Source: an uncultured Hyphomicrobiales bacterium (GTDB taxonomy: Bacteria > Bacteroidota > Ignavibacteria > Kapaibacteriales > UBA2268). From it: a stretch of DNA of 64,000 bases. The DNA is taken from the NCBI GenBank assembly GCA_964634885.1, contig CAZWLN010000011.1, positions 7,216-71,215 of the forward strand. Direction: 5' to 3'. Both the position numbers and the translations under genes were made by a program. Each line of letters begins with the position of its first letter. Positions within the stretch are counted from its first letter, which is position 1. Below, in pieces: positions 1 through 64,000 of this stretch. The notes under the pieces were generated by a model. It was not told where the DNA came from and made no database searches. It was given only the letters and a program-made list of their open reading frames with translations.

Positions 1-1083
1 AACGAATGGTGCATATACCCCATGTACGACTGGGCTCACGGCCTCGAAGATTCCATCGAACGTATTACACATTCGCTGTGCACCCTCGAATTCGAAGCTC
101 ACAGGCCCCTCTATGATTGGTTCCTCATCGAGCTGGACACTTACAGGCCCCAGCAGACCGAGTTTGCGCGCCTTAACCTCAATTACACCGTTATGAGTAA
201 GCGCAAACTGTTGAAATTAGTGAAAGAAAACTTTGTCGATGGCTGGGACGATCCCCGTATGCCTACTATTTCCGGCTTGCGCCGCAGGGGCTACACTCCC
301 GAGTCTATCAGGAATTTTGCCGACAGGATCGGCGTTGCCAAAGCAGACTCCATCGTTGACATCAGCCTCCTGGAGCACTGCATTCGCGAAGACCTCAACC
401 GCAGGGCACAAAGGGTAATGGCTGTTCTCAACCCGCTGAAAGTCGTGATTGAAAACTATCCCGAAGGGCTGACGGAAGAGCTGGAAGCCGTGAACAATCC
501 GGAAGATCCCGGAGCCGGAGTACGTACTGTTCCTTTCTCAAAGACTCTGTACATCGAAAGGGACGACTTCATGGAAGAGCCTCCGAAGAAATTCTTCCGC
601 CTGGCACCCGGACGCGAGGTAAGGCTCCGCTACGCCTATTTCATTACATGTACTCAGGTGATTAAAGACGACGCCGGCAATATTACCGAGCTGCGCTGCA
701 CATATGATCCTGAAACAAAGGGCGGCAACGCTCCCGACGGCAGGAAAGTGAAAGCTACCATCCACTGGGTTTCGGCAGAACATGCACTCGAAGCGCAGGC
801 GAGGCTGTACGAGCACCTGTTCACAAAGGAAAATCCCGACAACACGGAGGAAGGCGAAGATTTCACATCTAACCTCAACCCCGCTTCTGTCGAAATAATT
901 GACCCCTGCTACGTCGAGCCATACCTCAAAGAGGCTAAACCCGGCGATAAATTCCAGTTCGAGAGGCTGGGCTATTTCTGTGTCGATTCGAAATATACAA
1001 CAGCTGAGAAGCTCGTGTTCAACAGGACGGTAACCCTGAAAGACACATGGTCGAAGCTGGTGGCAAAAAACGAACACGATTGA
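1..1083 (+). CDS. glnS: Glutamine--tRNA ligase, 5'-truncated by the window edge (frame open from base 1)
   Basis: Frame 1 reads [14 protein letters not shown]...[16 protein letters not shown] (KMSKS-like), GWDDPRMPT and FQFERLGYF, all GlnRS hallmarks. Confidence 0.97.
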
Positions 1084-1263
1084 AATGTATAAATGATGAA
1101 TTAACAGGGGGTTCGGATGGTTCCGGGCTTCCTGTTTTGATATATAGAGTGTTAGAGAATAGCGCGAAGAGAAATACCTGTCTTTTCAAACACATTATTT
1201 TCCGGTTGATACTTAATTAAATATATTGTATTTTAATGGCAGGTATTTATTACGGTAAGGATA

Positions 1264-3126
1264 ATGATGAACAGGTTGCTATTACTATTTACACTGCTTA
1301 CAGGATTATATACGGCTACGGCTTCCCAGAACGAAGCAAACATCTGGTATTTCGGTTACAACGCCGGACTGAATTTCAATTCCGGCGCTCCTGTTGCCCT
1401 CGGCGACGGTGCTCTCAGTACCGAGGAAGGCTGTGCCGTCATTTCCGATGGCGCCGGCAACCTGCTGTTCTATACCGACGGCATTACCATCTGGAACAGG
1501 ACCCACGCAGTCATGAGCAACGGAACGGACCTCCTCGGCCACAGCTCTTCTACGCAGTCGGGCGTCATCGTCCCTGTACCCGGCAATCCAAATATGTTTT
1601 ATGTATTTACCGTCAGCGACCGCAATTCCTCCAACGGCTTCAGGTATTCCGTCGTGGACATGGCTCTCGACAACGGCTTGGGCGCCGTTACCGAAAAGAA
1701 TATACTACTCTTTGACAACTGTGTCGAAAAGATTACCGCCATCAGGGATAAAAGCTGCAACGGCGTCTGGGTTATCGGCCACGAATGGCAAAGCAACATT
1801 TTTCGGGCCTACCGCATCGGCGAATCGGGCATCGACTCTCAGCCGGTCGTCTCTGCTGCGGGTTCCGTACATGACATGGCCAACAACAGCAACGAGAACA
1901 AGCTGGGTTATATGAAAGCCTCGCCTGACGGCAGGAGAATTGCCCTGGCAATCTTCCTCAATGGGGTAATTGAACTGTTCGACTTCGACAACAGGACGGG
2001 TGCTGTATCCAATCCCGTAACAATATATAAGTCCGGCTATTCCAATGCTTACGGCGTGGAATTCTCACCGGACGGCTCAAAACTGTACACCGACGTTTAT
2101 TCTGTCAAAGACTATTTACTGGCATTTGTAAAAAAGACAAGGCTGCTGCAGTTTGACCTGGGCAGTTTTGACCAGCAGGACATCATCAACTCCGAGGTTG
2201 TACTCTATGAAAAAGAGTTTACAACCGTATTGGAAAGCAACATCGATGATATGCTGGCAGCAATACAAGCCGGCCCTGACGGGAAATTGTACATAGCAAG
2301 GAACGAAGTGGCCTATCTCGCGGTTGTTAACAATCCGAACGAAAAAGGCGCTGCCTGCAATTTCGTGGAAAGCGGCGTCGATCTGGGCGGCAGGAAATGC
2401 CGCAGAGGCCTGCCTACCTTCATTCAGAGCTATTTCTATGATATGGCCGTGTTCCAGGTGGCCGACACCCTGGGCTATGCCGGCGACACAGGTTTCAGGA
2501 TACCAATCCGTGCGCATTTGAGTTGCGACGCTGCCGGTAACCTCGACCTGGCCTACAGCTTAGACCTCAGGTTCAACGCCCGCCTGTTCTATGTTGACAG
2601 CATCGCACAAGGGACAATTAAAAATTCATATATCGACAACGGTGAGCAGGTGGTAACAATTGAGGGGAATGCCGTTTTAGGCATTGCCGAAGCTGAAATC
2701 AACTGCCTTTACGGCCGGGTACTCCACAGCGATACCAACTTTACCCCCATCCTGATTGAGAATCTTACCGTCTCTAATGCCAGTGTCGATGCTGACACCG
2801 TCAACGGCAGCCTGCTGGTCCTGGGCGACTGTGCCCTGGCACACAGGAAAATGGGCATAAGCAATCCGGTATCAATGACGATTCTGCCCAATCCTGCTTC
2901 CGGGAGTGTAAACCTGAAATTGTCGAACGTTGTCCCCGGCAGCTACACTGTTGAGATATTCAACCTGCGGGGGCAGTCAGTGAAAAAGATGTGCTTCAAA
3001 GAGCGGAACCTGCTTCCTGAGTTAACAGTTCCTGCTGATGTTGCAGGCCTTCCGTCGGGTTCCTATTCCGTGCACCTTGCCGGCCCTGTCGGTACGGTTG
3101 CTGCGCTGCTCGTTGTCGTACAGTAA
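1264..3126 (+). CDS. Secreted beta-propeller protein with cohesin-like domain and T9SS C-terminal sorting domain
   Basis: Signal peptide; WYFGYNAGLNF, SPDGRR and EFSPDGSKLY propeller repeats; C-terminal PNPASG...YTVEIFNLRG...LPSGSYSV CTD pattern. Confidence 0.8.
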   Translation: MMNRLLLLFTLLTGLYTATASQNEANIWYFGYNAGLNFNSGAPVALGDGALSTEEGCAVISDGAGNLLFYTDGITIWNRTHAVMSNGTDLLGHSSSTQSGVIVPVPGNPNMFYVFTVSDRNSSNGFRYSVVDMALDNGLGAVTEKNILLFDNCVEKITAIRDKSCNGVWVIGHEWQSNIFRAYRIGESGIDSQPVVSAAGSVHDMANNSNENKLGYMKASPDGRRIALAIFLNGVIELFDFDNRTGAVSNPVTIYKSGYSNAYGVEFSPDGSKLYTDVYSVKDYLLAFVKKTRLLQFDLGSFDQQDIINSEVVLYEKEFTTVLESNIDDMLAAIQAGPDGKLYIARNEVAYLAVVNNPNEKGAACNFVESGVDLGGRKCRRGLPTFIQSYFYDMAVFQVADTLGYAGDTGFRIPIRAHLSCDAAGNLDLAYSLDLRFNARLFYVDSIAQGTIKNSYIDNGEQVVTIEGNAVLGIAEAEINCLYGRVLHSDTNFTPILIENLTVSNASVDADTVNGSLLVLGDCALAHRKMGISNPVSMTILPNPASGSVNLKLSNVVPGSYTVEIFNLRGQSVKKMCFKERNLLPELTVPADVAGLPSGSYSVHLAGPVGTVAALLVVVQ

Positions 3127-3235
3127 GAATTGAGCCTTAATATGGCTCTGTAAAGTTGAATTCTTTGACATATCAGGTATTGTTACAATGCAATGATTAA
3201 TTACGTCAATTGCTTTTTTCTTTGGAATTATTAAT

Positions 3236-3243
3236 TATATTTG
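3236..3243 (+). promoter_or_regulatory. Bacteroidota-type -7 promoter element (TATATTTG)
   Basis: Exact TAnnTTTG match ~75 bp upstream of the ATG at 3317. Confidence 0.45.
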
Positions 3244-3316
3244 TAACAAATTCTGTTTTGAATTGTTTTACTTGTTAATTGAAAATCGTTTTTTTAATTA
3301 ATATATAGGTAAAAAA

Positions 3317-6088
3317 ATGAAAAGTTATTTCAAACCCTTTTTAATTTCTTTGGCAACAATCTTTTGCATGATTGCCGCAAGCGCTACTGTCCTAAGTACT
3401 ACACCCGAACAGATCAAAAAAGACCTGCCGAAGCTGCTTGGCTCCTCGGGCATGGGTAACGAATTCTGGTTTACCATACCCCCGCCCCTGTACGACGCGA
3501 GCGGTGGATCGCTGAACAACAATTTAAAGATTTATGTAACAAGCGAGTCCGACGCTTCAGTTAAACTCGAGATCAAAGGACGGGCCTACACTGAGACGAA
3601 ATCCGTCAAAGCATACGAACTGGTCGAATTCGACATCGATTTTGCTACGGCTTCCCCCTGGCTGAAAACTGCCAGTGAAGGATCGCCCGAAGAAAAAGTG
3701 CTGAAGTCATACGGCATCCATATTACTTCAACAGCAAACCTCCTGGTCTATGCAATGGTGTATTTGAGTACCACAACAGAAAGTTTCCTTGTCCTGCCGG
3801 TTTCTGCTCTTGGCACCAATTACATTGTCTCAAGTTACAATGCCAACAAACTTTACAGTACTTATGTCCTCCCCAGCTTAACTACCTGTGTCGCTGCCTA
3901 TGACAACACAACCGTAAGGTTCACCGTCGGTGGTACCGGCGGCACTGAAACAACAGGTGGCGCCAAAGTCGGTTCTACGGTACAAAAGAACCTTTCCAAA
4001 GGCGACGTCCTCGTCTTTGCTGCCGATGTCTATAATACCGACCTTACCGGAAGCGTCTGGTCTGCTACCAAACCTATTGCCGTCGTTTCAGGCCACTTCT
4101 GTGCCAATGTACCGATTACCAATACCGGCTGCAGTTACATTGCCGAAATGGACCTGCCGACATACACATGGGGCAAGAATTACTATATTGCCACAATTCC
4201 CGAAAAGAAGAATACACCCGTTCTCAGGATATTTTCCAAAGAAACGAATACTACAGTTTACCGCAACGGGGAAGCTGTTGCTTCCATTGCAAAGGTTGGC
4301 GGCAAGATTAACGACGGCTGGATTGACATGAGGCTGCTGCCCATCACCGAAAAGAAAGCTTCAGCGCTAATTTCCGGAGACAAACCGATTGGCGTTACAC
4401 TTTACAATACCTGTAAATCGGAGGAAGACAACAGCGAAACTGCAAAGACTGACCCTTTCTCTGTTGTCCAGACACCAGTGGAACAATACCTGAATGAAGT
4501 TGTTTATATGACACCCGGAACTTCGGACAAGACAATGTTCTCCGACAATTACCTGAATCTAATATATGAAACCGACTCGAACCACGGCCTCCCCGACGAC
4601 ATCGAATATGGTTACGTCGAGTCGAACGGCAGCATTACATGGAAAAAATTGAAAGACTTCTTCCCTACCGTTGGTGAAATTCTAACTTCAAAAGTCAACG
4701 GCAAAGAATATGCGGTAAAGAATTTTACACTGCCCAATGAGGGTGTTTACAAGTTCAGGGCAAACAATCCGTTCAACCTCTTTACTTACGGCTATAACTC
4801 CACGGAGTCCTATGCCCATCCGGTATATGCCGGACTTAAAAACCTGGAAATGAACGATACCGAGCCGCCCAGGCCGATATTTACTTTCTGCGCCTGCTGC
4901 GGTACGTTCCATAGCGACGCCATTGTCAGGGATATGCCCGATGACGCAGCCAACCGTTCCAACCTGGCTGCTATTGTCCTTGATGCCGAGAACAGCTATA
5001 ATTATGCTTTTACTCATGATGAATTCATACCCGGTACTGACCGTGAGGCGAAGTGGAATATCAATGTAGTCGATCTGAACCTGGACGCAAAGGCTATTAT
5101 CACATTTGTGGACAAAGCAGGCAACGACACAACGATTACATTGAATTACTATGCGTACAAAATGTCTCCTTCTGTTACATCGCTCGACTGGGGAAGTGTC
5201 GGCGTCAACGAAGAAGTGACCAAAACATTGACAATCAGCAACAATTCATCTACATCGCCCCTCGATGTTACAAGGCTCGACCTGAAAGACTCTACGAAAG
5301 AGTTCGAATTTGTCGATGTTACCCTGCCATTCTCGATACCGGCCAATTCATCAAAGACTATTACCGTGAAATTCAAGGCTTCAACAGCCGGTACATATAC
5401 AGACTCGGTCGGCATCGGCGATACCTGCCATTACTACTACTATGTTGCCCTGAAAGCTGTTGTAGGCGTCCCGGTCATAGAAGTATCGGACATCGATTTT
5501 GGTACTGCTACAGTAGGTGCCGATGTAAAGAAAACGTTCACAATTAAAAACACCGGTTCTGCTGACCTGAGTATTTTCGATTACAACCTGATTAATCCAC
5601 AAGCTATATTTGCTGTAGAGCCGAAAATGAACACCGATATAAAAAATCCCGGGCCACTTGTAATTTCTCCCGGTTCGACTGTTAGTTATTACGTTATTTT
5701 CAAGCCTGGAGCTGAAGGTACATTCCAGGACAAGATCATTTTCTACAGCAATGCCGGTTCTACCGACAGCATTTGTGTCCTGAACGGTAAAGGAGGCCCT
5801 AATGGTGTCGATGACAACCGGCAGGGAATTGGCGGTGTTACTGTTGTTCCCAATCCTGCCGTCAGCGGCGAAGCGGTAGCAAACATTGCGACAGCAGTCG
5901 ATTGCATGGCTGCCCTTACCGTTTACAATTCTCTCGGGACAGAAGTCTTCACCATAGGCTCCCTCAGTCTCCGGGCGGGAATGAATCCTGTCAGCCTCGA
6001 CCTCAGTTCTTTGCCTTCCGGGACATATTACCTGATGGTTAACACAGGTAACAAAACAGAAAGAGTGAAGTTCTTCTATATGAGATAG
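3317..6088 (+). CDS. IgGFc-binding-protein N-terminal domain protein with two ASH/choice-of-anchor D Ig domains and T9SS CTD
   Basis: GNEFWFTIPP, ESFLVLPVSALGTNYIVSSY and ATKPIAVVSGHFCA match the IgGFc_binding pattern; DWGSVGV..LTISN and DFGTATVG..FTIKNTG repeats; PNPAV...LPSGTYYL CTD. Confidence 0.8.
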   Translation: MKSYFKPFLISLATIFCMIAASATVLSTTPEQIKKDLPKLLGSSGMGNEFWFTIPPPLYDASGGSLNNNLKIYVTSESDASVKLEIKGRAYTETKSVKAYELVEFDIDFATASPWLKTASEGSPEEKVLKSYGIHITSTANLLVYAMVYLSTTTESFLVLPVSALGTNYIVSSYNANKLYSTYVLPSLTTCVAAYDNTTVRFTVGGTGGTETTGGAKVGSTVQKNLSKGDVLVFAADVYNTDLTGSVWSATKPIAVVSGHFCANVPITNTGCSYIAEMDLPTYTWGKNYYIATIPEKKNTPVLRIFSKETNTTVYRNGEAVASIAKVGGKINDGWIDMRLLPITEKKASALISGDKPIGVTLYNTCKSEEDNSETAKTDPFSVVQTPVEQYLNEVVYMTPGTSDKTMFSDNYLNLIYETDSNHGLPDDIEYGYVESNGSITWKKLKDFFPTVGEILTSKVNGKEYAVKNFTLPNEGVYKFRANNPFNLFTYGYNSTESYAHPVYAGLKNLEMNDTEPPRPIFTFCACCGTFHSDAIVRDMPDDAANRSNLAAIVLDAENSYNYAFTHDEFIPGTDREAKWNINVVDLNLDAKAIITFVDKAGNDTTITLNYYAYKMSPSVTSLDWGSVGVNEEVTKTLTISNNSSTSPLDVTRLDLKDSTKEFEFVDVTLPFSIPANSSKTITVKFKASTAGTYTDSVGIGDTCHYYYYVALKAVVGVPVIEVSDIDFGTATVGADVKKTFTIKNTGSADLSIFDYNLINPQAIFAVEPKMNTDIKNPGPLVISPGSTVSYYVIFKPGAEGTFQDKIIFYSNAGSTDSICVLNGKGGPNGVDDNRQGIGGVTVVPNPAVSGEAVANIATAVDCMAALTVYNSLGTEVFTIGSLSLRAGMNPVSLDLSSLPSGTYYLMVNTGNKTERVKFFYMR

Positions 6089-6114
6089 GAATTTGCTTTA
6101 ATATATTGAAACAT

Positions 6115-6142
6115 CAAAGGGCGGCTACATGGCCGCCCTTTG
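6115..6142. terminator. Bidirectional intrinsic terminator hairpin between convergent genes
   Basis: caaagggcggc-tacatg-gccgccctttg, a perfect 11-bp stem between stops at 6088 and 6169. Confidence 0.8.
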
Positions 6143-6168
6143 TTCTTTCGACTTCGACATATTGTCTA

Positions 6169-6897
6169 TTAACGCTTGATGTCGTCAATTTTGAACATCT
6201 TTTTCATTACTGCACGCGAACGGTCAATATTGAAATACATAGTTTTCTTTTGATTGTCTTTATTGAGAATTGTCATTGCATCGAGAGAATGTCCCTTAGA
6301 AGCGACTAAAGCCTGCTGCCCGGCAAACCGGCAACTGAGGAACTTAATTATTTCATATTCATCAGGTACGCAGATCACATAGAAAGCAGTACTGTCAGTA
6401 TGTCCATCACCAGTATTTAATATGGCTTCAAGCAATCTCACCTCTTTTGTACCAACTGCCCATGCCTTTTCTTCATTCCCGGTCATTTGGTATGAATAGG
6501 ACACCATTTTGAGAATTCTTATATTCAATGGGTCTTTCTCGAGTATCTCATTCCCAAGTTTTATAATATGGGCATATTCTTCATTGGTCAATTCACCTTC
6601 TTTGTTAAATATTTTTAAAAATGCTGTCATCGAATCATGAGTAAAATACGGTTTATACTTTTCCTGGAATGAATAGCCGAAATAAAGGTAGTGGTATTCT
6701 TCTACTGTAAGTGTTGTGTCGCCTTTCAAATATCTTTCGAACAGTTTCGGGTAATAGTAATTTGAATTTTCGTTTTTAATCTCGGCTTCAATTTTAACAA
6801 AATCCGGCGGCGCCATTTTTTGTTCCTGCGGATAGAGATTGAGAGTCAGAAACATCAAAGCAATGACAATCATACATTTGTACATATGTACTCCCAT
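6169..6897 (-). CDS. DUF4919 family secreted protein
   Basis: Signal peptide; YYYPKLFERYLKGDTTLTVEEYHYLYFGY and AILNTGDG...AFYVICVPDEY resemble DUF4919. Confidence 0.75.
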   Translation of the reverse strand: MGVHMYKCMIVIALMFLTLNLYPQEQKMAPPDFVKIEAEIKNENSNYYYPKLFERYLKGDTTLTVEEYHYLYFGYSFQEKYKPYFTHDSMTAFLKIFNKEGELTNEEYAHIIKLGNEILEKDPLNIRILKMVSYSYQMTGNEEKAWAVGTKEVRLLEAILNTGDGHTDSTAFYVICVPDEYEIIKFLSCRFAGQQALVASKGHSLDAMTILNKDNQKKTMYFNIDRSRAVMKKMFKIDDIKR

Positions 6898-6951
6898 TAT
6901 TTATTTACTTAAAACCGGCTGTGAATAAAATCACACCTGGAATAACAACTA

Positions 6952-7659
6952 TCAGTCTGTAACAGAATCCGTTTTCGTATTGCTCCCGATATACCTGTAA
7001 ATTCCCGCTCCCAGTAATGCCCCGGCAATCGGCGCAATCCAGAAGAGCCATAGTTCGGCAAGCGCCCAGCCGCCTGCAAAGAGGGCTACGCCTGTACTCC
7101 TGGCCGGATTGACAGATGTGTTTGTTACGGGAATGCTGATCAGGTGGATAAGGGTGAGGCAAAGGCCGATGGCTACGGGAGCCAGGCCCTGGGGAGCACG
7201 CTTGTCTGTTGCTCCAAGTATTACTAATAAAAACATCATGGTCATTACTACTTCGCACACGAGAGCAGCAATCATTGAATAGCCTCCGGGGGAATGTTCA
7301 CCGTAGCCGTTCGAAGCAAAACCAGCGCTGACGTCGAATCCTGCTTTTCCGCTGGCGATGAGGTATAGCACTCCGGCAGCGGCTATTGCCCCGACGAGTT
7401 GCGACGCAATGTAAGGAATAAGTTCTTTTGCAGGGAAACGGCCGCCTGCCCACAACCCAATCGACACTGCCGGGTTGAGATGGCAGCCGGAGATGTGGCC
7501 GATTGCGAAAGCCATCGTCAGTACAGTCAGGCCGAAAGCCAGGGCAACGCCGACAAAGCCAATGCCCAGTTCGGGAAAAGCGGCTGCAAGTACAGCGCTG
7601 CCGCATCCGCCAAGCACTAACCAGAAAGTACCGAAAAACTCTGCTGCGTAACTTTTCAT
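6952..7659 (-). CDS. aqpZ: Aquaporin Z
   Basis: [27 protein letters not shown] and NTSVNPARS (two NPA boxes). Start moved to MKSYAAE (7659), which has a GAGG just upstream. Confidence 0.97.
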
Positions 7660-7891
7660 ATTAACCTCTGTTATAAGTGGATAATAAACAACCAAATATA
7701 ATGAATTTTTTGTCTTATTATTCAAGAGGTTAAATTGATATATTACTTTTTACTTCTCATCGTAATAGTAGATTGTTCTCCTTCACACAAAGCGTTTCAA
7801 TTTATTGCAAAAATGATTTCAAACAAATTACGTCGCTGTTTCCTGTGTTTATACTTCATGTGTTTGAAAAGTACAAGTGGAGACCATATAT

Positions 7892-8413
7892 ATGGCAAAA
7901 TCAAAGATAACCGGACTATTCCTGATTATACTGTTTTGCTTCAGCGCATACAGGTGTGACGACAGCGCTTCGCCGTCAGCCGACTCAACGGTTCTGACTG
8001 AAAGCGAAGCTGCCGATCTGCTCAGGGATGAACTGTATTACCTAAAAAAATCTCAATATAATCCCGATTCCCTCACTGTCAGGGAAATCGCAGAAGTCTT
8101 TAACAGGATAGAATTCCGGTTTGCAATTTTTTTTACAAAAGGCTGTTCCTGCGATAATGATGAGAAAAAATACCGGTTCCCCCATGCAATGAAGGTTTTT
8201 GAAGCATCAGGTATAACCTCAGGCAGTTACTCCATATACTACATGAAAAATATAAATTCTGCCCATCCCTATGACAGTATTCTCAGGCTCAATTCCCTAC
8301 CCGCCGTATTTCTTCTCAGGGATAATGTCCCGGTCTGTTCCATTACCGATTCTTCGGACGAAAGCAACAGGCCAATCGAACAAGAAATTCTCGAATCATT
8401 GAAAGGGAATTGA
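7892..8413 (+). CDS. Hypothetical exported/lipoprotein, possibly thioredoxin-like fold
   Basis: Hydrophobic leader ending AYRC; FAIFFTKGCSCD and LPAVFLLRDNVPVCSI fit a Trx-like pattern; GGAG before ATG 7892. Confidence 0.45.
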   Translation: MAKSKITGLFLIILFCFSAYRCDDSASPSADSTVLTESEAADLLRDELYYLKKSQYNPDSLTVREIAEVFNRIEFRFAIFFTKGCSCDNDEKKYRFPHAMKVFEASGITSGSYSIYYMKNINSAHPYDSILRLNSLPAVFLLRDNVPVCSITDSSDESNRPIEQEILESLKGN

Positions 8414-8578
8414 TGGGTAATGATGGTAAAAGAAAACACGGATTGGCAACAGACAGAATATGTGTTTAAGAACTACAGCTTTAATGTAAGCCGGATGGAT
8501 AAACCTGTTTGTAACTGAGAAACCGCCGCACTAATTATATCTATTACTTCTTATGCGACTTACATGTAACTGTACTCT

Positions 8579-9103
8579 TTACCACTTCTCCCTGTGGATG
8601 TTTTCAGGCTTATATTTTTCTTTCGGCTTGTCTTCGCCTGAAGGTACGCCGACGGGAATGACACAGAGGGGTATTATATTCTCAGGAATGTCGAGGCAGT
8701 GCCTGACGTAAACCATCCTGTCCTGGCGCGGATAGGCAGCAGTCCACACAGCGCCAAGCCCGAGGGCTTCCACTGCAAGAAGGATATTCTGTCCGGCAAG
8801 GCTGGCGTCGATTATGGCATATTCAGTCATTTTGTCATGGGCTTTCTCAGGTACGGCGCAAACGACGATTGCAGCGCCGGCTTTGTAAAGCATTTTTGCG
8901 TGTGGCAGGCCGTCGCCAAGCCTGTTGATTACTTCCCTGTCACGAATCAGGACAAATTCCCATGGCTGCATGTTAACGGCAGAAGGCGCTGCCATCGCTG
9001 CCCGCATTATCTCGTCGAGCAATTCCTGGCTTACGTTCGCGCCGGTGTAATTCCTGACGCTTTTGCGGGAGTAAATCAATTCGAGTGCTTTCCTGTTTTC
9101 CAT
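8579..9103 (-). CDS. Nitroreductase family protein
   Basis: IYSRKSVRNYT, AAPSAVNMQPWEF, QNILLAVEALGLGAVW. Confidence 0.93.
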   Translation of the reverse strand: MENRKALELIYSRKSVRNYTGANVSQELLDEIMRAAMAAPSAVNMQPWEFVLIRDREVINRLGDGLPHAKMLYKAGAAIVVCAVPEKAHDKMTEYAIIDASLAGQNILLAVEALGLGAVWTAAYPRQDRMVYVRHCLDIPENIIPLCVIPVGVPSGEDKPKEKYKPENIHREKW

Positions 9104-9170
9104 TGCCTTGTTCCCCAAAATTTATTACTGATAATTACTTATCCACGTAAATCAATTGCTAAAGAAAAAC

Positions 9171-12100
9171 CTACTGGGCTATCTCAGGTGCCATACGTAC
9201 TGAAACAACCTTTGTCAGGCCCACTTCCTGCATCGTAATGCCGTAGAGCGTATCTGCAGAGCTCATCGTACGCTTGTTGTGCGTAACGATCATAAACTGT
9301 GTCTCGACGCTGAATTCCTTAATGAGATTAAGGTATTTGTCGATGTTGGCGTCGTCCAGAGGGGCGTCAACTTCGTCGAGGATGCAGAAGGGACTGGGCT
9401 TGACGAGGTAGATACCGAACAGCAGGGCGATTGCCGTCAGTGTCTTCTCTCCGCTGGACAGCGCTTCGATTGAGTTCGGCCTTTTGTTCGGTGGCTTGGC
9501 AACGATCTCGATGTCACATTCCAGGGGATTGCCTTCTGAAAGCTGGAGATGGGCTTCGCCGTCGTCTCCGAATAGTTTCCTGAACAAGCCGGAGAAATTG
9601 GTATTTACCTGTGCATAGGTCTCCATGAACTTTGTCTCGGCTGTCTGGTTGATTTCGTCGATGGTTTCTTTCAGTGTTTTCTCCGAATCGACAAGGTCCT
9701 TGATCTGCTTCTGGTAGAAATCGAGCCTCTGGCTCTCACGCTCATAGTCCTCCAGCGCCATGAAATTGACGCTGCCGATGGCCATCAGCTTTTCTTTGAT
9801 GTTCTTCAGTTCATATTTCGTATCTTCCACCGAAAACTCGGGGTCTTCTTCGAACAGTGCGGTTTCGAGTTCAATCTCAAAGCTGTCTTTTGCCCTGACG
9901 ACGAGGCTGTTTTTCAATGACCTGTACTCATTGAGGTTCAGTTCATACTGGTGCATGCTCTCGGTGAAACGTTCGTGGCCCTTTCTCAGGTTCGACAGCT
10001 CGTCGCTGTGCCTGCCGATCTGCTCCTGGACAGAATTGATCTGCTCTTCGATGTATTCGCTGGAAGTTTTTGCCTGGTCTCCGGTACCTTTCAGCGCTTC
10101 GAGTTCAAGCGCCAACGCCTGGAGCGTGTCTTTGTACTGCTGTTTCCGCTCGTCGTTCTTCTGTAGCTCGTCCCTGCTGTTTGTGTTCCTTTCAGTCAGG
10201 TTCGTGAGTTCCGACCGGTAGTGGTCAATATCTTTCCGGAGCGAGTTGGCTTCTGCCTCGAGTTGGTACCTGACTTTCTCGGAAGCGCGGACGGTTTCGT
10301 CACATTCGTCGTATTCCTTCTCAGAGTTGCGTACACCGCCGATGACAGACTGGTACTCTTCCTTGAGGACGGCATAGTTTCCGTTCATTTCGTCGAGTTC
10401 GGATTCATAGTTCCCAGTTTCGGAGTTGATCTGAAGTATCTCTTCGTTGAACCTGCCGAGATTGGTCTCGATGAGGTTTCTTTTGTTAACGAGGTTTTGC
10501 TTTTTGAAATTTATTTCCGCAATCTGGTTGTTAAGCTTGTTTTTGTTGTTCTCGCTGGCTCTCAGGTTCTCGTTCAGTTTGTTGATGTCGATGGCGGCGT
10601 AATTGCTCTTTGCAATCCTGTATTCTTCCGCAAGCTCGGTGATGGTTTTGTTGAGTTCCCATATTTCTTTTTCCAGTGTTTCCATTCTCTCGCGCTTACC
10701 TACGGACAAGCCTTCGGTGTCTCCGATGGCTCCGCCTTTGATGATGCCCTTTGAGGTTACCAGTTCGCCGTCCATGGTAATGGCAGCGTCGGCAATGCCG
10801 AAGTCAACCATGTCGATGGCGTTCTGCAGCACATCGACAAGGAGAGTTTTTCCGAGTAAAGCCCTGAGTACATTCCTCAGTTGCGGGTCCACTCTTACGA
10901 TTTCGCTGAGCCAACCGATGATGCCGTCGCCGATGACCGGTTCGCCCGGGGGCATGACTTCAGGAACGGAATCGCGGCAGATGAAAACAGCTTTGCCTTT
11001 CTCATTTTTCTTCAGTGCATTGAACGCTGCAAAAGCCTGCTGCCTGTTGTCAACGATGAAATAGCCCGCTGCTTCGCCCAGGGCAGCTTCGACTGCAACA
11101 CGATGCTCGTCGTCGGCGCCGATGGCTTCGGCAAGCAGTACCTTGACGCATTCCGGATTCCAGTCCTCAGTTTCAATCAGGAACTTCGTACTTTCGTCAG
11201 CGTCAACAAATCCTTTGTAGAAATCCAGTTCGGCGGTGTTGCGGCTGTGGGCATTCTTAAGTTCAGCCAGGTCCTCCTGCAGTTTGTCGATGGCCCTCGC
11301 CAGAGCTGCTTGCTCCTCCTGTGCCGCGAATAGTTCGTCTTCGGCGTCCTTGATTGCCTGTTGGTTCTCTTCTTTTTGTTTTTCGTTCTTTTCAATCTCT
11401 CCGTCCAGGTCGCCAAGGCTGTTGTTGATCTTTTCAATCTCCGTATCGTTCTCCGAGAGGTTGTTCTCGATTGTTTCAACCCTCTGTCTGTTCCTGGCAA
11501 TATGAGTTTTTGTCGTTTCGATTGAATTCTGAAGCCTGATCAGCTCTTCATTTTTCATGTTGGCTTCTTCGCGCAAGCCGTTCAGTTCGGACAGGAGCTT
11601 GTCCCTTTTTGTCCTCAGGCCTTCCAGGCTGTCTTCGGTCTCGTTCTTTTTGTTGACAGTCTCGTCCAGCTTATTAGCGGCTTCTTCGGACTGGGCCTTG
11701 ATTCGGCTGCTGTTTTCCTCGAACGAGGCAATCTCCCTTGCAATCCTGTTCTGGTCGTTATCGATGGCGATTATTTTCTCGTTGATGACGGCAATCTCTT
11801 TGTTCTTGGAAGCCAGGGCGTTGTTAAGTTCGCCTTCGAGATCGCGTGCTTTCTGGTATTCTTTGTTAAGGTTGTTCAGGTTGATTTTCAGTTCGTTGAG
11901 GTGGTTTTCACTCTCCCCGATCTTCTCTTCGAATTCCTTCTTCTTTCCGACAGTGTCTTTACCGGATTCGAGCAGCTTCTCTTCCTGCTTTTTCAGCCGG
12001 TCATACTCGTGGTACACTAATTTGATGTCCAGTTCTTTGTGCTGTGCCATCAGCTTGTTGTAGCGCATTGTCTTAGAAGCTTGCCGGGAGAGCGAATTGA

Positions 12101-12704
12101 CGTTCTTTTCCACTTCCTGGACAATATCTTCGACACGCATGAGGTCGGTCTGGACAGACTCGAGCTTCTTGGCTGCTTCTTTTCTCCTGGCTTTGTATTT
12201 TGTTACGCCGGCTGCTTCTTCAAACAGGTGCCGCCTTTCTTCGGGCTTACCGCTGAGGATTGCCTCGACCATCTTCAATTCGATGACCGAGTAGGAATCC
12301 GGGCCCATTCCCGTATCCATGAACAGGTCGGTAACGTCGCGCAGCCTGCACTTGGCGTTGTTAATGAGGTAGTGGCTTTCGCCGTTGCGGAACAGCCTTC
12401 TGGTAATCTTTACTTCGGTGTATTCCGTCGGCAGCTTCTGTTTGTTGTTCTGAAGTGTGATGGAAACTTCGGCCATGCCGAGAGGTTTACGCTTGTCGGT
12501 ACCGTTGAAGATGACATTCTCCATCACGTCGGAACGAAGTACCGCAGTCTTTTGCTCGCCGAGCACCCACCTGATTGCGTCGAGGATATTCGTCTTTCCG
12601 CAGCCGTTCGGTCCTACGAAGCTGGTTATTCCTTCGGAGAACCTGAAGGTAGTTTTATTCGCAAAGGATTTGAATCCTATTATTTCTAAATCAGATAAAT
12701 ACAT
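9171..12704 (-). CDS. smc: Chromosome segregation protein SMC
   Basis: GFKSF, Walker A GPNGCGKTN, long coiled coils with hinge, LSSGEK signature, ILDEVDAPLDDAN, THNK. Confidence 0.98.
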   Translation of the reverse strand: MYLSDLEIIGFKSFANKTTFRFSEGITSFVGPNGCGKTNILDAIRWVLGEQKTAVLRSDVMENVIFNGTDKRKPLGMAEVSITLQNNKQKLPTEYTEVKITRRLFRNGESHYLINNAKCRLRDVTDLFMDTGMGPDSYSVIELKMVEAILSGKPEERRHLFEEAAGVTKYKARRKEAAKKLESVQTDLMRVEDIVQEVEKNVNSLSRQASKTMRYNKLMAQHKELDIKLVYHEYDRLKKQEEKLLESGKDTVGKKKEFEEKIGESENHLNELKINLNNLNKEYQKARDLEGELNNALASKNKEIAVINEKIIAIDNDQNRIAREIASFEENSSRIKAQSEEAANKLDETVNKKNETEDSLEGLRTKRDKLLSELNGLREEANMKNEELIRLQNSIETTKTHIARNRQRVETIENNLSENDTEIEKINNSLGDLDGEIEKNEKQKEENQQAIKDAEDELFAAQEEQAALARAIDKLQEDLAELKNAHSRNTAELDFYKGFVDADESTKFLIETEDWNPECVKVLLAEAIGADDEHRVAVEAALGEAAGYFIVDNRQQAFAAFNALKKNEKGKAVFICRDSVPEVMPPGEPVIGDGIIGWLSEIVRVDPQLRNVLRALLGKTLLVDVLQNAIDMVDFGIADAAITMDGELVTSKGIIKGGAIGDTEGLSVGKRERMETLEKEIWELNKTITELAEEYRIAKSNYAAIDINKLNENLRASENNKNKLNNQIAEINFKKQNLVNKRNLIETNLGRFNEEILQINSETGNYESELDEMNGNYAVLKEEYQSVIGGVRNSEKEYDECDETVRASEKVRYQLEAEANSLRKDIDHYRSELTNLTERNTNSRDELQKNDERKQQYKDTLQALALELEALKGTGDQAKTSSEYIEEQINSVQEQIGRHSDELSNLRKGHERFTESMHQYELNLNEYRSLKNSLVVRAKDSFEIELETALFEEDPEFSVEDTKYELKNIKEKLMAIGSVNFMALEDYERESQRLDFYQKQIKDLVDSEKTLKETIDEINQTAETKFMETYAQVNTNFSGLFRKLFGDDGEAHLQLSEGNPLECDIEIVAKPPNKRPNSIEALSSGEKTLTAIALLFGIYLVKPSPFCILDEVDAPLDDANIDKYLNLIKEFSVETQFMIVTHNKRTMSSADTLYGITMQEVGLTKVVSVRMAPEIAQ

Positions 12705-12759
12705 ATTTATATTAAATTTCTAAAATTCTGCTTTTAACAAACTGTAAAAATAAGAAAAA

Positions 12760-13299
12760 TCAGTTCAACATTTTAAATCTCTTGCCGGGAATTTTCAAAA
12801 GCATGGCAAAGAGGCCATAGAATGTGGTATAGAAGGAGCTTGCAATGCCATAGACCAGGAAGTACTGGTACAGGAACCCGCTGTTGAGGTCGATGTGGAA
12901 CAGGTAGTATATCAGGTTGTGGACAGCGGCAGTTGAAAACAGAATTACAAGGAATTTGTAGCTTTTGATGATCTGGTCGGTTTTTTCCTCAACATAGAAG
13001 AAGCCGGCAATGAACGCGACAATTGTTTTTACTAAGGCATTGGTACCGATTATGTCCTGGGAAGCAATATCGAAGAACAAGCCTATTATGAATCCGGCAA
13101 AGACAGCAACGAAGCGTCCTTCCGAGAGGGCAATCCACACACAGAGTATTACCAGCAGGTCCGGGGCGATGTTTCCCAGGGAGATGTAACGCAGGAAGGT
13201 CAGGTGGAAAAGCGTAAGAAGGGACATTGCCACAGCATACCAGATGAGCCTTGTCCTGAATGATCTTGTCCTTACCGTTTTTTCAGATACGATTTTCAT
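12760..13299 (-). CDS. mreD: Rod shape-determining protein MreD
   Basis: Multi-TM protein with PDLLVILCVW and GFIIGLFFDI, directly after mreC. Confidence 0.88.
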   Translation of the reverse strand: MKIVSEKTVRTRSFRTRLIWYAVAMSLLTLFHLTFLRYISLGNIAPDLLVILCVWIALSEGRFVAVFAGFIIGLFFDIASQDIIGTNALVKTIVAFIAGFFYVEEKTDQIIKSYKFLVILFSTAAVHNLIYYLFHIDLNSGFLYQYFLVYGIASSFYTTFYGLFAMLLKIPGKRFKMLN

Positions 13300-13308
13300 T
13301 GTCTGTGC

Positions 13309-14169
13309 CTACTGTTTGTTTGGTTGCTGCCGTGACTGAAGCCTCTTGTCCATGTCCCTGACAAGCTTCTGCAAGTCCGGGTCGGGCAGGTATTTCAGGA
13401 TGAACAATTGCTGCAATGTTGAAAAATTGACGAATGTGTTGACTTTAATAACCAGATGTATGCCTCCGGGGTCTTCTTCGATTTTTGAAATCTCGCCGAT
13501 AGGTATGCCCTCGGGGTATTTACTGCTGAAATAGGAAGTTATGATCTTGTCGCCTTCTTCCACGCCCGAATTTTTCGAGACGTAATTCATTTTGAATGTC
13601 GAACTGCTGTACCACTCGAGGGTACCTTCGATGTACTTGCCTTCGACCCTTGCCGAAATGACAGTGCCGGGATTGTCGATGAGGTCTATGATCGAGTAGT
13701 TTGAAGAAGCGCCGAAAACGTAGCCTACCAAGCCGGCTTCGGTACGCACGGCCATTCCTTCCTCGACACCGTCTTCGGTGCCCCGGTTAACAGTAAGGTA
13801 AGTTTTCATGAATTTTGTGGACTTGCCGGTAATATCGGCAAGAATATGCGGGTCGTCGAGTTTGTCGCGGAAACCGAGGGTTTCCCTCAGGCTTTTGTTT
13901 TCCAGGAGCGCTTTCCTCATCCTGGCAACTTCATTGGAAAGCTGCAGGTTAAGCTCGCGCAGGGACTGGTTCTCGCTTTCCAGCGCAGCGGGATCGGGTA
14001 TAAATGAAAAAATGTCCTGGAGCCAGCCTACGCCGCCGATAATCAGCGTCCTGAAACCGCCCATCCTGGAAGCCCCGTTCATGGATATGAGAAATACACT
14101 GATGATTACAAGGGCAACGAAGGACAGGTAGTCCTTATATTTCATCACAAAATTTATCAGCCTTTGCAT
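13309..14169 (-). CDS. mreC: Rod shape-determining protein MreC
   Basis: N-terminal TM, coiled coil ending ENKSLRETL, LTVNRGTEDGV, YPEGIPIG. Confidence 0.95.
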   Translation of the reverse strand: MQRLINFVMKYKDYLSFVALVIISVFLISMNGASRMGGFRTLIIGGVGWLQDIFSFIPDPAALESENQSLRELNLQLSNEVARMRKALLENKSLRETLGFRDKLDDPHILADITGKSTKFMKTYLTVNRGTEDGVEEGMAVRTEAGLVGYVFGASSNYSIIDLIDNPGTVISARVEGKYIEGTLEWYSSSTFKMNYVSKNSGVEEGDKIITSYFSSKYPEGIPIGEISKIEEDPGGIHLVIKVNTFVNFSTLQQLFILKYLPDPDLQKLVRDMDKRLQSRQQPNKQ

Positions 14170-14198
14170 CGAGCCGCTTTTTCAGTTACTAATGCTTA

Positions 14199-15221
14199 TT
14201 AATAGCGTGTTGCTTTAAGTAATACATTGGAATACTCGGTAATATTCTCAAGCACGTGACCGGTACCGCGTACAACAGCAGTAAGCGGGTCGTCGGCAAC
14301 GTGAACCGGCAATCCTGTTTCCTGTTTCAGCCTGTCGTCCAGTTTGAGCAGCAGTGCGCCGCCACCTGTGAGCATTATGCCCCTGTCGAAGATGTCGGCG
14401 GAAAGTTCCGGCGGTGTTCTTTCGAGGAGGTTAAGAACAGCCTGGACTATTTCATTGACCGGTTCTGCGAGCGCTTCGCGAATTTCTTCGGAACCGACGC
14501 GAATCATCTTAGGAATACCCGTAAGCAGGTCACGGCCCTTGACTTCCACTTCGATTTCTTCGTCGAGAGGTGCCGCAGAGCCGACTCTGTGCTTAATCAT
14601 CTCGGCAGTACGGTCGCCGATGAGTATGTTGTGTACGCGTTTGAAGTACTGGACAATGGCCTGTGTCATCTCGTCGCCGGCAGTACGTATGGATTCGACG
14701 GTAACGATGCCCGACAGTGCAATGACTGCAATCTCGGTAGTGCCGCCGCCGATGTCCACGATCATGTTGCCGATGGGCTCATGGACATTGAGTCCGATGC
14801 CGATGGCGCCGGCCATTGGTTCGGCGATGAGGTGCACTTCTTTTGCTCCTGCGTGTTCGCAACTGTCGCGAACAGCTCTCTTTTCAACTTCGGTAATGCC
14901 GCTGGGTACACAAACCACTACCCTGCGGGCAGGCTGCCAACTGAGGGACACTTTGCGTATGAAAGCCCTGAGCATGCCTTCTGTAATTTCAAAATCAGCG
15001 ATCGCCCCGTCCCTCATGGGCCGGATGATCTTTATTTCCCTGTGAGTCTTGCCGACCATTGCCTGGGCTTCATGCCCTATGGCAATGATGTGCTTGCTTG
15101 ATCTGTCGAAAGCCACAATAGAAGGCTCGTTGAGGACAATGCCTTTGCCCTTCATCCAGATGAGGGAGTTGGCGGTCCCGAGGTCTATCGCCACGTCGTT
15201 TGTAAATATTCTTAACTGCAT
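14199..15221 (-). CDS. mreB: Rod shape-determining protein MreB
   Basis: AIDLGTANS, RPMRDGAIADF, IVDIGGGTTE, GIMLTGGGALL. Confidence 0.98.
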   Translation of the reverse strand: MQLRIFTNDVAIDLGTANSLIWMKGKGIVLNEPSIVAFDRSSKHIIAIGHEAQAMVGKTHREIKIIRPMRDGAIADFEITEGMLRAFIRKVSLSWQPARRVVVCVPSGITEVEKRAVRDSCEHAGAKEVHLIAEPMAGAIGIGLNVHEPIGNMIVDIGGGTTEIAVIALSGIVTVESIRTAGDEMTQAIVQYFKRVHNILIGDRTAEMIKHRVGSAAPLDEEIEVEVKGRDLLTGIPKMIRVGSEEIREALAEPVNEIVQAVLNLLERTPPELSADIFDRGIMLTGGGALLLKLDDRLKQETGLPVHVADDPLTAVVRGTGHVLENITEYSNVLLKATRY

Positions 15222-15376
15222 GCGCTTTCTATCTCATTCTCAACAAAATATTCAATTAATAAATTAACAAAAATAAGAGATTATTATTAATTAGAATAAT
15301 ATTTTCTGTATCTGATGATAATGAAAGGGATAATTACTACCGGTAAGCATGAATTCTCTTGAATAATAATACTCCA

Positions 15377-15916
15377 TTATATTTTTGGGTAAAGGCTGCT
15401 TTTAATGAACTGCATGATATATTCCATCTCCCTGATCAACAACCTTGCGATGGCATCGAGTTCTGCCTGCGGAATATTTTTCGTTTTCCGGTAGCTGCTT
15501 GTCATCCTGATAAGCTTGCCGCCATTGAAATAATACCTGTTCTTTTGGATTTTCCTTTTTTTCCAATTGAACTTATCTTCATAGTACGGTACATTATATA
15601 TGGTGATTGTCTCCAGAATGAAAATCAGGCTGTTGTCTTTGAAGTAGTAATCTGTCTGTACCTGACGACTCTCACCGAGGCATATTTCTTTGATTAGTTT
15701 CAACTCGCCTTTGTAATAATAGCCCGTCAAATCCACGCCGTCGGTTGTAAGTATTACCGTATCGCCTACTAAGACCGAATCGACCGTAGTGTAATGTTTC
15801 TTTTCGGACAGGACCTTCTTACACTCTTTCCTGATGCTCCTGACAAGGGCATCGGTTCCGGGCGCTGCCGCCGCAAGGGCCTGGAAAAGCAGGAGTAATA
15901 TTATGAACTTCTTCAT
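15377..15916 (-). CDS. Hypothetical secreted protein
   Basis: Signal peptide MKKFIILLLLFQALAAAA; 179-aa ORF with no recognised family. Confidence 0.7.
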   Translation of the reverse strand: MKKFIILLLLFQALAAAAPGTDALVRSIRKECKKVLSEKKHYTTVDSVLVGDTVILTTDGVDLTGYYYKGELKLIKEICLGESRQVQTDYYFKDNSLIFILETITIYNVPYYEDKFNWKKRKIQKNRYYFNGGKLIRMTSSYRKTKNIPQAELDAIARLLIREMEYIMQFIKSSLYPKI

Positions 15917-16031
15917 AGTTTATTAGCCACAACCATTTGACAACTATTATTAAATTACTTCAAATTTTAGTTAAATGCAATAAATACAAATATTTCAACA
16001 ATATTTTAATAATTACTAACAAAATGAAGAA

Positions 16032-16106
16032 TATTTGCAAATACTTATAAAATATATTAGCAATAATCCGTTTTATACATTAGATTTGTAAAATATTTGC
16101 AAATAT
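16032..16106. promoter_or_regulatory. Two TATTTGCAAATA palindromes flanking a TAGATTTG -7 box upstream of the AAA ATPase
   Basis: Perfect 12-bp palindrome at 16032-16043, 14-bp ATATTTGCAAATAT at 16093-16106, TAnnTTTG at 16081-16088. Confidence 0.45.
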
Positions 16107-16127
16107 AGATAATAAATAGGTGATAAT

Positions 16128-17396
16128 ATGCTTTTAGAATTCAAAATCCGCAACTTTCGCTCAATCCGTGAGGAACTTACATTGTCGATGATGTCTTCCG
16201 GCAGGCTGGGAAAGAAAGACCTGCCCGACAATGTCGCCCTCCACGACAAGTTCAAAGCCGTTAAAAGCTTAGTCTTGTACGGCAGGAACGCTTCGGGGAA
16301 AAGTAATGTTATACTTGCAATACTTGCATTACAGAATATTGTCTCACAATCTGACAAGTTCAGGATTAATGAAAGGATACCTGTTTATGAGCCATTTTTA
16401 CTCGACGATGAATATATCAATAAACCTGTAATGTTTGCAATCGACTTCATCGGATATGATAATAACAGGTACAATTATCTTATCGAATTTAACAGTGATG
16501 AAATATTAAAAGAAGAATTATTTTTTTATCCTAATGGTGTAAAGTCAAAACTTTATAAGAGAGATGGTTTGGAACTATCATACGGAGACTATTTCTCCGG
16601 AAATAGAAAATCAATTGAAAATGAACTTTTAAAGAACCAATTGTTTCTTTCTAAGTCTTCAACAATGAGGTTTAAATATTTGAATGAAGTGTATTCATCT
16701 ATCATTGCTTATGTCAGTGTAATGAAAAATCAGACTGATTTTGACCGTGGACTTCCAATCGGAATGACAGAGGATAAAACAAAAAGAATGAATAGTATTA
16801 TTAATTTATTGAAAAATGCAGACACGAATATTCATGATTTTAAACTAATCAGACAAAATGCCGCAGAATCTCATTTTGCACAAAGTTTTTTATATAGTGT
16901 TCATGAAGATGAAAAGCCTTATTGGTCGTTTGAAAAAATTAATCTTAAAACAATGCATCCTGTCTTCAGAAACGGTCAAATAGTCAGATATACAGATTTT
17001 GATTTTACCCAGGAATCATCAGGAACAAAAAAACTATTCGGGATAAGCTATCAGTTACTTACCTGTCTTGATAACGGAGGAATTTTATTCGTAGATGAGC
17101 TTGACCAAAGCCTGCATCCTTTGCTTACAAGGATGTTGATTGGCCTGTTCCACAACCCGGAAACCAATCCCAAAAATGCTCAACTGATCTTTGCAACCCA
17201 CGACAGCTACTTACTCGATTCCGAACTGTTCCGCAGGGACCAGATAGGTTTTGTCGAAAAGGGCTATGAAGGGAATTCGGAATTGTACAGGTTGAGCGAC
17301 ATCAAAGGCGTAAGGAAGGACATTCCAATCGACAAGTGGTACCTGAGCGGAAGGTTCGGCGCCATTCCGGTCATCGGAGACTTCAGTCTGAAATAA
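16128..17396 (+). CDS. AAA_21-type ATPase (RloA/AbiEii/AbiLi-like)
   Basis: MLLEFKIRNFRSIR, GRNASGKSN, ESSGTKKLF, LFVDELDQSLHP, QLIFATHD, FRRDQIGF, YLSGRFGAIP. Confidence 0.9.
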   Translation: MLLEFKIRNFRSIREELTLSMMSSGRLGKKDLPDNVALHDKFKAVKSLVLYGRNASGKSNVILAILALQNIVSQSDKFRINERIPVYEPFLLDDEYINKPVMFAIDFIGYDNNRYNYLIEFNSDEILKEELFFYPNGVKSKLYKRDGLELSYGDYFSGNRKSIENELLKNQLFLSKSSTMRFKYLNEVYSSIIAYVSVMKNQTDFDRGLPIGMTEDKTKRMNSIINLLKNADTNIHDFKLIRQNAAESHFAQSFLYSVHEDEKPYWSFEKINLKTMHPVFRNGQIVRYTDFDFTQESSGTKKLFGISYQLLTCLDNGGILFVDELDQSLHPLLTRMLIGLFHNPETNPKNAQLIFATHDSYLLDSELFRRDQIGFVEKGYEGNSELYRLSDIKGVRKDIPIDKWYLSGRFGAIPVIGDFSLK

Positions 17397-17583
17397 TAAG
17401 CAAACAAAAAAGAAATAGACAGGGGATCACACATTTGTGATCTGTCTGCATATACCGATGTCCACAAATTAGTGAAGGCAATGATTGGATAATTGAAATC
17501 TTAGTGGGCTTTGAAGTTGTTCCCGTTCCGAAGTCAGTGGTTGTTTTTGTTCAATGGAAAGACAGGGCCAGGGATAAAATAAA

Positions 17584-17625
17584 AATCATTCCAAACGACA
17601 TCCTGAGAATACATTTGGAATGATT
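17584..17625 (-). terminator. Probable terminator of the RRM gene
   Basis: aatcattccaaa-N18-tttggaatgatt (12-bp stem), followed on the minus strand by a T-rich run. Confidence 0.5.
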
Positions 17626-17715
17626 AAAAGTTTAAGCGATTAGAAAGGATGATTACTAAGCCTTATCAGATTGTGTCAATCAATTCTGATTGAGGGGCTT
17701 AACATCATTCGGATC

Positions 17716-17979
17716 CTAATACATTCTTCTATTTGATTGTGGTTTTTCCTGCGCTAATTTTACAGTGATTGTCCTGCCCTGTATATCAGTTTCATTCAAT
17801 CCGTCCATTGCTTTTCTGGCAGCGTTGTCAGACATTTCGACAAAACCGAAGCCACGAGACATTCCGGTTTCTCTGTCAGTAATAATTTTGAGAGAATCGA
17901 TTTCTCCAAATTCTCTAAATTCCGAAGTCAATTCGGCTTCGGTCATGCTGTTGGGAAGGTTCCCGACAAATAATTTCAT
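17716..17979 (-). CDS. RNA-binding protein, single RRM domain (copy 1)
   Basis: RNP2 LFVGNL and RNP1 RGFGFVEM. Confidence 0.95.
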   Translation of the reverse strand: MKLFVGNLPNSMTEAELTSEFREFGEIDSLKIITDRETGMSRGFGFVEMSDNAARKAMDGLNETDIQGRTITVKLAQEKPQSNRRMY

Positions 17980-18027
17980 ATAAAATCCTAAAAATTAAAA
18001 ATTCTTAATCACTATTGATTAATAGAC

Positions 18028-18093
18028 TACAAAATTACAAATATTATGATTATATATATTACAGAAATCGCAGAATATATTACATAATTCACA
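18028..18093 (-). promoter_or_regulatory. RRM1 promoter: -7 box plus conserved direct-repeat operator (copy 1)
   Basis: Minus strand TGTGAATTATGTAA-N12-TTTCTGTAAT, then 20 nt, then TAATTTTGTA. Same layout as at 27972-28037. Confidence 0.7.
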
Positions 18094-18322
18094 GATTATT
18101 GATAATATTTCGATTTTTTGGTCTCATGGAAGAAAAAAGACGGATGAAGTCTATGGAGTCGAAGGATTAACAAACTGTATGAATGCTTAAAGCTGAAAAC
18201 CGGACCCATGATTGCTGCTTTATGGCTTACACCTGTGTGCGGAGGGATCAATAATCCTTACACACCGGCAGTCTATACAAATATAAGAAATCCAACAAAG
18301 CACAATTGATAAAATTAACTAT

Positions 18323-18354
18323 AATTATATAAATCTTTCCCGGATTTCTGTAAC
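18323..18354 (+). promoter_or_regulatory. Direct-repeat operator (copy 2) upstream of the radical SAM gene
   Basis: AATTATATAA-N12-TTTCTGTAAC, with the same 12-nt spacer as the other two copies. Confidence 0.55.
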
Positions 18355-18417
18355 GAATGTTTTTCAGTTAAGTATTAATTTATTAAAAAGATAAAAGTAC
18401 TATATTGGAATGGAAAT

Positions 18418-19899
18418 ATGAATGCCTTACTAATCTACCCGGAGTACCCGGCTACATTCTGGAGTTTTAAATATGCCCTGTCATTTATAAATAAAAAAGC
18501 TTCGCTTCCGCCTTTGGGTTTGCTTACTGTCGCTTCAATGCTCCCCGTTCAATGGGATAAAAAGCTGGTTGACATGAATGTATCCGAATTGAAAGATGAG
18601 GACATCGAATGGGCAGACTATGTCCTGATCAGCGGGATGACGGTTCAAAGGGCATCGGCACAAGAGGTAATCGACAGGGTAAGGCAATTTGGGAAATTGA
18701 TTGTTGCCGGAGGGCCTTTGTTTACAAACGAAACGGAGTCTTTCAAGAACGTGGATTGCTTTGTGCTCAACGAAGGCGAGGTCACTATCCCTATGTTTCT
18801 GGAAGGACTGAAAAACGGCGACCTGAAAAGGGTGTACTCATCCGCCGAAAGGCCTGAGATGACCAAAACACCGCTGCCGGACTGGTCGTTGATCGATCCC
18901 GGCGATTACTCTTCGATGTCGATACAAATCACACGCGGATGTCCCTACAATTGCGATTTCTGTGATATTGTGGTTATTAACGGCAGGGTTCCGAGATTGA
19001 AGACTGTGGCTCAGGTCAGGTCCGAACTCGACGCAATTTACAACACCGGCTGGAGAGGCAGCCTGTTTATTGTCGATGATAATTTCATCGGCAATTATAG
19101 CAAGGTGAAACAAATACTATCCGGAATAATCGAATGGATGGATGAGAAAAAGAGGCCTTTCTCCCTGTCAACCGAAGCTCCCATCACGCTTGCCGACAAT
19201 GAAGATATTGTCGATCTGATGCGAAAAGCCAATTTTGTGAAGGTCTTCGTAGGCATTGAAACGCCGGATGAAGAAGGCTTAAAGTCATGCGGCAAGCACC
19301 AGAATCTCAACATGAACCTAACCGAAAAAGTGAAATGGCTTCAAAGGAATGGAATCGAAGTCCAGGGTGGGTTCATCGTAGGTTTTGATACAGATACGCC
19401 CGGTATTTTCGACAATATGATCAGGTTCATCCAGGGAAGCGGCATCGTAACGGCAATGGTAGGCTTGCTCCATGCCATGCCGGAAACAAACCTGTATAGG
19501 AAACTTCAACACGAAGACAGGATCATCAACGCGCCAACAGGTAACAATACGGACAGCACACTGAATTTCCTGCCGAAGATGAACATTGACACTCTAACCG
19601 AGGGATACCGGAAAATCCAGGACACTATTTTCTCACCCAAGCCATTTTACAGGAGAGTAAAAGTGTTTCTGAAGGAATACCGCAGTCCGAAGGTATCATC
19701 GGGATTGACAGTGGCTACACAGATAAAAGCGCTTTCAAAATCGATATTAAAAATGGGGATAATTGAAAAAGGAAAAATTCATTTCTGGAAAGTACTGATT
19801 TGGACTACATTTCGCAAACCAAGGTTGTTCCCGTTAGCAATTACGATGTCTATCTACGGCTATCATTTCAGGCAGGTACTCCTGAACCAGAATATATAG
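18418..19899 (+). CDS. B12-binding class B radical SAM protein with DUF4070-like C-terminus (HpnP-like)
   Basis: PPLGLLTVAS B12-binding start, CPYNCDFC (CxxxCxxC), FIVDDNF, GFIVGFDTD, C-terminal YGYHF. Confidence 0.88.
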   Translation: MNALLIYPEYPATFWSFKYALSFINKKASLPPLGLLTVASMLPVQWDKKLVDMNVSELKDEDIEWADYVLISGMTVQRASAQEVIDRVRQFGKLIVAGGPLFTNETESFKNVDCFVLNEGEVTIPMFLEGLKNGDLKRVYSSAERPEMTKTPLPDWSLIDPGDYSSMSIQITRGCPYNCDFCDIVVINGRVPRLKTVAQVRSELDAIYNTGWRGSLFIVDDNFIGNYSKVKQILSGIIEWMDEKKRPFSLSTEAPITLADNEDIVDLMRKANFVKVFVGIETPDEEGLKSCGKHQNLNMNLTEKVKWLQRNGIEVQGGFIVGFDTDTPGIFDNMIRFIQGSGIVTAMVGLLHAMPETNLYRKLQHEDRIINAPTGNNTDSTLNFLPKMNIDTLTEGYRKIQDTIFSPKPFYRRVKVFLKEYRSPKVSSGLTVATQIKALSKSILKMGIIEKGKIHFWKVLIWTTFRKPRLFPLAITMSIYGYHFRQVLLNQNI

Positions 19900-19999
19900 G
19901 TTATTGAGTTGAATAAAAAATAATTGTTCATTTAAAAGTGATTTCTTTTCGGGGGGTACATAATCAACTTCTTCTCAATCCAACGGTTTGAGGTAAATA

Positions 20000-22963
20000 A
20001 TGAAAATATTAATAGTTGATGACAATCAGGAAAGCCTGGAAAAGACAGAATTACTTTTCAGAAGAAACAACCATCGCGTTCATTCTGCTATCGGCGGCAT
20101 GCTGGCGCTTAAGAAGCTTCGTTCCGAAAAGTATGATATAATCATCTCCGAAATACAAATGCCGGCTATGGATGGTTTCAAACTGTGCAAGGAATGCAAA
20201 AAAGATATTGAATTGAGAAATATATGTTTTATATTCTATACAGGAACATTTGTCGATGATAAGGATGAAGAATTTGCTTTATTGTTAGGCGCACAGAGAT
20301 TGATACGCAAGCCACAAGAACCGGAAGTTCTTCACAGTATTATTAAGGAAATAATTGAAAAAAAAGGGAATTCCCAAATTGTACCGAAGAACATTATTGA
20401 AAAAGATGGAAGAGAGTGGCATAAGCTTATCAGTGAACGCCTGGTTACAAAAATAGAGAATAAGAATCATGATTTGGAAAATGAAATAGCTTCATATAAA
20501 AGTACGTTGAAAGCATTGAGCGCATCTGAAATCCAGTATCGCCGACTGTTTGAATCGGCAAAAGACGGCATTTTGATTCTCGACACAGACACTGGAAAGG
20601 TCGTTGACGTTAATCCCTATTTAATCAATATTTTACACAATAATTACGAACAAATCATCGGAAAAGCAGTGTGGGAATTGGGATTTTTAAATGATGTTAT
20701 TGCCAGCTATGACAAGTTCTATGAGTTATGTCAAAGGGAATACGTGCGTTACGAAGATTTGCCGCTTAAAACTGCCGACGGAAAACGTGTCGATGTGGAA
20801 TTTGTCAGCAATGTCTATCTCGTAAATAGCAACAAGGTTATCCAATGTAATATTCGCAATATTAGTGAACATAAGATAAAAGAAGATCAACTGAAACTTT
20901 TTGCCGTTATTCTCGAGCAATTGAACAGGCAAGATGAATGGCAAATTCTGATCAGCGATATATTGAAAGAATTAAAATTGTTTTCGGGATTCGATTCGGT
21001 AGGAATCCGGCTGAAGAATGGGAACGATTATCCATATTATCTTCAATATGGTTTTACAGAAGCAATTCTTACTGAGGAAAACAGGCTTTGTGCGACAAAC
21101 AAATATGGTTCCATAGACATGGATCAGGATGGCATGCCGGTACTTGAGTGTCAATGCGGAGTTGTGTTGTCAGGTAAAACAGATTCAGGAAAGCCTTATT
21201 ATACCAAAGGCGGCAGCTTTTGGACTAATCAATTTAGCGAATTAGAAGAGATGGGGTCCAATGATGACATTAGTACGCAAACCAGGAATAATTGCATTCA
21301 TTCAGGTTATATGTCTGTGGCATTACTACCGATTGTTACCGGCAATAAGACGGCCGGATTGCTGCAATTCAGTTGCAAACAACCCGATATGTTTACACTT
21401 AGCCTGATTGAATTCTATGAAAAAATTGCCTCGACTATCGGGATTGCTTATAACAGAATTCAGTCGGGAGAGAAAATCAGAAAAAGCGAAATCAAATATC
21501 GCGACTTAGTTGATAATGCATTGGTCGGTGTTTATCGAACTTCTTTGGAAGGCGAGATCACATATTGTAACGAAGCCATGCTAAATATATTAGAATTTGA
21601 AGGCAACGATTATAAAGAATTGAATACAAATGTTTCGTATAGGAATTCAGACGAAAGAAATTTATTGATAAATACAATCCGGGATGCCGGAACAATAAAC
21701 AATTTTGAAACTGAATTAATTACTTACAAGGGGAAAAAGATACATGTTGTTATTAACGGTAAGCTTGACGGCAATCAGCTTTCCGGTATGATACTCGACG
21801 ACACAGAACGCAAACTGGCTGAGCGGGAACTAAAGAAAGCACTCGAAAAAGCCGAAGAAAGAGACAAACTGAAAACCGCTTTCCTACACAATATGTCACA
21901 CGAAATACGAACCCCTCTGAATGGTATCATAGGGTTCTCTGAATTGCTTAAAAATGATGATATTACACGTGATGATATAGCCGAATTTACGGATATAATC
22001 AAGCGAAGCGGAAAAAGGCTTATTGAAATAGTGAATAATGTTCTCGAAATTGCCAGAATTGAGACAGGGCAAGTACAAATGGAAAAAAGACAAATTAATA
22101 TTAATTCAATTCTATCAGACTTATTTGACTTTTTTGCTCCATTGGCAAAGGTTAAGAGTCTTAATTTGGATTACCATATTTATAAAAATGATAAAAAAGT
22201 GCTGGTATATACTGATGAAACGAAGCTGCATCAGATACTTACCAATTTGATAAACAATGCAATAAAGTTTACCAAATCCGGCAGCATAGATTTTGGCTAT
22301 GTAATCAAAGGTAATACTGTTCAATTCTATGTAAAAGACACAGGAATCGGTATCCCGCCTGAGTTTATGGATAAAATCTTTAACAGGTTCATTCAGGTCG
22401 GACAGCCGCTTTCGAATGAGCATGAAGGAGCCGGGCTTGGGCTGGCTATTTGCAAAAGCCTGGTAGAATTGCTCGAAGGCAGAATATGGATTGAATCTGA
22501 AATTAACAAGGGTTCTACATTTTACTTTACATTGCCATATACTCCCGATGCAATACCAGCCAGGATAAATATTACATATACCGAAAACACAATTAAACAA
22601 ACTCCCGGAAAAATCCTGGTTGTTGAGGACGATCTGACAAGTTTCATGTATCTTAACAAACTTTTGGGAAAGCATGATATTTTTCCTTTACATGCTAAAA
22701 ATGGTAAACAGGCGGTCGATTTTGTAAATAATACACCAAGCATCGAATTAATACTAATGGATATAAAAATGCCATTAATGGACGGTATCGAAGCAATGAA
22801 AAAAATAAAGGAAATAAGGCCCGATTTACATGTCATTGCTCTGACAGCTTATGCTTTCACCGAGGAACGAAACAACATCCTATCCATCGGCTTTGATGAC
22901 TATATAGCAAAACCGATTGGAAAAGAGGCAATATTGGATGTCATTTGTAATTATATGAAATAG
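20000..22963 (+). CDS. Hybrid sensor kinase (REC-PAS-GAF-PAS-HisKA-HATPase-REC)
   Basis: H-box HNMSHEIRTP, N/G boxes (NNAIKFT, DTGIGI, GAGLGL), C-terminal REC LMDIKMP; the N-terminal REC has E at the phospho-Asp position. Confidence 0.92.
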   Translation: MKILIVDDNQESLEKTELLFRRNNHRVHSAIGGMLALKKLRSEKYDIIISEIQMPAMDGFKLCKECKKDIELRNICFIFYTGTFVDDKDEEFALLLGAQRLIRKPQEPEVLHSIIKEIIEKKGNSQIVPKNIIEKDGREWHKLISERLVTKIENKNHDLENEIASYKSTLKALSASEIQYRRLFESAKDGILILDTDTGKVVDVNPYLINILHNNYEQIIGKAVWELGFLNDVIASYDKFYELCQREYVRYEDLPLKTADGKRVDVEFVSNVYLVNSNKVIQCNIRNISEHKIKEDQLKLFAVILEQLNRQDEWQILISDILKELKLFSGFDSVGIRLKNGNDYPYYLQYGFTEAILTEENRLCATNKYGSIDMDQDGMPVLECQCGVVLSGKTDSGKPYYTKGGSFWTNQFSELEEMGSNDDISTQTRNNCIHSGYMSVALLPIVTGNKTAGLLQFSCKQPDMFTLSLIEFYEKIASTIGIAYNRIQSGEKIRKSEIKYRDLVDNALVGVYRTSLEGEITYCNEAMLNILEFEGNDYKELNTNVSYRNSDERNLLINTIRDAGTINNFETELITYKGKKIHVVINGKLDGNQLSGMILDDTERKLAERELKKALEKAEERDKLKTAFLHNMSHEIRTPLNGIIGFSELLKNDDITRDDIAEFTDIIKRSGKRLIEIVNNVLEIARIETGQVQMEKRQININSILSDLFDFFAPLAKVKSLNLDYHIYKNDKKVLVYTDETKLHQILTNLINNAIKFTKSGSIDFGYVIKGNTVQFYVKDTGIGIPPEFMDKIFNRFIQVGQPLSNEHEGAGLGLAICKSLVELLEGRIWIESEINKGSTFYFTLPYTPDAIPARINITYTENTIKQTPGKILVVEDDLTSFMYLNKLLGKHDIFPLHAKNGKQAVDFVNNTPSIELILMDIKMPLMDGIEAMKKIKEIRPDLHVIALTAYAFTEERNNILSIGFDDYIAKPIGKEAILDVICNYMK

Positions 22964-23106
22964 ATATTCAGACTCTCCGATTAAAAAGAATTGGATTCCC
23001 ACATGCATATCAATTTCCGGATCCTGAATGCCATATTCTGTGTGTCAGACCACAGCCGTTGCATTTCTCAGTCACAGGTATATGCAAACCTTTGCCGTGC
23101 AGAGAA

Positions 23107-23445
23107 TTACATATAGCCGTTTTTGATGACGGTCAGAATCATCTTAAACCGTTCATTCGCCCTGATAATATGAGCTGAATGTGCCGGAATGACAATTGAA
23201 CTGCCGGTTTCAATAAATTTTGCTTCTGAGTTGATAATAATTTCGGCCCTGCCTTCGATGACCTGCGCAAAAGAATCAAAAGGAATGGTTCTTTCGTCCA
23301 AAGCTTCCCCGTCGTCGAAAGACATGACAGAAACGTTTCCGGTAGCCTTTTTAATAATTGTTTTACTGACAATCGTATGAGGTTCATACTCTATTATTTC
23401 AACCAGGATTACCGGTTGCGACTTAACTATTTCGACACTGTTCAT
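23107..23445 (-). CDS. Cupin domain protein
   Basis: VMSFDDGE, QVIEGRAEII, IVIPAHSAHII. Confidence 0.85.
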   Translation of the reverse strand: MNSVEIVKSQPVILVEIIEYEPHTIVSKTIIKKATGNVSVMSFDDGEALDERTIPFDSFAQVIEGRAEIIINSEAKFIETGSSIVIPAHSAHIIRANERFKMILTVIKNGYM

Positions 23446-23490
23446 TGTAAATCCTGATTATTAATTTGTAAAATCTTTTTTATTATAGTA

Positions 23491-24456
23491 TCATTGCTGG
23501 TCATCAAGCCATTTCAGTAGTTCTTTGACGCTACCTGTTGCAAGGGCAATACACATGTCGGCAGCCCCATAATATACGTTAATAGTATCGCCGTCGGGTG
23601 CAATGGTGTGGCCGCAAGGGAACACGACTTTATTGACATCGCCTGTCAACTCGTATTGCTCTTCAGGACCAAACATCCAGTCATCAGACCGTTTAATGCA
23701 GAGTTCAGGCTTGTTCAAATCGAATAATGCCAGGCCCAGCCTGTAAATACAGCCGGCAGCATTTTGCTTGACACCATGATATATAATCAGCCAGCCGTCC
23801 GGCGTTTCAATTGGTGTAGATGAGAGCCCGATCTTATTGGCATCCCACCAACTGCCTCTCCTGGCTTCCATCATCAGTTTGTGGCTTCCCCAATGCCTTA
23901 AGTCGGGTGAATATGAAATCCAGATATGCGCCCTTGGAGAACTTACGGGACGATGAATTAAAGCCCAGTAATCGCCGATACGATGGGGCAGTAATGCCGC
24001 ATCCTTGTCTTCGGGCGACATAATAATGCCATATCGCTCAAAGGTGTGGAAGTCTTCCGTGAAAGCAAGCGCCACTCCGGGACCTTCAACTGCATATGCC
24101 GTATAGACGACAGCGTATTTTTTCAATTCCGGGACCCATGTAACGCGTGGGTCTTCAATGCCCCAGATTTCCTCGGGGAAATTCTCGGGTTCGGGCCTTA
24201 ATGTCCCTTCTTTATCGATAGCCCAATTATCTACCCCATTCTTTGAACGAGCGGCACAAAGATGAGACTGGCCGTTTCTTTCCTCTACACGGCACAGCAA
24301 CAGGGTTGTCCCGTCTTCCAAAAGAGTGGCGCCCGCGTTAAAAACACTGTTTACCGGATAGGGCCAATCGTCGGAAGTCAGTATTGGATTGTGCTTATAT
24401 CGGTGTAACAGTTTTATATATTGATGTCCCATTTTTTTCTTGTTGTTTTTTATCAT
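23491..24456 (-). CDS. GH130 family glycoside phosphorylase/glycosidase
   Basis: VFNAGA, GIEDPRV, KDAALLP, HRP, KIG, YHGV, VVFPCG, YYGAAD; ATGA overlap with the upstream glycosyltransferase. Confidence 0.9.
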   Translation of the reverse strand: MIKNNKKKMGHQYIKLLHRYKHNPILTSDDWPYPVNSVFNAGATLLEDGTTLLLCRVEERNGQSHLCAARSKNGVDNWAIDKEGTLRPEPENFPEEIWGIEDPRVTWVPELKKYAVVYTAYAVEGPGVALAFTEDFHTFERYGIIMSPEDKDAALLPHRIGDYWALIHRPVSSPRAHIWISYSPDLRHWGSHKLMMEARRGSWWDANKIGLSSTPIETPDGWLIIYHGVKQNAAGCIYRLGLALFDLNKPELCIKRSDDWMFGPEEQYELTGDVNKVVFPCGHTIAPDGDTINVYYGAADMCIALATGSVKELLKWLDDQQ

Positions 24457-26723
24457 AAAATTAAATTTTCAATATACCTCATCTCCAGAAGTGATTGTAG
24501 GAATGCCAATGTGGATTCGGCCCCCTGGTTTTCATTTGTTCTGTCGCTATGTAAGCCGTCGCGGCAACCACCGGTCGTTGGGTCGTAAATGGATAGATTC
24601 AGGTCATTCCTGCCAAGGAACCATTCGAATGCCCGCCGGGCTTCCTGACGCCAGCGTTCTTCGCCGGTAATCCTGTACGCTTCGAGACAGGCTGAAACCA
24701 TGGTTTGAGCCTCGACCGGCTGTTGGTCGAACCTTGCGCGTTCTCCGTTCCTGGGGAAAAATCCATTCGAACCGATGGGCACAAAATGTCCGCCTACCGA
24801 ATCGGCTTTCTGCAAATCGGCTAACCATTGCAGCGATTCGAGGCCTTTTTCTGTCATGGAACTGTTGGGTATCGAACTTCCGCCTATTAATAATGCATGC
24901 GGCAAAGCAGCATTGCAATAGCTCAGGCTCTTTTCAAACCACGGCCAGTTTGGGGAATGAATATTTTCATACAACGCAAGTAACCGTTCAGCCAATTCCG
25001 AACGTACATGACTTACCTTGCTGTCGCCCGCAAATCGTTGAGAATACTCGTTAATGCCCATGAGAGCGAAGGACCATGCGCGGGGGCTTGTCATTGTGAG
25101 AATAGCGGGCAGGGCCTGTTCGAAAAGCCTACCGGCAAGGCTTTGCAGAGAAGGCGTTTTTGACCTCCCCAGCACGGTGCCTAATGACCAAAGAGTTCGG
25201 CCGTGGCTGTCGTCTGAACCTGCTGTTTCAAGCCAATTGCGCCGGAAGTCAAGAAAATTCCTGAAATGGCCGTTGCCGCTGTTGAAAGCATACATAATGA
25301 ACGCAAGGTACCGGGAAGCCATTTTTGACGCTTCTCCGTTGTACACTGATTCCAACAAAATGCTGACAATCAGGGCACGGGCATTGTCGTCCGTTGTGTA
25401 TCCTTCTTCGTAGTTAGGTACAGAAAATACAGCATGTTGAAATATTCCCGTATCGTCCGTCATCCTTAACAGATGGTCGAGTTTGAGAGGTGGAAGTTCC
25501 CCGGGCTTTTCGTTCAAAGTCTTAACGACATGAACCGGGTGTTTTGTAGAATTCATGCGCTCTACACGTGCGCGCTGGAAGCTCTCCATATAGTGTTGTG
25601 CCGACTTGGACCATAACATCTCCCTGCCGAACATATAGGCCCGTTTACGCATCGCATGGCGGTTCTGTTCGTCGTCGAGCAGTCTGATTACCTGTTCCGA
25701 AAGAGTTTCAGGATCGTGAAAAGGCACAAGTACACCACGCTCTTCAGCCAGCATTTCTTCGGCATACCAATAGGGTGTGGAAATGACTGCTTTGCCGGCT
25801 CCCAGAGTGTAAGCCAGCGTGCCAGACGTGATCTGCGTTTCATTAAGATAGGGTGTGATGTATATATCAGCGGCGCCGATGAACTGAATCAGTTCATCAA
25901 TACTAACGAAGCGGTTATAGAATATTACCTGGCTTTCAACACCGTTCTCATGCGCCAGCCATTGAAGGGACAATCGGTAGTTTTCACCGTCGTTGCGTTT
26001 CACATGAGGGTGCGTTTCACCAAGAACAATATATACTACATTAGGATGGCGTTCAATAATTTTCGGAAGGGCTGAGATTACACTCTCTATTCCTTTGCTT
26101 GGGGACAGCAATCCAAAAGTTAACAATACGGTTTTGCCTTCGACGCTGAACAAGTCCTTGTGAAAACTCGGGTCGACAAAAGGTACGTCGGGTATGCCGT
26201 GATGGATCATGTCGATTTTTTCGGGTGGTACTTTGTATATATCCTGAAGGAATTCGGCTCCTCTTTCGCTCATTACTACCAATCTGTCCGAAAGAGCAGC
26301 AACTTTGTCAAGCACTAATTTCTGATCCTGATTCGGCTCTCGTAAAATTGTATGCAATGTTGTTACAATGGGCATCGTCAGTTCCCGCAATAAAGTAATG
26401 ATATGGCTTCCTGCCCTGCCTCCGAAAATACCGTATTCGAATTGAAGACATACGATATCGACATTATTAATATTTAAGAAATCGGAAGCACGACGATACG
26501 ACTCTATATCCTTTTCCATCAGTTCGAACCTTACCCGCGAGGGATAGTCATATCCTTCCTCGATGTCGTTGACGGGAATTGCGATGCAGGTCGTATTTGG
26601 GTATTCATCGGCGATGGCTTCGCTCAGGTCGGTAGTAAATGTTGCTATGCCACACTGCCGTGGCAAATAATTACCGATGAAAGCTATCCTGTTTATCGAT
26701 TTATTTTTTAAATTCTTTGACAT
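24453..26723 (-). CDS. GT4 glycosyltransferase fused to a C-terminal (alpha/alpha)-toroid glycosidase-like domain
   Basis: N-terminal GT-B domain (PRQCGIATFT, QFEYGIFGG, GLLSPSKGIE, SGTLAY, STPYWYAEE); C-terminal DDTGIFQHA, YTTDDNAR, FDQQPVEA, NQGAESTL. Confidence 0.88.
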   Translation of the reverse strand: MSKNLKNKSINRIAFIGNYLPRQCGIATFTTDLSEAIADEYPNTTCIAIPVNDIEEGYDYPSRVRFELMEKDIESYRRASDFLNINNVDIVCLQFEYGIFGGRAGSHIITLLRELTMPIVTTLHTILREPNQDQKLVLDKVAALSDRLVVMSERGAEFLQDIYKVPPEKIDMIHHGIPDVPFVDPSFHKDLFSVEGKTVLLTFGLLSPSKGIESVISALPKIIERHPNVVYIVLGETHPHVKRNDGENYRLSLQWLAHENGVESQVIFYNRFVSIDELIQFIGAADIYITPYLNETQITSGTLAYTLGAGKAVISTPYWYAEEMLAEERGVLVPFHDPETLSEQVIRLLDDEQNRHAMRKRAYMFGREMLWSKSAQHYMESFQRARVERMNSTKHPVHVVKTLNEKPGELPPLKLDHLLRMTDDTGIFQHAVFSVPNYEEGYTTDDNARALIVSILLESVYNGEASKMASRYLAFIMYAFNSGNGHFRNFLDFRRNWLETAGSDDSHGRTLWSLGTVLGRSKTPSLQSLAGRLFEQALPAILTMTSPRAWSFALMGINEYSQRFAGDSKVSHVRSELAERLLALYENIHSPNWPWFEKSLSYCNAALPHALLIGGSSIPNSSMTEKGLESLQWLADLQKADSVGGHFVPIGSNGFFPRNGERARFDQQPVEAQTMVSACLEAYRITGEERWRQEARRAFEWFLGRNDLNLSIYDPTTGGCRDGLHSDRTNENQGAESTLAFLQSLLEMRYIENLIL

Positions 26724-26739
26724 ATTACTAATCCTGCTA

Positions 26740-27597
26740 TTACTTGGGAAGCAAAGACTTTACTCCTGCCAATTCCCCGATTATATTAACCAACTCGGAT
26801 CCCTGTGGAACGATTACCTTGGCATTGTTTGCAAGAGAATTCTCAACAGCTTCGAGTTTTCTCATCAATTGCGCATTGCCGATGAAGTATTGATCAGCGG
26901 CTTCATTGACCAATTTTATAGAAGCGGCGTCGCCTTCGGCGTGCAATATCTTTGCCTGGCGGTATCCTTCGGCTTCCTTGATTTTTGCGCGTTTTTCGCC
27001 GTCAGCTACCGTTTCTCTTGCCGAGGCAAAGTCAACTGCTGCCACTTTTTCATTTTCAGCTTTTACGACTTTGTTCATTGTCTCTTGTACATCAGAGGGC
27101 GGGTCAATCTCTTTCAGTTCGGTTCGGACGATTTCGATTCCCCAGTTATGTGTTTCTTCGAGCAGCGTTCTGTGCAGTTCGGCGTTGATCTTTCCTCTTT
27201 CGCTGTTGGCGGACTTCAGGGTCAGGGTACCAATTATGTTCCTCAGAGTCGTTCGTGCAAGGTTGACAATCTGGTACATATAATTGTTGACATTGTACTG
27301 CGAGTTTTTTACGCTTTCTTCGTCCGATTTGACCTTGAAATAGACCTGGGCGTCAACCTTTGCGTTCAGGTTGTCATTGGTAATAATCTCCTGGCGTTCC
27401 GCATTGATCATCGATTCGGTTACATTTACCCTGTACATCCGTTCGATAAATGGGAATACCCAGTGAAAGCCCGGCTCGGCAAACCTGTTGTATTTACCCA
27501 GGCGCTCGGTCAATCCCCTGTGAGTAGGCCTGACAATCCTTACGCCGCTCCAAACAAATAATACGACGAACAGAGCTCCTCCCAAAATAATTTCCAT
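26740..27597 (-). CDS. SPFH/band 7 membrane protein
   Basis: N-terminal TM, ERLGKY..PGFHW, ITNDNLNAKVDA, WGIEIVRTELKEI. Confidence 0.93.
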   Translation of the reverse strand: MEIILGGALFVVLFVWSGVRIVRPTHRGLTERLGKYNRFAEPGFHWVFPFIERMYRVNVTESMINAERQEIITNDNLNAKVDAQVYFKVKSDEESVKNSQYNVNNYMYQIVNLARTTLRNIIGTLTLKSANSERGKINAELHRTLLEETHNWGIEIVRTELKEIDPPSDVQETMNKVVKAENEKVAAVDFASARETVADGEKRAKIKEAEGYRQAKILHAEGDAASIKLVNEAADQYFIGNAQLMRKLEAVENSLANNAKVIVPQGSELVNIIGELAGVKSLLPK

Positions 27598-27655
27598 ACA
27601 AACCTCCTATATATTTTTACAATTCCAAACAGAAAGTACCAGCCGACTTCTGATA

Positions 27656-27919
27656 TTAACAGTATCTTCTGACGGTATCCTTTTTATCCTGTGCAATACG
27701 AACTGATATTTTCCTGCCGTCCATGTCCGAATTGTTAAGCTTATTTATAGCTCTGCGGGCATCGTCATCAGCCATTTCAAGGAAACCGTAACCACGGGAT
27801 CTTCCTGTCTCTTTGTCAGTAATTATTTTCAAAGACTCTATATCGCCATATTCATAAAATTCGGACTTCAATTCGTCTTCGGTAACACTGTTGGGAAGAT
27901 TCCCCACAAATAGTATCAT
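27656..27919 (-). CDS. RNA-binding protein, single RRM domain (copy 2)
   Basis: LFVGNL and RGYGFLEM; about 53/87 residues identical to copy 1 by manual alignment. Confidence 0.95.
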   Translation of the reverse strand: MILFVGNLPNSVTEDELKSEFYEYGDIESLKIITDKETGRSRGYGFLEMADDDARRAINKLNNSDMDGRKISVRIAQDKKDTVRRYC

Positions 27920-27971
27920 ACATTATCCTGAATAGATAATTAAACCAGGTTTTAACCTGTTTATTTCCGGA

Positions 27972-28037
27972 TACAAAGTTATGGTATTGAAAACAAGTAA
28001 AATTACAGAACTTCGGGAATTACTAACATAATTCACA
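27972..28037 (-). promoter_or_regulatory. Promoter of the RRM2-SPFH-GT4-GH130-cupin operon: -7 box plus operator (copy 3), overlapping the AraC stop codon
   Basis: Minus strand TGTGAATTATGTTA-N12-GTTCTGTAAT, then 20 nt, then TAACTTTGTA. Confidence 0.7.
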
Positions 28038-28593
28038 CATTGTTTATTCCGTGCCTTCTTTGGTTGCTCATCTTTTTGAAAAAAGTAGGGGTTAAACCGG
28101 TTACTTTCTTGAATTGATTGGATAGATGCTGGACGCTGCTGTAATGGAGCTTCCAGGCGATCTCCGAGAGATTGAGCTCGTTGTAAACCAACAATTCTTT
28201 TACGCGTTCGATTTTGTGGCGGATAATAAATTGCTCAATGGTTGTACCGTGGACTTCCGAGAACAGATTGGAAATATATGTATAATCGTAATTCAGTTTT
28301 TCGCTTAGATACTGGGAAAAGTTGATTTTCAATTCATCATCCGAATAATGAATAAGCTCGATGATTATGCTTTTTATCTTTTCGATCAACTGCGATCTCT
28401 TATCTACAAGCAATTCGAGGCCCGTTTTCCTTAGGTTCTTGTCGAGTTGCTCCAGTTGTTCAGACGATATGCTTCCGACAACGTTTACTTCGCCCAGTTC
28501 GAGGTTGTTGTATTGAATCCCGATCTTTTCGAGTTCCGATTGCAACACCATCTTACAGCGAATGCAAACCATATTTTTAATGAATATTTTCAT
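28033..28593 (-). CDS. AraC-family transcriptional regulator with N-terminal CxxC (HMA-like) domain
   Basis: KNMVCIRC N-terminus; C-terminal AraC double HTH (LSEIAWKLHYSSVQHLSNQFKKVTGLTPT). Start at MKIFIK preferred. Confidence 0.92.
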   Translation of the reverse strand: MKIFIKNMVCIRCKMVLQSELEKIGIQYNNLELGEVNVVGSISSEQLEQLDKNLRKTGLELLVDKRSQLIEKIKSIIIELIHYSDDELKINFSQYLSEKLNYDYTYISNLFSEVHGTTIEQFIIRHKIERVKELLVYNELNLSEIAWKLHYSSVQHLSNQFKKVTGLTPTFFKKMSNQRRHGINNV

Positions 28594-28628
28594 AATATCA
28601 GTCCAATTTATCAAAATTCAACTTAATC

Positions 28629-28638
28629 TACAAAATTA
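28629..28638 (-). promoter_or_regulatory. -7 promoter box of the AraC gene
   Basis: Minus strand TAATTTTGTA, 36 bp upstream of ATG 28593; identical to the RRM1 box. Confidence 0.5.
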
Positions 28639-28888
28639 TTTCTTAATAATAAAATTACTATCCCTTGTTATTCCTCGTTTTATATGAGTCATGCCGTTTT
28701 TTCAGAGAACCTGTTTTTTCCGACAATGAATGAAGTATGTCTGAAAAATTGTAAGGAAATCGAAATGAATTCTTTATACTCCTTCAAATGATTGCCGGTG
28801 GCGAATATATATGGAAACTTTCGAAGGCCGGGGAAACAAAAAGATTATTAATTTTGTTGTAATAAGGGTTAAATCAAATTGAAAAATT

Positions 28889-29140
28889 ATGAATGATAAA
28901 GAAAACAGTTTAGCGTCCCCCGATGCACACATACTCTTAGAGTTAGTGAAAACATCAATGCCTTACGGCAGGTATGCAGGTACCGTCCTGTGCGACCTGC
29001 CCGTCTCATACCTCGAATGGTTCGAGCGCACAGGGTTTCCCGAGGGCAGGCTGGGAATGCTGCTACGGACGATGTTCGAGATAAAGATTAACGGGCTGGA
29101 CTACCTTCTGCAACCTCTCAAGAGGAGGTCTTTCAGTTGA
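28889..29140 (+). CDS. DUF3820 family protein
   Basis: MPYGRYAG..LCDLP..YLEWF...GFPEGRLG...EIKINGL. Confidence 0.88.
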   Translation: MNDKENSLASPDAHILLELVKTSMPYGRYAGTVLCDLPVSYLEWFERTGFPEGRLGMLLRTMFEIKINGLDYLLQPLKRRSFS

Positions 29141-29616
29141 AACCTGCTACCATCAACGAACTGAAGAATGAACTCAAAAACGCCAAACCGGCCAAAGTGC
29201 TGGAAATGTGCCTACGGCTGGCAAGACACAAAAAAGAGAACAAGGAACTCCTCACTTACCTCATCTTCGAAGCCGACGACGAAGTCAACTATGTCAACTC
29301 GGTGAAAGAAGAAACCGACGGCCTGTTCGAATCCATGAACCGCAGCAGCCAGTACCTGGCAACTAAGTCTGTCAGGAAAATCCTCAGGAACATCAATAAA
29401 TACATACGGTTTTCAGGCTCGAAGCAGACCGAAACAGAACTGCTGCTATATTTCTGCCGCTGCCTCAAAGACTCGGGCATTGAAATGAAGCCGGGAAGCG
29501 CCCTCTCCAATATCTATTACAGGCAGAAAGAGAAGATATACAAAGCCGTCGGCTCTCTGCACGAGGACCTGCAATGCGACTACACTGCCGAAATGGAGAA
29601 ATTGGAAGAATCTTAA
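29137..29616 (+). CDS. Conserved hypothetical protein (Bacteroidota type)
   Basis: TTG start overlapping the upstream stop; CLRLARHKKENKELLTYLIFEA resembles a conserved uncharacterised family. Confidence 0.75.
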   Translation: MKPATINELKNELKNAKPAKVLEMCLRLARHKKENKELLTYLIFEADDEVNYVNSVKEETDGLFESMNRSSQYLATKSVRKILRNINKYIRFSGSKQTETELLLYFCRCLKDSGIEMKPGSALSNIYYRQKEKIYKAVGSLHEDLQCDYTAEMEKLEES

Positions 29617-29622
29617 ACGCCT

Positions 29623-30987
29623 TTATTCGAAAAAGAAATCCACACCTGCGAACTTCAGTACGAAGGGATCTGTCCTGATCGCTCCCCTGCTGATACGCGA
29701 TTTCAGTATCAGCCCCTCCATGGAGGTACAGCGGCTGAGAGCGACATAGACCTGGCCGGGTGAGAAAGAGCCGCTCAGGTCGGCTATTACATTCTCAAAC
29801 GTCAGGCCCTGGCTTTTGTGTACGGTAATGGCCCAGGCCAGCTTGAGGGGGTACTGGACGAATTCGCCGATGGTCTCCTCTTCGATCTTGCTTTCTTTGC
29901 TGTTCCATGTGTACTTTACGTTCTCCCAAGTATGCTCCTTCAGTTCTATCTCGTCGCCTTCAGCAGTTTCAACCACGATCATGTCTTCTTCGATTCTCTT
30001 CACAATGCCGATTTTGCCGTTAAAGAACTGCCGGTAGAGGTCGTTCCTGATGAACATCACCTGTGCTCCTACTTTCAGCTGCAGCGTTTCATCGGTAGGG
30101 AACATCGAATCCGGGAAGCTGCCGCTGGTCAAGGCCTTGAAGGATTTCAGCGGAGACGGCAGTTCTTCCAGTTTCCTGCGGTTAATATCATCGACGATGC
30201 GGTTGTGTGTGGCTAATACAATGTAGTTATGGTTCCTGTCCGTGTCGGTTAAAGGGACGAAGCGGCTGTTCAGCAGTTCCATGTCTTCGGCGCCAACCTG
30301 GTTGACGCGAATCTTGTTCAACAGGTCGATGAACTGCCTGTCGCTCTGCCTGTATATTTTCTGAAGCTCGATGTACCGGGGCGGGTTGTCCCTCAGGACA
30401 AGGGAACTGAAGAAGAACGGGGTTTCGTAATGCTCTTTCATAATCTCCCACTGGTCGTTCTGTGCAATCGGGGGCAGTTGGAATGCGTCGCCAATCAGTA
30501 TGACCTGCACACCGCCAAACGGGAGATACTCCCGCTCCCTGAAAATCCGGAGCAGCCTGTCAACGACATCGAGCAGGTCGCATCGTACCATGGAGATTTC
30601 GTCGATGATCAGCAGTTCCATTTCCGCGATGACCTTCTTCTGCTTCTTCTTGTATTTGAAAATGTCGAACACGGTGCTTTTGTCTTCGCTGTCGGGGTCG
30701 GGCCTGACCCTGAACCGGCTGTCACCGGGAACGAAAACGCTGGGGGGTATCCTGAAGAATGAGTGGATTGTCTGTCCGCCGGCGTTCAGTGCGGCGACGC
30801 CTGTCGGAGCAAGAACCACAGTCTTTTTTTTCGTATGATATTTAATATACTTCAGGAAGGTGGTTTTCCCCGAGCCGGCTTTACCTGTAAGGTAGATCAG
30901 CGGGGCGCCGTTGTTGACAAGCCTGACGGCCTGGTTGAACTCCTCGTTGCCGTCGTCCAGTTCGATATTGTCGATTACCATCGCCAT
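29623..30987 (-). CDS. PIF1/RecD-like SF1B DNA helicase
   Basis: TGKAGSGKTT, LAPTGVAA, IIDEISMV, GDAFQLPP, AWAITVHKSQGLTF, YVALSR. Start reassigned to MAMVIDN. Confidence 0.93.
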   Translation of the reverse strand: MAMVIDNIELDDGNEEFNQAVRLVNNGAPLIYLTGKAGSGKTTFLKYIKYHTKKKTVVLAPTGVAALNAGGQTIHSFFRIPPSVFVPGDSRFRVRPDPDSEDKSTVFDIFKYKKKQKKVIAEMELLIIDEISMVRCDLLDVVDRLLRIFREREYLPFGGVQVILIGDAFQLPPIAQNDQWEIMKEHYETPFFFSSLVLRDNPPRYIELQKIYRQSDRQFIDLLNKIRVNQVGAEDMELLNSRFVPLTDTDRNHNYIVLATHNRIVDDINRRKLEELPSPLKSFKALTSGSFPDSMFPTDETLQLKVGAQVMFIRNDLYRQFFNGKIGIVKRIEEDMIVVETAEGDEIELKEHTWENVKYTWNSKESKIEEETIGEFVQYPLKLAWAITVHKSQGLTFENVIADLSGSFSPGQVYVALSRCTSMEGLILKSRISRGAIRTDPFVLKFAGVDFFFE

Positions 30988-31110
30988 ATTTTCAGTACCG
31001 ATAACATACATTAATGAAATATCATTATTACAAAAATAGGGAAAAAACAGACAGATGGGATGGTTTATTATGAAATCGCATTTTAGGTCGATCATGATTG
31101 CGAAGTAATT

Positions 31111-31752
31111 TCAGGCAGTGGCTTTCTTCCTGTTCCTGATGAAGGTGAAAAGCTTGAAAGCTCCGAACAACACAAGTAAAGACACGACAACGACGGTTGT
31201 AATCGTGCCGTACGATTCCATGAAGTCATTGACTTTCTGCCAGTTCTTACCGAAAAGGTTGCCGGAGTAGATCAGTATCAGGTTCCAGACAGCGGCGCTG
31301 ATGAAACTGAGGACTATTGTGAGCTTAAGATTGATTTTCGAAATTCCTGCGAAGAAAGAGATAACAGCACGTGTGCCGGGAAGAAACCTGTTGATGACAA
31401 TCAGTGCATAGCCCCAGCGTAGAAACCACTTTCGGGGCTTGGCCAGGCTCTCCTCGTTGATGAACTTGAACCTTCTCGAAGCAATTATTTTATTGCCGAG
31501 TACAGCCCCCAGCCAGTACATGACGATGAACCCGAGGGTTGAGCCGACTGTCGAAGCAATCAGCAGTTCCGGCAGGCCCACTTTACCCAGGCCTACGAGT
31601 GAACCCATCATTACCAGAAGGCTGTCGCAGGGCGACGGCGGAAAAAGGTTCTCAATCAGTGTGACGGAAAAAGCCAGCAGCAATATCCACAGGACCGGAA
31701 TATCTGTGTTTTGCAAGGTCTCGGCTATGGTTTTTACTACGTCTTCAAACAT
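31111..31752 (-). CDS. DedA family membrane protein
   Basis: IENLFPPSPCD, RFLPGTRAVISFFAG. Confidence 0.93.
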   Translation of the reverse strand: MFEDVVKTIAETLQNTDIPVLWILLLAFSVTLIENLFPPSPCDSLLVMMGSLVGLGKVGLPELLIASTVGSTLGFIVMYWLGAVLGNKIIASRRFKFINEESLAKPRKWFLRWGYALIVINRFLPGTRAVISFFAGISKINLKLTIVLSFISAAVWNLILIYSGNLFGKNWQKVNDFMESYGTITTVVVVSLLVLFGAFKLFTFIRNRKKATA

Positions 31753-32031
31753 TCAGTTCCAATTATAAAGTAAGCAATTTTAATTAAATGATAAATGTTA
31801 CAATAAAAAATGCAAGATAGTAAAAACTGAAAGACTAACAGATGATAAAAAAAACACGGAAAAATTAAAAAAAAATCACATTACTTTACCCCTGGTGCTA
31901 TCATGAATGAAAAAAATATCGTATCTTAGAAAAAAAACTGTTGAAATACTTAATTTATTTGGGAAAATGACCGAAAATAAATTGAGAAATTGGTTTAGGA
32001 ATACTTTTGAAATAACGGAATTGAGCAAAAA

Positions 32032-33396
32032 ATGGAAAAAAGCGAATTAATCGTAAACCTGAAAAGTGGAACAAATCCGGAAACAAGATGGGAAGCAGCA
32101 GCCGAACTGGGCGCACTCGGCGCCTATGACGACGAGGTGCTGGAAGCGTTGGCACAGGGATTATTAGACATAGATTCCGGTGTGAAGGATATTTGTGCCC
32201 GCACCCTGTCCGAAATCCCCAAGGAATACGGCAGGCCGGCTTCCAGGTTCATTGCTCCGCTCATCAGCAACAAAAGCATCGAGATCCGTAACCTGTCAAG
32301 CGACATACTGATTAAGATAGGCGCCGCCGCCAATGAATTCATGATACCCTTTTTCAGCGACCCTGACTACCAGGTACGCCAGTTTGCCTGCGACGTAGTA
32401 GGCAGGATTGCCGATCCCAGCGGCCTGGAGAGTGTTTACACACTTTTGGACGACAGTAACCCGAATGTTATCAATTCCGCAATCGAAGCCATCGGTAACA
32501 TCCGCTCCGAAAGCTCTTTCGAAGTGCTGGCTTCCCTGTACGGAAGAGTCGAAGACCTGAAGCCGGGCCTGATGGAAGCCATCGGCAAAATCGGCAGTAC
32601 CGAGTCTGAGGATTTTCTCATCGACAAGCTGAAGAACGAAGAAGATGTATTCATGCAAACAGCCGCAATCGACGCCCTGGCATTCTGCGGTAAAGACATA
32701 GGCCTCTGCAATCACCTGCTCGACGAACTCGGCAGCACTCCCGCCGAGCTTCAGCCAATCCTTCTTAAAACTATATTTGCAATCGCTTCGAGGAATGACC
32801 TGGAGATCGAACTTCCGCCGGACTTACGCCATGTAGCAGTCAAGGCGCTGTTCGACGACGACAACGACATTGTCGGCGCGGGCCTGATTGCCCTTGGCTT
32901 CACATACAACACTTCGGATGTCCCCGGCCTCGTCAACGTCGTGCTCAAAAACGGGCCCGACATGCAACAGCACATCCTGGCCGTACTGCTCACATACTCT
33001 GACACGACAGCCATCAGGGAGTTCTTCGATGTTTACTTCATGAACTCCTCATTCGACGAGGACCTGTCTGAGTTTCTTTCGTACATAAAAATTGTCTGGG
33101 AAGACGTACCTGAAGAAAATGCGCATGCAACAATAGAAACCATATTAGACATCAGCTACACATCCCCCCGGGCCAACAAACTTGATATTACAGAAATAAT
33201 GCTACAGCTCAATCCTGAAATTGTTTTCAATAAATTGAGGCACTACCTTGAAGAAGAACCGGAACTTACAGGGGAAGTACTTGACATCGTTGCAGGGTTA
33301 AGGCTCGACGAATTTAGAAATGATATTGAAATAATTGCCGGGTCAGACTCAGCGTTCAGCGAAAAAGCAGCCGAAACCCTTGAATATTTAAATTGA
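32032..33396 (+). CDS. HEAT-repeat protein heading the che cluster
   Basis: Repeated helical units (RWEAAAELG, VRQFACDVVGRI, VINSAIEAIGNI). Confidence 0.85.
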   Translation: MEKSELIVNLKSGTNPETRWEAAAELGALGAYDDEVLEALAQGLLDIDSGVKDICARTLSEIPKEYGRPASRFIAPLISNKSIEIRNLSSDILIKIGAAANEFMIPFFSDPDYQVRQFACDVVGRIADPSGLESVYTLLDDSNPNVINSAIEAIGNIRSESSFEVLASLYGRVEDLKPGLMEAIGKIGSTESEDFLIDKLKNEEDVFMQTAAIDALAFCGKDIGLCNHLLDELGSTPAELQPILLKTIFAIASRNDLEIELPPDLRHVAVKALFDDDNDIVGAGLIALGFTYNTSDVPGLVNVVLKNGPDMQQHILAVLLTYSDTTAIREFFDVYFMNSSFDEDLSEFLSYIKIVWEDVPEENAHATIETILDISYTSPRANKLDITEIMLQLNPEIVFNKLRHYLEEEPELTGEVLDIVAGLRLDEFRNDIEIIAGSDSAFSEKAAETLEYLN

Positions 33397-33420
33397 CATT
33401 AATGGAATATGAGATAATTT

Positions 33421-34341
33421 ATGAGTTCAGAGCTATTCAAATTTAAACTGGGAAAACCCAAGACAGAGGCCGGCACAGACAGTCCACCCATACAGCCTTT
33501 GCAGAAGACCCTGTCGATGAGCGATGAGACTTTCAACAACCTGAGAGATGTAATATATAAGATCAGCGGCATCTATTACACAACCAGTAAAAAGTACCTC
33601 CTCGAAGGCAGGATCGGCAAACGTGTCCAGGCAAAGAATTTCAAGAGCTTTGAAGAATATGTGGAATACCTGAAATCTCCCTATAACAAAGACGAACTGA
33701 AACCGCTGTACGACGCAATTACTATCAACGAAACGTACTTCTTTCGGGCAGAACAGCAATTCGAAGCTTTCGAGAAAATTATTGTCCCTGAAATCCTCAA
33801 GGAAAAAGGCAATTCCGTAATGCCCATCTTCAGGATATGGAGCGCAGCTTCGTCCACCGGCGAAGAAGCGTACACACTGGCCATCCTTGTCCTTGAGAGG
33901 CTGAAACCCATGTTCCCGAACGTAACGTTCCAGATACTGGCAAGCGACATTAACGAAAGTGTAATCGAATCCGCAAGGGCCGGCGTTTACAAGGAGTATT
34001 CAATCAGGAACATTCCTCCGCTCTATCTTGACAAGTATTTTACTAAACAGGCCAATACATATGTACTGAGCGACCAGGTCAAGAGAATGGTCAAATTCAT
34101 GAACGTCAACCTTTACGATTCTAACCAGATGAGGATGATCACCCAATGCGACGTCATTTTCTGTTGCAATGTGCTGATATATTTTGACATCCCGTCCAAG
34201 CAAAAAGTTGTTTCTATGCTTTATAATTCTTTAAATAAAGGCGGCTACCTGTTCATCGGCTATTCCGAGTCCCTGCACGGCATATCCAAAGCTTTTAAAC
34301 TGGTTCACCTGCCCAAAGCCATGGCTTATAAAAAAGAATAA
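33421..34341 (+). CDS. cheR: Chemotaxis protein-glutamate methyltransferase
   Basis: TINETYFFR, IWSAASSTGEEAY, ASDI, DVIFCCNVLIYFD, GGYLFIGYSES. Confidence 0.95.
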   Translation: MSSELFKFKLGKPKTEAGTDSPPIQPLQKTLSMSDETFNNLRDVIYKISGIYYTTSKKYLLEGRIGKRVQAKNFKSFEEYVEYLKSPYNKDELKPLYDAITINETYFFRAEQQFEAFEKIIVPEILKEKGNSVMPIFRIWSAASSTGEEAYTLAILVLERLKPMFPNVTFQILASDINESVIESARAGVYKEYSIRNIPPLYLDKYFTKQANTYVLSDQVKRMVKFMNVNLYDSNQMRMITQCDVIFCCNVLIYFDIPSKQKVVSMLYNSLNKGGYLFIGYSESLHGISKAFKLVHLPKAMAYKKE

Positions 34342-34371
34342 ATTGATAATTAATATATATTGAGTTTTATA

Positions 34372-34737
34372 ATGGAAAAGACAATTTTAGTAGCTGAGGA
34401 TTCTGCCTCAATCAGGAAATTCGTTACAATGGCATTGAAAATCATGGGATTCAAGGTTATTGCAACCGAGGACGGCATGGAAGCATTGGAGAAATTGCCC
34501 GGCCAGAAAGTGGATCTGTTGATTACGGATTTGAATATGCCGAACATAGATGGATTTAAACTAATTAACTCTGTCCGCAGCAATCCGGATTATATCGAAT
34601 TGCCAATTATCATCCTTTCTTCTCTTGCCAAGGATGAAGACGTACAGCAAGGACTCGCTGCAGGAGCAAACTCATATTTAATAAAACCTTTCAATACGAA
34701 AAGGATTCAATATGAGGTTTCAAAATATTTGGGTTAG
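34372..34737 (+). CDS. cheY: Single-domain response regulator (CheY-like)
   Basis: AEDS, ITDLNMP, YLIKPF; located within the che cluster. Confidence 0.8.
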   Translation: MEKTILVAEDSASIRKFVTMALKIMGFKVIATEDGMEALEKLPGQKVDLLITDLNMPNIDGFKLINSVRSNPDYIELPIIILSSLAKDEDVQQGLAAGANSYLIKPFNTKRIQYEVSKYLG

Positions 34738-34766
34738 AAAGATATTATTAAAAACTAATTATAAGG

Positions 34767-35159
34767 ATGATTATGCGTTTTTTAGTAGTTGACGATTCAC
34801 CGACCATGCGCCGAATTGTCATTAATGCCCTTAAGGTCTTCGGCATAGAGGATGTGGTTCAGGCAGAAGACGGGCAGGATGGCTTAAACAAATTAAAATC
34901 AGAAAAAATTGATTTTGTCATCACTGACTGGAATATGCCGAATATGACCGGACTGGAACTGATCAAAGCCATCAGGACCGACGACGAACTTAAAAACATC
35001 CCTATTCTCATGGTTACTACCCGCGGCTTGAAACAGGACATCGTCGAAGCTCTGAAAGCCAAAGCCAACAACTATGTTGTAAAACCTTTCACGCCACAGG
35101 TGTTAAAAGAAAAGATTGCAGCTGTCCTTAAAGCTGTCCAAGGTGAAAGCAGTATATAA
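34767..35159 (+). CDS. cheY: CheY
   Basis: LVVDDSPTMRRI, TDWNMPNMTG, MVTT, YVVKPFT, close to canonical CheY. Confidence 0.9.
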   Translation: MIMRFLVVDDSPTMRRIVINALKVFGIEDVVQAEDGQDGLNKLKSEKIDFVITDWNMPNMTGLELIKAIRTDDELKNIPILMVTTRGLKQDIVEALKAKANNYVVKPFTPQVLKEKIAAVLKAVQGESSI

Positions 35160-35185
35160 AATACCCTATTTGGAGATATAAAACT

Positions 35186-36145
35186 ATGAATGACAATGAT
35201 ATTAACACTCTTTTGAGAAAAGCCGACGAACTGAAAGCTTTATTCGTTTTGGGCCAAAGAGTTATTCCCTTCCTCGAAGAACTTTTCATCTTTGTTAAAG
35301 ACATTAAACCAATGCTCGATGAGATTACCGTATCCATCCATGAAAACCTGAAGAAAATGCCCAATGCCTCAAAACAGTTGTCAAAAGTTACCGAAGCTAC
35401 TGAAAACGCCACCAATGAAATTATGGACATCGTTGACGGGGTCATTTACAAGACCGACATCATCAGCGCTAACCTGAAAAAAATCGAGAAAATGTCCAAC
35501 GAAAAGTCTTCTTCACCGCTGAAAATTCTGGACCTTATACTACAAGCCCTCAAAAATGACGAAGATATACAGGAATTGCTTCCTAAACTTTCCAAACAAG
35601 TGAAAGACATCAAATCGGAAAAATCACCGGAATTCAAAACCATAATCAAAGAAACTACAAATATGGTTGAGAGCATTCAAAACGATTCCAGTTCCATCAT
35701 GATGTCGCTACAGGTTCAGGACATTACTTCTCAGCAGATCGCTGCCGTTAACCACCTCCTCGACACCATCCAGGACAAGCTTAATACCATTATGAAACGG
35801 TTCCAGAGCACTGAAATCAGCGATTTGATGGAACAAAAACCTTCATACAACGAACGAACCAATGTCTCGAAAATGCACAGGACTATTGCCTTCGATCCGG
35901 AAGCTGTCGATTCGATCAGCTTCAAAGACACCAGACAGATGGAGGTGGACGAAACAATTAAAGAACACAACAAAGGAAGAGCCGACACGGACATGATGAA
36001 CCTGGAAGCTTCACTGGAAGACATAGACGCTCTGTTCGCCGGAAAAGCCGACAGCACCGACGTAAAAGAACAGAATGCAGACGTAAAAGAACAGGATGCA
36101 GACGAAACTGTCTCCCAGGATGACATCGATGCCATGTTCAGCTAA
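35186..36145 (+). CDS. cheZ: CheZ-like phosphatase
   Basis: VTEATENATNEIMD and LQVQDITSQQI (DxxxQ catalytic motif); C-terminal SQDDIDAMF peptide. Confidence 0.8.
   Translation: MNDNDINTLLRKADELKALFVLGQRVIPFLEELFIFVKDIKPMLDEITVSIHENLKKMPNASKQLSKVTEATENATNEIMDIVDGVIYKTDIISANLKKIEKMSNEKSSSPLKILDLILQALKNDEDIQELLPKLSKQVKDIKSEKSPEFKTIIKETTNMVESIQNDSSSIMMSLQVQDITSQQIAAVNHLLDTIQDKLNTIMKRFQSTEISDLMEQKPSYNERTNVSKMHRTIAFDPEAVDSISFKDTRQMEVDETIKEHNKGRADTDMMNLEASLEDIDALFAGKADSTDVKEQNADVKEQDADETVSQDDIDAMFS
36059..36104 (+). repeat. 21-bp in-frame tandem repeat in the cheZ linker (DVKEQNA/DVKEQDA)
   Basis: gacgtaaaagaacagaatgca gacgtaaaagaacaggatgca gacg. Confidence 0.9.
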
Positions 36146-36184
36146 TTAAAAACGGGAATTTAGGAGAAATAATAAAGGATTATC

Positions 36185-38308
36185 ATGAGTTCATTCATCG
36201 ATCCCGAAATGCAGGAAATTTTCGAGGGTTTTGTTGTCGAAACGACCGAACTGCTCGACAGCCTTTCGCAGGACCTGATGCTCCTCGAAAGCCAACCCGA
36301 CGACCTGGAATTACTTAATAAAATTTTCAGGAGTTTTCACACCGTCAAAGGTACGTCCTCGTTCATGGGATTTGACACCATCGCCGGCATTACCCACCAT
36401 GCCGAGGATATTCTCAACAAACTGAGAAAATCGGAGCTTACCGTTAGCCAGCCCATCATCGACGTACTGCTCGAAGTTCATGACTGGATTGAAACGCTGA
36501 TGGCCCGTCTGACCGAAGGCGACGACTCTCCAGTCGATTACTCCGAGACAATCCGGATGCTGGAAAAGCTCAAGGACCCGGACTATAAACCCGAACAGGA
36601 ACCATCGGCAGCCCCGCCCGGAGAACAAGCCCTGCCTGAAGAAGAAGCTTTCAACGAAAGTTTCGACGATGGCACCGACGAAAAGGAATTCAGCGCGCTC
36701 GACAGCGTCCTCTCCAATTCCGACATGGTCTCGAAGCCCGGCGACTTCACAGATGAAGAACTGGCTTTGCTCGACGCGGCCTTTGCTGAAGTCAACTCGG
36801 CTTTCCTCGAAGAAAACCTCGCTGCAAAAGAAAAACCTGCCGACGAAGCCGAATCGGGTGAAAGTGTACCCGCATCAGAGGAAACACCCGATCCCGAATT
36901 AATGGCAGAACTGCCGGAAGAATCAGAAGAACCTGCCGACGAAGTGCCTGCAGTTGAAGAGCTTCCGGTTGAAAAGAAAAAAATACCTGAGACACCGGCT
37001 GCACTCACTCCCAAGAAAGAAACACCACCCGCGCAGGCTCAACCCGAAGCGGCAAAAGCCGACGACAAGAAAGGCCCTGTTAAAGCGGCAAAAGGAGCCG
37101 GCGAAACAATCAGGGTGGACGTCGAAAGGGTGGAAACTCTCATGGACCTTTCCGGTGAACTCGTGTTGGGAAGGAACAGGCTGGCACAGATTACAGACAC
37201 AATCGAACAGGAATTTGAAAAGGTCAAGAGTGTACGCGACCTGATGGAAACAACGGCACAGATAGACTTCGTTACCTCCGAGATACAGTCCGCTGTAATG
37301 AGAATGAGGATGGTGCCTGTGGCAAAACTCTACCAGAAAGCTCCGCGTATCGTTCGCGACCTGTCGAAGGAGTTCGGCAAGAAAATAAAGCTGGTAGTCA
37401 AGGGTGAAGAAACCGAGATCGACAGGGGCATCATCGAAGAGCTCAACGATCCGCTGGTTCACATGATCCGCAATTCCTGCGACCACGGCATTTCTACTCC
37501 CGAAGAAAGGGTGAAGGAAGGTAAACCTGTCGAAGGTACTGTAATACTCGACGCCGAACAGGAAGGCAACGCAATTGTCCTGCGAATTTCTGACGACGGA
37601 AGAGGGCTCGACCCCGACAAACTGAAAGAAAAAGCCGTCTCCAAAGGCATCATTACCGAAGAACAAGCTCAGTTGATGTCGAAACGAGAAGCTCTCCAGT
37701 TAGTGTTCTTACCGGGCTTCAGTACTGCCGCCAAAGTTACGTCCGTCTCAGGCAGAGGTGTAGGTATGGATGTGGTAAGAACCAACATACAAAACCTTAA
37801 GGGCATGATCGAAATCGAATCGGAAGTTGGCGTAGGAACAACTTTTGTCATTAAGCTGCCCTTAACACTGGCCATCATCCAGGGTGTGCTGGTGAGGATT
37901 TGCTCTGAAACCTACGCAATACCTCTCAGCTCTGTCGTCGAAATCGTGTCTGTCGATATGAAAAGCATTTATTCCGTCAATAAAAATGAAGTGGTCAGGC
38001 TCCGCAATGATGTCTATCCCTTAGTCAGGCTCGACAGGGTACTCAGGGTAAACGGCTCGGACCTCGGACTTGAGGGCAGGTACATCGTCGTTGTCGGCAT
38101 GGGCCACCAACGCGTCGGATTCGTCGTGGACGAGTTGCTCGGCCAGCAGGAGATCGTCATTAAGTCACTCGGGGAATACCTGGGGCACATCAGCGGCATT
38201 GCCGGCTCGACAATCCTCGGCGACGGCAGGGTTATTATGATTGTTGACGTTGCGGAACTGGTGCAGTTCGCATTCAGGAACCAGGGCAATTTGCAGGCTG
38301 TAGTATAG
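36185..38308 (+). CDS. cheA: Chemotaxis histidine kinase CheA
   Basis: Hpt FHTVKG, acidic linker, TIRVDVERVE dimerisation domain, HMIRNSCDHG, DDGRG, SGRGVGMDVV, C-terminal CheW-like domain. Confidence 0.97.
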   Translation: MSSFIDPEMQEIFEGFVVETTELLDSLSQDLMLLESQPDDLELLNKIFRSFHTVKGTSSFMGFDTIAGITHHAEDILNKLRKSELTVSQPIIDVLLEVHDWIETLMARLTEGDDSPVDYSETIRMLEKLKDPDYKPEQEPSAAPPGEQALPEEEAFNESFDDGTDEKEFSALDSVLSNSDMVSKPGDFTDEELALLDAAFAEVNSAFLEENLAAKEKPADEAESGESVPASEETPDPELMAELPEESEEPADEVPAVEELPVEKKKIPETPAALTPKKETPPAQAQPEAAKADDKKGPVKAAKGAGETIRVDVERVETLMDLSGELVLGRNRLAQITDTIEQEFEKVKSVRDLMETTAQIDFVTSEIQSAVMRMRMVPVAKLYQKAPRIVRDLSKEFGKKIKLVVKGEETEIDRGIIEELNDPLVHMIRNSCDHGISTPEERVKEGKPVEGTVILDAEQEGNAIVLRISDDGRGLDPDKLKEKAVSKGIITEEQAQLMSKREALQLVFLPGFSTAAKVTSVSGRGVGMDVVRTNIQNLKGMIEIESEVGVGTTFVIKLPLTLAIIQGVLVRICSETYAIPLSSVVEIVSVDMKSIYSVNKNEVVRLRNDVYPLVRLDRVLRVNGSDLGLEGRYIVVVGMGHQRVGFVVDELLGQQEIVIKSLGEYLGHISGIAGSTILGDGRVIMIVDVAELVQFAFRNQGNLQAVV

Positions 38309-38336
38309 CTGCTGTAGAACAGAGTACAATACAGTA

Positions 38337-38369
38337 AAAGGGACAGGTTCAGGCCTGTCCTTTTTTTTT
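38337..38369 (+). terminator. Intrinsic terminator of the che operon
   Basis: aaaagggacagg-ttcagg-cctgtcc followed by a long T run. Confidence 0.85.
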
Positions 38370-38418
38370 CGCTAAGCAGCATTTTTACTACCTGGCCTCG
38401 CCTCGGGGAAGGGCAGTC

Positions 38419-38805
38419 AAGTTCATCAAGTTTATCAAGTTTATCAAGTTTGTAAAGAAAGAAGAAAGAATCCTGCTGCTTCTTTCTCCTTCCCCTTGGG
38501 GAAGGCCGGGATGGGGTTTCTCAGTTAGTAAAGTATGTAAAGAATGCTGAATTCTGAATTCTGAATGCTGAGCCGAGCGCAGCCCATTAAGAGTGCCGAC
38601 TATCCGGTAATATTGCCCCTCAGGGGCATTTTCCTCTTTCAATAGCCACTTCATTTATGGCGTGGGCAAAAAATGAAAGAAACAATCTGCTCCTTTTCGA
38701 GTGGTTCAAGATGGACTCCACCTGCGAGGTGGAGTCCATCTCGCAGATTGCCGGCTTTCTTTCTCCTTCCCCTCTGGGGAATAATTCCCCTGGGGAATAA
38801 TTCCC
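38419..38805. repeat. Composite repeat cluster A (9-bp and 7-bp tandem repeats, REP-like hairpins, two-hairpin MITE-like unit)
   Basis: (AAGTTTATC)n at 38419-38457; ttctttctccttccccttggggaaggccgggatgggg at 38480-38516; (TGAATTC)n at ~38543-38571; unit 38641-38746 with a 15-bp perfect stem; modules shared with 55665-56004 and 62301-62484. Confidence 0.85.
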
Positions 38806-38844
38806 TAACAAAGGAATGTCAACACACAAACAGGCCTGCAATAC

Positions 38845-40008
38845 CTATTTACTTTCTGTTGCTTTCACCGGCAGCGTAAAGCTGAACTTTGTCCCTGCCC
38901 CAGGGGCGCTCTCTACCCATATTCTGCCGCCGTGCCTGTCAACGAACTCCTTACACAGTATCAGCCCCAAGCCGGTGCCTTTCTCGTTGTTGGTGCCAAT
39001 CCTTGTAAATACCGAATCGATCCTGAACAGCTTGTCGATATCCGACTGGGGCATTCCTACGCCTGTGTCGGAAACTGAGACCAGGATGAGGTCCTTTGAG
39101 TCCGGGTCGGGCAGGGCAGCAATTGTAATCTTTCCTCCTTCGGGTGTAAACTTGATGGCGTTGGAAACCAGGTTACGCAGAATTGTGTAAACCATGTTGC
39201 TGTCGTAACAGGCAGTCAGGTCTTCATCCACATCAATCTCCAGTGCAATCTTCTTGGCGGCGGCGTTGCCACGAAGCAGGCCTATGGAGTCGGTAATATC
39301 CACTATGATATTGAATTCCTTTGGATTGAACTCCAGTACTCCTCTTTGGAAACGTCCCCATTCCAGCAGTTCCTCGAGGAATTTATACTGGCTGATGAGC
39401 GATTCATACAAAGAGCTGACATATTCGAACACCTCACTGTCGCTGAGGTTCTCATAGTCCTTGACCACAACCTCGGCAATGCCGAGCAGGCTGGAAAACG
39501 GGCTTTTCATGTCGTGGGCAATAATCGAAAGGAATTTGTCCTTGTCCTTGTTCAGCTTGATCAGGTCGGCGTTCTGTGTCTCAATAATTTTCTTGGTGTG
39601 GCTCAGTTCGAGGTGGTTAACCACACGTGCCACAAGTTCCTGGTGGTTGAACGGTTTGGTAATGTAATCCACTCCGCCGACTTCAAAACCTTTGATGATG
39701 TCTTCCTTCTCGTTCAATGCCGTCAGGAATATTACGGGTATATCCTTTGTTTCATCCGATTCCTTAAGTATCCTGCACACTTCGAAACCATCGATTCGGG
39801 GCATTTGTATGTCGAGCAGTATCAGGTCCGGTTTACGTGCCCTGGCAATCTCGATCGCCTGCATGCCGTTGTTGGCGAGAGCAACGTTGAAACCGTTGTG
39901 TTTCAGGGTTGTACCGAGTACCTGAAGATTCTGGGAGATGTCGTCCACAACAAGTACCCTGGAATTCTTGATGATGGTTTCTTTAATTTCTGCATTATTA
40001 GGTTCCAT
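38845..40008 (-). CDS. Hybrid response regulator/histidine kinase (REC-HisKA-HATPase)
   Basis: VVDD, LLDIQMP, YITKPF, AHDMKSP, SNAIKFT, GTGLGL. Confidence 0.93.
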   Translation of the reverse strand: MEPNNAEIKETIIKNSRVLVVDDISQNLQVLGTTLKHNGFNVALANNGMQAIEIARARKPDLILLDIQMPRIDGFEVCRILKESDETKDIPVIFLTALNEKEDIIKGFEVGGVDYITKPFNHQELVARVVNHLELSHTKKIIETQNADLIKLNKDKDKFLSIIAHDMKSPFSSLLGIAEVVVKDYENLSDSEVFEYVSSLYESLISQYKFLEELLEWGRFQRGVLEFNPKEFNIIVDITDSIGLLRGNAAAKKIALEIDVDEDLTACYDSNMVYTILRNLVSNAIKFTPEGGKITIAALPDPDSKDLILVSVSDTGVGMPQSDIDKLFRIDSVFTRIGTNNEKGTGLGLILCKEFVDRHGGRIWVESAPGAGTKFSFTLPVKATESK

Positions 40009-40016
40009 GGCAGCTT

Positions 40017-43000
40017 CTATTCGAGTAATGCAACAAATTCATTAAGTATTAAATTAATATTGTCAAAATTGAATGTCTCACATTCGATATACAGGCGGTT
40101 TGAGTATTCCATCAGCTTCTCGGAATTGCTTTCTTCTGCGATATGCATTATTTCGCCGGCAAATGTTTCAATCTCGTCGATGAACATCGACTGCCTCAAC
40201 TCCTCAGATCTTTCAAGCCACTTCTCCCTGAGCATCATCTTCAAATCTTCGGCAATGGGAGCGCTTTCTTCGATGGACTCCGTTTCAGTTTCAGCTTCAG
40301 GCCCCGGCGCAGACAGATCATTGAAAGCGATGTGCCTCGCAATCTCGGCAATCAGCAACTGCCTCGAAACGGGTTTGATCAGGAAGCCGTCGCAAAGGCT
40401 TTGTATGTCCTTCTCCTTGGTACCAAGCACAGATGCTGTTAATGCAACGACGGGAATGGAGCTGTATTCCTTACTTTGTTTCAAAATGCCTGTTGCTTCC
40501 CAGCCGTCCATTACCGGCATCTGCATATCCATCAGAATCAGTTCGGGACGGATGTTTTCGATTTGCCTCAAAGCATCCCTGCCGTTTTCTGCCTCGATAA
40601 TGTTCAGGTTCGACGCTTCGAGGAATCCTTTCAGGACAGTCCTGTTCGAGGGTATATCTTCGACGATGAGCAGCGTTTTACCCTTGAAATCGAGTTTCAA
40701 TTCCCTGCTTTCGACCATAGGGACATAGGACGCAGGGTCGGCAATTTCTACATCATATAGATATATCTTGAAATTGGACCCTTTGCCGACTTCACTCTCT
40801 ACGGCGATATTGCCGTTCATCATTTCAGTAAGCCTTTTGGTAATCGTCAGTCCCAGGCCTGTACCGCCATACTTACGGGTGTTCTGGCCTTCCTGCTGCC
40901 TGAAAGCTTCGAATATCAGGTTCTGCTGATCGGGGGGGATGCCTTTGCCTGTGTCTGTTACCTCGAATACCAGGTCAACGGCACCGGAGCCGTCCTGGTT
41001 TCCGATATTCCTGATGGAGATGGTAATGCTGCCTTCATCGGTAAACTTAATGGCGTTGCCGACAAGGTTAAGAAGGACCTGGCGCATACGTGCACCGTCC
41101 ATTCGTACGGTTTGTGGCACATCCTTTCTAATGTCAATATCAAATGTCAGTCCTTTCTCTTTGATTTTCAGCCCGAATATCTGCTGCATTTCCTGGCACA
41201 GTTCAGAGAGGTTGACCGTTTCGAGACGAAGCTCGAGCCTGCCGGACTCAATCTTCGACAGGTCGAGAATATCATTAATGAGAGTCAGCAGGTTCTCTCC
41301 GCCGATTCTTATGCCCTGCAGGTATTCCCTGTAAACCGGATCGGGGATGTGTTCCATCAGCAGTTCCGAGAAGCCGAGAATAGCATTCATCGGAGTCCTG
41401 ATCTCATGGCTCATATTGGCTAAGAATTCGGACTTTGCTTTGTTCGCAGTGTCGGCCATTACTTTTGCCCTGCGCAGGAACTCTTCCTGCTGTGAGCGTT
41501 TGATCGAGGCGGCAATGGCGCCGGCAAACATCCTGTAAATGGATATATATGTTTCGGACATTATATATTCAATATTGCAGTCATTAAAGCCGATGATACC
41601 CCAAAATTCATTGTCTATGAAGATGGGCAGGACAATGACGGAGTTAAGGCCGTGTTTCAGCAGCATATTTTCCAGTTTCCTGTTGGCTGACAGATTGCCT
41701 ATGCTTCCGTAGAGTACCGTATCCTGCTTCAATTCGTCGAAGAAAGAAAAGCAGAGGCCCGACGGGATCCTGTCGGATGCTGTGTTGGCGTCGCCGCTGC
41801 TGTTTGAAAGTGTGGAACAGAAAATTTTCGGGGAAGAGTCTTCACTCTCATTTGACTTTTTATTCTCATAAACATAGGAGCAATCGGCGCCGATTGTCCT
41901 GCTGACAACAGACAACGCTTCAGACAGGGATTCGTTGATTTCACTTTTAATCAGCAGAAGGTTACCGGCGTTGGCAACAGCGCTGAGGAGTTTGTCTTTG
42001 TGTTCCAGCTCTTCCTCGGTTTTCTTTCGTACAGTAATCTCATTCTGCAATTCCCAGCTTTTCCATTCCATTTCATTAGCATACTGCTGGATTTTCTTCT
42101 GGTTCATGATTCTGTCGGAGATGTCCCTGTTAATTCCTCTGTACCCCCTCAGAACGCCGGCTTCGTCGATGATGGGGCTGCCGTTTGTTTCAATGAACCT
42201 TTCTTTCCCCGACGAGTCGATCATCCTGCTCTCGTACGAGTTGATCCACTGCTGGTATTTCTTCGAACTGTTCAGGTACTCCCCAACACGGAAAGCTTCC
42301 TGGGCAGCCATGAAATCGAAAGGCTTCCTGCCAAGTACTTCTTCGGCGTCATAGCCCAGAATGTCAGACACCTGTGGGCTGGAATAGACATAGATATCAT
42401 CGCTGTCGATCTCCCATACCCATTCATTAATATTTTCAACTAAGGACCTGTACTTCGACACGCTCTGCCTCACAGCGTCGATGAAGTTCTTTCTTTCGGT
42501 AATATCCTGTGCGATGCCGGCAATTCTGGCAATATCGTGAGACTCGCTGTAAATGGGGAACATTCTGACCCACAGCCACCGGATCTCCCTGTCCGGCTTG
42601 ACGATGCGAATTTCGTCGTCGAACAGGCCGTCGCGGAGGAAGGACTGGGAGTTGAGCTTCCTGAATACTTTGGGTTTGTCCTTCCTGTAAATGAAATTGA
42701 AGATGCTGCTGTTGTTTTCGTACAGGTCATCTATGTTGTGCCCGACAATTTTCGTGAAGGACGGATTGATGTACAGTATCTTATCCTTCGTCATCAGCCA
42801 GAAAATCTCATCTACGTTCTCTGCAAGTTGCCTGAATCTTTCCTCGCTGTCCCTGATGGCTTCTTCGGCTTCTTTCTTTTCGGTAATATCCTTGCAGAAA
42901 ATCAGGTATTCATCGTCTGAGATACGTGTTGCTTCAGAAGATACATAGACCGAGGATTTGTCTTTCCTGATCAGGTAATACTCCGCCTTAGCGCTGCCGG

Positions 43001-43739
43001 TACTGATTAAGGCCTGGAAATGCTCTATTCCCAGGTATCTTGTACCGTCATAGAGAAGTGTCTCGAAGTCCTTGGCTTCCAGTTCAGCCTTGTCATAGCC
43101 TGTCAGTATTGAGGCCGCCCTGTTAACGAGCCTGAAACGCCCGCTTTTGTCGATTATGAATATGGCGTCGAGAGCGTTTTCGATATATGACCTTAGCTTT
43201 TCTTCACTGTTCCTGAGCTTACTTTCGATTATCTTTCTGTGGGTAATGTCTCTTTCAATTCCCATGATGCCGACGATGTCCCCGGTATAATCCCTGATGG
43301 GTGTTTTGTATTTCTCTACCCAGATGTAGCCGTACTGGCTGTCGAGCGCTTCTTCGATGAGGATGTCAACGCCGTTGTTCATTATCTGGATCTCTTCTTC
43401 CCGGTATTTTTGTGCAATAACATAATCACAGAGGTCCCTGTCGGTTTTACCGACAATATTCTCCGGGGCCTGGTCGTAGAAATCGCAGTAGGATTTATTA
43501 ACAGCTACATATCTGCCGTTTTTGTCCTTGACCCAGGCAATGAAAGGGAGGAAAGAAAGCAGCCTTGCCGTGTTGGAAGGGTCCAGATCGGCTTGTCCTT
43601 TCGGCTGGGGAAAACCCCTTGCCGAAGCCTGTAGATCAGCTGTAGCCTTCAGTTCTTCCAATTTCCGAAAGACAAGGTCCCTGTCGGTACTGCCGTCTTT
43701 CAGCAATTCAATGACCTCATCTATTCGGGCTTCTATCAT
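40017..43739 (-). CDS. Multi-PAS/GAF hybrid histidine kinase with receiver
   Basis: Four PAS-PAC repeats, GAF-like segment, ANMSHEIRTP, GGTGLGL, LMDMQMP. Start at MIEARID preferred. Confidence 0.92.
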   Translation of the reverse strand: MIEARIDEVIELLKDGSTDRDLVFRKLEELKATADLQASARGFPQPKGQADLDPSNTARLLSFLPFIAWVKDKNGRYVAVNKSYCDFYDQAPENIVGKTDRDLCDYVIAQKYREEEIQIMNNGVDILIEEALDSQYGYIWVEKYKTPIRDYTGDIVGIMGIERDITHRKIIESKLRNSEEKLRSYIENALDAIFIIDKSGRFRLVNRAASILTGYDKAELEAKDFETLLYDGTRYLGIEHFQALISTGSAKAEYYLIRKDKSSVYVSSEATRISDDEYLIFCKDITEKKEAEEAIRDSEERFRQLAENVDEIFWLMTKDKILYINPSFTKIVGHNIDDLYENNSSIFNFIYRKDKPKVFRKLNSQSFLRDGLFDDEIRIVKPDREIRWLWVRMFPIYSESHDIARIAGIAQDITERKNFIDAVRQSVSKYRSLVENINEWVWEIDSDDIYVYSSPQVSDILGYDAEEVLGRKPFDFMAAQEAFRVGEYLNSSKKYQQWINSYESRMIDSSGKERFIETNGSPIIDEAGVLRGYRGINRDISDRIMNQKKIQQYANEMEWKSWELQNEITVRKKTEEELEHKDKLLSAVANAGNLLLIKSEINESLSEALSVVSRTIGADCSYVYENKKSNESEDSSPKIFCSTLSNSSGDANTASDRIPSGLCFSFFDELKQDTVLYGSIGNLSANRKLENMLLKHGLNSVIVLPIFIDNEFWGIIGFNDCNIEYIMSETYISIYRMFAGAIAASIKRSQQEEFLRRAKVMADTANKAKSEFLANMSHEIRTPMNAILGFSELLMEHIPDPVYREYLQGIRIGGENLLTLINDILDLSKIESGRLELRLETVNLSELCQEMQQIFGLKIKEKGLTFDIDIRKDVPQTVRMDGARMRQVLLNLVGNAIKFTDEGSITISIRNIGNQDGSGAVDLVFEVTDTGKGIPPDQQNLIFEAFRQQEGQNTRKYGGTGLGLTITKRLTEMMNGNIAVESEVGKGSNFKIYLYDVEIADPASYVPMVESRELKLDFKGKTLLIVEDIPSNRTVLKGFLEASNLNIIEAENGRDALRQIENIRPELILMDMQMPVMDGWEATGILKQSKEYSSIPVVALTASVLGTKEKDIQSLCDGFLIKPVSRQLLIAEIARHIAFNDLSAPGPEAETETESIEESAPIAEDLKMMLREKWLERSEELRQSMFIDEIETFAGEIMHIAEESNSEKLMEYSNRLYIECETFNFDNINLILNEFVALLE

Positions 43740-44026
43740 TAACTCTCCGAAAAAAAACAAAAGCGGCTCTTGAAACCAAGCCTTCTATTATCTCCCACTA
43801 TTAGATTATCTGAGTTTCAAATATATTAATCTATTTCAAATAACCCACATTACTTTTCATACAAATATCGGTTTTGATATTGTAATCTTAATACTCATCA
43901 ACATAATGCCAAAATTAATAATAAATTTATATAAGTGCCGATAATATTTATTGGTATAGTTTTTTCTTAACATATATCGATGGTAATAATTTACCATGAG
44001 TAATGTTCAATATTATTGAAAATTAG

Positions 44027-46954
44027 ATGAATAAGATAATATATATAATAATGCTTCTGGTTCAGGCCTGGCCTTCAGTGTCCGGAGCCGTTACAAATGC
44101 CGGTGGCGGGGAAGCAAAGCTGGAAGCCTATTCACCGCTGCTGTACTCCACATTCTTTGGCGGCAGCGGCAGCGACGGGATTGCAGGTGTTACCGTCAGC
44201 GGCAATTACCTTTACATAGTCGGAGTTACAGACGCAGCGGTTCCGGTTACCAAAGGCGCCCTGCAAAACAGCAGCCAAGGCGGAAAAGATATATTCATTG
44301 CAAAGTTCAATTATAAGAACGGGGCTGTCTCCGGCCTGGCCTGGTCCACCATGCTGGGTGGCAGCGGAGATGACCTGCCTGCCGCCATTGCTGTTGACGG
44401 CAGCGGTAAAATATACATCGCCGGGACTACCGGTTCCACGGACTTTCCTACAGGTACTGATTCCTGGCAGGGAGCTTCGGGCGGCTCGAACGATGCTTTC
44501 CTGGCTGTCCTGTCTCCACTGGCGGCAGACAGTTACACCCTGTCGTTTCTGTCATACATCGGTGGAACGGGCAAAGACAGTGTTTCGGGAATGATCGCCG
44601 ACAACGGAAGAGTCTATCTTGCCGGCACTACCGCTTCAGCAGATTTCCCGATTACAAAAGGTGCATACAACGAAAACCCAAACGGTGAAGATGAAGTTTT
44701 CCTGAGCATTTTCGATGTCAGTTCTCTGTCGGAGGTAAAACTGCTGTATTCTACCTATTTCGGGGGGGACAAATCGGACGCTGCCGGTTCGCTTGCTCTC
44801 GACAGTACAGGCAACATCATCGTTGCAGGTAACACGGAGTCTGATGATTTACCTGTTACCGGCGGTGCATTCTCCGGCAAATTCAACGGCAATTCCCAGG
44901 ACGGCTTCATCATAATCATACATCCGGCTTCAGGCGGCTCATCCGACCTGAGATATTCTTCATACTTCGGCGGTAACGGCGATGACTATATTACCTGCGC
45001 TTCAGCCGGTGAGAACGGCAATGTCATCTTTGCCGGCAACACCAATTCCCTGAACCTGCCCACAACAAACGACGCTTACTTCAAATCTTCCCTGAGCAAT
45101 TCGGATATTTTCATCGGAAGATTAAGCCCGGAAGGCAATGGTACCAAAGACCTTGCCTACCTGACATACTTCGGAGGCATATCCAACGATAAGATATATT
45201 CATTCGCTACGGATAATAACGGATTCGTTACTTTTACCGGCAGTACCGAATCGTTGAATTATCCCGCCACTACAGGTTCATACGACAGGACCTACAACGG
45301 CATGAAAGATATGTATATTACTAAGCTGAACATCATGGACAATATCGACAGGATCCTTGAGTACTCGGCTTTCATCGGCGCCAACAGGAATGAAACGGGC
45401 CTGAAGATTGTTGCGGACGAAGATTACAGGTATATTCTCGGTGGTTTTACCGACTCCAGGCAGTTCCCTGTCAGCACCGGCGCTTACGATTCTGTTTACG
45501 ACAACGGAACGGACGGCGTAGTTTGTGAATTTTACCTGATCCCGCTGAAGATTGCCTCTGTTTCCGGCACAAAACTGTGCTGTGGCGACAGCCTGACGGT
45601 CTATTACACTGCAGGAGACTACCAGGACGACAATGTATTCACCTTTGAACTGTCGGACTCAGCCGGACAGTTTACAGTTCCATACCAATTGGGAACGCTC
45701 CTGGCTGAAAGCTCGGGAGTGTTTGGCTGCCGAATCCCCGCCAGCCTTCCTTACTCGGATAGATACAGGCTGAGAGTCAGGTCTTCGAATCCCTGGAACA
45801 TATTCTACACCGCAGCGGGCTACCTTACTATTGCACCTGTTCCGGCCCCTACTCTCGGTTCATTCGAAGACATCTGCTTCAACGAACCGCCCCTGCTCCT
45901 TACAGGAGGTATGCCGGAAGGCGGTGAATACAGCGGCAGCGGTGTTAACGGCGGCTATTTCTATCCCACCGAAGCAGGCCCCGGCGTCCACCCTGTACTG
46001 TACTCCGTCAGCAACGAATTCGGATGCAGCGGTACGGCTGTAAGCTACATTACTGTACGGCAACTGCCTCCGACTCCGGTAATAACATACATTAACGGGC
46101 GCCTTGTTTCCACCATTGCCGACGGGAACCAATGGTACCTCGACGGGAAAAAGATCGCGGGAGAAGTAAACGATACCCTCATACCCTCCAGGCTGGGCAG
46201 CTACACCGCCACAGTAACAAATGAGTACGGCTGCGAGTCATTCCATTCCAACCCATTCATCTACAACATTAAGGACACTGTACCCGAATTTTCCTTCGGC
46301 ACAGGCGACTACGCCGCTGAACCCGGACAGATAATAAAAATCCCGGTTTACCTGAAGAATGACAAGAACCTGAAAACATACGGAATAAAGAATATATTGC
46401 TGACAGTCAGTTTCAATGCTACCCTGCTGGAACCATGGTACGGTACGCCTGCGGGATATGTCAGGGACGGGCAGAGGATCATCGAGGCAGAGTGCCCGAC
46501 AGACTCGTTGAAAAACGGCATACTGAAGGAACTGGTGTTCAGGGCAACCCTCGGAAACGACACTTCCACTACAATAGTCATTAAAGATGCCGGTTCCACT
46601 CTCGGCAGCTTCGAATACACTACCAGGCCGTCTGTTTTCTATCTGCTCGGTGTGTGTCACGCCGACGGCCTGAGGCTTGTCGGCTCATTCGGCAGGACAG
46701 AACTGCTTGTTCCCACACCTAATCCTGCATCATCCTCATGTGTGGTTGAATACGAGATTGTCGAGAAGGGCAGGGTCCGGCTGTACATCCTTTCATCGGC
46801 GGGCAGTGTAACGAAAACGATACTCGACGAGCAACTGGAACCGGGCAGGCGCAAATTAACCGTTGACACCGAAGGCATACCTTCCGGCAATTACTTCCTC
46901 ATCATGGAGACTCCTGCAAAGAAGCGGGTTACAAGGCTCAGCATAGTCAAATAA
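44027..46954 (+). CDS. SBBP-repeat beta-propeller protein with Ig and cohesin-like domains and T9SS CTD
   Basis: Seven YSTxFGGxG-type repeats; GGEYSG Ig-like unit; IKIPVYLKN...VSFNATLLEP; PNPASS...IPSGNYFL CTD. Confidence 0.82.
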   Translation: MNKIIYIIMLLVQAWPSVSGAVTNAGGGEAKLEAYSPLLYSTFFGGSGSDGIAGVTVSGNYLYIVGVTDAAVPVTKGALQNSSQGGKDIFIAKFNYKNGAVSGLAWSTMLGGSGDDLPAAIAVDGSGKIYIAGTTGSTDFPTGTDSWQGASGGSNDAFLAVLSPLAADSYTLSFLSYIGGTGKDSVSGMIADNGRVYLAGTTASADFPITKGAYNENPNGEDEVFLSIFDVSSLSEVKLLYSTYFGGDKSDAAGSLALDSTGNIIVAGNTESDDLPVTGGAFSGKFNGNSQDGFIIIIHPASGGSSDLRYSSYFGGNGDDYITCASAGENGNVIFAGNTNSLNLPTTNDAYFKSSLSNSDIFIGRLSPEGNGTKDLAYLTYFGGISNDKIYSFATDNNGFVTFTGSTESLNYPATTGSYDRTYNGMKDMYITKLNIMDNIDRILEYSAFIGANRNETGLKIVADEDYRYILGGFTDSRQFPVSTGAYDSVYDNGTDGVVCEFYLIPLKIASVSGTKLCCGDSLTVYYTAGDYQDDNVFTFELSDSAGQFTVPYQLGTLLAESSGVFGCRIPASLPYSDRYRLRVRSSNPWNIFYTAAGYLTIAPVPAPTLGSFEDICFNEPPLLLTGGMPEGGEYSGSGVNGGYFYPTEAGPGVHPVLYSVSNEFGCSGTAVSYITVRQLPPTPVITYINGRLVSTIADGNQWYLDGKKIAGEVNDTLIPSRLGSYTATVTNEYGCESFHSNPFIYNIKDTVPEFSFGTGDYAAEPGQIIKIPVYLKNDKNLKTYGIKNILLTVSFNATLLEPWYGTPAGYVRDGQRIIEAECPTDSLKNGILKELVFRATLGNDTSTTIVIKDAGSTLGSFEYTTRPSVFYLLGVCHADGLRLVGSFGRTELLVPTPNPASSSCVVEYEIVEKGRVRLYILSSAGSVTKTILDEQLEPGRRKLTVDTEGIPSGNYFLIMETPAKKRVTRLSIVK

Positions 46955-47119
46955 TAACTGTCGGTTCTTTCATGTTATAAATATTTTGCATGCGCCTGTT
47001 ATAATATAATTATTACTTATGCGTTTATATTTTTTTTACATTAATGGGGCACTATCGTAAGAAGTTCTACATAGTATTTTAGCTTTAGTATGTTGTTTTA
47101 TTATTATGCTGAGGTATCT

Positions 47120-48517
47120 ATGTTCACTAAGCAAATTGCCGGAATAGCACTATTCCTTTTGATCAGCAGCGCTTCCCTTTTTAGCGCCGGTTTGAAAGAC
47201 ATTATCAACCAGGCAGACTACCTGATTATTACTACCGAAGCTTTCAGGGATGGAACAGAAGAACTTGCTTCCTGGAGGAGGAACGAAGGGTTTACCGTCA
47301 GAACAGTAACAATACCTGAAATACAAGCCGATTTTCCCAACGAACAACTTTCCGGTTCAATTCGCGAGTTTATCAGCTACACACTTACATACTGGACTCA
47401 GCCCAAACCCCGCTATATACTTCTTGCGGGCGGCGTTGCCATTGTACCGCCCTTCAGGGTAGCCGGCGAATTCGACGAAGACAGTGTCAGTGTCGATGGT
47501 TATTATGCAATCAACCTGAACCAGGACGACATGGACCAGGATGTATCTCTCGGCAGGCTCCCTTTCAAGGACGGTACCGAACTGGCAAACATGATCGGGA
47601 AAATCAAAACATTTGAAAATCCTGAGAATAAGGATCGATACAAAACCGACTTCTTTATTACTGCCGACAGTGGTGATTACGGCTATTTGGAACAATTTGC
47701 CGAAAAACTGGCTGAAGAAACAATACCTTCATACCTTCGCGTGGACAGGCTCTATCTTGCCCAGGGTACACAGTACTCGGGCACAAAGGCGGACTATATC
47801 AACAAACTGAACGACGGCACATATTATTTAATAAATATATTTCACGCTAATCCGAGAGTGTGGGCAAGAGGAATGTTGCTGTCATCAGCGGAAATCAACC
47901 CCGGCAATATCCATGGCGCCCCGGCTATTAACCTCATGATCGGCTGTTCGCAGGATTTTGACAGTATTCAAGCCCCATCGATAATCGAGAAAATGATGAG
48001 CCTTGAAAACAGTGGCCTTGTAGCAAGCTACGCTTCGGTAGGAATGAATTATGCTCAAATAGCATATAAGAGGATTCAGGATTTTCTGAAAAGCGCTATC
48101 TATGGTGCTGAATTAAGGATTGGCGACGTCATAGCGACATGCCCGAAAGAAACCAACATTCAAGAAGCGAAATATTTACTCAGGTTAACCCTGCTTGGCG
48201 ATCCGGCCATGAAACTGCCGCAATGGGCAAAAGCGCCGGTCGAAGACGACAACAGCGCTGCCGGGGATATTGCCCTGGACCTTTCACCTAACCCATTCAG
48301 CGAATTTGTTAATGTGAAAATCGCAATCGGTTCTGAGAACCGGGTCCTGCTTGAGCTCTACGACCTGCTGGGGAACCGTATTGCAGAGTTGAACAATTCT
48401 GTCCTGCAGCCGGGCAACTACAGTTTCCCCTGGCACAGCAACGGCAGCGGAGCAGTGATATGCAGGCTGACTGCGGGCAACAGCGTCGTCTCTAAGATGG
48501 TTGTTTGTATAAGATAG
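47120..48517 (+). CDS. Peptidase C25 (gingipain-like) with T9SS CTD, paralog 1
   Basis: DYLIIT, PRYILLAGG, VSLGRLP, His (FHAN) and Cys (IGCS), TLLGDPAM, PNPFS CTD. Confidence 0.88.
   Translation: MFTKQIAGIALFLLISSASLFSAGLKDIINQADYLIITTEAFRDGTEELASWRRNEGFTVRTVTIPEIQADFPNEQLSGSIREFISYTLTYWTQPKPRYILLAGGVAIVPPFRVAGEFDEDSVSVDGYYAINLNQDDMDQDVSLGRLPFKDGTELANMIGKIKTFENPENKDRYKTDFFITADSGDYGYLEQFAEKLAEETIPSYLRVDRLYLAQGTQYSGTKADYINKLNDGTYYLINIFHANPRVWARGMLLSSAEINPGNIHGAPAINLMIGCSQDFDSIQAPSIIEKMMSLENSGLVASYASVGMNYAQIAYKRIQDFLKSAIYGAELRIGDVIATCPKETNIQEAKYLLRLTLLGDPAMKLPQWAKAPVEDDNSAAGDIALDLSPNPFSEFVNVKIAIGSENRVLLELYDLLGNRIAELNNSVLQPGNYSFPWHSNGSGAVICRLTAGNSVVSKMVVCIR
48236..48484 (+). repeat. Near-identical CTD-coding direct repeat, copy 1
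   Basis: Matches 49820-50068 with 3 mismatches; 48296-48484 is identical to 49880-50068 (189 bp). Confidence 0.92.
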
Positions 48518-48706
48518 CTTTTCGTTTCCAGAATGACTTAACAAAGACAATAAAAGACCAACGGAACAATTGTTCGTTTTGCCTGGGGAAAAAAAAGAAT
48601 TATTATCACTTTTACCTTTTTACATTCCCGGGCTGGTTTATCGGGTATTGTTCTACATAATTGTTCAGCTTTAGTATGTTTTTAAATTATTATGGCAGAG
48701 GTATGT

Positions 48707-50101
48707 ATGTCTCTCAGAAAGATCACCTGTATATTACTATTCCTTATATCTTTTAGTACATCGGTCTGTTATGCAAACCTCAAGGATACGAACAACCAGG
48801 CAGATTACCTTATCATTACAACGGAAGAGTACAGCAATCAGATGGAAGAACTTGCCTCCTGGAGGAAAAACGAAGGATTCACTGTCAAAACGGTTACTAT
48901 ACCTGAAATACAGGAAAACTTTCCCGACGAACAGCTCTCAATGTCAATTCGCAAATTCATCAGCCATACACTTACATACTGGCAGAAACCTGTTCCCCGC
49001 TATATCCTTCTCGCCGGAGGTATTCCATTGATACCGTCAATATTGGATTATAGCTATGTTGATAAGGACAGCATCAGCATCGACGGCTATTATGCAATCA
49101 ATATAAATGAAAATGATGTCATTCCGGACATAGCAATCGGCAGGTTGCCATTCAGGGACGGAGCAGAACTTGCAAACATGATCAGTAAAATTAAAACATT
49201 TGAAACTATTGATTTTGAAAAAGCTTACAAAAAGGATTTCCAGATTACCGTTGACAGTGCCGGCTTCGAAAATTTTAAATACTATTCTGATGATTTGATA
49301 AAAAATATAATTCCTTCACACCTACGTGTTGACACATTGTATTTAATACCGGGTACTCAATGTTCCGGCGAAAAGCAGGATTTCATCGATAAAATAAACT
49401 ATGGCGTTGTCTATTTGGCTAACTTTTTCCATGGGAATCCGGGAGTGTGGGGAATGAAAACAGTGCTTACTTCTGCTGATATTAACAGTGGGGCCATTCA
49501 CGGACCACCTTCTATAAATGTAGCTCTATCCTGCAGCCAGCGATACGACGACATCCATACCCCATCACTTATCGAAAAGTTGATGAGCCTCGGAAACAGC
49601 GGCCTTGTCGCGAGTTACGCTTCGGTTGGATTAATCTATGGCTCCTATTCCTACTTTAATATGGAAGGCTTTTTTATTAATGCACTTAATAGTACTTTCA
49701 CAAGAATTGGAGATGTGGTACTTAAAAGCAAAAAAAACACCGGAGCAGATATTGAATATGCCAAAAGGCACAATCTGCTTGGCGATCCGGCCTTAAAACT
49801 ACCGCAATGGCTTAAAGCACCGGTCGAAGAAGACAACAGCGCTGCCGGGGATATTGCCCTGGACCTTTCACCCAACCCCTTCAGCGAATTTGTTAATGTG
49901 AAAATCGCAATCGGTTCTGAGAACCGGGTCCTGCTTGAGCTCTACGACCTGCTGGGGAACCGTATTGCAGAGTTGAACAATTCTGTCCTGCAGCCGGGCA
50001 ACTACAGTTTCCCCTGGCACAGCAACGGCAGCGGAGCAGTGATATGCAGGCTGACTGCGGGCAACAGCACAGTCTCGAAAATGATTACATGTATTAAATA
50101 G
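48707..50101 (+). CDS. Peptidase C25 (gingipain-like) with T9SS CTD, paralog 2
   Basis: DYLIIT, PRYILLAGG, IAIGRLP, FHGN, LSCS, HNLLGDPAL. Confidence 0.88.
   Translation: MSLRKITCILLFLISFSTSVCYANLKDTNNQADYLIITTEEYSNQMEELASWRKNEGFTVKTVTIPEIQENFPDEQLSMSIRKFISHTLTYWQKPVPRYILLAGGIPLIPSILDYSYVDKDSISIDGYYAININENDVIPDIAIGRLPFRDGAELANMISKIKTFETIDFEKAYKKDFQITVDSAGFENFKYYSDDLIKNIIPSHLRVDTLYLIPGTQCSGEKQDFIDKINYGVVYLANFFHGNPGVWGMKTVLTSADINSGAIHGPPSINVALSCSQRYDDIHTPSLIEKLMSLGNSGLVASYASVGLIYGSYSYFNMEGFFINALNSTFTRIGDVVLKSKKNTGADIEYAKRHNLLGDPALKLPQWLKAPVEEDNSAAGDIALDLSPNPFSEFVNVKIAIGSENRVLLELYDLLGNRIAELNNSVLQPGNYSFPWHSNGSGAVICRLTAGNSTVSKMITCIK
49820..50068 (+). repeat. Near-identical CTD-coding direct repeat, copy 2
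   Basis: Offset 1584 bp from copy 1. Confidence 0.92.
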
Positions 50102-50116
50102 AAAAAATCGAGCGGC

Positions 50117-50581
50117 TCAGCTCAACTCGCTGTAAGCGGGGACATCAGGCGAGATGGAGAATGACTTTGACACCCTGTCAATCTTTATGAAATAATGGAC
50201 GAGGCCGTTTGTAATTATGAGGTTGTCAACATTGAGCTTCAGGTTGTATGTCCCGATCTGCTGGAGGGTTTTCTGTGACAGTTCGACACTGTGGGCTTTA
50301 CATTCAACAACAGCCAGGGGATTGAAGTCTTTGCCATAGACAACGATGTCGCACCTCTTTGCAAGCCCGTTTACCGTCAGTGAGGCTTCGAGCCTGATAC
50401 GTGTCATGGGGCAGGCTTTTTCTTCGACGAGGTACCTGGCGAAGTTCTGCCTCACCCACTCCTCCGGTGTCAGTTTTACATATTTCTTACGGAAGCTGTC
50501 GTAGATGGAAGCGTCGCTGTTGTACAGCCTGACAGGGAATTCATACTGCGGGAGGTTAAGTTGTGGAAGTTCGAGGCTCAT
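50117..50581 (-). CDS. Stand-alone HsdR N-terminal-like (HSDR_N_2) domain protein
   Basis: YDSFRKKYVKLTPEEWVRQ, RCDIVVY, VVECKA, TNGL. Confidence 0.88.
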   Translation of the reverse strand: MSLELPQLNLPQYEFPVRLYNSDASIYDSFRKKYVKLTPEEWVRQNFARYLVEEKACPMTRIRLEASLTVNGLAKRCDIVVYGKDFNPLAVVECKAHSVELSQKTLQQIGTYNLKLNVDNLIITNGLVHYFIKIDRVSKSFSISPDVPAYSELS

Positions 50582-50587
50582 GACGGT

Positions 50588-50917
50588 TTACTTTGCTAAT
50601 TTTGGATTGTCTTTATGGCGGCGGCTGTCGCGTTCGGTCTTCTTTACTAAGTTTTTCCGCAGCGCTTCAGTCAGGTCAACTCCTGTCTGGTTGGCAAGGC
50701 AGATGAGAACGAAGAGTACGTCGGCGTATTCATCCGCCAGTTCTTTCGTAGTGTCGGCAGCCTTGAAAGACTGTTCCCCGAAACGGCGGGCGATGATGCG
50801 GGCAACTTCGCCCACTTCCTCGGCAAGCAGCGCCATGTTCGTCAACTCGGAGAAATACCTCACCCCGTGGTCTTTAATCCATCTGTCAACCGTTTCCTGT
50901 GCTTCCTTTATCGTCAT
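50588..50917 (-). CDS. MazG-like nucleotide pyrophosphohydrolase (YpjD type)
   Basis: YFSELTNMALLAEEVGEVAR, ELADEYADVLFV. Confidence 0.92.
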   Translation of the reverse strand: MTIKEAQETVDRWIKDHGVRYFSELTNMALLAEEVGEVARIIARRFGEQSFKAADTTKELADEYADVLFVLICLANQTGVDLTEALRKNLVKKTERDSRRHKDNPKLAK

Positions 50918-51164
50918 AAGAACCCATTATTTCAATATTATCAATTTATACAATTATTAGTAGAAGTAAATGACGGTAAGTAATTGCTAAACGGAAATAT
51001 TTTCTCAAAAATTTTCACCAATTATATCACTTTCTGTCAATGAAAGATAAATCTTTTCCGATAATATACGTATTAGATAAAATTATCTGATAATATTTCG
51101 GAATTATCGGTGTAATTATATTATGTATTTTTTGTAAAACATTGACATTTGTGAGGAGTCGAAC

Positions 51165-54100
51165 GTGAGATTTGTTACCGGAATAATAGCTGGGATATTG
51201 ACCATCAGCACTTTGTGCCTTTGCAACGACGACTGGAGCAGTCCCAATCTTCCTGCAGAGAGCCTGTTTCCTTCTGTGGACACCTTTACTGACGCGCATT
51301 TCGCGAAATTGAAACAGGGCGTTCGCTATGACAACAACGGCAATCCCCTGTACCTGGCAAACAGGATATACGTAAAACTGAAAGCCGCACCCGGCAAAAC
51401 GGTAAAAAACAGCGGCAGGGTGCAGTCGTCCAACGGACAGAGTTTCGGGATTAATTCACTTGACAGCAGGATTGCTGCTTTCAACGCAAAAATCAAACCT
51501 GCATTCCGGCTTCACAACAGCCTCCCTGCAAAAGTCAGGAACCGTGTCCAGTCAGCGGCCAATCTTCCCGACCTGTCGAGAATATACACACTGAGCTTTT
51601 CCGGCCCCTACGACCTTCACAAGGTTGTGGAACAGTTTGCTTCCGACCCCAATGTCGAATACGCAGAACCTGTACCGGTGGACTATCCGCTTGCCGTCCC
51701 GAACGATTCGATGTACAATCTCTGCCAGCACCTGCCTCAGATAATGGCTGAGCAGGCCTGGGAGATACACAAGGGCGAAGACGGCTCCACGCCGATCATC
51801 ATCGGCATCTGCGACACCGGTGTCGATTGGCAGCATCCCGACCTCAATGCGAACATACACCATAACCTGGGCGAAGACGCCAACCAGAACGGCACCGTCC
51901 TGGTATGGGAAGACAGTACACAATCGTGGGTGTTTGACCCCGGCGACATCAACGGCGTTGACGACGACGGCAACGGCTATATCGATGACTTCATCGGCTG
52001 GCATTTCATGACCGACCTCGATGCGGAAACCCAGGACAACAACCCGACGGATTACCAGACTCACGGTACCCATGTTGCGGGCATTGCGGCAGGCGTAACC
52101 AATAACGGCACAGGCATCGCATCGATTAGCTGGAACGTAGAGATACTGGCAGCAGCAACAGCGCCTCCCCAGAGCAATTATATCTACAATGGCTATGAAG
52201 CCCTGGTTTACCTGGCAGAAAACGGCGCCGACGTCATTAACTGCAGCTGGGGCGGAGGTTCATACTCTAAAGCCAATGCCGAATCGATTGAATATGCATA
52301 CGGACTGGGAGCGATCATTGTCGCTTCCGCCGGCAACGACAACACCACCGAATTGCTCTATCCCGGAGCATATCCCAAGGTGGTATGTGTTGCTTCCGTT
52401 GCAAGCAACGACAAGAAAGCCAGCTATTCCACATATAATAAAGCTGTTGACATCTCTTCACCCGGCGGAGACAACAGCGACACGGGCATTCTGAGTACCC
52501 TGCCGGGCAACGACTATGCAAGGTACATGGGCACGTCGATGGCAGGCCCTCTTGCTGCCGGCCTCGTCGGCCTTGTCAGGTCTTACCACCCGGACTGGGA
52601 CAATGAAAAAGTCATCAACCAGGTAATTGGTACCACGGACTATATCGATACATTAAACACCAAGTACGCAAATATGATGGGTTCCGGAAGGATTAACGCA
52701 TACCGCGCCCTTGCCGAAGAGCATCCTTCCAGGAAACAGCAGATCAGCGTGGACCTCGTCCAGGCAATCGTCAAAGACTCCACGGCCAACAACAACGGCG
52801 CCCTCGAACCCGGTGAAGAAATCAACATTGGTTTCATTTTCCGAAACTTCGCACATTTCATCAAGGCCGACAATGTAAAAATCACTCTCAGTTCAAAAGA
52901 CAAAGACGTGGAAGTAATCAATGGTGAATACACAACATCGCTGAACGACGACGGTTTCACACAGATACCCAATGTTTTCACAGTGAAAATCAACCCCGAA
53001 GCCCTCTCTCAGTTTGCCACCCTGACGGTATCCGTTTCCAGCAGCAGCGTGGAAATCGTAAACGGCTCGGACTTCAACTTTGACATTCCTGTCAGCGCCG
53101 GGGGCATCCTGATCTGGGAAGGCGTCAAGAAAGGATACGGGTACAGCGGCACTTTCCTTCGGGACTTCCTTTCGTCGCGAGGTTTCAAGGTATTATACAC
53201 CAATCACTTCCCTGTGTCCCTTACCGGGTTCGATGCTGTCTTTCTCTCCTTCGGCAGCTACGGCTACCACGGCGGAACAGAAGTAAGCACCACAGGTTTT
53301 GACGCCTGGATGGCCGACGTTGTGACCGACTACCTTAAGAGAGGCGGGAAACTATGTTTCGAAGGCGGCGAAGCCCTCGGGTGGGACCAGCTTACCAATA
53401 CGGAACTCCATGGTTTGATGGGCCTGGACAGCACCGACGACGGTACCGACAGCAAAACGCTGGACACTCTTTTGGGCGCAGAAGGTTCAATAATGGCAGG
53501 GCTGCAGTTCTACGGCTCGACGATGTCCTATCGTTCCATCGACAGGCTCTATCCCGGCAAAGCATCGGCGGCTTTCACCGAACCGTCCTATTCCACTTCT
53601 GCCATCCAGTACACAGGCGACTACGGCCAGAAGGTCTTCGCCACGGTCTATCCCGTTTATGAACTCTATGACCATAATAATCCCAATTGCAGGTATGAAA
53701 TAATTAAAAGAGTGCTCAATTACTTCGGATTAGAATTTGAGTACACCGTACCCTATTTCACATATACACCGGGCTACGGCAACAAGAGCCTCAATGTTAA
53801 CTTCACCGACAAATCATATACTTCCGTTCCAATCAAAGCTTACGAATGGGATTTCAACAGCGACGGAATAATCGACGACAGGACCGGCAGTCCTGCCTGG
53901 CTTTACACTGAGAGAGGTACATACACTCCCATGATGAGTGAATACAACGGCTACCACAGCCACAACAGCAGCGGCAGCGTGGACGTATTCGACGGCGAGT
54001 CGGCTCTTTCGTTCGGTTCTTCGGCCCATCTGGCTAAGGCAGAAGCGAATGATACCCTTAAACTGAAACAGGAGTTTACCGTCGAGGCCTGGATTTTCCC

Positions 54101-55466
54101 AAAAACAACGGGTACGCGAAACGCAGGAACAATTATCCAGAAGAGGCCTTTCGTGTTCTCCGTTTACAGCCAGAACAAACTCAGGGCCACATTCCAGAAT
54201 AGCAACAAAGACTATTTCATGATTACTTCAAAGAAAAACACGATAGAACTGAATAAGTGGCAGCATGTCGCTGTTACCTACGACGGGAACAGGAACCTTA
54301 AACTCTATATCAACGGAAGGCTACAGGAACTGGACACCCTGATGGGTGACTATCCCGACACTTTACTGGATAACTCCGACGAGCCGCTTTGCATCGGCAA
54401 TACCGGAGACATGAGGTACAACTTCAACGGCAGAATCGACGAGCTCAGGCTGTGGGAATCATGCCGTTCGCAGGCGGAGATTGCACAGACGATGAACACT
54501 ACGCTTAACGGCTATGAAAATAAACTTGCAGCATACTGGCAGTTTGAAGAGGCAGCCGGCAGCAGTGCTGCGACTACCGGCCAAATCCTCCTTACCGCCG
54601 ATGTCAGCTCGGCATGGGGCCAGGGCTGGCACCCGGGAATGATCATTTCCGACCTGCAGCATACGACAGCCTGCGTTTCAGATGATGCCTCGTTCACCAT
54701 CGACATTGCTTCCGTCAGTGACTCTGTTAATTATAAATGGTTCAAGGGCGGCAATGCAATCGATACGAGTAATAAACGCTATGCCTTGTCGGGCGGTACT
54801 TTGACGATCGGCTCGGTTACTGCCGACGATGCCGGCCTCTACAGTGTTGCGGCAGGCCTTTACAATTCCGGAGTATTAACCCAGAATGTCTCTTCCGCAT
54901 CGGCCCAGCTTACGGTTGTCCCGAAGACAGTCATTTCTTCGCAGTCTCCCAGGAATGTTCTTGTCGAAGGCGAAGATAAGATAACGCTTTTCGTCGAAGC
55001 CAGCGGCGCCGATCCTCTGTATTTCCAGTGGTACAAGGACGAATTCCCTCTTACCGGCAAGGACGACCGGGAATTGGAGATAGAAACCGGTTCCGGCGCC
55101 GACGTTGAAGGTATTTACTACTGTACCGTTGCCAATCCATGCAACAGTTTGACATCGGATACCATCTTCGTCGAGAAAACTTTGGGGGCAGAAGACGACA
55201 GCTATCCTGGTATTTTCACCATAAAACCCAATCCGGTAAGCAATTCTGCGGAGATAGAATATACTATCAGCAGCCCGGCCCAGGTGCACTTCTTCATCTA
55301 TGATATGCTTGGCTCAAAGATTGGTACTCTTACCCCCGGTGTCGCGAACCAGGGCGCATACAGCGCTGTGTTCAGGCCGGCGGACTATTCCCTGGCTCCC
55401 GGTTTGTACATGATTGTCCTCGATGCGGGCAGCCAGAGGTTTACAAAACCGGTAATTGTACGATAG
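51165..55466 (+). CDS. Secreted S8 (subtilisin-like) peptidase with PKD, LamG and Ig domains and T9SS CTD
   Basis: Catalytic D (CDTGVD), H (HGTHVAG) and S (GTSMAG); YEWDFNSDG PKD; WQHVAVTYDG LamG; PNPVS CTD. Confidence 0.93.
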   Translation: MRFVTGIIAGILTISTLCLCNDDWSSPNLPAESLFPSVDTFTDAHFAKLKQGVRYDNNGNPLYLANRIYVKLKAAPGKTVKNSGRVQSSNGQSFGINSLDSRIAAFNAKIKPAFRLHNSLPAKVRNRVQSAANLPDLSRIYTLSFSGPYDLHKVVEQFASDPNVEYAEPVPVDYPLAVPNDSMYNLCQHLPQIMAEQAWEIHKGEDGSTPIIIGICDTGVDWQHPDLNANIHHNLGEDANQNGTVLVWEDSTQSWVFDPGDINGVDDDGNGYIDDFIGWHFMTDLDAETQDNNPTDYQTHGTHVAGIAAGVTNNGTGIASISWNVEILAAATAPPQSNYIYNGYEALVYLAENGADVINCSWGGGSYSKANAESIEYAYGLGAIIVASAGNDNTTELLYPGAYPKVVCVASVASNDKKASYSTYNKAVDISSPGGDNSDTGILSTLPGNDYARYMGTSMAGPLAAGLVGLVRSYHPDWDNEKVINQVIGTTDYIDTLNTKYANMMGSGRINAYRALAEEHPSRKQQISVDLVQAIVKDSTANNNGALEPGEEINIGFIFRNFAHFIKADNVKITLSSKDKDVEVINGEYTTSLNDDGFTQIPNVFTVKINPEALSQFATLTVSVSSSSVEIVNGSDFNFDIPVSAGGILIWEGVKKGYGYSGTFLRDFLSSRGFKVLYTNHFPVSLTGFDAVFLSFGSYGYHGGTEVSTTGFDAWMADVVTDYLKRGGKLCFEGGEALGWDQLTNTELHGLMGLDSTDDGTDSKTLDTLLGAEGSIMAGLQFYGSTMSYRSIDRLYPGKASAAFTEPSYSTSAIQYTGDYGQKVFATVYPVYELYDHNNPNCRYEIIKRVLNYFGLEFEYTVPYFTYTPGYGNKSLNVNFTDKSYTSVPIKAYEWDFNSDGIIDDRTGSPAWLYTERGTYTPMMSEYNGYHSHNSSGSVDVFDGESALSFGSSAHLAKAEANDTLKLKQEFTVEAWIFPKTTGTRNAGTIIQKRPFVFSVYSQNKLRATFQNSNKDYFMITSKKNTIELNKWQHVAVTYDGNRNLKLYINGRLQELDTLMGDYPDTLLDNSDEPLCIGNTGDMRYNFNGRIDELRLWESCRSQAEIAQTMNTTLNGYENKLAAYWQFEEAAGSSAATTGQILLTADVSSAWGQGWHPGMIISDLQHTTACVSDDASFTIDIASVSDSVNYKWFKGGNAIDTSNKRYALSGGTLTIGSVTADDAGLYSVAAGLYNSGVLTQNVSSASAQLTVVPKTVISSQSPRNVLVEGEDKITLFVEASGADPLYFQWYKDEFPLTGKDDRELEIETGSGADVEGIYYCTVANPCNSLTSDTIFVEKTLGAEDDSYPGIFTIKPNPVSNSAEIEYTISSPAQVHFFIYDMLGSKIGTLTPGVANQGAYSAVFRPADYSLAPGLYMIVLDAGSQRFTKPVIVR

Positions 55467-55547
55467 GCTGCTAAGCGGCTGCAACCGGAGAGTTCGTTAC
55501 GGTTGCCGGCAAATAGTAGTACAGGAAATTATATAAAGCCAAAAGTT

Positions 55548-55598
55548 CAGGCCCGGCGGTATTCAACCAGGATACCTGCCGGGCTTGTTTTATTATTT
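55548..55598 (+). terminator. Probable terminator after the S8 gene
   Basis: caggcccggc-ggtat...atacc-t-gccgggcttg followed by ttttattattt. Confidence 0.65.
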
Positions 55599-55664
55599 GC
55601 TGACAGTAGTGGACGATGAAGCAATTGTAAGATCGCTGTGTATCGCTCAATCAGGCTTTGTCCA

Positions 55665-56004
55665 GGGGGGATTATTCCCCAGGGGGAAGGGGCAAGAACG
55701 CCAGGCTCTTCAAGTCCTCCCCAATGGGGAGGATTTAGGTGGGGTTGTACCTTCGAATGGTGAACAACTGGTTTGCTGCAAGATGGACTCCACCTCTGAG
55801 GTGGAGTCCATCCCGACACTCCCGGAACGGAGAAGATTGTTTCTTTTCGTTATCATTCCTATCCACGCCATAAATGACGTGGCTATTTAGTGGGGAAGAA
55901 GCCTCTAAGTTTCAGCTTCTTCTTACTTTATAAACTTGATGAACTTTATAAACTTGATGAACTAATAAACCCCATCCCGGCCTTGCTGTAGGGGTAAGAA
56001 AGAG
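55665..56004. repeat. Composite repeat cluster B (largely the reverse complement of modules in clusters A and C)
   Basis: 55665-55746 matches 62382-62462; 55776-55888 matches 38641-38746; 18-bp tandem (CTTTATAAACTTGATGAA)x2 at 55926-55961; aaaccccatcccggcctt at 55967. Confidence 0.85.
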
Positions 56005-56038
56005 GTGAGCGTCCTGCCGGTCCTCTTTAGCTGTCCTA

Positions 56039-58249
56039 TTACCTTTCCAGGACAATTTTACTGAAGGTGATTTTGTCGTCGGTCCGAAACCGGCAGAAAT
56101 ATACGCCCGAAGGAAGGCCTGCCGTATTCCAGTACGACTTTCGAACACCCGGAGTAAACCAACTGTTTTCAAGAGCGCTGACTTCAATGCCCATAGAATT
56201 GAATATTTTCAATTCAATATGGCAGAATTGACTTGTAGCGTGTTCTATGGTAATGATTCCGTTGCCCGGATTCGGATAGCATTTTACATGCGCATTATAA
56301 TAATCATGGTTCTCATCGACTACATTGCTGTCATACACATATCCGAATACTTCCAACTCATGGATCTTATATCCGCTTTGTTTCTTACTTTTCAGGAACA
56401 ATACCCTTACAAAACGCCCTTTGCTGTCGAGATAGTAATGATGGCCAACGAAAGCGTGAGAGCTGTCGGTCTCATAAATGGTTTCCCAATTGGCCGAATC
56501 CGTCGAAACCTGGATTTTGTAAGAAACCGGGAAATTATTGTCCCAGTTCATTTTTACATGCTCTATTATATATACAGATTCAAGATCTATGCAAACCCAC
56601 TGTGTATCGCTTTCGCTGCTCATCCAATATGTGGAATAGTCCGAATCGACAAGCGAATCTCCTATGGCAGGCGAACCAGGTACCATCGTCGAGGTGGACA
56701 CCTTTTTCCTGAATGCTATGTTATTAGGGATGGGATTTTCAGGCAAAACAAATCCCGGCACCATGCCAACCTTCTTTATGGAAGCCAGGAAGCTTTCATA
56801 GGTCGAATCCGGTTTGGCCGATCCCCAATTGACCTGGGAAGAGACCCTGAGTGAATTATTTATCCCGTATGCAATCTGGTCCTCTGTTTCAAAATCCCCC
56901 CAGTCGCACCATATTTGCAATTTGCTGCCAAGTATCATTGTGGTATCATCTTTGATCCTTTTGTCTCCCTGAAAAACCGAGGGATTCCATTCTGTGTAAA
57001 TTTGCTTGTTCGGCGGCCAACAACGATAGACAGCGCTGTAATAAAGAAAATTCATGTTACTGTTGATCAGTTTGTGCCCCATATCAATCAGCTCCTCCGG
57101 CTGAATGTCACAATACCAGTGTTCCAGTATGATGTCGCTGTTCAGTCGAATTGTTGACCTGGACAAATCATCGCCGTGATAGCAGTCACTCCATGCCCTC
57201 ATTGTTTTGCCGTGGCTTTTGACGACACTGTCCACCATATTAATGAAACCGAAGAAGGCGTCCAACTGGCAGGCTTTTTCACCGTATTGTTTCCGGGCAT
57301 ATCGCCTGAGCTGAGGATATAAAGTGGAATCGGCAAAGAACTCGTCAGCGCCGCAATGCCAGTATGGGCCGGTAAACAACGGAAGGTATTCATTCAGGAG
57401 TGTAACGATGAATCTCAACGATTTCTCCTTAGTGAAATCAATTCTTGGGCTTCCGGTGCCGCTCGTGTCTGTTAAACGATAGCTCGAGTCGAGCCGGGAA
57501 AGAATATGTTCCATATGGTCAGGCATATCAATCTCAGGAATGATTGTAACAAAATACCTGTCTGCCAGTTCCTATAATGACTTAATCTCGGACTTTTTCA
57601 GGTATTTATCAGATTGGATGGCAGGGTAGCTGTCGCATTGGAGCCTGAATCCCTGATGATCGGAGAGATGCCAGTGGAAAAGATTCATTTTCAGGTAGGC
57701 CAGCTCTTTGATGTGCTCTTCAAGCCACTCGACAGTGAAGTATTTCCTGCCGTTGTCAACCATAAGCCCACGCTCGGAATACCTGGGCCAGTCCCTTGCC
57801 ACGCCGCAGCCGACGGTGTCGCCTTGTTTCAACAACTGGAGCAGTGTCCTTGTACCGTAGAATACACCTGCTTTGTAAGGAGAGCCTATCGTGATATGGT
57901 CACCGATTCGCATTGTGTATCCTTCTTTGCCGGGATTGTTACCTGTAAAGCTTAAAGACAAATAAATGTCGCCTGTTTCCGGCTGGCTACCGGTGATTAC
58001 ACTCACATGGCAGCCCCGGAGAACGTATATGTCTTCCCTGAGAGTTCGGGCAACCGGTGTGAGAGCTTCAGAATACTGAGGATCGACAACAATCCTGCTG
58101 TTTGAACTGAAGATGAAACAGCCCTCTCCGTCGGACCATTCCTGCAACGCGGGAATCGTCAACGGCTTCCGGGCAACTGAAATACCTGATTGTAGTATAA
58201 ATAAAGAAAGCGCTATTACAATTAATCCTGCAATACTGATCTTTGACAT
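56039..58249 (-). pseudogene. GH20 beta-N-acetylhexosaminidase/lacto-N-biosidase-like enzyme with F5/8-type C domain and T9SS CTD, interrupted by one in-frame TAG (57572-57574)
   Basis: The two ORFs are in frame; read-through gives EIKSL*ELADRYFVTIIPEIDMPDH. Also ERGLMVDNGRKYF, NLFHWHLSD, catalytic CGADE, CIDLE/YKIQVS discoidin, PNPGN CTD. Confidence 0.85.
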
Positions 58250-58467
58250 ACTTACTCCACCGGATAACAACTACTCAACCAAGCCCGTAACAGCATATCA
58301 TAGTGAACAATTATTTTATGCTGATTCATACAATGTTACATCTTAACCAGAATGTACACTATATAGGTAAATCATAGAATATTTCTTAATTTGCAAGAAC
58401 GAATGTATTGAATACTTATTTTTTGTTCTTTTTTAGATTTTTTTTATTGGATATTGGCACAAGAGGC

Positions 58468-59163
58468 ATGACAGAACAGGTTAAACAGATGTTTTCGAGA
58501 ATAGCACCCCGCTACGACAGGATGAACACCATCCTCTCCTTCGGCATTCATTACCTCTGGAGGAAGAAGGCTGTGCGTTTGTCAGGAGTCAGGGAAGGCG
58601 ACAGTGTTCTCGATTGTGCAACAGGTACGGGAGACCTGGCTTTCGAATTCAGCAGGAAAACCGGCCCCGGCGGATCGGTTACCGCCATCGATTTCAGTGG
58701 CGGGATGATTGCCTTAGCCAGGGAGAAACTTGAGAAAAAAGGCGGCAATATAGATTTTTCCGAAGGCGACGTATTGCAGCTCGGCTTTCCTGACGGCGCT
58801 TTCGACTGCTCGAGCATATCCTTCGGAATCAGGAATGTGGACTCACCGCTGGCAGGCCTCTCTGAAATGGCCAGAGTCGTTAAGCCGGGAGGAAAAGTCA
58901 TCGTCATTGAATTCGGTCAGCCGAAGGGCTTGCTTTCGCTGCCCTACAAGTTCTACGCCCGGTTTGTAATGCCACTTCTCGGCAGGCTTTTCGCCGGCGA
59001 TAAAGACGCATACACCTATCTCCCCGTTACTGCTTCTAAGTTCCCCTGCCGCAACGATTTCATTTCAATCATGGAACAGACCGGACGGCTTACTGACTGC
59101 CGCTTCTATTCACTATCTTCAGGAATTGCATTTATATATGCCGGAATTGTAAAACAACGATAA
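58468..59163 (+). CDS. ubiE: Demethylmenaquinone/ubiquinone methyltransferase
   Basis: MFSRIAPRYDRMN..LSFG.H.LW, VLDCATGTGD, SFGIRNV, YTYLP. Start at MTEQVK after AGAGG. Confidence 0.93.
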   Translation: MTEQVKQMFSRIAPRYDRMNTILSFGIHYLWRKKAVRLSGVREGDSVLDCATGTGDLAFEFSRKTGPGGSVTAIDFSGGMIALAREKLEKKGGNIDFSEGDVLQLGFPDGAFDCSSISFGIRNVDSPLAGLSEMARVVKPGGKVIVIEFGQPKGLLSLPYKFYARFVMPLLGRLFAGDKDAYTYLPVTASKFPCRNDFISIMEQTGRLTDCRFYSLSSGIAFIYAGIVKQR

Positions 59164-59258
59164 AAATATTTAATATTATTTTGAATTATTAACAATGTTT
59201 ACTATTTTAGCAATGTTAATATATTTAATATTATTATAAATTATCGAAAGGCATTAGT

Positions 59259-60497
59259 ATGAATGAACAACCGGCTGTGCAGACAGCAGTTGAACTTGGA
59301 CTGATGGTCGGTTTTCCGGTCCCACAGGACAAGCTTGTAACACACTCAAACCAGTTATACGGCCCGTTCAACCGGTGGAGTTTCCTGAATGAGCTGAAAC
59401 TGAACCGAACTTCTGATGTTTGGAGAGGCAGCGGCAAAGTGGCCGAATTTGATTACGACCTGCAGGAGCTTGGCGAAGTCAGATACAAGAACTTCCTGGG
59501 AGCAGAATTTTCTTTCAATGACATGATCAGGCAGAGCTATACCGATGGTATTATTGTTCTTCACAAAGGCAGGGTCGTGTTTGAACAATACCTCAACGGC
59601 ATGGAGCCTCACACACTTCACGCATGGGCTTCGTGCAGCAAGGCTGTTGTCGGGACTTTGGCTGCCGGCGCAGTTAGCGAAGGACTGATCAACCCCGATG
59701 AACCAATCGTCACATACCTGCCTGAACTCAGAGGCAGCGGATTCGGAGATGCCTCTGTACTCCATGCAATGGACATGACTACAGCTGTCGGCTTCGCTCA
59801 ACCCGACACCGATCCCGTCTCGGAAAACGTACCATACAGCATTGCCATGGGCTGGCGGGCAATGCCTCCGGATTACACCGGCCCCCGTTCGGCCTGTGAA
59901 TTCCTGCCGACTATGGTCAAAACCGGCGAACACGGTGAACGCTTTACATACCAGACTCCAAACTGCGACATACTCGCATGGATATTGAAACGAATATACA
60001 ACAAAAGCCTATCCGCCATCATGCAGGAAAAACTATGGTCAAAACTCGGCGCAGAACGCGACGCCTTCTGGATTGTCGATCCTTCGACTTCTGAGACATC
60101 GGGATCGGGGTTGATCACTACACTAAGAGATATGGCGCGTTTCGGACAAATGTTGATTCAAAACGGCAGGTTTAACGGCATGCAGATACTATCGGGCGCT
60201 GCCGTCGAAGACATTGAAGCCGGAGCGGACAAGGAAGCATTTGCACGAAGCGCGGCAGCAGGCCCCTCCAACATAGGCTATTCCTATCACCACCAGTGGT
60301 GGAACACGCACGATGGACTTGGCGCTTACTATGCACTGGGCTACGGCGGCCAGATACTATATATTGCACCGGCAGCAGAGATGGTAGTAGCAAAGTTCAG
60401 TTCTTACCCCACACCAACACCGGCGGGCAATGAATTCTACGCCGCGCTTGGGGCAATACCGGCGCTGGGCAGGCGACTGATGGAGAAGAACAGCTAA
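59259..60497 (+). CDS. Serine hydrolase, beta-lactamase class C family (NylB/6-aminohexanoate-dimer hydrolase-like)
   Basis: SxxK (ASCSK), FTYQT, LRDMARFG, ALGYGGQ. Confidence 0.85.
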   Translation: MNEQPAVQTAVELGLMVGFPVPQDKLVTHSNQLYGPFNRWSFLNELKLNRTSDVWRGSGKVAEFDYDLQELGEVRYKNFLGAEFSFNDMIRQSYTDGIIVLHKGRVVFEQYLNGMEPHTLHAWASCSKAVVGTLAAGAVSEGLINPDEPIVTYLPELRGSGFGDASVLHAMDMTTAVGFAQPDTDPVSENVPYSIAMGWRAMPPDYTGPRSACEFLPTMVKTGEHGERFTYQTPNCDILAWILKRIYNKSLSAIMQEKLWSKLGAERDAFWIVDPSTSETSGSGLITTLRDMARFGQMLIQNGRFNGMQILSGAAVEDIEAGADKEAFARSAAAGPSNIGYSYHHQWWNTHDGLGAYYALGYGGQILYIAPAAEMVVAKFSSYPTPTPAGNEFYAALGAIPALGRRLMEKNS

Positions 60498-60573
60498 GAG
60501 CTGCCTTTCTGTTGCGTTGCCATTTTCCATTATTGGGACAGGCAACAACATTGGTTAACCGGATCGATGCACA

Positions 60574-61854
60574 TCAGAAGGCCGCAATCAGCCTGAGACC
60601 GAACAGCAGGGCATCATCTCCCGTATCCGAATTGCACGGATCGATAACATACTGGAAGTCAGGCTGGAGAGCAAGTGCAGGAGTAAGGTAATACTTATAT
60701 GTAAGCTCAAATATATGCTCAAAAGGTAACACGGTCCGGCCTTCAGTTTTCGCGGTTTCCCTGTATTGTCCGGAATTGTGTGCGGAAGCAAAACTCACCC
60801 CTAACTCATCCGGACATGATTCCTGGAAGACACCTCTGTAAACCAGCCCTCCGCCAAAATAAAAGTCAAACTGGTTAACCTTGGCGTCTGCTACACCTGC
60901 TCTTGCAACAAGGGACAGGCCGTTACAATTATCAAAACTTGACAGAAACAGGTCCTGTTCGAAAATCAGGTATAAGCCCTGGTTGTAAATGCCTGAAACA
61001 ATATGGCTGTAACTGTCCGTATAATGCCAGTAGCCAAGTGCCAGTTTCGTGTAGGGTTCATTTTTATGTTTTTCATTGCCGGGCAGCGCACATGTTTTGT
61101 TTCCTTTAGTGAAACCGGCTTCGACAGCAGTCAACAGGCCGTCATTGTCATTGAACACTATATGAGTACCGTTCGGACGGTTAGGATCGCCGGCGACACC
61201 GTCCAGGGCGCTGAGTTGAATATAAGTATTATCAACAGGAGAATACCTGATCCGCAACCCGAAAGAAGCAGTGGGAAAAATCGAAGGGCCGTTCTCTCCG
61301 GACTGGGACCAGTCAACACCGATGCCGTGCGATGGGTTGATGAACAACTGGTTTACAACTTTGCAGTCGAACTGGGAATTCAGGTCATACATACCGACAA
61401 GCATGTTCAAACGGTTGTTGAAAAATGATGTTTCCAAATAAAGCTGGAATATTTTCCATGTATTATAAGCGGCGATATTAGAGATACCCTGTCCGGCACC
61501 TGCATAGTCCGCGATGTTCTTACCGTTGTTACCAAGGACATGAATGAACAGATTTGTATTGTCAACACCAACCAGGTTTTCCAGTTCGAACAGTCCTGTC
61601 AGGTCTATGTTATCGGTATAACAGGATTCAGACCTGCCGTTAACCGCCGAACCCCACACTTCGCCTTTATACATTGCGTCGATCGTAATTCCTGCGGTTT
61701 CCAGGCTATTTCTGAATCCGCCCCAATCGCCGGTGAGGCGCTCCCGGTTAAGTATGCCCGAATCGTCCTGAATTGCATCTTCCGAATAGGCTGGAGTAAG
61801 GAACATAGTAAATGTGATCAGAATTATATTCAGTATTGCCGCTGCCTTTGCCAT
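60574..61854 (-). CDS. OprB-family carbohydrate-selective porin
   Basis: LTGDWGGFR, FINPSHG, GPSIFP, ELTYKY, LQPDFQYVIDP, terminal Phe. Confidence 0.9.
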   Translation of the reverse strand: MAKAAAILNIILITFTMFLTPAYSEDAIQDDSGILNRERLTGDWGGFRNSLETAGITIDAMYKGEVWGSAVNGRSESCYTDNIDLTGLFELENLVGVDNTNLFIHVLGNNGKNIADYAGAGQGISNIAAYNTWKIFQLYLETSFFNNRLNMLVGMYDLNSQFDCKVVNQLFINPSHGIGVDWSQSGENGPSIFPTASFGLRIRYSPVDNTYIQLSALDGVAGDPNRPNGTHIVFNDNDGLLTAVEAGFTKGNKTCALPGNEKHKNEPYTKLALGYWHYTDSYSHIVSGIYNQGLYLIFEQDLFLSSFDNCNGLSLVARAGVADAKVNQFDFYFGGGLVYRGVFQESCPDELGVSFASAHNSGQYRETAKTEGRTVLPFEHIFELTYKYYLTPALALQPDFQYVIDPCNSDTGDDALLFGLRLIAAF

Positions 61855-62300
61855 ACATACACCTTCTTTTACCTTTACTTTCCTGTCATCCTTGCCGTTA
61901 ACAATTATTCCCTTAATAGAATTTTCGGCTGAATTACTATGTTTCTTTAATAGAAAACAGTTGTCCGTTTACTGTCTGAATAGAGACAGGCCTTCAGGTT
62001 TTCGTTTCCTAATATCCGGTTTCATATCAATTCATTAATCAAAAACATTTTACAATTTTCAATTTACCGGTAACAAAATTAGCAATATTTAGGCATATAT
62101 AAAAATTAATTTAGGTATGTATAAATTTGAATCAATATATTTACTCGTTTTTGTTGACACAAGAATCAGGAGGTATTACCGGTAATTAAATACCGGATAG
62201 TCTGTTAAAATTATGTAAATAAAGGCTCTTCGCTATTCAGTGTGGGGAACATTATATTGATAATGATGACAGTAAAGAGACTGTAATATCAATAGATTTC

Positions 62301-62328
62301 GTAGAGACGCAAGGCCTTGCGTCTTTAC
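62301..62328. repeat. GTAG-type REP palindrome
   Basis: GTAGAGACGCAAGG-CCTTGCGTCTTTAC: 5' GTAG plus a near-perfect palindrome with one mismatch. Confidence 0.75.
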
Positions 62329-62381
62329 TGGTGCGGCTTTCCAGTGTCCGGGATAAGGTATTTGTGCACTCTGTGTGTGTT

Positions 62382-62484
62382 AACCCACCTAAATCCTCCC
62401 CAAAGGGAGGACTTCAAGAACTGCCTTGTTTCTTTCTCCTTCCCCTTGGGGAATAATTCCCCAAGGGAAGGTCGGGATGGGGTT
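62382..62484. repeat. Composite repeat cluster C (REP-like hairpins)
   Basis: aacccacctaaatcctccccaaagggaggacttcaaga and ttctttctccttccccttggggaataattccccaagggaaggtcgggatgggg, shared with clusters A and B. Confidence 0.85.
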
Positions 62485-62752
62485 GCTGTTGTACATTTCA
62501 ATTACTACCTACCCACTACAAATAGCGAAAAACCAATATAAAATATTCAGTACAAGCCCCGCAGGTGGTAAGGCTTACCTCCAACAGATTTCAGCCCGGG
62601 CAAACCCGGAATAATATCACACTTTATTAAATCAGACATTTAAGTGATATTTGTTCACTATATTGTTCATCGATCGATAAAATATTTCCATAGAAAACAA
62701 TAATTGTTGTCGATTTCAATCTTATGGATTTATTTATTATGGCAAAATTGAA

Positions 62753-63646
62753 ATGGATGCAATAAAAGAAAAATTCAAGTACAGGGACAGGTGCCTGAGG
62801 CTGATGTCCAAAGACGGACGCTTCAGGGCTTCTGTCATAAAGAACACAAACGCTGCCAATCTGGCCGTTGAAAAGCACAAACTCAGCGGCATGGCAATAC
62901 AATACCTGGCAAAGACACTGTCAGCCGCTTCTTTACTCTCGATGTTCCTCAAGGGAGAGGAACGTGTAATCGTCGATATTACCAGCGACAACGGGATACA
63001 AAGGCTGTTTGCCGAAGCCATGCAGGTTGGTGAAGTACGCGGATTTGCCGAACTCAGCCCCGATACCGGACCGGGCCGGTACCTTGAACCCGGCAACGGT
63101 TTTCTCAAGGTCAGCAGGATACTTTACAACCGTCCGGAACCATTGGCCGGTGTTGTGCCTCTCGTGGTGGGAGACATCGCTTCGGATCTGGCCTATTATC
63201 TACATCAATCCGAGCAGATACCCTCGACAGTGATGCTCATTGCCGAAACGGACAAAGAGGACGCTACCATTACCCGTTCCGGTGGCATTATCGTCCAGGC
63301 AATGCCCGGCACTACTTTCAGGGAAATCCTGGAGATTGAACAGAAACTGATGGATTCGGAAGACTTTTTCGACAATGTCGAACAAGGGCTTAACAGCGAA
63401 GACGCCTTACGAAGAGTTGTACCCTTCGACTTCGAAGTAGTGAAAACCACACCGGTGGATTTCTTCTGCCGCTGCTCTAAGGACAGCTTCGTCGGCAAAC
63501 TTCTGACACTCGAATCGTCAGAGATCGAAGACATGAAACTCAGCAGGCAGAACGAACTCGTCTGCCGCTACTGTAACGCACATTACTACCTCGAAGACGC
63601 AGACTACGACACCATTCTTACTACCATCAACAGCAGGAAGAATTAA
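62753..63646 (+). CDS. hslO: Hsp33 redox-regulated chaperone
   Basis: GDIASDLAYYLHQSEQIPS, GGIIVQAMPG, zinc ligands CRCS...CRYC. Confidence 0.95.
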   Translation: MDAIKEKFKYRDRCLRLMSKDGRFRASVIKNTNAANLAVEKHKLSGMAIQYLAKTLSAASLLSMFLKGEERVIVDITSDNGIQRLFAEAMQVGEVRGFAELSPDTGPGRYLEPGNGFLKVSRILYNRPEPLAGVVPLVVGDIASDLAYYLHQSEQIPSTVMLIAETDKEDATITRSGGIIVQAMPGTTFREILEIEQKLMDSEDFFDNVEQGLNSEDALRRVVPFDFEVVKTTPVDFFCRCSKDSFVGKLLTLESSEIEDMKLSRQNELVCRYCNAHYYLEDADYDTILTTINSRKN

Positions 63647-63881
63647 GGGAACACAATTCCGGAAAAATTAATTATTTTGAGTTATTGCAGCCTGAGTACA
63701 TACTATAGCAATATTCCGGCTATACTAATTTTTATGTGTTAATATTCGGTATATCCCGACGATAATATTCAATTGAAGGGATTATTACTGTTAAATATAT
63801 ATATGTTCTGTAACCGGTCATAGGCTGGAGACATGAAAAACATATTGTAAAGGAGAATGCGATGATGTTCAGGGTAATTGG

Positions 63882-64000
63882 ATGTTAAAACGTATTCGAA
63901 ATAGCAGCCTCAGTATTAAAATATCACTGTTAGGGGGCGCCAGCGTCCTGATTACAATGACTGCCATGCTGAGCCTCTTCCTGTGGCTGAGCGGGGAATA
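63882..64000 (+). CDS. 5' end of a membrane protein (chemoreceptor- or sensor-kinase-like), truncated by the window edge
   Basis: MLKRIRNSSLSIKISLLGGASVLITMTAMLSLFLWLSGE...: a basic N-terminus followed by a TM helix; the frame stays open to the end. Confidence 0.45.
   Translation, partial: MLKRIRNSSLSIKISLLGGASVLITMTAMLSLFLWLSGE

Follow-up and report, generated by a model that had tools for sequence, protein, structure and literature searches.

A conserved 35-bp direct repeat ties an AraC-family gene with an HMA-like domain to a candidate stress regulon in Bacteroidota and Ignavibacteria

Do the genes at positions 17716-28638 of the 64-kb stretch of DNA analysed here (the window) form a regulatory unit of their own, or are they the local part of something larger? 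Their coordinates and Pfam domains agree with an earlier sequence-only reading. On the minus strand lies a 186-aa AraC-family regulator (28033-28593; HTH_18, PF12833, 61.7 bits against a cut-off of 33.6; HTH_AraC, PF00165, 35.2 bits against 26.6), and after it an operon on the same strand that starts with RRM2 (27656-27919; an 87-aa single-RRM RNA-binding protein, PF00076 80.4 bits) and continues, 58 nt further on, with an SPFH/Band 7 membrane protein (26740-27597; PF01145 138.2 bits), a GT4 glycosyltransferase fusion (24453-26723; Pfam GT4 families over residues 25-376), a GH130 beta-mannoside phosphorylase-like enzyme overlapping the GT4 stop by 4 nt (23491-24456; PF04041 178.9 bits), and, as the final gene, a small cupin of 112 aa (23107-23445; Cupin_2 E = 1e-5, 25.6 bits, below the cut-off of 27.2). 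RRM1, a paralogue of RRM2, is also on the minus strand (17716-17979; PF00076 73.9 bits). The plus strand carries a radical SAM + DUF4070 gene (18418-19899; Radical_SAM 64.4 bits, DUF4070 123.5 bits in Pfam) and, beginning 100 nt after it, a hybrid histidine kinase (20000-22963), for which Pfam gives two PAS, HisKA, HATPase and two receiver stretches; the order REC-PAS-PAS-HisKA-HATPase-REC was read from its MKILIVD start and the stretch positions. The AraC protein, taken earlier for the only regulator in the block, is indeed its sole DNA-binding regulator, but the hybrid kinase is a signalling protein too.

We applied a 75-nt position-weight matrix, trained on other genomes only, to the whole window. 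Its first three ranks are three sites in the block (38.9, 30.3, and 3.8 bits; next match in the window: -12.4), and among 200 shuffled 64-kb windows the best maximum was 0.3, with none reaching 3.8. The three transcription units therefore do share one spaced direct-repeat motif, as had been claimed. The best site, before RRM2 (28003-28037, minus strand), reads TGTGAATTATGTTA-N14-TCTGTAA, and its distal box includes the AraC stop codon (gTG TGA); the -7 box of the RRM2 operon, read from the sequence as TAACTTTG (27974-27981, minus strand), lies 21 nt past the proximal repeat. The second strong site, before RRM1 (18059-18093, minus strand), reads TGTGAATTATGTAA-N14-TCTGTAA and is followed by the -7 box TAATTTTG (18030-18037, minus strand). 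The third, before the radical SAM gene (18319-18353, plus strand; CTATAATTATATAA-N14-TCTGTAA), is weak (P ~0.0015 under an AT-rich intergenic null), with a degenerate distal TGTG and an imperfect -7 box, TAATTTAT (18376-18383, plus strand). The kinase gene lacks an operator and may share a transcript with the radical SAM gene. The proximal word TTCTGTAAY occurs seven times in the window vs. 0.94 expected; the four copies outside the three sites stand without a distal box, three in coding sequence and one at 63806 (plus strand), beyond the last long ORF.

Because RRM1 and RRM2 are paralogues (76% nucleotide identity over 186 nt, 62% amino acid identity), the similarity of their upstream regions alone could be inherited, and the motif might then be a remnant of duplication, or else a structured RNA element instead of a DNA site. 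The site before the unrelated radical SAM gene, together with conservation across genomes, where we scored 370 sites before unrelated genes, removes the objection from duplication. The RNA version fares no better: Rfam gives no match to the motif, its fold z-scores are -0.14, +0.55, and -0.26, and its place before the -7 box keeps it out of the transcript that it controls. With the window ranking, these results contradict an artefact of either kind, and we give it next to no chance.

Across genomes the motif reads TGTGAATkATGTAA-N14-TrTGTAAy; it is a direct repeat whose period is 21 bp and whose span is 35 bp, the gap being 14 nt in 96 of 107 two-box matches. The profiles of the two half-sites, AATkATGTAAc and ArTTrTGTAAC, correlate at an offset of 21 (r = 0.80) and at no other offset tested (r <= 0.25), which bears out the proposal of direct repeats about 21 bp apart. 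A Bacteroidota-type -7 box (TAnnTTTG) follows the motif end after 21-22 nt across 157 sites, and exact matches at offsets 21-23 (n = 39) give a clear information peak, even though the -7 box played no part in site selection. Since this is a housekeeping box, it gives no reason to invoke an alternative sigma factor. No conservation of TTTG at the -33 position was observed across the aligned sites; the promoters therefore look activator-dependent. The layout of operator and -7 box fits that of a class II activator site, at which the AraC protein would bind and activate. It might instead bind mainly as a repressor or dual regulator that occludes RNA polymerase at -33 until a signal releases it, given that the operator overlaps the core promoter and that some AraC-family proteins repress. 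We hold this to be unlikely: there is no conserved -33 TTTG under or beside the proximal repeat, the -7 box stands at a constant phase, as is usual in class II activation, and most AraC/XylS members are activators.

Is the AraC protein the one that reads the motif? In the 12-kb AraC loci, a site lies within 150 nt after the AraC gene in 68 of 79 orthologous loci, overlapping its stop codon in one and the same register in 53 of them, and upstream of the gene in only 1/79. A 12-kb locus contains 1.97 sites on average, whereas the 53 kb of window beyond the block contain none. When metagenome loci were chosen solely by the motif, 24 of 120 carried an AraC orthologue (13/57 among loci of at least 4 kb). 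Conservation across classes extends to regulator and operator alike, which supports the view that this operator belongs with this AraC subfamily. A different factor, such as another transcription factor or a polymerase-associated protein, could recognise the motif, with the AraC gene as a frequent neighbour or target; the link between AraC gene and motif is a comparative one, and the available DNA of 96 of the 120 motif-anchored loci holds no AraC. Such a factor would, however, leave unexplained the exact register at the AraC stop codon, the parallel conservation, and the enrichment of AraC near the motif, which is roughly estimated at 100-fold (20% of loci vs. an expectation of ~0.2% for a single gene in a few-Mb genome). 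The 21-bp direct-repeat architecture is, moreover, an AraC-family signature, and the -7 box gives no hint of another sigma factor. We consider this alternative quite unlikely.

The true start of the AraC protein is the ATG giving MKIFIKNMVCIRC, which places the KNMVCIRC motif at residues 6-13. An N-terminal HMA-like domain (residues 2-62) precedes a C-terminal dual helix-turn-helix. In the AF2 model (pLDDT 92.5) the N-domain is beta-alpha-beta-beta-alpha-beta (E2-6, H11-24, E28-32, E35-38, H44-55, and E60-62, pLDDT > 90), and Foldseek matches it to TTHA1718, HMA7, CopZ, Atox1, and Atx1 (TMt 0.57-0.67, E 0.02-0.1), while the DNA-binding domain matches YesN-C, GadX, MarA, and SoxS (TM 0.70-0.82). 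The N-terminal CxxC noticed earlier thus sits in an HMA-like fold, as the M-x-C-x-x-C (M8-V9-C10-I11-R12-C13) of a putative metal-binding loop at the beta1-alpha1 junction. The HMA profile PF00403 gave no Pfam match at E <= 0.001, and the only HMA-type sequence match is weak (2kyz, E = 0.23). There are >8000 homologues, with 63-86% identity among the 120 matches listed; identity is 60-86% across Ignavibacteria and Bacteroidota, and the DNA-binding domain is nearly invariant. In 46 orthologues M8, V9, R12, and C13 do not vary, and C10 is kept in at least 90%. The fold family can do without the Cys pair, since tandem paralogues have the first Cys (C10) replaced. Metal or redox sensing, as proposed earlier, is an inference.

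A test set beforehand was whether the block genes co-occur near this AraC elsewhere, and they do: in 80 loci searched by tblastn, we found the cupin 48 times, the GT4 fusion 31, the radical SAM enzyme 20, GH130 14, SPFH 8, RRM 4, and the kinase 3. All of these families, PAS kinases included, are also found directly behind the motif in other genomes. With targets called by naive ORF finding on one representative per cluster, the cupin is the commonest, being the first gene behind 46 of the 370 sites; radical SAM orthologues come first behind strong sites 16 times, and PAS kinases and single-domain receivers turn up repeatedly in operons behind the motif (20 operons). Further targets confirmed by Pfam are CsbD, DUF5670 (whose namesake we take to be lmo0937), YtxH, Usp, YceI, OmpA with Gly-zipper, MlaE, MlaD, ice-binding proteins, CSD (Csp), PRC-barrel, DUF302, AI-2E, KaiC, and KaiB. 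No metal-homeostasis or peroxide-detoxification genes were found among the targets called. Since AraC is mostly not nearby in motif-anchored loci and the targets span many further families, the regulon is normally dispersed, and the description of the block as self-contained finds no support.

RRM1 and RRM2 (both 87 aa) score 96-98 bits on NF058537 Rbp_regulator (RRM2 97.6), just below the cut-off of 100; RRM2 orthologues follow AraC and site in three other loci (L005, L006, and L041), and putative control of RRM genes by the AraC operator is seen only in this Ignavibacteria-like lineage, window included. The SPFH orthologues near AraC in the 8 loci are 74-80% identical, and behind motif sites the order is DUF5670, a 61-aa gene, SPFH. 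An assignment of the SPFH protein to HflK was rejected (equivalog 107 vs. a cut-off of 159). The N-domain of the GT4 fusion matches MshA, PimB', BshA, and TreT in Foldseek, and its C-terminal domain of ~360 aa is all-alpha, in helical pairs (AF2). The fusion is 74-76% identical across phyla, and the GT4-GH130 pair is a cross-phylum cassette at that same 74-76% identity. The nearest solved structures to GH130 are the uncharacterised TM1225 and beta-mannoside phosphorylases/synthases; the PF04041 domain is present, and scores on the beta-1,2-mannobiose phosphorylase equivalogs are 219 (cut-off 550) and 184.9 (cut-off 450). GT4 transferases are retaining, and the substrates of GH130 enzymes are beta-mannosides, so the two do not imply a simple make-and-break pair, and the suggested oligosaccharide cycling finds no support. 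The cupin matches 3rns, 1yhf, and 2ozj in the PDB, all uncharacterised. The radical SAM enzyme is probably B12-dependent (class B); Pfam gives Radical_SAM and DUF4070 only, with no B12-binding domain. Its identification as a lipid methylase of the HpnP/HpnR type finds no support (HpnR 55 vs. 650, HpnJ 52 vs. 578, ladderane-lipid radical SAM 59 vs. 360); with no named NCBIfam equivalog near its cut-off, the lipid methylation once suggested lacks a basis.

The AT-richness reported for 20-23 kb is real (GC 0.36-0.39 vs. ~0.46-0.52 in the flanks). By GC3, the only block genes AT-richer than the window mean (0.54 +/- 0.08) are the kinase (0.37, the block minimum), the two RRM genes (0.40), and the cupin (0.43), whereas AraC, radical SAM, SPFH, GT4, and GH130 are ordinary. 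An AAA_21 gene neighbouring the kinase is AT-rich too. The order AraC-RRM-GT4-GH130-cupin is shared with an Ignavibacteria MAG (locus L006) at 65-80% amino acid identity. These results bear on the sequence-only reading as a whole, a self-contained, horizontally acquired metal- or redox-stress island coupling RNA chaperoning, membrane microdomains, oligosaccharide cycling, and lipid methylation. All three window sites do fall inside the block, and the AT-rich kinase and AAA_21 genes, the cross-phylum GT4-GH130 cassette, and the CxxC in an HMA-like fold would suit such an island. Against it, in other genomes the regulon is scattered and much larger, its targets include no metal or redox genes, and its radical SAM enzyme matches no named equivalog; ordinary GC3 in most block genes and the core synteny in the Ignavibacteria MAG leave the idea of acquisition unsupported. 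We judge the island reading very unlikely.

We have come to favour, with some confidence, the reading of the block as the local core of a widely conserved regulon under a one-component, HMA-like CxxC activator of the AraC family. As we picture it, the HMA-like domain with its Cys-x-x-Cys loop would be the sensor and dimerisation module, and two subunits would occupy the two direct-repeat half-sites, spaced exactly 21 bp. The proximal half-site would take the place where a Bacteroidota promoter normally has its -33 element, ending 21-22 nt upstream of the -7 box; from this position we propose that the bound protein recruits RNA polymerase, i.e., class II activation like that of AraC at I1-I2 of pBAD. 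Drive would be strong for RRM1 and for RRM2-SPFH-GT4-GH130-cupin and weak for the radical SAM gene and perhaps the hybrid kinase. No site precedes the AraC gene itself in the window; the protein is probably made constitutively and switched post-translationally via the Cys pair, by thiol oxidation or a bridging metal or cluster.

The same operator stands beside the same AraC and before typical general-stress genes across Bacteroidota and Ignavibacteria, so that the block would seem to be one local portion of a phylum-wide stress regulon not described before, and a general stress, cold, or dormancy response is its most likely role. We found no published description of it. A bolder, tentative proposal, which we rate somewhat below even chances, is that this HMA-like/CxxC AraC serves as master activator for the general stress response in Bacteroidota and Ignavibacteriota, thiol- or metal-switched and working at housekeeping promoters through a 35-bp operator that hardly varies. 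If so, an AraC protein would fill, through a one-component activator, the role that sigma-B, sigma-S, and EcfG fill elsewhere.

Known systems resemble the predicted one in parts. E. coli AraC at araBAD (I1-I2) has the same C-terminal dual helix-turn-helix, direct-repeat half-sites with a 21-bp period, and a proximal half-site over the -35 equivalent, with class II activation by a dimer, which is here predicted from sequence. Its N-domain is an arabinose-binding cupin, in contrast to the HMA-like ferredoxin fold of ~65 aa with CxxC; here there is also no sign of DNA looping, the promoter is of the Bacteroidota -7 type, and the targets are stress genes instead of sugar catabolism. MarA, SoxS, and Rob of Enterobacteria are likewise AraC-family activators of multi-operon stress regulons, with structurally matching DNA-binding domains. 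MarA and SoxS, however, consist of that domain only, bind as monomers to one asymmetric ~20-bp box, and are controlled by their own synthesis, whereas the present protein has an extra N-domain as candidate sensor, a site of two repeats over 35 bp, no site upstream of its gene, and different targets. The HMA metallochaperones and domains (CopZ, Atx1/Atox1, TTHA1718, and HMA7) share the beta-alpha-beta-beta-alpha-beta fold and the M-x-C-x-x-C at the beta1-alpha1 junction; here the fold is fused to a DNA-binding domain, lacks a Pfam HMA match, has an invariant Arg in the loop (C-I-R-C), and occurs in paralogues without the first Cys. RRM1 and RRM2 are alike in size and single-RRM form to the Bacteroides NF058537 proteins and the cold-induced cyanobacterial Rbp, differing in their scores just under the NF058537 cut-off and in their predicted, lineage-restricted AraC-operator control. 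In gene content there is overlap with the regulons of sigma-B of Bacillus and Listeria and EcfG-NepR-PhyR of Alphaproteobacteria: Pfam on cluster representatives finds the CsbD, YtxH, Lmo0937-type (DUF5670), Usp, and PRC-barrel families of sigma-factor general stress regulons, along with OmpA-like proteins, and PAS kinases and single-domain receivers are associated in both. Listeria lmo0937 itself appears in sigma-B regulon studies (PMC3225968, PMC7690807). Those systems use a dedicated alternative sigma factor and partner switching, whereas here a housekeeping -7 box stands at a fixed offset from the site of a putative AraC-type activator. On this comparison the predicted regulon would work like a general stress response, yet is not a member of the sigma-based systems.

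The block (window 17716–28638) holds nine genes. On the plus strand lie a radical SAM enzyme with DUF4070 (18418–19899) and a hybrid histidine kinase with two PAS domains, HisKA, HATPase, and two receiver stretches (20000–22963); on the minus strand lie RRM1 (17716–17979), the cupin (112 aa, 23107–23445), GH130 (23491–24456), the 756-aa GT4 fusion (24453–26723), SPFH (26740–27597), RRM2 (27656–27919), and the AraC gene (28033–28593, with the start MKIFIKNMVCIRC), which immediately precedes RRM2 and is read in its direction. The gaps from RRM2 through SPFH, GT4, and GH130 to the cupin are 58, 16, −4, and 45 nt, so these genes most simply form one operon. A sigma-70 promoter scan of the window, with a consensus unsuited to Bacteroidota-type promoters, returned 43 promoter-like sites (29.1 ± 6.0 in shuffles), and a terminator scan returned 11 terminator-like sites vs. 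11.3; these scans have no bearing on operon boundaries. Homologue searches gave Ignavibacteria MAGs as the closest relatives, and a JGI metagenome holds a contig identical to that of the window.

Just outside the block, beside RRM1, an AAA_21/AbiEii-like ATPase gene (16128–17396, plus strand; GC 0.37, GC3 0.40) is the most AT-rich long ORF nearby and may be a defence or mobile gene. Divergent from AraC are two small ORFs (28889–29140 and 29137–29616, both plus strand), and for one of them the identical JGI contig has QSregVF_b (PF12843) as a precomputed annotation. Neither ORF is kept beside AraC in 80 loci around its orthologues.

A shared motif had been proposed upstream of three units of the block, and the aligned regions in gene orientation are CTGTGAATTATGTAATATATTCTGCGATTTCTGTAAT (RRM1), GTGTGAATTATGTTAGTAATTCCCGAAGTTCTGTAAT (RRM2), and ACTATAATTATATAAATCTTTCCCGGATTTCTGTAAC (radical SAM). 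That the motif is an artefact is very unlikely. RRM1 and RRM2 are paralogues (62% amino acid identity), so their mutual similarity was not relied on, and a 75-nt position-weight matrix trained only on other genomes was used instead. The three sites were the top three in the 64 kb (38.9, 30.3, and 3.8 bits; next −12.4), when the maxima of 200 shuffled windows averaged −15.7 and reached 0.3 at best, and the weak site had P ~ 0.0015 under an AT-rich intergenic null. We therefore regard the shared motif as real. The short form TTCTGTAAY occurs seven times in the window (0.94 expected); the copies at 14979, 16328, 33187, and 63806 were set aside, as none has the distal box and three fall within coding sequence. 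The last of them, an isolated TTCTGTAAC (63806–63814, plus strand), is in AT-rich sequence near the window end and has neither distal box nor matrix score.

No Rfam family matched anywhere in the window, and fold z-scores were flat (−0.14, +0.55, and −0.26 for the three motif regions; −1.1 to +0.55 when the two RRM leaders are included), which argues that the motif is not an RNA element. The predicted 5′ leader of RRM2 carries a hairpin (CAGGTTAAAACCTG, 27946–27959, minus strand) followed by a T-rich run. Hairpins in this leader are also present in the relatives L006 and L005, the fold z-score being only −1.1, and the hairpin may serve attenuation or autoregulation.

The AraC protein has >8000 homologues, and clustering at 50% identity gives 617 clusters with E ≤ 1e-30. 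Among the 120 matches listed, identity was 63–86% over the full length, under the labels Ignavibacteria, Bacteroidales, Marinilabiliales, Draconibacterium, and Solitalea; across classes the regulator is 60–86% identical. The 80 orthologue loci were taken from species-representative genomes of Bacteroidia, Cytophagales, Chitinophagales, and Ignavibacteriota. A two-box search (TGTGAATkATGTAA and TnTGTAA) returned a 14-nt gap in 96 of 107 matches, and half-site profiles were correlated at an offset of exactly 21 nt (r = 0.80; ≤0.25 at all other tested offsets), so AATkATGTAAc and ArTTrTGTAAC form a direct repeat whose period is 21 bp. Less probably, some factor other than the AraC protein binds this motif. 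Of 79 loci, 68 have a site ≤150 nt behind the AraC gene and only one has a site upstream of it, the orthologue loci carrying a mean of 1.97 sites each. The distal box overlaps the AraC stop codon in a single register (..gTG TGA att..) in 53 loci, and the window is identical in this.

In the AF2 model (pLDDT 92.5), the regulator has a beta-alpha-beta-beta-alpha-beta domain (residues 2–62), a long linker helix, and a dual helix-turn-helix domain. Foldseek matched the C-terminal half to YesN-C, GadX, MarA, and SoxS; its matches for the N-terminal domain were HMA proteins, namely TTHA1718, HMA7, CopZ, Atox1, and Atx1 (TMt 0.57–0.67, E 0.02–0.1). The model puts C10 into the loop between beta1 and alpha1 and C13 into the opening turn of helix 1, a placement that matches M-x-C-x-x-C in HMA domains. 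Across 46 orthologues, M8, V9, R12, and C13 never vary, and C10 is kept in at least 90%. HMA is not among the Pfam matches of this protein; we therefore term the domain HMA-like and make no claim of metal binding. The regulator stays below the cut-off of every curated NCBIfam model. Given the Cys pair in its loop, the HMA-like domain could act as a thiol or metal switch, possibly one in which a common metal or cluster would bridge two AraC subunits. Among the regulon targets no metal-homeostasis genes point that way, so any specific signal is doubtful at best. Tandem AraC paralogues (40–60% identity) are present in orthologue loci L014, L025, L037, L039, L047, L066, and L077, with the first Cys of CxxC replaced (MVSxRC, MESERC). 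Some of them have the operator in front and PAS kinases and single-domain receivers after; such operator-preceded paralogues may form a regulatory cascade.

A second information peak, tA.cTTTg, follows the proximal repeat and played no part in site selection. In 39 sites TAnnTTTG, the −7 element of Bacteroidota housekeeping promoters, follows TGTAA at a distance of 21–23 nt, most often 22 nt (33 sites). The corresponding boxes in the window are TAATTTTG for RRM1 and TAACTTTG for RRM2, both at offset 21, and an imperfect TAATTTAT for the radical SAM gene at offset 22. TTTG is not conserved at the −33 position across sites, and the proximal repeat occupies that position. The layout of operator and −7 element is that of an activator-dependent class II promoter; a less likely reading is that the AraC protein represses. 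We consider activation the reasonably probable course: the AraC protein would be made constitutively as a one-component sensor, a signal would bring an AraC dimer onto both repeats, and the bound protein would activate housekeeping-type promoters without a −33 element. The strongest outputs in the window organism would then be the two RRM RNA-binding proteins plus the SPFH-GT4-GH130-cupin genes.

The genes of the block do recur near this AraC elsewhere, as tblastn of the 80 orthologue loci found the cupin in 48, the GT4 fusion in 31, the radical SAM enzyme in 20, GH130 in 14, SPFH in 8, RRM in 4, and a kinase in 3. A lack of such recurrence, which the sequence-only reading had named as grounds for its own refutation, is thereby contradicted. 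AraC is usually followed by the cupin or the radical SAM gene in Bacteroidia. An exact-pattern scan of metagenome contigs added 120 loci with the motif as sole criterion, and an AraC orthologue was present within the available sequence of just 24 of them (13 of 57 among loci ≥4 kb), so the regulon is normally dispersed. All three window sites fall inside the block, matrix scans found no further operator sites elsewhere in the window, and tblastn of 25 regulon families against the window returned generic receiver domains only and no other regulon family. The window covers only 64 kb of this genome, and given the dispersal in other genomes the "self-contained" regulon of the sequence-only reading does not hold.

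The first gene behind the operator was counted for 370 sites. It was most often the cupin (46 sites), DUF5670 (26), CsbD (26), or the radical SAM gene (16), followed by an ice-binding-like protein with a T9SS sorting tail (12), an uncharacterised 108-aa protein (10), OmpA with Gly-zipper (9), an AraC paralogue (7), MlaE (7), GH130 and then GT4 (5), a PAS kinase (5), and RRM (3). Further members of the operons behind sites are YtxH, a holin-X-like protein, an AI-2E transporter, Usp, YceI, Csp, PRC-barrel, DUF302, PAP2, and baeRF family 3; SPFH appears there in the order DUF5670, a 61-aa gene, SPFH, and KaiC-KaiB-KaiB also occurs. Pfam was used to check target families. RRM genes were seen behind the operator in no lineage other than that of the window (L005, L006, and L041). 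In loci L076 and L080, from two Bacteroidales MAGs, an operon of KaiC, KaiB, KaiB, and a PAS protein lies directly behind AraC and the operator, downstream of position 6551, so clock-like proteins appear under the stress operator. The ice-binding-like proteins are among the commonest first genes in the metagenome loci (L082–L201, e.g., the locus of cluster K7) and hint at a component for cold or freezing; going by sample names alone, cold soils, bogs, or lakes appear to be the source of many of these contigs.

That the block is an acquired island finds some support in GC3, which is 0.37 in the kinase, 0.40 in both RRM genes, and 0.43 in the cupin (window: 0.54 ± 0.08), but GC3 is ordinary (0.49–0.55) in AraC, radical SAM, SPFH, GT4, and GH130. 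AraC, RRM, GT4, GH130, and cupin are moreover syntenic in the Ignavibacteria MAG L006 (65–80% amino acid identity), which lacks SPFH. Because composition deviates only in the kinase, RRM genes, and cupin, acquisition is rejected as a general statement. Along its whole length the GT4 fusion shares 74–76% identity with proteins carrying the labels Deltaproteobacteria, Anaerolineae, Proteobacteria, and Sumerlaeota, with GH130 again after GT4 in two such contigs (L202, 4747–9017; L203, 6001–9221) that have neither the AraC gene nor the motif. GT4-GH130 is an unusually conserved cross-phylum two-gene cassette, and it may be a mobile one recruited under the operator.

The proposed glycan synthase/phosphorylase pair was right as to the GT4 and GH130 families, and the cycling attached to it is not supported. 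The GT4 domain resembles MshA, PimB′, and TreT in Foldseek, and GH130 is structurally closest to TM1225 and beta-mannoside phosphorylases. The model of the fusion is moderate (pLDDT 68.7) and its Foldseek list is taken up by GT4 domains; its C-terminal domain has a weak sequence match to YPO2471 (7tem, E = 3.5e-7). Solved structures matching the cupin and the radical SAM enzyme are of uncharacterised relatives only. For the latter the sole solved relative is unnamed and all named radical SAM equivalogs are far under cut-offs, and the suggested lipid methylation is accordingly dropped.

We know of no general stress regulator described in Bacteroidota and their relatives, which account for much of the gut, soil, marine, and sediment communities, and a literature search agrees. 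The search covered the Bacteroidota general stress response, AraC with CsbD or YtxH, the motif sequence, HMA with AraC, and DUF5670/lmo0937; it found neither regulator nor operator, its coverage being largely without subscription journals, so that absence is not proof. An HMA-like sensor domain on an AraC-family regulator, a 35-bp operator that hardly varies and is set into the stop codon of the regulator itself, and a phylum-wide regulon resembling a general stress response all appear to be undescribed. The operator can be scanned in any genome, the promoter geometry is defined, and the recurrent targets are listed: cupin, CsbD, DUF5670, YtxH, Usp, YceI, Mla, OmpA, ice-binding, Csp/RRM, SPFH, the GT4-GH130 glycan cassette, the B12-type radical SAM enzyme, PAS kinases, and KaiBC. 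Stress thus becomes a functional context for widespread uncharacterised families (the 112–116-aa cupin, the DUF4070 radical SAM enzyme, and the 756-aa GT4 fusion), and the structural model points to an HMA-like domain that may serve as a sensor or dimerisation module in a transcription factor.

As a mechanism, class II activation by AraC-family proteins at direct repeats is of a known kind, and the operator layout resembles AraC I1-I2 at pBAD. The namesake of the DUF5670 family is, we take it, lmo0937 of Listeria. This gene features in studies of the sigma-B regulon (PMC3225968, PMC7690807), and the target content of the operator resembles the sigma-B and EcfG general stress regulons.

Follow-up and report, generated by a model that had tools for sequence, protein, structure and literature searches.

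A conserved two-part promoter site and its candidate HMA-AraC regulator in Bacteroidota and Ignavibacteriota

The three repeats found in the window (the whole 64,000-nucleotide stretch of DNA that was analyzed) are real instances of a two-part DNA site that is widely conserved, and on sequence evidence they are probably the operators of a 186-aa HMA-AraC activator, encoded in the same window at 28033-28593, that would control a stress- or cold-type regulon. The preliminary description had proposed an AraC-family protein as the reader of these sites, and this reading is supported by the linkage of the site to AraC genes, the recurrence of its targets, the direct-repeat architecture, and a distance to the -7 box that is fixed across the family. 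We infer the binding of the regulator to the operators, activation rather than repression, the extents of the operons, and the nature of the signal. How the general stress or cold response is organized in Bacteroidota and their relatives is poorly known, and a search of the full-text literature outside subscription-only papers found no published description of the regulator or of the motif. The analysis supplies an operator that is sharply defined and rich in information, a promoter architecture of fixed geometry, a candidate regulator whose sensor domain is unusual, and a set of targets that recur; the site is also usable as an annotation handle for putative activator-dependent promoters in metagenome-assembled genomes.

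The two-part site and its promoter setting

The pattern TTATRTWA-N12-KTTCTGTAA, in which the motif was originally written, had exactly three exact matches in the window, at 18059-18087 (minus strand), 18325-18353 (plus strand), and 28003-28031 (minus strand), so that all three reported copies are present where they had been placed. No further match was found in the window when two mismatches were allowed. The number of matches expected from 100 shuffles was 0, a statistic that is circular, the pattern having been derived from the three sites themselves. A weight matrix was built from 55 sites of other genomes, and only the columns that had not been used for picking those sites were scored. With these columns of the foreign matrix the three sites were the top three of the 64-kb window (24.1, 22.3, and 21.0 bits), and the null maximum had a mean of 11.2, an SD of 2.4, and a largest value of 17.7. 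A matrix scan had been suggested in the preliminary description, and the independent matrix ranks the three sites above all null maxima and not at background. The next-best matches in the window (40023-40055, 59123-59240, and 15949-15977) scored within the null range and were rejected as additional sites. The AraC-anchored loci contained 151 sites in 760 kb in comparison to 0-1 in shuffles, and column-permuted matrices (n = 60) gave a mean of 1.25 matches as compared with 154 for the real matrix.

The motif had been identified correctly, but its borders had been drawn too narrowly, and the original form is a truncated, lineage-specific version of the consensus. The conserved element starts with AATGTGTG, which precedes the distal half-site, and ends at the C or T that follows GTAA; in its full form, AATGTGTGAATnATGTAA-N11-AATTGTGTAAC, the unit AATnRTGTAA(C) is directly repeated at a period of 21 bp. 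AATnRTGTAA-N11-AATnRTGTAA occurred 57 times, and no occurrence was found at any other N across the range of 3-24. On the basis of the family logo, the distal unit holds more information than the proximal unit. The operator upstream of RRM2 (28002-28041, minus strand; AATGTGTGAATTATGTTAGTAATTCCCGAAGTTCTGTAAT) has the distal and the proximal direct repeat at the 21-bp period and is the best match of the window with the foreign matrix at 42.5 bits, followed by that upstream of RRM1 (18058-18097, minus strand; AATCTGTGAATTATGTAATATATTCTGCGATTTCTGTAAT) at 35.9 bits. The operator upstream of the radical-SAM gene (18315-18354, plus strand; TTAACTATAATTATATAAATCTTTCCCGGATTTCTGTAAC) is without the distal TGTG block and is the one that scored 24.1 bits, the best of the window on the seed-independent columns. 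The variant of the site in this lineage is TTCTGTAA.

The half-sites start exactly 21 bp apart in both RRM copies (18058/18079 and 28002/28023), and the 20-nt gap between the motif and TAAnTTTGTA is exact in both RRM promoters, as originally described. The -7 boxes of these promoters lie on the minus strand, 20 nt after the operator, at 18030-18037 for RRM1 (TAATTTTG; longer form TAATTTTGTA, 18037-18028) and at 27974-27981 for RRM2 (TAACTTTG; longer form TAACTTTGTA, 27981-27972), and TAATTTTGTA and TAACTTTGTA each lie exactly 20 nt past ..TTCTGTAAT. The divergence of the intervening bases was likewise borne out, since the two promoters, counted by eye on the alignment, are identical at 27/37 positions of the motif and 9/10 of the -7 box but at only 5/20 of the spacer. 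The third copy had been said to lack a perfect -7 box, and its box is indeed imperfect; nevertheless, TAATTTAT is found at 18376-18383 (plus strand), 22 nt after GTAA and thus 21 nt past the following C, which is the commonest spacing in the family.

The tAnnTTTG box, which lies outside the matrix columns, was examined in 150 unique sites. It was offset by 21 nt in 97 sites and by 20 nt in 15, and its columns had A56 in 127, T59 in 143, T60 in 141, T61 in 119, and G62 in 71, whereas the spacer between operator and box had random bases with an information content of approximately zero. The box, including the three examples in the window, agrees with TAnnTTTG, the -7 element of the Bacteroidota housekeeping sigma factor. 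The same geometry holds in 110 of the 126 sites obtained by a motif-first scan of metagenomes. When site records of both scans and the window were pooled (280 records, not de-duplicated), an ORF was located downstream in 261, and the predicted 5'UTRs had a median length of 37 nt.

The HMA-AraC gene, its linkage to the site, and the target set

The AraC-family gene (28033-28593, minus strand) encodes a 186-aa protein in which an N-terminal HMA-like domain is joined through a linker helix to a double helix-turn-helix (HTH_18) at the C-terminus. Pfam returned HTH_18 at 8.3e-17 and HTH_AraC at 1.3e-8, as expected for the ∼100-aa two-helix-turn-helix domain of AraC/XylS proteins, and Foldseek matched the C-terminal domain to AraT, YesN-C, MarA, SoxS, Rob, and the AraC DNA-binding domain (including 1bl0 and 7w5w). 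In the AlphaFold2 model (pLDDT 90.8) the N-terminus (residues 1-62) has a beta-alpha-beta-beta-alpha-beta arrangement, assigned by DSSP as E2-6, H11-24, E28-32, E35-38, H44-55, and E60-62 with pLDDT >90, which is the HMA ferredoxin-like fold. The Foldseek matches of this domain were CopZ, Atox1, and TTHA1718 (probability 1.0, TM 0.58-0.67 over 63-68 residues). Residues M8, V9, C10, R12, and C13 do not vary among 36 homologs and place a CxxC at the start of helix 1, as in HMA domains. The Pfam HMA match was weak and did not reach the gathering score (16.4 versus 24.8 bits, E 0.013). On the basis of the modeled fold and the CxxC we term the N-terminus HMA-like, and metal binding by it is a prediction. 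The recognition-helix residues are invariant across the HMA-AraC family, in keeping with a motif that does not change from order to order.

The proposed link to AraC holds well beyond this window. Of 80 genome loci, 72 had a site at, or no more than 250 nt past, the 3' end of a homolog of the window AraC (60-77% identical), and 53 sites overlapped the stop codon of the homolog. In the window, the distal block of the RRM2 operator contains the TGA stop codon of the AraC gene (28033-28035), so that the operator is written into the last codons and the stop codon of the regulator gene, an unusual coupling. Sites that are remote from any AraC gene also conserve the TGTG block, which therefore belongs to the operator. 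A decayed AraC pseudogene beside RRM1, as a source of the shared TGTGA, was sought by tblastn and none was found. Among the upstream neighbors of AraC in the AraC-anchored loci there was no conserved partner, whether sensor or anti-factor, and the conserved linkage is thus to the downstream site. A site lay upstream of an AraC gene in only four cases, all within tandem-paralog arrays, indicating that AraC is not simply a target of the site. Several paralogs (40-60% identical) bear the same site at their 3' ends.

In the motif-first scan the site preceded CsbD, YtxH, cupin, ice-binding, dodecin, and OmpA-family genes, and other site-bearing targets encode universal stress proteins, small membrane proteins, a desaturase, KaiC-like ATPases, a B12 radical-SAM enzyme, and RRM proteins. 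This target set resembles a general stress or cold regulon, and the site is a conserved feature in front of stress-type genes that is common to Bacteroidota and Ignavibacteriota. Cultured carriers include Draconibacterium, Maribellus, Mariniphaga, Sunxiuqinia, Solitalea, and Lacihabitans.

The first gene behind the 28002-28041 operator is RRM2 (27656-27919, minus strand), which encodes an 87-aa RNA-binding protein of the RRM_1/Rbp type (RRM_1 9e-23, NCBIfam Rbp_regulator 4e-28). It is followed by a co-directional block (23107-27597, minus strand) that, according to Pfam, comprises an SPFH/HflK-like gene (26740-27597), a 756-aa GT4 glycosyltransferase (24453-26723), a GH130 phosphorylase-like gene (23491-24456), and a 112-aa cupin (23107-23445). 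These four genes are possibly cotranscribed with RRM2; a simple scan for terminators between the minus-strand genes behind RRM2 found none that was convincing, and another locus (L005) has the identical order AraC-RRM-GT4-GH130-cupin. Neighborhood homologs among 200 loci numbered 59 for the cupin, 32 for GT4, and 15 for GH130, and the cupin was the commonest gene directly behind the site. RRM1 (17716-17979, minus strand) likewise encodes an RRM_1 protein of 87 aa, which shares 62% identity with RRM2, and metatranscriptome contigs show that it is transcribed. Behind the third operator, the plus-strand stretch at 18418-22963 contains a B12-binding/radical-SAM/DUF4070 gene (18418-19899) and a PAS hybrid histidine kinase (20000-22963), both assigned by Pfam and NCBIfam. 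Homologs of the radical-SAM protein (46-50% identical) are encoded directly behind AraC and the site in other genomes, where the site-to-ORF pairs following AraC included 15 for DUF4070 radical-SAM and three for RRM; PAS kinases are also direct targets elsewhere.

The site might be real and promoter-proximal but read by another transcription factor or an alternative sigma factor, with the HMA-AraC genes being merely neighbors of regulon members. Most motif-first sites have no AraC gene nearby (it was absent from the locus in 85 of 103 sites with enough upstream DNA). This is what a global regulator would lead one to expect, but an unlinked factor of another kind could also account for it. In addition, a regulon with CsbD, YtxH, and dodecin looks like the alternative-sigma regulons of other phyla, and an AraC paralog is the downstream gene in six site-to-ORF pairs. 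These points are set against the probability of a site given an AraC gene (72/80), the fusion of the site to the stop codon, the absence of any other conserved neighbor, and the finding that ∼8% of the unbiased, motif-first sites have a gene of this one family immediately upstream, far above chance. A sigma factor in particular is disfavored, since the element extends to approximately -72 as a 21-bp direct repeat, unlike a sigma -35 element, and since the housekeeping-type tAnnTTTG box is kept. We consider a reader other than HMA-AraC to be unlikely.

Proposed promoter activation by HMA-AraC

A -33 TTTG, searched for 19-21 nt upstream of the -7 box, was not found; logo positions 30-35 read TAACAC and are part of the operator. 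Lacking a conserved -33 TTTG, the promoters look activator-dependent and unable to fire without help. The two direct-repeat units are approximately two helical turns (21 bp) apart, as in class II AraC/XylS sites, and the position of the proximal unit relative to -33 is given by its fixed geometry to the conserved tAnnTTTG box of a promoter predicted from sequence. HMA-AraC could still be a repressor that occludes the -33 region until a signal frees the site, given that the proximal repeat overlaps the presumed -33 contact of RNA polymerase and that some AraC-family members repress. Against this, the promoters seem unable to fire unaided, and the rigid phasing of the -7 box (within 1 nt in 112 sites) is typical of activator-polymerase contact and needless for occlusion, making repression improbable.

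Metatranscriptome contigs from four assemblies covered the RRM1 coding region with a leader of only 17-22 nt, up to 17996-18001; they stop 22-29 nt short of the predicted RRM1 transcription start, and none crosses the -7 box. The element could act as RNA, in a 5' leader or an attenuator, rather than as a DNA operator, and RRM genes in related phyla are known for conserved leaders, with small hairpins being present in both RRM 5'UTRs of the window. The motif is nonetheless upstream of the -7 box, where the RNA contigs do not extend, and it is a direct rather than an inverted repeat. A known structured RNA motif was rejected because no Rfam covariance model matched at the gathering score in the window or at E≤1 around the sites. 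Function as RNA is thus highly improbable. A functionless relic of the RRM duplication combined with a chance third match in AT-rich intergenic DNA would suit the paralogy of RRM1 and RRM2 with their upstream regions (66% identity over 404 nt) and a pattern drawn from the sites themselves, but it is contradicted to the point of being negligible by the recovery of all three sites with a matrix from unrelated genomes, the retention of motif and -7 box around a diverged 20-nt spacer, the family-wide geometry, the motif-first scan, the ∼1 match of permuted matrices versus 154, and the presence of the third site before a gene that bears the same site in other genomes.

In the mechanism that we favor, activation by HMA-AraC, the operator would be the AATnRTGTAA(C) direct repeat, with 20-21 nt separating the end of its proximal unit from the -7 box, and the promoter would be of the housekeeping-sigma type without a -33 TTTG of its own. 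If the -7 box is set as -12 to -5, the protein would cover approximately -72 to -34. Two double helix-turn-helix domains may bind in tandem, the strong distal unit serving as the anchor and the proximal unit abutting the -33 region so as to recruit RNA polymerase, which would constitute class II activation as at araI1-I2, XylS/Pm, or RhaS. The HMA-like domain with its invariant CxxC would set the activity according to a metal or thiol-redox signal and possibly bridges two monomers. The targets in the window would be RRM2 (probably together with SPFH-GT4-GH130-cupin), RRM1, and the radical-SAM/histidine-kinase pair, as part of a much larger, dispersed stress- or cold-type regulon across Bacteroidota and Ignavibacteriota. 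More tentatively, and with rather less confidence than we place in the operator assignment, HMA-AraC may be the master activator of an undescribed general stress/cold regulon (CsbD, YtxH, Usp, cupin, ice-binding, RRM, KaiC-like, and B12 radical-SAM), taking the role that alternative sigma factors (SigB, EcfG, RpoS) have elsewhere, and it might be switched by a metal- or redox-dependent pairing of CxxC HMA domains that brings the second DNA-binding domain onto the promoter-proximal repeat.

Comparison with known systems

AraC at araI1-araI2, XylS at Pm, and RhaS/RhaR are class II AraC/XylS activators of Proteobacteria. The present system shares with them the C-terminal double helix-turn-helix, direct repeats with a 21-bp period, and a distal unit that is the richer of the two, as for I1 versus I2; in the promoters predicted here, the proximal unit would likewise abut or overlap the -35 equivalent. 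It differs in its putative sensor, an HMA-like fold of ∼62 residues with a CxxC where AraC has its cupin/arm and XylS its effector domain, and in its promoter, which follows the Bacteroidota pattern with a -7 TAnnTTTG box. In addition, the predicted regulon is large and dispersed as compared with a single catabolic operon, and the operator overlaps the stop codon of its own regulator. With MarA, SoxS, and Rob it has in common a small, MarA-like regulator (1bl0, 7w5w), paralogs that appear to share one type of site, and many scattered stress targets. MarA and SoxS have no sensor domain and bind as monomers to a single asymmetric 20-bp box at variable positions and orientations, whereas the site described here has two phased repeats in one fixed position and orientation and its candidate regulator has a sensor-like domain.

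The HMA metallochaperones (CopZ, Atox1, TTHA1718, and MerP) resemble the N-terminal domain in their beta-alpha-beta-beta-alpha-beta order and in the CxxC at the loop-1/helix-1 junction, but the domain is here fused to a DNA-binding domain and falls below the Pfam HMA threshold. As the predicted targets of HMA-AraC are not metal-efflux genes, candidates for the ligand are a metal, a cluster, and a disulfide switch. The target set, with CsbD, YtxH, universal stress proteins, dodecin, small membrane proteins, and OmpA-family proteins, recalls the regulons of SigB (Bacillota), EcfG (Alphaproteobacteria), and RpoS; it adds ice-binding proteins, RRM proteins, a desaturase, KaiC-like ATPases, and a B12 radical-SAM enzyme, and control would be exerted by an activator and a housekeeping-type promoter rather than by an alternative sigma factor. 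RRM1 and RRM2 belong to the same protein family as RbpA/B/C of Bacteroides, RRM-1 proteins for which transcriptional cold induction and 5'UTR autoregulation were described recently (PMC13370968). No transcription factor is named for the Bacteroides proteins in that study, whereas the present operator offers a candidate regulator in environmental relatives.

Three sites in the window and their counterparts in other genomes

The pattern TTATRTWA-N12-KTTCTGTAA, proposed in the preliminary description as a three-copy operator, has exactly three exact matches in the window, and no additional match appears there when two mismatches are allowed. The sites lie at 18058-18093 (-), before a gene for an 87-aa RRM_1 protein (RRM1, 17716-17979, -); at 18323-18354 (+), before a divergent B12-binding/radical-SAM/DUF4070 gene (18418-19899, +) that is followed by a PAS hybrid histidine kinase; and at 28002-28037 (-), before the paralogous RRM2 (27656-27919, -; 87 aa, RRM_1, 62% identity to RRM1). 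Just upstream of RRM2 is the 3' end of the 186-aa AraC-family gene (28033-28593, -; HMA-AraC), whose nearest homologs are in Ignavibacteria MAGs, and codirectional genes for SPFH, GT4 glycosyltransferase (756 aa), GH130, and cupin (112 aa) proteins follow behind RRM2 (23107-27597, -). The proposed geometry was borne out: the half-site starts are 21 bp apart, both RRM sites end exactly 20 nt before TAAnTTTGTA, and the intervening bases have diverged, with the RRM1 and RRM2 promoters identical at 27/37 positions in the motif, 9/10 in the -7 box, and 5/20 in the spacer. The three-way alignment of the sites is invariant at AATTAT.T.A....TTC....A.TTCTGTAA.

Because the pattern was derived from these sites, a shuffle statistic for it is circular, and an independent test was therefore needed. 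Scanning a genome collection with the AraC protein gave 80 loci with homologs 60-77% identical, covering many Bacteroidota orders plus Ignavibacteriota, and most of them have ..GATGTGTGAATnATGTAA-N11-AATTGTGTAAC.. surrounding the stop codon of AraC. A weight matrix was built from 55 non-identical sites at AraC stop codons of other genomes and scanned on the window, where RRM2 (42.5 bits) and RRM1 (35.9 bits) were the two top hits against a null maximum of 4.2. When only matrix columns unused in choosing the seed sites were scored, the top three were the radical-SAM (24.1 bits), RRM2 (22.3 bits), and RRM1 (21.0 bits) sites; the null maximum was 11.2 on average (SD 2.4, largest 17.7), and nothing else in the 64 kb exceeded it. 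The matrix hit 151 times in 760 kb of loci compared with 0-1 times in Markov shuffles. On real DNA it gave 154 hits, whereas 60 column-permuted matrices gave a mean of 1.25 and a maximum of 6, so the hits are not at the background frequency of AT-rich DNA that the preliminary description had named as speaking against the proposal.

Contigs of a biofilm metagenome run cover the whole window. It carries a CheA chemotaxis kinase gene (36185-38308, +) and several large PAS hybrid kinases (e.g., 40017-43760), as a motile organism similar to Ignavibacteriota might, more than a typical member of Bacteroidota. From the CheA gene and the AraC homologs in Ignavibacteria MAGs, the source probably belongs to Ignavibacteriota. 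Positions 16000-24000 are low in GC (0.36-0.41 versus 0.43-0.52 in the rest) and hold an AbiEii-like AAA_21 ATPase gene (16128-17396) together with RRM1, the radical-SAM gene, and the hybrid kinase; this stretch may have been acquired or rearranged. Between 18279-18353 (+) and 28003-28075 (-) there is a weak similarity over 76 nt (66% identity, E 3e-4), which runs from the radical-SAM site into sequence resembling the AraC 3' end. This could be left over from an AraC-then-radical-SAM order, which is seen in many other genomes; a tblastn search for an AraC remnant gave none.

Shape of the element and its distance to the promoter

The logo of 150 unique sites consists of AATGTGTGAATnATGTAA, 11 weakly conserved bases, and AATTGTGTAAC. 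Two AATnRTGTAA(C) units are repeated directly at a period of 21 bp, and the distal one has an additional upstream block, AATGTGTG. The units are separated by N=11 in 57 occurrences and by no other N from 3 to 24. The TGTG block is equally conserved where no AraC gene is nearby, which rules it out as a coding artefact of the AraC C terminus. In the window sites the proximal unit has TTCTGTAA, a variant of this lineage; the radical-SAM copy is, in addition, without the TGTG block.

Positions 3' of the matrix were unused in finding the sites, and tAnnTTTG emerges there sharply (A56 127/150, T59 143/150, T60 141/150, T61 119/150). The distance from the last motif base to the start of the -7 box is 21 nt in 97 of the 150 sites and 20 nt in 15, over a spacer of approximately zero information. 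Both RRM sites belong to the 20-nt class and the radical-SAM site to the 21-nt majority. The latter had been described as lacking a perfect -7 box; its box, TAATTTAT, is indeed imperfect in ending with A instead of G, yet boxes of the family commonly do so. The logo shows no conserved TTTG -33 element, since the operator occupies that position. In the pooled set of 280 site records (both scans and the window, duplicates kept), an ORF follows 261, at a median predicted leader length of 37 nt; records inside long open frames are few.

Association with the AraC gene and putative target genes

In 72/80 loci a site lies on the strand of the AraC homolog, at its 3' end or no more than 250 nt beyond it, and 53 sites overlap the AraC stop codon. 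In the window (28033-28041, -), as at those 53 sites, the distal block AATGTGTGAAT encodes the AraC TGA stop and the last two or three codons (..N-V-stop). Homologs without a site at the 3' end (e.g., in L006, L026, and L039) have a different C-terminal ending. Upstream of AraC no conserved neighbours were found. Only four sites precede AraC-family starts, all in tandem paralog arrays, and we therefore regard the AraC gene as a carrier of the site and not merely a target.

The converse, unbiased test, an exact-pattern scan of metagenome contigs, gave at least 126 sites in at least 120 loci. Among the matches listed, a -7 box lies at offset 20 or 21 in 110/126 sites; for the 103 sites with enough upstream DNA, an AraC gene ends at or just before 8, and 85 are in a locus without AraC. 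A site at every regulator gene, but with most sites elsewhere, is the pattern characteristic of a global regulator. Nine loci (L013, L024, L036, L038, L046, L055, L065, L066, and L076) have two or three HMA-AraC paralogs in tandem or close together; their identity to the query is 40-67%, and each one checked has the same site at its 3' end. Several paralogs may thus share one operator type, as do MarA, SoxS, and Rob.

In the AraC-anchored loci, the gene directly behind the site encodes a cupin in 38 site-to-ORF pairs, the DUF4070 radical-SAM protein in 15 (plus the window's own), and an RRM protein in 3 (plus the window's two). Other genes in this position encode a ∼52-aa membrane protein, CsbD, AraC paralogs, PAS kinases, GH130, KaiC-like ATPases, universal stress proteins, GT4, and a desaturase, among others. 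Among the motif-first matches listed, CsbD leads with 18 sites, ahead of ice-binding-like proteins that have a type IX secretion tail (8); cupin, the small membrane protein, and an OmpA-family lipoprotein are also leading families, and YtxH and dodecin have two sites each. The window cupin shares 55% identity with the representative of the cupin cluster, GT4 and cupin homologs occur in 32/200 and 59/200 loci, respectively, and the order AraC-RRM-GT4-GH130-cupin recurs in an Ignavibacteria MAG (L005, with the GT4-GH130-cupin neighbourhood at 5233-8838). All three window sites therefore precede genes or clusters that have the site in other genomes, which we take as strong phylogenetic footprinting for each copy, the third included.

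The CsbD, YtxH, Usp, RRM, ice-binding, and desaturase targets point to a general stress or cold programme, and the conserved GT4-GH130-cupin neighbourhood might serve to synthesize a protective glycoside or a compatible solute. Bacteroides RRM-1 proteins are transcriptionally cold-induced, with no regulator named, and Bacteroides Rbp genes autoregulate through their 5'UTRs (PMC13370968). Because of the latter, the 5-bp hairpins found soon after the predicted starts in the leaders of RRM2 (CAGGTTAAAACCTG, 27946-27959, -) and RRM1 (CTATTAATCAATAG, ∼18009-18022, -) could be autoregulatory or temperature-sensitive elements. On some metagenome contigs, two or three sites precede successive small genes within ∼2 kb (L105 5259-7553, L109 4748-6636, and L114 473-737); in L114 two sites are arranged back to back, one on each strand, as between RRM1 and the radical-SAM gene.

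The regulator and its predicted mode of action

An AlphaFold2 model of AraC built with 36 homologs was confident (pLDDT 90.8). In it, a beta-alpha-beta-beta-alpha-beta unit (residues 1-62) is joined by a linker helix (65-82) to the seven helices of an AraC double helix-turn-helix domain. Foldseek matched the N-terminal part to TTHA1718, CopZ, and Atox1, and the C-terminal part to AraT, YesN-C, MarA, SoxS, Rob, and the DNA-binding domain of AraC. The best Pfam match of the N terminus, HMA, is below threshold, and C10 and C13 are invariant across homologs in the context M-V-C-x-R-C. This HMA/CxxC domain would act as a switch that senses metal or thiol redox, perhaps, we speculate, through a bridged dimer as in CopZ/Atox1. 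Both predicted recognition helices contain residues invariant across homologs, which fits an operator constant across orders. That the site is read by a factor other than HMA-AraC is unlikely.

In public metatranscriptome assemblies RRM1 is transcribed, and no contig crosses its -7 box. A full-text literature search found no description of the regulator, motif, or regulon, and Rfam gave no match at the sites. The mode of action is of a kind already known; a sensor of the HMA type, a large stress-type regulon in Bacteroidota/Ignavibacteriota, and an operator overlapping the regulator's stop codon appear to be new.

With tAnnTTTG taken as -12 to -5, the proximal unit covers ∼-44 to -34; further upstream come the distal unit, at -65 to -55, and the TGTG block, which extends to -72. 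Repression from this position is very improbable. We favour activation by two tandem DNA-binding domains because the layout is that of class II AraC/XylS activators, which likewise combine a strong distal unit with a weaker proximal unit touching polymerase, at a promoter without an upstream element of its own.

Follow-up and report, generated by a model that had tools for sequence, protein, structure and literature searches.

A widespread gene pair encoding a GT4-barrel fusion protein and a GH130 enzyme: a candidate cytoplasmic mannoside module

The 64,000-nucleotide stretch of DNA analysed here (the window) contains a two-gene locus in which GT4X, encoding a fusion of a GT-B glycosyltransferase domain to an (alpha/alpha)6 barrel (P0001), is coupled to a gene for a phosphorylase-type GH130 protein (P0002). 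This pair is widespread, occurring in at least 15 phyla under a constraint greater than that on GroEL, and yet is carried under automatic database labels alone. We tentatively interpret it, at somewhat less than even odds, as a self-contained cytoplasmic module that would build and phosphorolytically mobilise a mannose-containing glycoside or oligosaccharide, and we infer its likely substrates, a plausible order of steps and a possible physiological role from the domains and genomic distribution described below.

Organization, distribution and conservation of the pair

The GT4X gene occupies positions 24453..26723 of the minus strand, where the ORF and its translation give a 756-aa fusion protein, and is followed on the same strand by the gene for the 321-aa P0002 at 23491..24456 (PF04041; phosphorylase type with a beta-1,2 signature); both ORFs lie exactly where the preliminary description had placed them. 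The N-terminal GT-B (GT4-like) domain of P0001 (residues ~1-395; 25539..26723, minus strand), defined by Pfam and Foldseek, precedes a C-terminal (alpha/alpha)6 barrel of ~355 aa (residues 400-756; 24456..25526, minus strand) defined by AF2 and Foldseek. The junction reads ...TTA TGA with ATG ATA AAA, and the resulting ATGA stop/start overlap (24453..24456, minus strand) bears out the translational coupling claimed earlier. Of 56 related pairs called, 31 show the same -4 overlap and nine a -1 overlap. Neither P0001 nor P0002 has a hydrophobic N-terminus or hydrophobic segments (maximum 19-residue Kyte-Doolittle score 1.2), in agreement with the reported lack of signal peptides and supporting a predicted cytoplasmic location for the pair.

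An SPFH/Band-7 gene (26740..27597, minus strand; PF01145) lies 16 nt upstream of GT4X and is a lineage-specific neighbour, probably within the same transcription unit; a copy 83-88% identical is upstream of the pair only in loci L004, L005 and L015, and among the related loci compared it is not conserved beyond the Ignavibacteria-like clade. A small cupin gene 45 nt downstream of the GH130 gene (23107..23445, minus strand) is likewise a lineage-specific neighbour, its cluster recurring at six loci within that clade, though not in a fixed position; its PF07883 match is weak (25.6 bits, under the 27.2 cut-off).

Partnership of the two genes is far more extensive. A GH130 gene lies directly downstream of GT4X in 68 of 80 related genome loci, drawn from at least 15 phyla, and nearby in two more, and is present within ~2 kb in nine of 12 distant relatives (30-48% identity) in which gene order has changed. 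In a sample taken by phylum, PF04041 was found in all 24 barrel-bearing genomes as against 40 of 127 barrel-less ones. Linkage by chance is ruled out and we term the partnership obligate; the linkage proposed in the preliminary description is thus common elsewhere rather than rare. Homologues of GT4X form at least 8000 clusters at 90% identity and are 72-84% identical between phyla, the close clade of the pair is present in at least 571 species genomes, and distant versions occur in cultured Flavobacterium species, which makes the module testable. No other gene cluster is common to more than 10 of 81 loci around the pair, suggesting that it needs only common metabolites. Sugar-nucleotide genes are not conserved around it either: glgC, PMM and ROK kinase clusters each reach three of the 81 loci at most. 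Minor recurrent neighbours encode RRM RNA-binding proteins (10 loci), CarD-like regulators (seven), DEAD-box helicases (four), and FtsH and GroEL (three each), and extra plain GT4 and GH130-like genes are present at some loci. We found no literature on the GT4X-GH130 pair, and neither clade has a characterised member in the published work found; the database names of GT4X ('glycosyltransferase involved in cell wall biosynthesis', 'glycosyltransferase' and 'hypothetical') are automatic labels.

Between phyla the pair retains 70-85% identity, above GroEL, FtsH and GlnRS in the same genomes; for the same genome pairs the values are 78-85% for GT4X, 58-65% for GroEL, 48-49% for FtsH and 70% for GlnRS. 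Purifying selection on the pair is very strong. GC3 of its genes ranges from 0.20 to 0.83 and follows host GC (r = 0.88-0.89), and the genes lie in the interior of long contigs and of closed chromosomes, 1.2-9.5 Mb in size; for both reasons we reject MAG mis-binning as the source of the cross-phylum identity. A reading as a defence system, prompted by patchy distribution, HGT and variable neighbours, was also rejected, since PADLOC defence-system models matched none of the four proteins (P0001, P0002, SPFH and cupin), and conservation this strong speaks against an arms race.

The GH130 partner

P0002 matches PF04041 over residues 32-318 with 178.9 bits (cut-off 26), and is therefore a GH130 member. 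In phmmer comparisons with solved GH130 structures it gives E-values of 3e-51 to 1.8e-38; the best match is TM1225 (3e-51), which has a beta-1,4-type Tyr/Arg pair, and UhgbMP, Uhgb_MS and RaMP2 follow at 1e-46. According to Li et al. (2020), GH130 enzymes of the phosphorylase type have an Asp proton donor, an Arg/His phosphate-binding pair and no signal peptide, and P0002 has D102, R169/H227 and no hydrophobic N-terminus. The basic residues of its KD, HRP, KIG and YHG segments, previously taken as phosphorylase-like, are K151, R169, K208 and H227, and that view is sustained by the alignment of R169 and H227 with the phosphate-binding R168 and H231 of UhgbMP, in which D102 pairs with D104, K151 with R150 and E101 with Y103. 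In all, seven residues (R56, E101, D102, K151, R169, H227 and D300) align with key residues of UhgbMP, and all are invariant in 56 linked orthologues except K151, at 91%.

A published rule holds that Glu and Lys in place of UhgbMP Y103 and R150 predict action on beta-1,2-mannosides (Li et al., 2020; PMC7660257), and P0002 has this pair as E101 (100% of the 56 orthologues) and K151 (91%). The uncharacterised non-gut meta-nodes UC2, UC5, UC8 and UC9 of the same study share the signature (PMC7660257). The two best NCBIfam matches of P0002 are both models of beta-1,2-mannobiose phosphorylases, although with scores well short of their cut-offs (NF050092, 219 vs 550 bits; NF052550, 184.9 vs 450), and by these scores P0002 is a relative of the beta-1,2-mannobiose phosphorylases and not an equivalog. 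Relative to Uhgb_MS and UhgbMP, the L2 loop of P0002 is short by 2-3 residues, and a short L2 loop has been associated with accommodation of GDP-Man (Ladeveze et al., 2025; PMC12814180). Judged from its sequence, P0002 is most likely an inverting beta-mannoside phosphorylase specific for beta-1,2 linkages, and it may have weak GDP-mannose transferase activity on the side.

Its closest characterised counterparts in these respects are the GH130 beta-1,2-mannoside phosphorylases Lin0857, Teth514_1788/1789 and Uhgb_MS (GH130_4/_6), which belong to the same PF04041 fold family and share the Asp donor, the Arg/His site, the Glu/Lys pair of the +1 subsite and the lack of a signal peptide. The cluster of the Thermoanaerobacter enzymes contains a GT4 gene (PMC4264767), a precedent for the statement in the preliminary description that GT4 genes adjoin such phosphorylases in some Firmicutes; the partner here differs in being a GT4-barrel fusion, and the ABC transporter, GH5 and ManC are absent from the locus.

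The two domains of the fusion protein

Two Pfam matches above cut-off, PF13439 (GT4 N-terminal domain; residues 25-177, 38.5 bits) and PF00534 (residues 187-363, 67.5 bits), identify the N-terminal half of P0001 as a GT4 domain, and Foldseek relates it to MshA, SPS, GlgM, BshA and PimA with TM(target) values of 0.7-0.8. The fold matches are mostly GT4 enzymes whose acceptors are small and soluble (MshA, SPS, GlgM, BshA and TreT), and lipid- or LPS-directed enzymes (PimA/PimB' and WaaG) are also among them. P0001 does not have the canonical combination of EX7E and the Arg/Lys phosphate pair of GRxxxKG: E295 is retained, but the second Glu is replaced family-wide by Y305/T306 and the Arg by L205, with K210 and the SGT loop kept, and more distant GT4X members lack both EX7E Glu residues. 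With the second Glu and the phosphate-site Arg missing, the donor of the GT-B domain, and even its activity, is uncertain. The canonical second Glu is kept by 11 of 15 other PF00534 proteins of the host genome, and two GlgA-like (GT5-type) paralogues encoded there also have Tyr at this position. The AF2 model of full-length P0001 is moderate (pLDDT 74, pTM 0.53).

The barrel is modelled with much greater confidence (pLDDT 95.2) and adopts an (alpha/alpha)6 fold by Foldseek. It belongs to a large family, with 5142 representatives at 50% clustering in fused and standalone forms, for which there is no Pfam model: Pfam gave no match over residues ~400-756 of P0001 and no family for 98 barrel relatives, and GH family models gave only sporadic weak matches (GH127, GH76, GH88 and GH47) in single relatives. 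The one solved homologue is YPO2471 of Yersinia pestis (PDB 7tem), itself uncharacterised, which is the best Foldseek match (E 1e-14, TM 0.79) and the sole PDB match of the barrel profile by hmmsearch (E 1.8e-17). The two share the motifs DDxARA, FxQ, G..DG and NxNxGAEST, and with profile, structure and motifs in agreement the barrel is a member of a YPO2471-like family, although YPO2471 is only ~20% identical, stands alone and is annotated as a putative exported protein; a literature search found no paper on it.

After YPO2471, Foldseek ranks cellobiose 2-epimerases, GlcNAc 2-epimerases, YihS and mannose isomerase (E 1e-9 to 1e-7, TM ~0.7), with GH9 and GH76 lower. Enzymes of the AGE superfamily resemble the barrel in the (alpha/alpha)6 fold and in the polar residues conserved at the N-terminal ends of its inner helices, but are 10-14% identical to it, and their His pair is not evident in the barrel, whose family has H430 (full-length numbering) as its single invariant His. 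An hhalign comparison with a bona fide PF07221 protein gave a probability of 0.3 and there was no PF07221 match, and we have rejected the assignment of the barrel as an AGE-type epimerase, the likeness being at the level of fold. At that level the modelled barrel resembles AGE-type sugar epimerases more closely than glycosidases. Of the fusion of GT4 with a helical-toroid, glycosidase-like domain envisaged in the preliminary description, the toroid stands, as an (alpha/alpha)6 fold, and the glycosidase is not supported: Pfam and GH models give it no match, and the structure search of the C-terminal half placed YPO2471 and AGE-type enzymes, not glycosidases, at its head.

Proposed function and alternative interpretations

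In the scheme that we tentatively prefer, the GH130 protein would catalyse the reversible reaction beta-mannosyl-acceptor + phosphate <-> alpha-mannose-1-phosphate + acceptor, a retaining GT-B transferase would form an alpha-glycosidic bond, whether to supply the acceptor/primer or to add a second linkage, and the barrel would bind the sugar and hydrolyse, trim or isomerise it, the fused protein bringing both further activities to the same molecule. The inputs would be ubiquitous sugar phosphates or nucleotide sugars, and the output an intracellular mannose-containing glycoside or short glycan serving as a reserve or stress solute, with no ATP spent. As retaining enzymes, GT4 transferases form alpha linkages, whereas the substrates of GH130 are beta-mannosides; no single bond can therefore be both made and recycled by the pair, which calls for a scheme that is sequential or involves more than one bond. 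The cycle of synthesis and recycling suggested earlier consequently survives in its gene linkage, phosphorylase-type residues and cytoplasmic setting, but not as a cycle on a single bond. Conservation as extreme as that of the pair is unusual for enzymes of small-molecule metabolism and counts against this scheme.

The best functional analogy for such a synthesis-and-phosphorolysis reserve is the mannogen of Leishmania, a cytoplasmic beta-1,2-mannan made and phosphorolysed by GT108 MTPs, which, like the bifunctional GP/GT GH130s, are five-bladed propellers using GDP-Man or Man1P (PMC8950772, PMC10913872, PMC12814180); there a single enzyme family does everything, unlike the pair here, with no GT-B or (alpha/alpha)6 partner. 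The glycogen-type triad of GT-B synthase, phosphorylase and (alpha/alpha)6 debranching or glucoamylase-type enzyme would follow the same three-activity logic, purely by analogy, and the GT-B domain is like the glycogen and sucrose-phosphate synthases in fold and shares the GlgA-like Tyr; the phosphorylase of the triad is of GT35, as against a beta-propeller GH130 here, and the families are unrelated in sequence. Mannosylglucosylglycerate (MGG) was considered as a link between GH130 and glycosyltransferases and rejected, no paper with both terms being found and MggA being a GT4 alpha-mannosyltransferase according to the MGG biosynthesis paper (PMC3736172).

Synthesis of envelope or exopolysaccharide, in which the GT4 fusion extends a glycan that is lipid-linked or at the surface, with the GH130 protein as a beta-mannosyltransferase or editor, is an unlikely alternative that draws on the source-database name of GT4X, on the extra GT4 and GH130-like genes, which look like multi-step glycan assembly, and on a standalone barrel homologue that adjoins PMT_2 and Wzt-type ABC exporter genes in a surface-polysaccharide context. 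The name is an automatic label, however, no flippase, polymerase, undecaprenyl-phosphate transferase or exporter is conserved beside the pair in the 80 loci, neither protein has a membrane segment or a signal peptide, and the complete phosphate site of the GH130 protein is typical of cytoplasmic phosphorylases. Salvage of imported beta-mannosides, with the barrel epimerising or isomerising the reducing end and the GH130 protein phosphorolysing the product, we consider quite unlikely. It would accommodate the AGE-type fold matches, cellobiose 2-epimerase being a functional partner of GH130 in an established mannan pathway, as relayed in PMC7660257, but leaves no role for a transferase domain, requires an AGE relation that the barrel sequence does not support (hhalign 0.3; no Pfam match), and finds no conserved transporter, mannanase or sugar-binding protein in the related loci compared. 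The Glu/Lys signature moreover indicates beta-1,2 and not beta-1,4 linkages. CE and AGE enzymes rely on two His residues for catalysis, and the barrel family has one that is invariant.

The altered GT-B site could be explained if this domain, having lost nucleotide binding, turned the alpha-Man1P released by GH130 into an alpha-glycoside without nucleotide sugars, as a twin phosphorylase or transglycosylase. GT4 trehalose phosphorylases work with sugar-1-phosphate, and phosphorylases are known inside the GT4 family (PMC4264767, PMC10913872); the family-wide loss of the second EX7E Glu and the beta-phosphate Arg, the retention of K210 and the SGT loop, the distant members without either Glu, and the canonical Glu in 11 of the 15 other host transferases are all in its favour. 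Against it stand the GlgA-like host paralogues with the same Tyr. GlgA-type synthases use ADP-glucose, so the Tyr substitution is no proof of lost nucleotide binding; the fungal GT4 trehalose phosphorylase, furthermore, keeps the Arg/Lys pair, and we regard this explanation as improbable. The same holds for an extension of it, a long shot in our estimation, in which a nucleotide-sugar-independent glycoside cycle would be formed by the remodelled GT-B domain and GH130 sharing alpha-mannose-1-phosphate, with the YPO2471-like barrel, as a hitherto unclassified catalytic family, acting on the product; spread between phyla as a unit would then follow from a need for only phosphate and a universal sugar phosphate, and the cycle, if true, would give CAZy a further family, that of the barrel, and a GT4-like enzyme a new activity. 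A role in glycosylating some conserved protein or RNA would account for a conservation exceeding that of GroEL and for the recurrent RNA- and stress-related neighbours (RRM, CarD-like, DEAD-box, FtsH and GroEL), but each of these is present in at most 10 of 81 loci, no target can be named, and to our knowledge GH130 enzymes act only on free glycosides and oligosaccharides, making this very improbable.

The chemistry of the module, once worked out, would probably add an activity or a family to CAZy. It could also bring to light a mannoside that is common inside bacteria of soil, sediment and groundwater but has been overlooked, as a reserve or stress solute, and yield enzymes for beta-mannoside synthesis. 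Elsewhere in the host genome there are genes for two ManC-like and three PGM/PMM enzymes, and P0002 is the sole GH130 protein of its 5.1 Mb.

Linkage and history of the GT4X-GH130 pair

The 756-aa GT4X protein (P0001; ORF at 24453-26723, minus strand) and its 321-aa GH130 partner (P0002; ORF at 23491-24456, minus strand) are encoded by ORFs joined by an ATGA overlap. Pfam GT4/GT1-group models match P0001 residues 25-363, with no model match beyond residue ~400, and P0002, the sole GH130 of the 5.1-Mb, 98%-complete host genome, matches PF04041 (GH130) at 178.9 bits. The preliminary description of a fusion ORF overlapping a GH130 gene is thus correct, as is its statement that neither protein has a signal peptide, there being no hydrophobic segment in P0001 or P0002. 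GC content of the GH130, GT4X and SPFH genes (23491-27597) is 0.465-0.478, as against 0.37-0.40 in the immediate neighbours.

Homologues of P0001 fall into more than 8000 clusters at 90% identity; the best 120 of these have full-length identities of 73-84% and derive from Ignavibacteria, Bacteroidota, Chloroflexota, Desulfobacterota, Sumerlaeota and others. Sampling at one genome per species yielded at least 571 relatives, from which the best 80 loci were taken for neighbourhood analysis. The linkage noted in the preliminary description recurs widely: in 68/80 loci the next gene downstream of GT4X is a GH130 with at least 55% identity, and in two such a gene lies within 2.4 kb; five have a divergent GH130 (38-40% identity) with an extra plain GT4 in between, one has a non-adjacent GH130 (45% identity) ~5 kb upstream, and in four (two of them with short flanks) none was found. 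Stop and start codons overlap by 4 nt in 31 of the 56 called pairs and by 1 nt in nine. When all ORFs within 8 kb on each side were clustered for 81 loci, no cluster besides the pair was common to more than 10; the minor recurrent neighbours include RRM proteins (10 loci), CarD-like regulators (7) and DEAD-box helicases (4), together with a B12-radical-SAM enzyme (8), SPFH (6) and cupin (6) proteins.

The partnership is also deep. In 12 Bacteroidota genomes the GT4X relative is more distant, at 30-48% identity in 11 and 63% in L085; nine of the 12 have a GH130 no further than ~2 kb away, in many cases on the upstream side instead of the downstream one. PF04041 is present in 24/24 barrel-domain genomes and in 40/127 lacking the barrel in a 151-genome phylum sample, a descriptive comparison in which kin genomes are non-independent. 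Cultured Flavobacterium species carry a distant version of the pair (34% identity) in the order MlaE-MlaF-MlaD-GH130-GT4X, which offers an experimental entry point; in one Flavobacterium-type genome (L089, 8352-14211, minus strand) it lies directly 3' of genes for MlaE, an MlaF-like ABC ATPase and MlaD on the same strand. An alternative set occurs in L009, L024, L046, L050 and L058/L059, comprising, in this order, GT4X, a plain ~377-aa GT4, a GH130 that is 38-40% identical to P0002 and a GH130-like protein of ~490 aa extended at its N-terminus; L009 carries this set and the standard pair together.

Conservation of the pair is unusually strong for a carbohydrate enzyme. Between the same genomes (L014, L048, L057, L024, L052, L018, L028 and L033), GT4X identities of 78-85% accompany 58-65% for GroEL, and 82-83% accompany 70% for GlnRS; in cross-phylum pairs the figures are 81-82% against 48-49% for FtsH and 73-79% against 37-46% for a DEAD-box helicase. 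The GH130 partner, where called, is 73-82% identical in these comparisons, and the pair exceeds the four housekeeping proteins by 15-35 percentage points. The GC content of the GT4X gene follows that of its flanks (r = 0.88), with GC3 ranging from 0.20 to 0.83, which marks the genes as resident and ameliorated; the same tracking rules out contamination as their source. In hosts of intermediate GC content, the pair often lies 5-15 GC points above its flanks (0.574 against 0.425 in L049). The tree is star-like, with phyla polyphyletic yet locally clustered, and the distribution is patchy, the pair being absent from all three same-family genomes searched. We read this history as ancient inter-phylum transfer of the pair as one unit, with very strong purifying selection thereafter.

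The GH130 enzyme and the two domains of GT4X

Residues of P0002 were mapped by alignment to UhgbMP, following the scheme of Li et al. (2020; PMC7660257). D102 aligns with the proton donor D104, R169 and H227 with the phosphate ligands R168 and H231, and R56 and D300 with R59 and D304 of the +1 subsite, while E101 and K151 occupy the positions of Y103 and R150, which contribute to the +1 subsite and linkage specificity. Across 56 linked orthologues K151 is 91% conserved, and every other residue of the set is invariant. As aligned, this set is the GH130 phosphorylase signature, and the phosphorylase-type residues reported in the preliminary description are borne out by K151, R169 and H227. The Glu/Lys pair E101/K151 predicts beta-1,2 specificity; the top two NCBIfam matches are beta-1,2-mannobiose phosphorylase models, both far under cut-off. 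The closest solved relative is TM1225 (3e-51), followed by Uhgb_MS, UhgbMP, RaMP2 and Lin0857 (1e-47 to 1e-44), and P0002 is thus assigned to a distinct subfamily. Compared with UhgbMP and Uhgb_MS, its L2 loop (HRPVSSPRAHI) is short by 2-3 residues; GDP-mannose accommodation has been tied to an L2 loop that is short or points outward, and weak transferase activity was also seen in all beta-1,2 GH130 phosphorylases tested (Ladeveze et al., 2025; PMC12814180).

In fold searches the GT-B domain groups with GT4 enzymes, mostly those using small soluble acceptors (MshA, sucrose-phosphate synthase, GlgM, BshA and TreT), with PimA/PimB' and WaaG also matched. Aligned to MshA and PimA, it has L205 in place of the GRxxxKG arginine but retains K210, and in EX7E it has Y305/T306, together with a 3-residue insertion, where the second Glu would stand; both Glu residues are missing from relatives at 30-35% identity, which retain Q-x-x-S-G-T. 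The second Glu is present in 11 of the 15 other PF00534 proteins of the host genome. On these alignments the deviation is real, but both GlgA-like paralogues of the host genome also have Tyr at the position of this Glu, and a non-nucleotide donor is therefore not proven.

The C-terminal domain has 5142 relatives (HMMER, 1.84 billion representatives). Some follow a GT4 domain in fusions of ~750 aa, others are standalone proteins of ~360 aa labelled 'hypothetical', and in a few the fusion partner is of another kind, for example an alpha/beta-hydrolase or a GFO/IDH oxidoreductase. An AF2 model from a diverse alignment (pLDDT 95.2) is a barrel of helical hairpins, in which 11 long helices and a short one at the N-terminus are called. 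Its top Foldseek match is YPO2471 of Yersinia pestis (7tem; E 1e-14, TM 0.79), followed by cellobiose 2-epimerases, GlcNAc 2-epimerases, YihS, glucose 2-epimerase and mannose isomerase (E 1e-9 to 1e-7), with GH9 and GH76 ranking below these. YPO2471 is also the sole PDB match of the family profile (1.8e-17); hhalign against a genuine AGE-family protein gave a probability of 0.3. Invariant residues, with a single His among them, lie at inner-helix N-termini (DDNAR, SDDSHGR, FDQQPxEA, GGCxDG and NxNQGAES). Since no Pfam family matched any of 98 members and the fold is nearer to YPO2471 and then AGE-type enzymes, the earlier 'glycosidase' label is not established; the fold matches, the invariant residues and the lack of a Pfam family together indicate a barrel that binds sugar, is probably catalytic and belongs to a family without a classification. 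Two standalone homologues of ~360-380 aa (L082 and L083) have unrelated contexts, one beside a radical SAM gene, PMT_2 and a Wzt-type ABC exporter and the other between a CNNM/CorC gene and recO, with no GH130 near either.

Proposed function

Literature searches found no description of the GT4X fusion, of the GT4X-GH130 pair or of YPO2471; the nearest described case to the pair is a Thermoanaerobacter GH130/GT4 cluster (PMC4264767).

The pair had been suggested to make and recycle a common product. Its linkage and the phosphorylase-type GH130 are consistent with this, but not through the same bond: GT4 enzymes are retaining and give alpha products, whereas GH130 chemistry is beta-specific, and the GT-B domain and GH130 must therefore handle different bonds. 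We tentatively favour, at a little short of even confidence, a cytoplasmic module in which universal precursors are built into a glycoside or short glycan that contains mannose and is mobilised by phosphorolysis. On this reading an alpha bond would come from the GT-B domain, GH130 would both make and break a beta-1,2-mannosyl linkage, and processing of the product would fall to the barrel; ManC-like and PMM/PGM genes are present elsewhere in the host genome. Rival explanations are that the pair serves envelope glycan synthesis, a CE-like salvage route, a cycle of twin phosphorylases or glycosylation of a macromolecule.

Other genes of the window

A 422-aa AAA_21/AAA_15 ATPase (16128-17396, plus strand) matches the PADLOC AbiLi model at 1.1e-90, with AriA/PtuA-type models weaker, and may belong to a defence or abortive-infection locus that lies upstream of the glycan genes. 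Paralogous RRM RNA-binding proteins of 87 aa are encoded at two sites (17716-17979 and 27656-27919, both minus strand), with repeat copies at 17807-17992/27747-27932 and 18058-18103/28002-28047; the same ~46-nt element, 74% identical between copies, lies 5' of each, which suggests a promoter or 5'-UTR control common to both. The 987-aa hybrid histidine kinase/response regulator (20000-22963, plus strand) has several PAS domains and is flanked by the radical SAM gene on one side and the cupin/GH130 genes on the other, with a GC content of 0.37 against 0.47-0.48 for the glycan genes. That radical SAM enzyme (18418-19899, plus strand) has a DUF4070 domain, and its gene and an RRM gene are divergently oriented; eight loci have a homologue no more than 8 kb from the pair, at 50-77% identity in the Ignavibacteria/Kapabacteria clade and ~30% elsewhere.

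Follow-up and report, generated by a model that had tools for sequence, protein, structure and literature searches.

In the window, the whole 64,000-nt stretch analysed here, we focus on three intergenic clusters of short hairpins and tandem repeats: arrays A and B, and element C (Table 1). The modules listed in an earlier note on this DNA are present at or near the positions it assigned to them, and the three clusters are real. Arrays A and B lie between convergent ORFs, as had been proposed, and element C separates the divergent genes OprB (-) and Hsp33 (+). On one side of array A is a gene (36185-38308) recognised as CheA-like by its CheA domains; its intrinsic terminator precedes the array, which therefore falls outside the transcription unit of this gene.

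Table 1. Positions of arrays A and B, element C and their modules in the window
Feature	Start	End	Strand	Description
Intrinsic terminator of the CheA-like gene	38336	38375	+	13-bp stem, then T-run
Array A	38401	38805	+ (polarity)	Degenerate M1 right half, T9, S1, M1, short T9, heptamers, truncated X1, M4, M3, truncated/duplicated M1p
T9 nonamer tandem	38417	38457	+	(AAGTTYATC)n, end GTAAAGAAAGAAGAA; TRF: 38417-38451
S1 hairpin	38455	38488	+	Purine-rich T9 tail with pyrimidine-rich M1 head (AGAAAGAAG ... CTTCTTTCT)
M1	38480	38517	+	Head TTCTTTCT, hairpin CCTTCCCC-TT-GGGGAAGG, G-run tail CCGGGATGGGGT
Heptamer tandem	38542	38584	+	(GAATKCT)n into truncated X1 (GAGCCGAGCGCAGCC); TRF: 38542-38571
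Small hairpin, then M4	38614	38667	+	GCCCC-TCA-GGGGC-TTTT, then AATAG-CCACTTCAT-TT-ATGGCGTGG-GC
M3	38708	38741	.	Long near-perfect hairpin AAGATGGACTCCACCT-GCG-AGGTGGAGTCCATCT
M1p without G-run tail	38756	38805	+	M1 head, then two tandem TTCCCCTGGGGAATAA cores
Array B	55664	56003	- (polarity)	Minus-strand order: degenerate M1, T9, M4, M3, inverted M2, truncated M1p
M2	55707	55745	+	TCTTCAAG-TCCTCCCC-AAT-GGGGAGGA-TTTAGGTGGGGT
M3 hairpin	55780	55812	.	
M4 hairpin	55863	55887	-	
T9 nonamer tandem	55925	55963	-	TRF
Element C	62224	62534	+	Complete composite MITE, 311 nt; family of at least 30 members
Left terminal inverted repeat	62224	62250	+	GGCTCTTCGCTATTCAGTGTGGGGAA
REP1	62301	62328	.	GTAG-tagged palindrome GTAG-AGACGCAAG-GC-CTTGCGTCT-TTAC
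M2	62383	62419	-	Inverted relative to the next M1p
M1p	62430	62483	+	M1 with internally extended palindrome (CCTTCCCCTTGGGGAAT/AATTCCCCAAGGGAAGG) and TCGGGATGGGGT tail
Right terminal inverted repeat	62509	62534	-	Module X6, ...TACCCACTACAAATAGCGAAAAACC

The order of the modules had been thought to be freely shuffled between the clusters. This is not the case for A and B, as array A (plus strand) and the reverse complement of array B align collinearly with 71% column identity and are copies of one composite, M1-T9-M4-M3-M1p, set apart by insertions and deletions of modules. Array A has an additional T9 and heptamer/X1 block, array B an additional M2, and the apparent difference in order is largely due to the (M1-T9)n periodicity. 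Arrays of the A/B type yielded neither terminal repeats nor target duplications. The loop of the S1 hairpin differs among copies, and array A as a whole folds as single-stranded DNA with -76.3 kcal/mol (z = -5.9).

The third cluster, previously delimited as 62301-62484, proved to be only the interior of element C, which is bounded by terminal inverted repeats (TIRs). Members of its family carry TIRs of the form GGYTCTTCGCTATT...GGGKAA at either end, and the conserved ends occur at least 30 times (left) and about 25 times (right) in the genome. These TIR-bounded composites transpose as wholes and generate target duplications of 8-9 bp, which are perfect in three of seven complete copies (ATAATTTTT, CCAATTATT and GAAAATCT), the window copy having only a degenerate AT-rich match. 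Both ends are constant, and the interior, which holds 0-3 M1/T9 units, measures between 204 nt and 450 nt or more; the cargo may consist of an M2/M1 hybrid only, of REP1-M2-M1p, of the latter plus T9-M1, or of M1p-M1p-M1-M1. Modules are thus polymorphic for presence and absence among paralogous copies of a single MITE frame. A second TIR family, K1, has the ends CCCGGATAATGCGTTAG ... CTAATGCACAATCCGGG. No transposase is enclosed by TIR pairs 0.6-4 kb apart in the draft assembly, from which IS copies may have been lost.

Module families and their polarity

Some 15 modules, either short hairpins or tandem repeats, make up the arrays, and the hairpins are confirmed by stem analysis and folding. 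In the hairpins M1, M1p, M2 and M6 one arm is C-rich and the other G-rich, and a run of G forms the tail; M1, M2 and M6 are untagged. The M1 head TTTCTCCTTCCCCTTGGGGAA occurs four times in the window (0.00 expected from 100 shuffles), and the M1 core is found in 141 copies genome-wide at three mismatches or fewer, 84 of them with at most one. The linkers of M1 are far less conserved than the adjoining core; they drift while the core holds. M2, a diverged homologue of M1, is always placed head to head with a neighbouring M1/M1p (0 same to 46 opposite, and 0 to 28). The resulting doublets are REPIN-like yet untagged, and M1 stands without M2 about 100 times.

REP1 (GTAGAGACGCAAGGCCTTGCGTCTCTAC, about 50-60 copies) and REP2 (TGTAGAGACAGGTCTCAGACCTGTCTC, about 70 copies) both begin with a 5' GTAG tag, after which comes an imperfect, GC-rich palindrome with a 9-bp stem. 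M4 is a REP-like hairpin tagged with ATAG, and its stem occurs with C:G, T:G and T:A variants; on the polarity strand, the mismatches are 40 G:T and 0 A:C. A compensatory stem change is found in M3 (CCACCT/AGGTGG versus CCACTT/AAGTGG). T9 and the heptamers are strand-fixed tandem repeats of 9 and 7 nt. No T-run follows the module hairpins.

The earlier observation that most modules keep one relative orientation extends to the whole genome, with uniform orientation in 236 of 243 multi-family arrays. Same and opposite orientations number 192 and 1 for M1-T9 and 170 and 0 for M6-T9, the only inverted pair being M2/M1. Modules follow the order REP1, M2, M1, T9; 27 of 33 M4 transitions lead to M3, and M3 ends more arrays than any other module (28 of 162).

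Genome-wide scale and taxonomic distribution

With a library of 20 modules, about 1,700 module copies in 494 arrays were found in the 5.1-Mb Kapabacteria-like uncultured genome, and 15-mers present at least five times make up about 2.4% of it. The modules are thus not confined to A, B and C; they form several distinct families, as had been proposed, and are spread throughout the genome. Copy number and content differ freely from array to array. By crude gene calls (longest ORFs), only two of the 494 arrays fall within ORFs longer than 300 aa, and intervals between convergent genes are enriched, as they hold 36% of arrays and make up about 15% of gene intervals; divergent promoter regions hold 13%, element C among them. 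Between tandem genes, the array takes the orientation of the upstream gene in 94 cases and the opposite one in 36 (72% co-oriented), which hints at a transcription-linked bias. Arrays occupy either chromosomal strand and show no lagging-strand or skew bias (166 versus 138), and their G-runs are strand-biased, with 431 versus 80 two-tetrad G4 motifs. Searches of positions 36000-64000 against Rfam gave no gathering-level match, and the arrays yielded chance-level matches only.

Taxonomic distribution differs from one module family to the next. Among the genomes tested, M1 is present in G000 and G033, M3 in G000, G008 and G019, and REP1 and M6 in G000 only, from which the families appear to have separate histories. 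M1 is absent from a same-genus genome and from 23 same-family genomes searched and is therefore dispensable; in a sample of 400 other genomes from across the phylum, 399 lack it. The M1 core is nevertheless identical to the base in metagenome contigs of distant Bacteroidota from gut and environmental sources (31-70% GC). M1 is read here as the hairpin CCTTCCCC-NN-GGGGAAGG followed by NN-GGGATGGGG, and it is always found within strand-polar mosaics.

Conservation of the core and its identity in distant bacteria suggest functional constraint, or a factor that specifically recognises it, rather than neutral junk. A bolder and rather doubtful proposal is that M1 might be a discrete element and not lineage junk, recognised by a putative trans-acting factor that travels horizontally or is widely conserved. 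If this were true, the strict polarity would reflect a strand-specific mechanism at the single-strand or RNA level, of a kind undescribed for REP-like elements. Being identical across distant bacteria yet patchy in occurrence, M1 points to a recognisable and testable partner, which could be a mobiliser or a factor that binds it.

Transposases, array growth and competing explanations

A screen for the Y1 class found no such transposase on the window's contig, in agreement with the earlier note, and three Y1 genes in the genome: IS200-like tnpA genes on C59 and C3 and a divergent Y1 gene on C46. The C46 protein was considered as a RAYT and rejected, scoring 28 bits against NF047646 (cut-off 80) and 66 bits as IS200 (cut-off 55). 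The flanks of all three genes carry ATAG-CCACGAG...CTCGTGG hairpins, which on C46 take the form of ATAG-CCACGAGTTTYAACTCGTGG tandems. Pairs of the CCACGAGCTTCAGCTCGTGG hairpin are 756 nt apart around tnpA on C59 and about 190 nt apart at seven or more loci; at least seven tnpA-less derivatives of about 230 nt have subterminal hairpins identical to those of the resident tnpA element, as in PATE-like non-autonomous relatives of IS200/IS605. M4 and the Y1-flanking hairpins share a common design only (the ATAG tag and CCACG...CGTGG stem ends). None of the three Y1 genes is flanked by REP1 or REP2, although a RAYT may be missing from the draft assembly, and no mobiliser flanked by M1, M2, M6, T9, REP1 or REP2 was found in it. 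The earlier note would have been abandoned had the modules been restricted to these loci, lacked presence/absence polymorphism and flanked no mobiliser; their genome-wide spread, the polymorphism and the M4-design hairpins at Y1 genes contradict all three.

Arrays grow by local duplication. Within them are about 70 higher-order tandem repeats, each with 2-6 copies of a period of 80-220 nt at 90-100% identity, showing that multi-module blocks duplicate in tandem, recently, and enlarge the arrays. Modules also form hybrids: M1-left/M2-right unitigs were found 48 times and M2-left/M1-right unitigs 28 times, and the copy at C8:48575 has its M1/M2 junction precisely between CCCCA and TTGGGG. We infer that the shared palindromic CCCCWWGGGG core serves as the recombination point between modules.

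We lean, by a little, towards the explanation that A, B and C are part of genome-wide composite polar arrays, assembled from several unrelated small non-coding families of selfish or neutral DNA that spreads and diversifies by four routes. First, TIR-bounded composites would transpose whole, as the C family does, through a putative and unseen DDE transposase. Multi-module blocks would duplicate locally in tandem and by slippage, as the higher-order repeats show, while template switching or recombination at the common CCCCWWGGGG hairpin tips may give rise to the hybrids. Lastly, the tagged hairpins could be moved strand-specifically, as single strands, by the IS200-family Y1 transposases of this genome. 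Tolerance of insertion would decide where arrays accumulate, chiefly past terminators and between convergent genes, and their strict polarity would arise mostly because blocks, and not single modules, are copied. Speaking against this explanation are the A/B-type arrays that lack terminal repeats and target duplications, the draft in which no autonomous element has the MITE ends, the constraint-like conservation of the M1 core, and the co-orientation of arrays with upstream genes.

A different history was implied by the earlier suggestion of non-autonomous families that insert singly and in an oriented fashion. Each module would be a separate element, moved through single-stranded DNA by a RAYT- or IS200-like HUH/Y1 enzyme and inserted one by one, oriented, 3' of a target in the resident module. 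Near-absolute polarity in arrays on either chromosomal strand, the GTAG and ATAG tags of REP1, REP2 and M4, the three Y1 genes with cognate hairpins and tnpA-less derivatives, the G:T-only asymmetry of M4 stems and the distribution of each module across genomes all fit this account. However, M1, M2 and M6 are untagged, these three and REP1, REP2 and T9 flank no Y1 gene, the C46 protein falls short of the cut-off for the curated RAYT model, and there is no lagging-strand bias. Moreover, junctions are semi-conserved composites with variable linkers and not precise insertions, and many differences between arrays are whole-block duplications. The families are indeed distinct; what the data show is that whole composites transpose, blocks duplicate and cores recombine, and we regard the single-module account as unlikely.

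We would give no more credence to the arrays being selected cis-elements, such as bidirectional terminators or insulators, 3'-end mRNA stabilisers, protein-binding arrays or hairpin/G-quadruplex switches, whose repetition reflects convergent maintenance and not mobility. Such roles would agree with the enrichment between convergent genes, the strong predicted folding of array A, the M1 core that stays invariant beside drifting linkers and recurs in distant Bacteroidota, the compensatory stem changes in M3 and M4, the strand-biased G-runs and the co-orientation with upstream genes. Yet the hairpins lack T-runs and array A lies beyond a canonical terminator, some arrays occupy divergent promoter regions, M1 is dispensable, the C family has TIRs and target duplications, Rfam returns no match, and copy number and content vary freely. 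It is highly improbable that faulty assembly or binning of this metagenome-derived draft created the arrays as collapsed or chimeric repeats: 83 arrays touch contig ends, 100-N gaps occur within arrays and Logan contigs break inside A and C, but independent JGI contigs from sample 3300022666 span two of the loci completely, L042 covering C and L045 covering B, without a gap and with 99.98% identity, unique genes flank arrays on more than 100 contigs, and module grammar and structure are coherent.

Relation to known mosaic repeats

To our knowledge, intergenic mosaics (BIME, BOX, NIME, REPIN) are known in detail from a few model bacteria and are essentially undescribed in the Kapabacteria/Bacteroidota lineage. 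The BIMEs of enterobacteria are mosaics of REP/PU sequences, with REPs at regular intervals that face alternately one way and the other (Nunvar et al., 2010, PMC2817692). The arrays, which the earlier note called BIME-like, resemble them as high-copy extragenic palindromic units mixed with short motifs, often at gene 3' ends, in a genome with HUH/Y1 transposases. The alternating orientation is absent, as the modules are co-oriented; there are also far more module families, micro- and minisatellite blocks are integral, and no RAYT flanked by the abundant modules was found.

Closer to element C are the BOX elements of Streptococcus pneumoniae and S. suis, modular MITEs of the form boxA-(boxB)n-boxC (Croucher et al., 2011, PMC3049150). 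Both are composite polar elements of very variable size with TIRs, target duplications, constant ends and variable internal tandem modules, the C family having a left end, REP1-M2-(M1-T9)n and a right end. Their sequences are unrelated, however, and the modules described here belong to several internal families that recombine with each other and also occur in hundreds of free arrays, like A and B, without a TIR frame.

REPINs, inverted pairs of REPs that fold into a long hairpin and serve as the unit of replication, are associated with RAYTs (Bertels and Rainey, 2011, PMC3116915), and GTAG-tagged REPs have been linked to TIRYT/TIRtron elements (Di Nocera et al., 2013, PMC3733652). REP1 and REP2 share the tag and have a 9-bp stem, and the inverted M2/M1 doublet, though untagged, might be likened to a REPIN. 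The Y1 flanks are inverted repeats in the TIRtron-like IS200 copies and tandem hairpins at the REPtron-like C46 locus; in contrast to a RAYT, the Y1 protein flanked by hairpin tandems scores as IS200, its ATAG-CCACG hairpins are related to M4 only, and no gene cognate to the GTAG REPs is present in the assembly.

In cyanobacteria, heptamer tandem repeats (STRR) reportedly occur together with small dispersed repeats (SDR). Their intergenic heptamer tandems, mixed and often nested with dispersed repeats that are very small, form hairpins and have no known mobiliser, may be analogous to the arrays, although they belong to another phylum and are unrelated in sequence. The NIMEs of Neisseria consist of RS units separated by dRS3, which serves as a site of phage integration and recombination, and Correia elements are found there as well. 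They too combine short modules of several kinds with a short repeat that recurs between them, at which recombination shuffles modules, but no integrase link comparable to that of dRS3 was seen here.

We therefore consider the arrays a new variant of BIME/BOX/REP-type mosaic repeats with unusually strict polarity. They matter in practice, since short-read assemblies of the Kapabacteria-like lineage break at them. The system combines module grammar, integral tandem micro-repeats, hybrids at a shared hairpin tip and composite MITEs that carry the same modules as cargo, and its roughly 490 orderly polar arrays offer a natural system in which to ask whether the copying of blocks or oriented insertion turns small repeats into mosaics.

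Arrays A, B and C within a genome-wide set of modules

The source genome is a draft of 5.09 Mb in 109 contigs with 45% GC and 98% completeness. The best relatives of the CheA-like protein encoded beside array A come from Candidatus Kapaibacterium/Kapabacteria and Ignavibacteria-type MAGs, the nearest at 78% amino acid identity, and the T9SS sorting domains in genes near array A fit this Kapabacteria-type placement. The three intergenic clusters described earlier from the sequence alone are found at their places in the window, where a k-mer mask of the contig gives their bounds (see table). In the window the M1 head occurs four times against 0.00 expected in shuffled sequence, TRF detects nonamer and heptamer tandems, and the predicted fold of array A is far more stable than that of shuffled sequence (z = -5.9). 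Independently assembled contigs of JGI sample 3300022666 reproduce B and C without any gap. Logan short-read contigs are interrupted inside A and C, which is expected because these sequences are repeats. The arrays are a main cause of fragmentation in the assembly of this genome.

Positions of the repeat arrays, transposase genes and neighbouring features (G000, source genome; C followed by a number, its contigs; C11, the contig of the window, which spans its positions 7216-71215)
Feature	Position	Remark
Array A, k-mer mask	window 38416-38806	
Array B, k-mer mask	window 55671-55984	
Array C, k-mer mask	window 62224-62529	
Element C, extended by family alignment	window 62224-62534	
Tandem paralogous ORFs	window 47090-48517 and 48692-50101	~470 aa each; downstream of a 975-aa ORF
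Second MITE family, example	C11:74016-74156	~2.8 kb past window end
tnpA-less hairpin pair, example	C11:86745/86933	just beyond window
IS200-type elements with identical tnpA genes	G000:C59:19825-20600 and C3:146133	extracted loci L001/L002
Divergent Y1 gene with its hairpin units	G000:C46:34988-35765	1180-1960 in extracted locus L003
Two large CRISPR-like arrays	G000:C9:111493-119580	outside window

A genome-wide BLAST search with A, B and C returned more than 1,300 HSPs in the source genome, and per-base coverage gave sharp module borders. As nhmmer profiles are unreliable for short modules, k-mer unitigs and blastn-short were used in their place, and the inventory was built by greedy extension of frequent 13-mers. 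This returned the modules already noted and several further ones. Given as 13-mer seed counts with both strands summed, these are the hairpins M1 (TTCTTTCTCCTTCCCCTTGGGGAAGGCCGGGATGGGGT; 135) and M6 (87), the nonamer tandem T9, (AAGTTYATC)n (147), the heptamer tandems (CTGAATT)n (117), (GTAATTC)n (118) and (TGGTGGC)n (166), the block X1 within heptamer arrays (98), the GTAG-tagged REP1 (89) and REP2 (70), and the long hairpin M3 (116, both strands being counted for each copy), together with M2, M4 and M1/M2 hybrids. With a library of 20 modules, about 1,700 copies were annotated, which form 494 arrays; only two of these arrays extend into the body of an ORF of more than 300 aa. In addition, 15-mers occurring at least five times cover 121 kb, or 2.4% of the genome. 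Over the whole assembly, 83 of the 494 arrays reach contig ends, and several 100-N gaps lie inside arrays.

Some further repeats were seen alongside. G-rich heptamer arrays, (TGGTGGC)n and related, occupy at least 27 loci and have as many as about 45 copies. They invariably share the strand of the other modules, and a 7-nt unit cannot be in frame. Among long k-mers, those of the 30-nt repeat ATTTCAATTCTACAATAGTGCGATTAAAAC of the CRISPR-like arrays (about 120 copies) are the most frequent in the genome. In the window, the two tandem paralogous ORFs are 96% identical over their last 300 nt and 73-77% identical over the remainder; this sequence pattern suggests recent gene conversion at their 3' ends.

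Terminal repeats, composites and hybrid hairpins

Alignment of the C family extended element C and revealed imperfect terminal inverted repeats (TIRs) of about 26 bp, GGYTCTTCGCTATT..GGGKAA, with at least 30 left and about 25 right ends. Perfect 8-9-bp target duplications flank three of the seven complete copies (ATAATTTTT, CCAATTATT and GAAAATCT). Therefore, the C family transposes as a classical TIR-type MITE. Its interior varies from one M2/M1 hybrid (204 nt) through REP1-M2-M1p in the window copy (312 nt; M1p is an M1 with an extended palindrome), REP1-M2-T9-M1 with an added T9 (391 nt) and REP1-M2-M1p-M1p-M1-M1 (450 nt), to (M2-M1-T9)3 or (M1-T9)n in longer copies. With its fixed ends and its tandem interior that varies, this architecture is the same as that of pneumococcal BOX elements (PMC3049150). 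The second MITE family is about 150 nt long and occupies 40 loci, mostly solo; its terminal repeats are CCCGGATAATGCGTTAG / CTAATGCACAATCCGGG, and it has an M6 hairpin within. No autonomous partner for either family was found in the draft genome.

Arrays A and B had been read as assembled from one shuffled set of modules. They are not independent shuffles: A(+) aligns collinearly and end to end with the reverse complement of B at 71% column identity, and the two are therefore inverted, diverged copies of one composite. Their common backbone runs from M1 and T9 through a small GCCCC hairpin and M4 to a spacer, M3 and an M1p that lacks its tail. Only A has a further T9 at its front and a heptamer/X1 block, and only B has M2.

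The hairpins themselves are related to one another. M2 is a diverged M1; it is always inverted relative to the neighbouring M1 or M1p (0 same, 46 opposite), and the pair forms a REPIN-like doublet. The centre CCCCWWGGGG is common to M1, M1p and M2. Hybrids with one arm from each of M1 and M2 are abundant (48 and 28 copies), and in the 204-nt MITE copy the M2/M1 junction falls exactly at this centre. From these hybrids and this junction we infer that modules recombine or template-switch at the hairpin tip. The core of M1 is near-invariant, with 42 perfect and 42 one-mismatch copies among 141, and the linker from M1 to T9 varies from 5 to 8 nt. In addition, base pairing joins the purine-rich end of the module preceding M1 (AAGAAAGAAGAA) to the M1 head (TTCTTCTTTCT), and the loop between them varies among copies.

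Y1 transposases and the distribution of modules

The genome holds three Y1 (PF01797) genes, none of them on the contig of the window. Two are identical 145-aa IS200-type tnpA genes, of which the C59 copy lies between inverted ATAG-CCACGAGCTTCAGCTCGTGG hairpins 756 nt apart. Pairs of the same hairpin about 190 nt apart occur without tnpA at seven or more loci and are therefore non-autonomous derivatives, about 230 nt in length; one such pair lies just beyond the window. The third gene, on C46, is single-copy and divergent (160 aa), with an upstream gapped tandem of 34-nt AATAG-CCACGAGTTTYAACTCGTGG units, broken by a 100-N scaffold gap, and one more unit downstream. Although this layout is REPtron-like, the protein scores above the cut-off of the IS200 model (66 bits against 55) and below that of the curated RAYT model (28 bits against 80); its closest solved relative is ISDra2 TnpA. 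The module M4 (AATAG-CCACGYCATWYATGRCGTGG) shares tag, stem ends and stem length with the Y1-flanking hairpins. Its stems show C:G, T:G and T:A variants, and on the polarity strand their mismatches comprise 40 of G:T and none of A:C type, an asymmetry which may reflect a single inherited state. In REP1, REP2 and M3, which are palindromic, such an asymmetry carries no information. For REP1 and REP2, which carry the classical GTAG tag, no cognate gene was found in the assembly. No transposase was found among the 28 array-bracketed genes taken as REPtron candidates, all of them housekeeping or surface genes (e.g., SmpB, TetR, dehydrogenases), nor was a Y1 transposase found beside M1 in 80 metagenome loci, where ORF clustering gave only spurious ORFs over repeats.

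Neither the same-genus genome nor any of 23 same-family genomes has the M1 core at up to three mismatches. Among 400 genomes sampled across the phylum the core occurs only in G033, a genome of another family in the same order which has its own hairpin mosaics. A degenerate core, CCTTCCCCNNGGGGAAGGNNGGGATGGGG, matched more than 120 metagenome contigs, at least, in two groups: one of 40-45% GC with the G033 variant, and one of 50-60% GC, human-gut contigs included, with exactly the variant of the source genome. In every contig of both groups the core is set within other hairpin repeats, and no other module of the source genome was shared by these loci, none of which comes from the same organism. 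A housekeeping ABC-F gene on one contig of 50-60% GC (L075) is 77-79% identical to genes of Bacteroidota genomes without M1. Carriage of M1 by phages was rejected, with a single match in 2.9 million viral contigs. In the human-gut contigs L058, L071 and L046, M1 units stand in tandem, one about every 47 nt, and neighbouring copies resemble G-to-A decayed versions, e.g., CCACTTGAAGAAGGTTGAAATGG.

Other modules are distributed differently. M3 is present in two other same-family genomes, with 12 copies in G008 and five in G019, and the G008 copies carry the compensatory stem CCACTT...AAGTGG in place of CCACCT...AGGTGG; T9 leaves only traces in relatives, and neither REP1 nor M6 was found in the five relatives searched. 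From these differing distributions it follows that the module families have separate histories, as independent elements would, which supports the proposal of several distinct families. Empty sites were sought at the closest CheA locus (78% amino acid identity), where synteny is lost right after the gene and no modules are present. The same-genus genome is fragmented and only 65-70% identical in nucleotides, and no proteins at least 90% identical were found outside the source sample.

Polarity and the nature of the system

The relative orientation of modules is nearly absolute. Same versus opposite orientation is 192:1 for M1 and T9, 170:0 for M6 and T9, and 97:0 for M1 and M6, and of the 243 arrays that contain two or more oriented families, 236 have uniform polarity (161 of 167 once fixed composites are removed). 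The order follows a grammar: REP1 precedes M2 and then M1/M1p, followed by T9 or the right terminal repeat; T9 alternates with M1/M6; heptamers alternate with X1 and lead to M6; and M4 is followed by M3 27 times out of 33, mostly at the 3' end. Replication strand was rejected as the cause, there being no GC-skew association (99+67 versus 75+63) and only weak agreement in strand between adjacent arrays (152 versus 98). The polarity strand is rich in G, at 26.4% versus 20.1% C. Canonical G-quadruplexes were rejected, as all arrays together have only 12 three-tetrad motifs and show at best a weak two-tetrad potential.

The arrays also contain higher-order tandem repeats, about 70 in number, whose period is 80-220 nt and whose 2-6 copies are 90-100% identical; TRF lists nonamer tandems in 199 rows and heptamer tandems in 184, overlapping rows being counted. 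These high-identity internal repeats make recent local duplication of multi-module blocks a major, directly visible process, and block duplication keeps orientation automatically.

After polarity normalisation, and with crude, ORF-based gene calls, 94 arrays lie between convergent genes (36% versus about 15% of intervals), 94 between tandem genes and co-oriented with them, 36 between tandem genes and anti-oriented, and 34 between divergent genes. The mild co-orientation with upstream genes, together with the conservation pattern of M1, keeps alive a rival reading, a cis-regulatory or protein-binding role that the arrays might have. The arrays have no gathering-level Rfam matches, and in the literature, searched by module sequence as well, no description of these modules was found.

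The account with the best support is that of a mosaic-repeat system, selfish or neutral. In its dynamics, MITE transposition, block duplication and recombination at module cores are visible, and Y1 transposases may plausibly contribute for the tagged hairpins. The BIME-like system put forward earlier stands in part: the arrays work like BIME, BOX and NIME elements, but when tested they do not have the BIME layout. What is unusual in this genome is the polarity, the grammar and an M1 module that crosses lineages.
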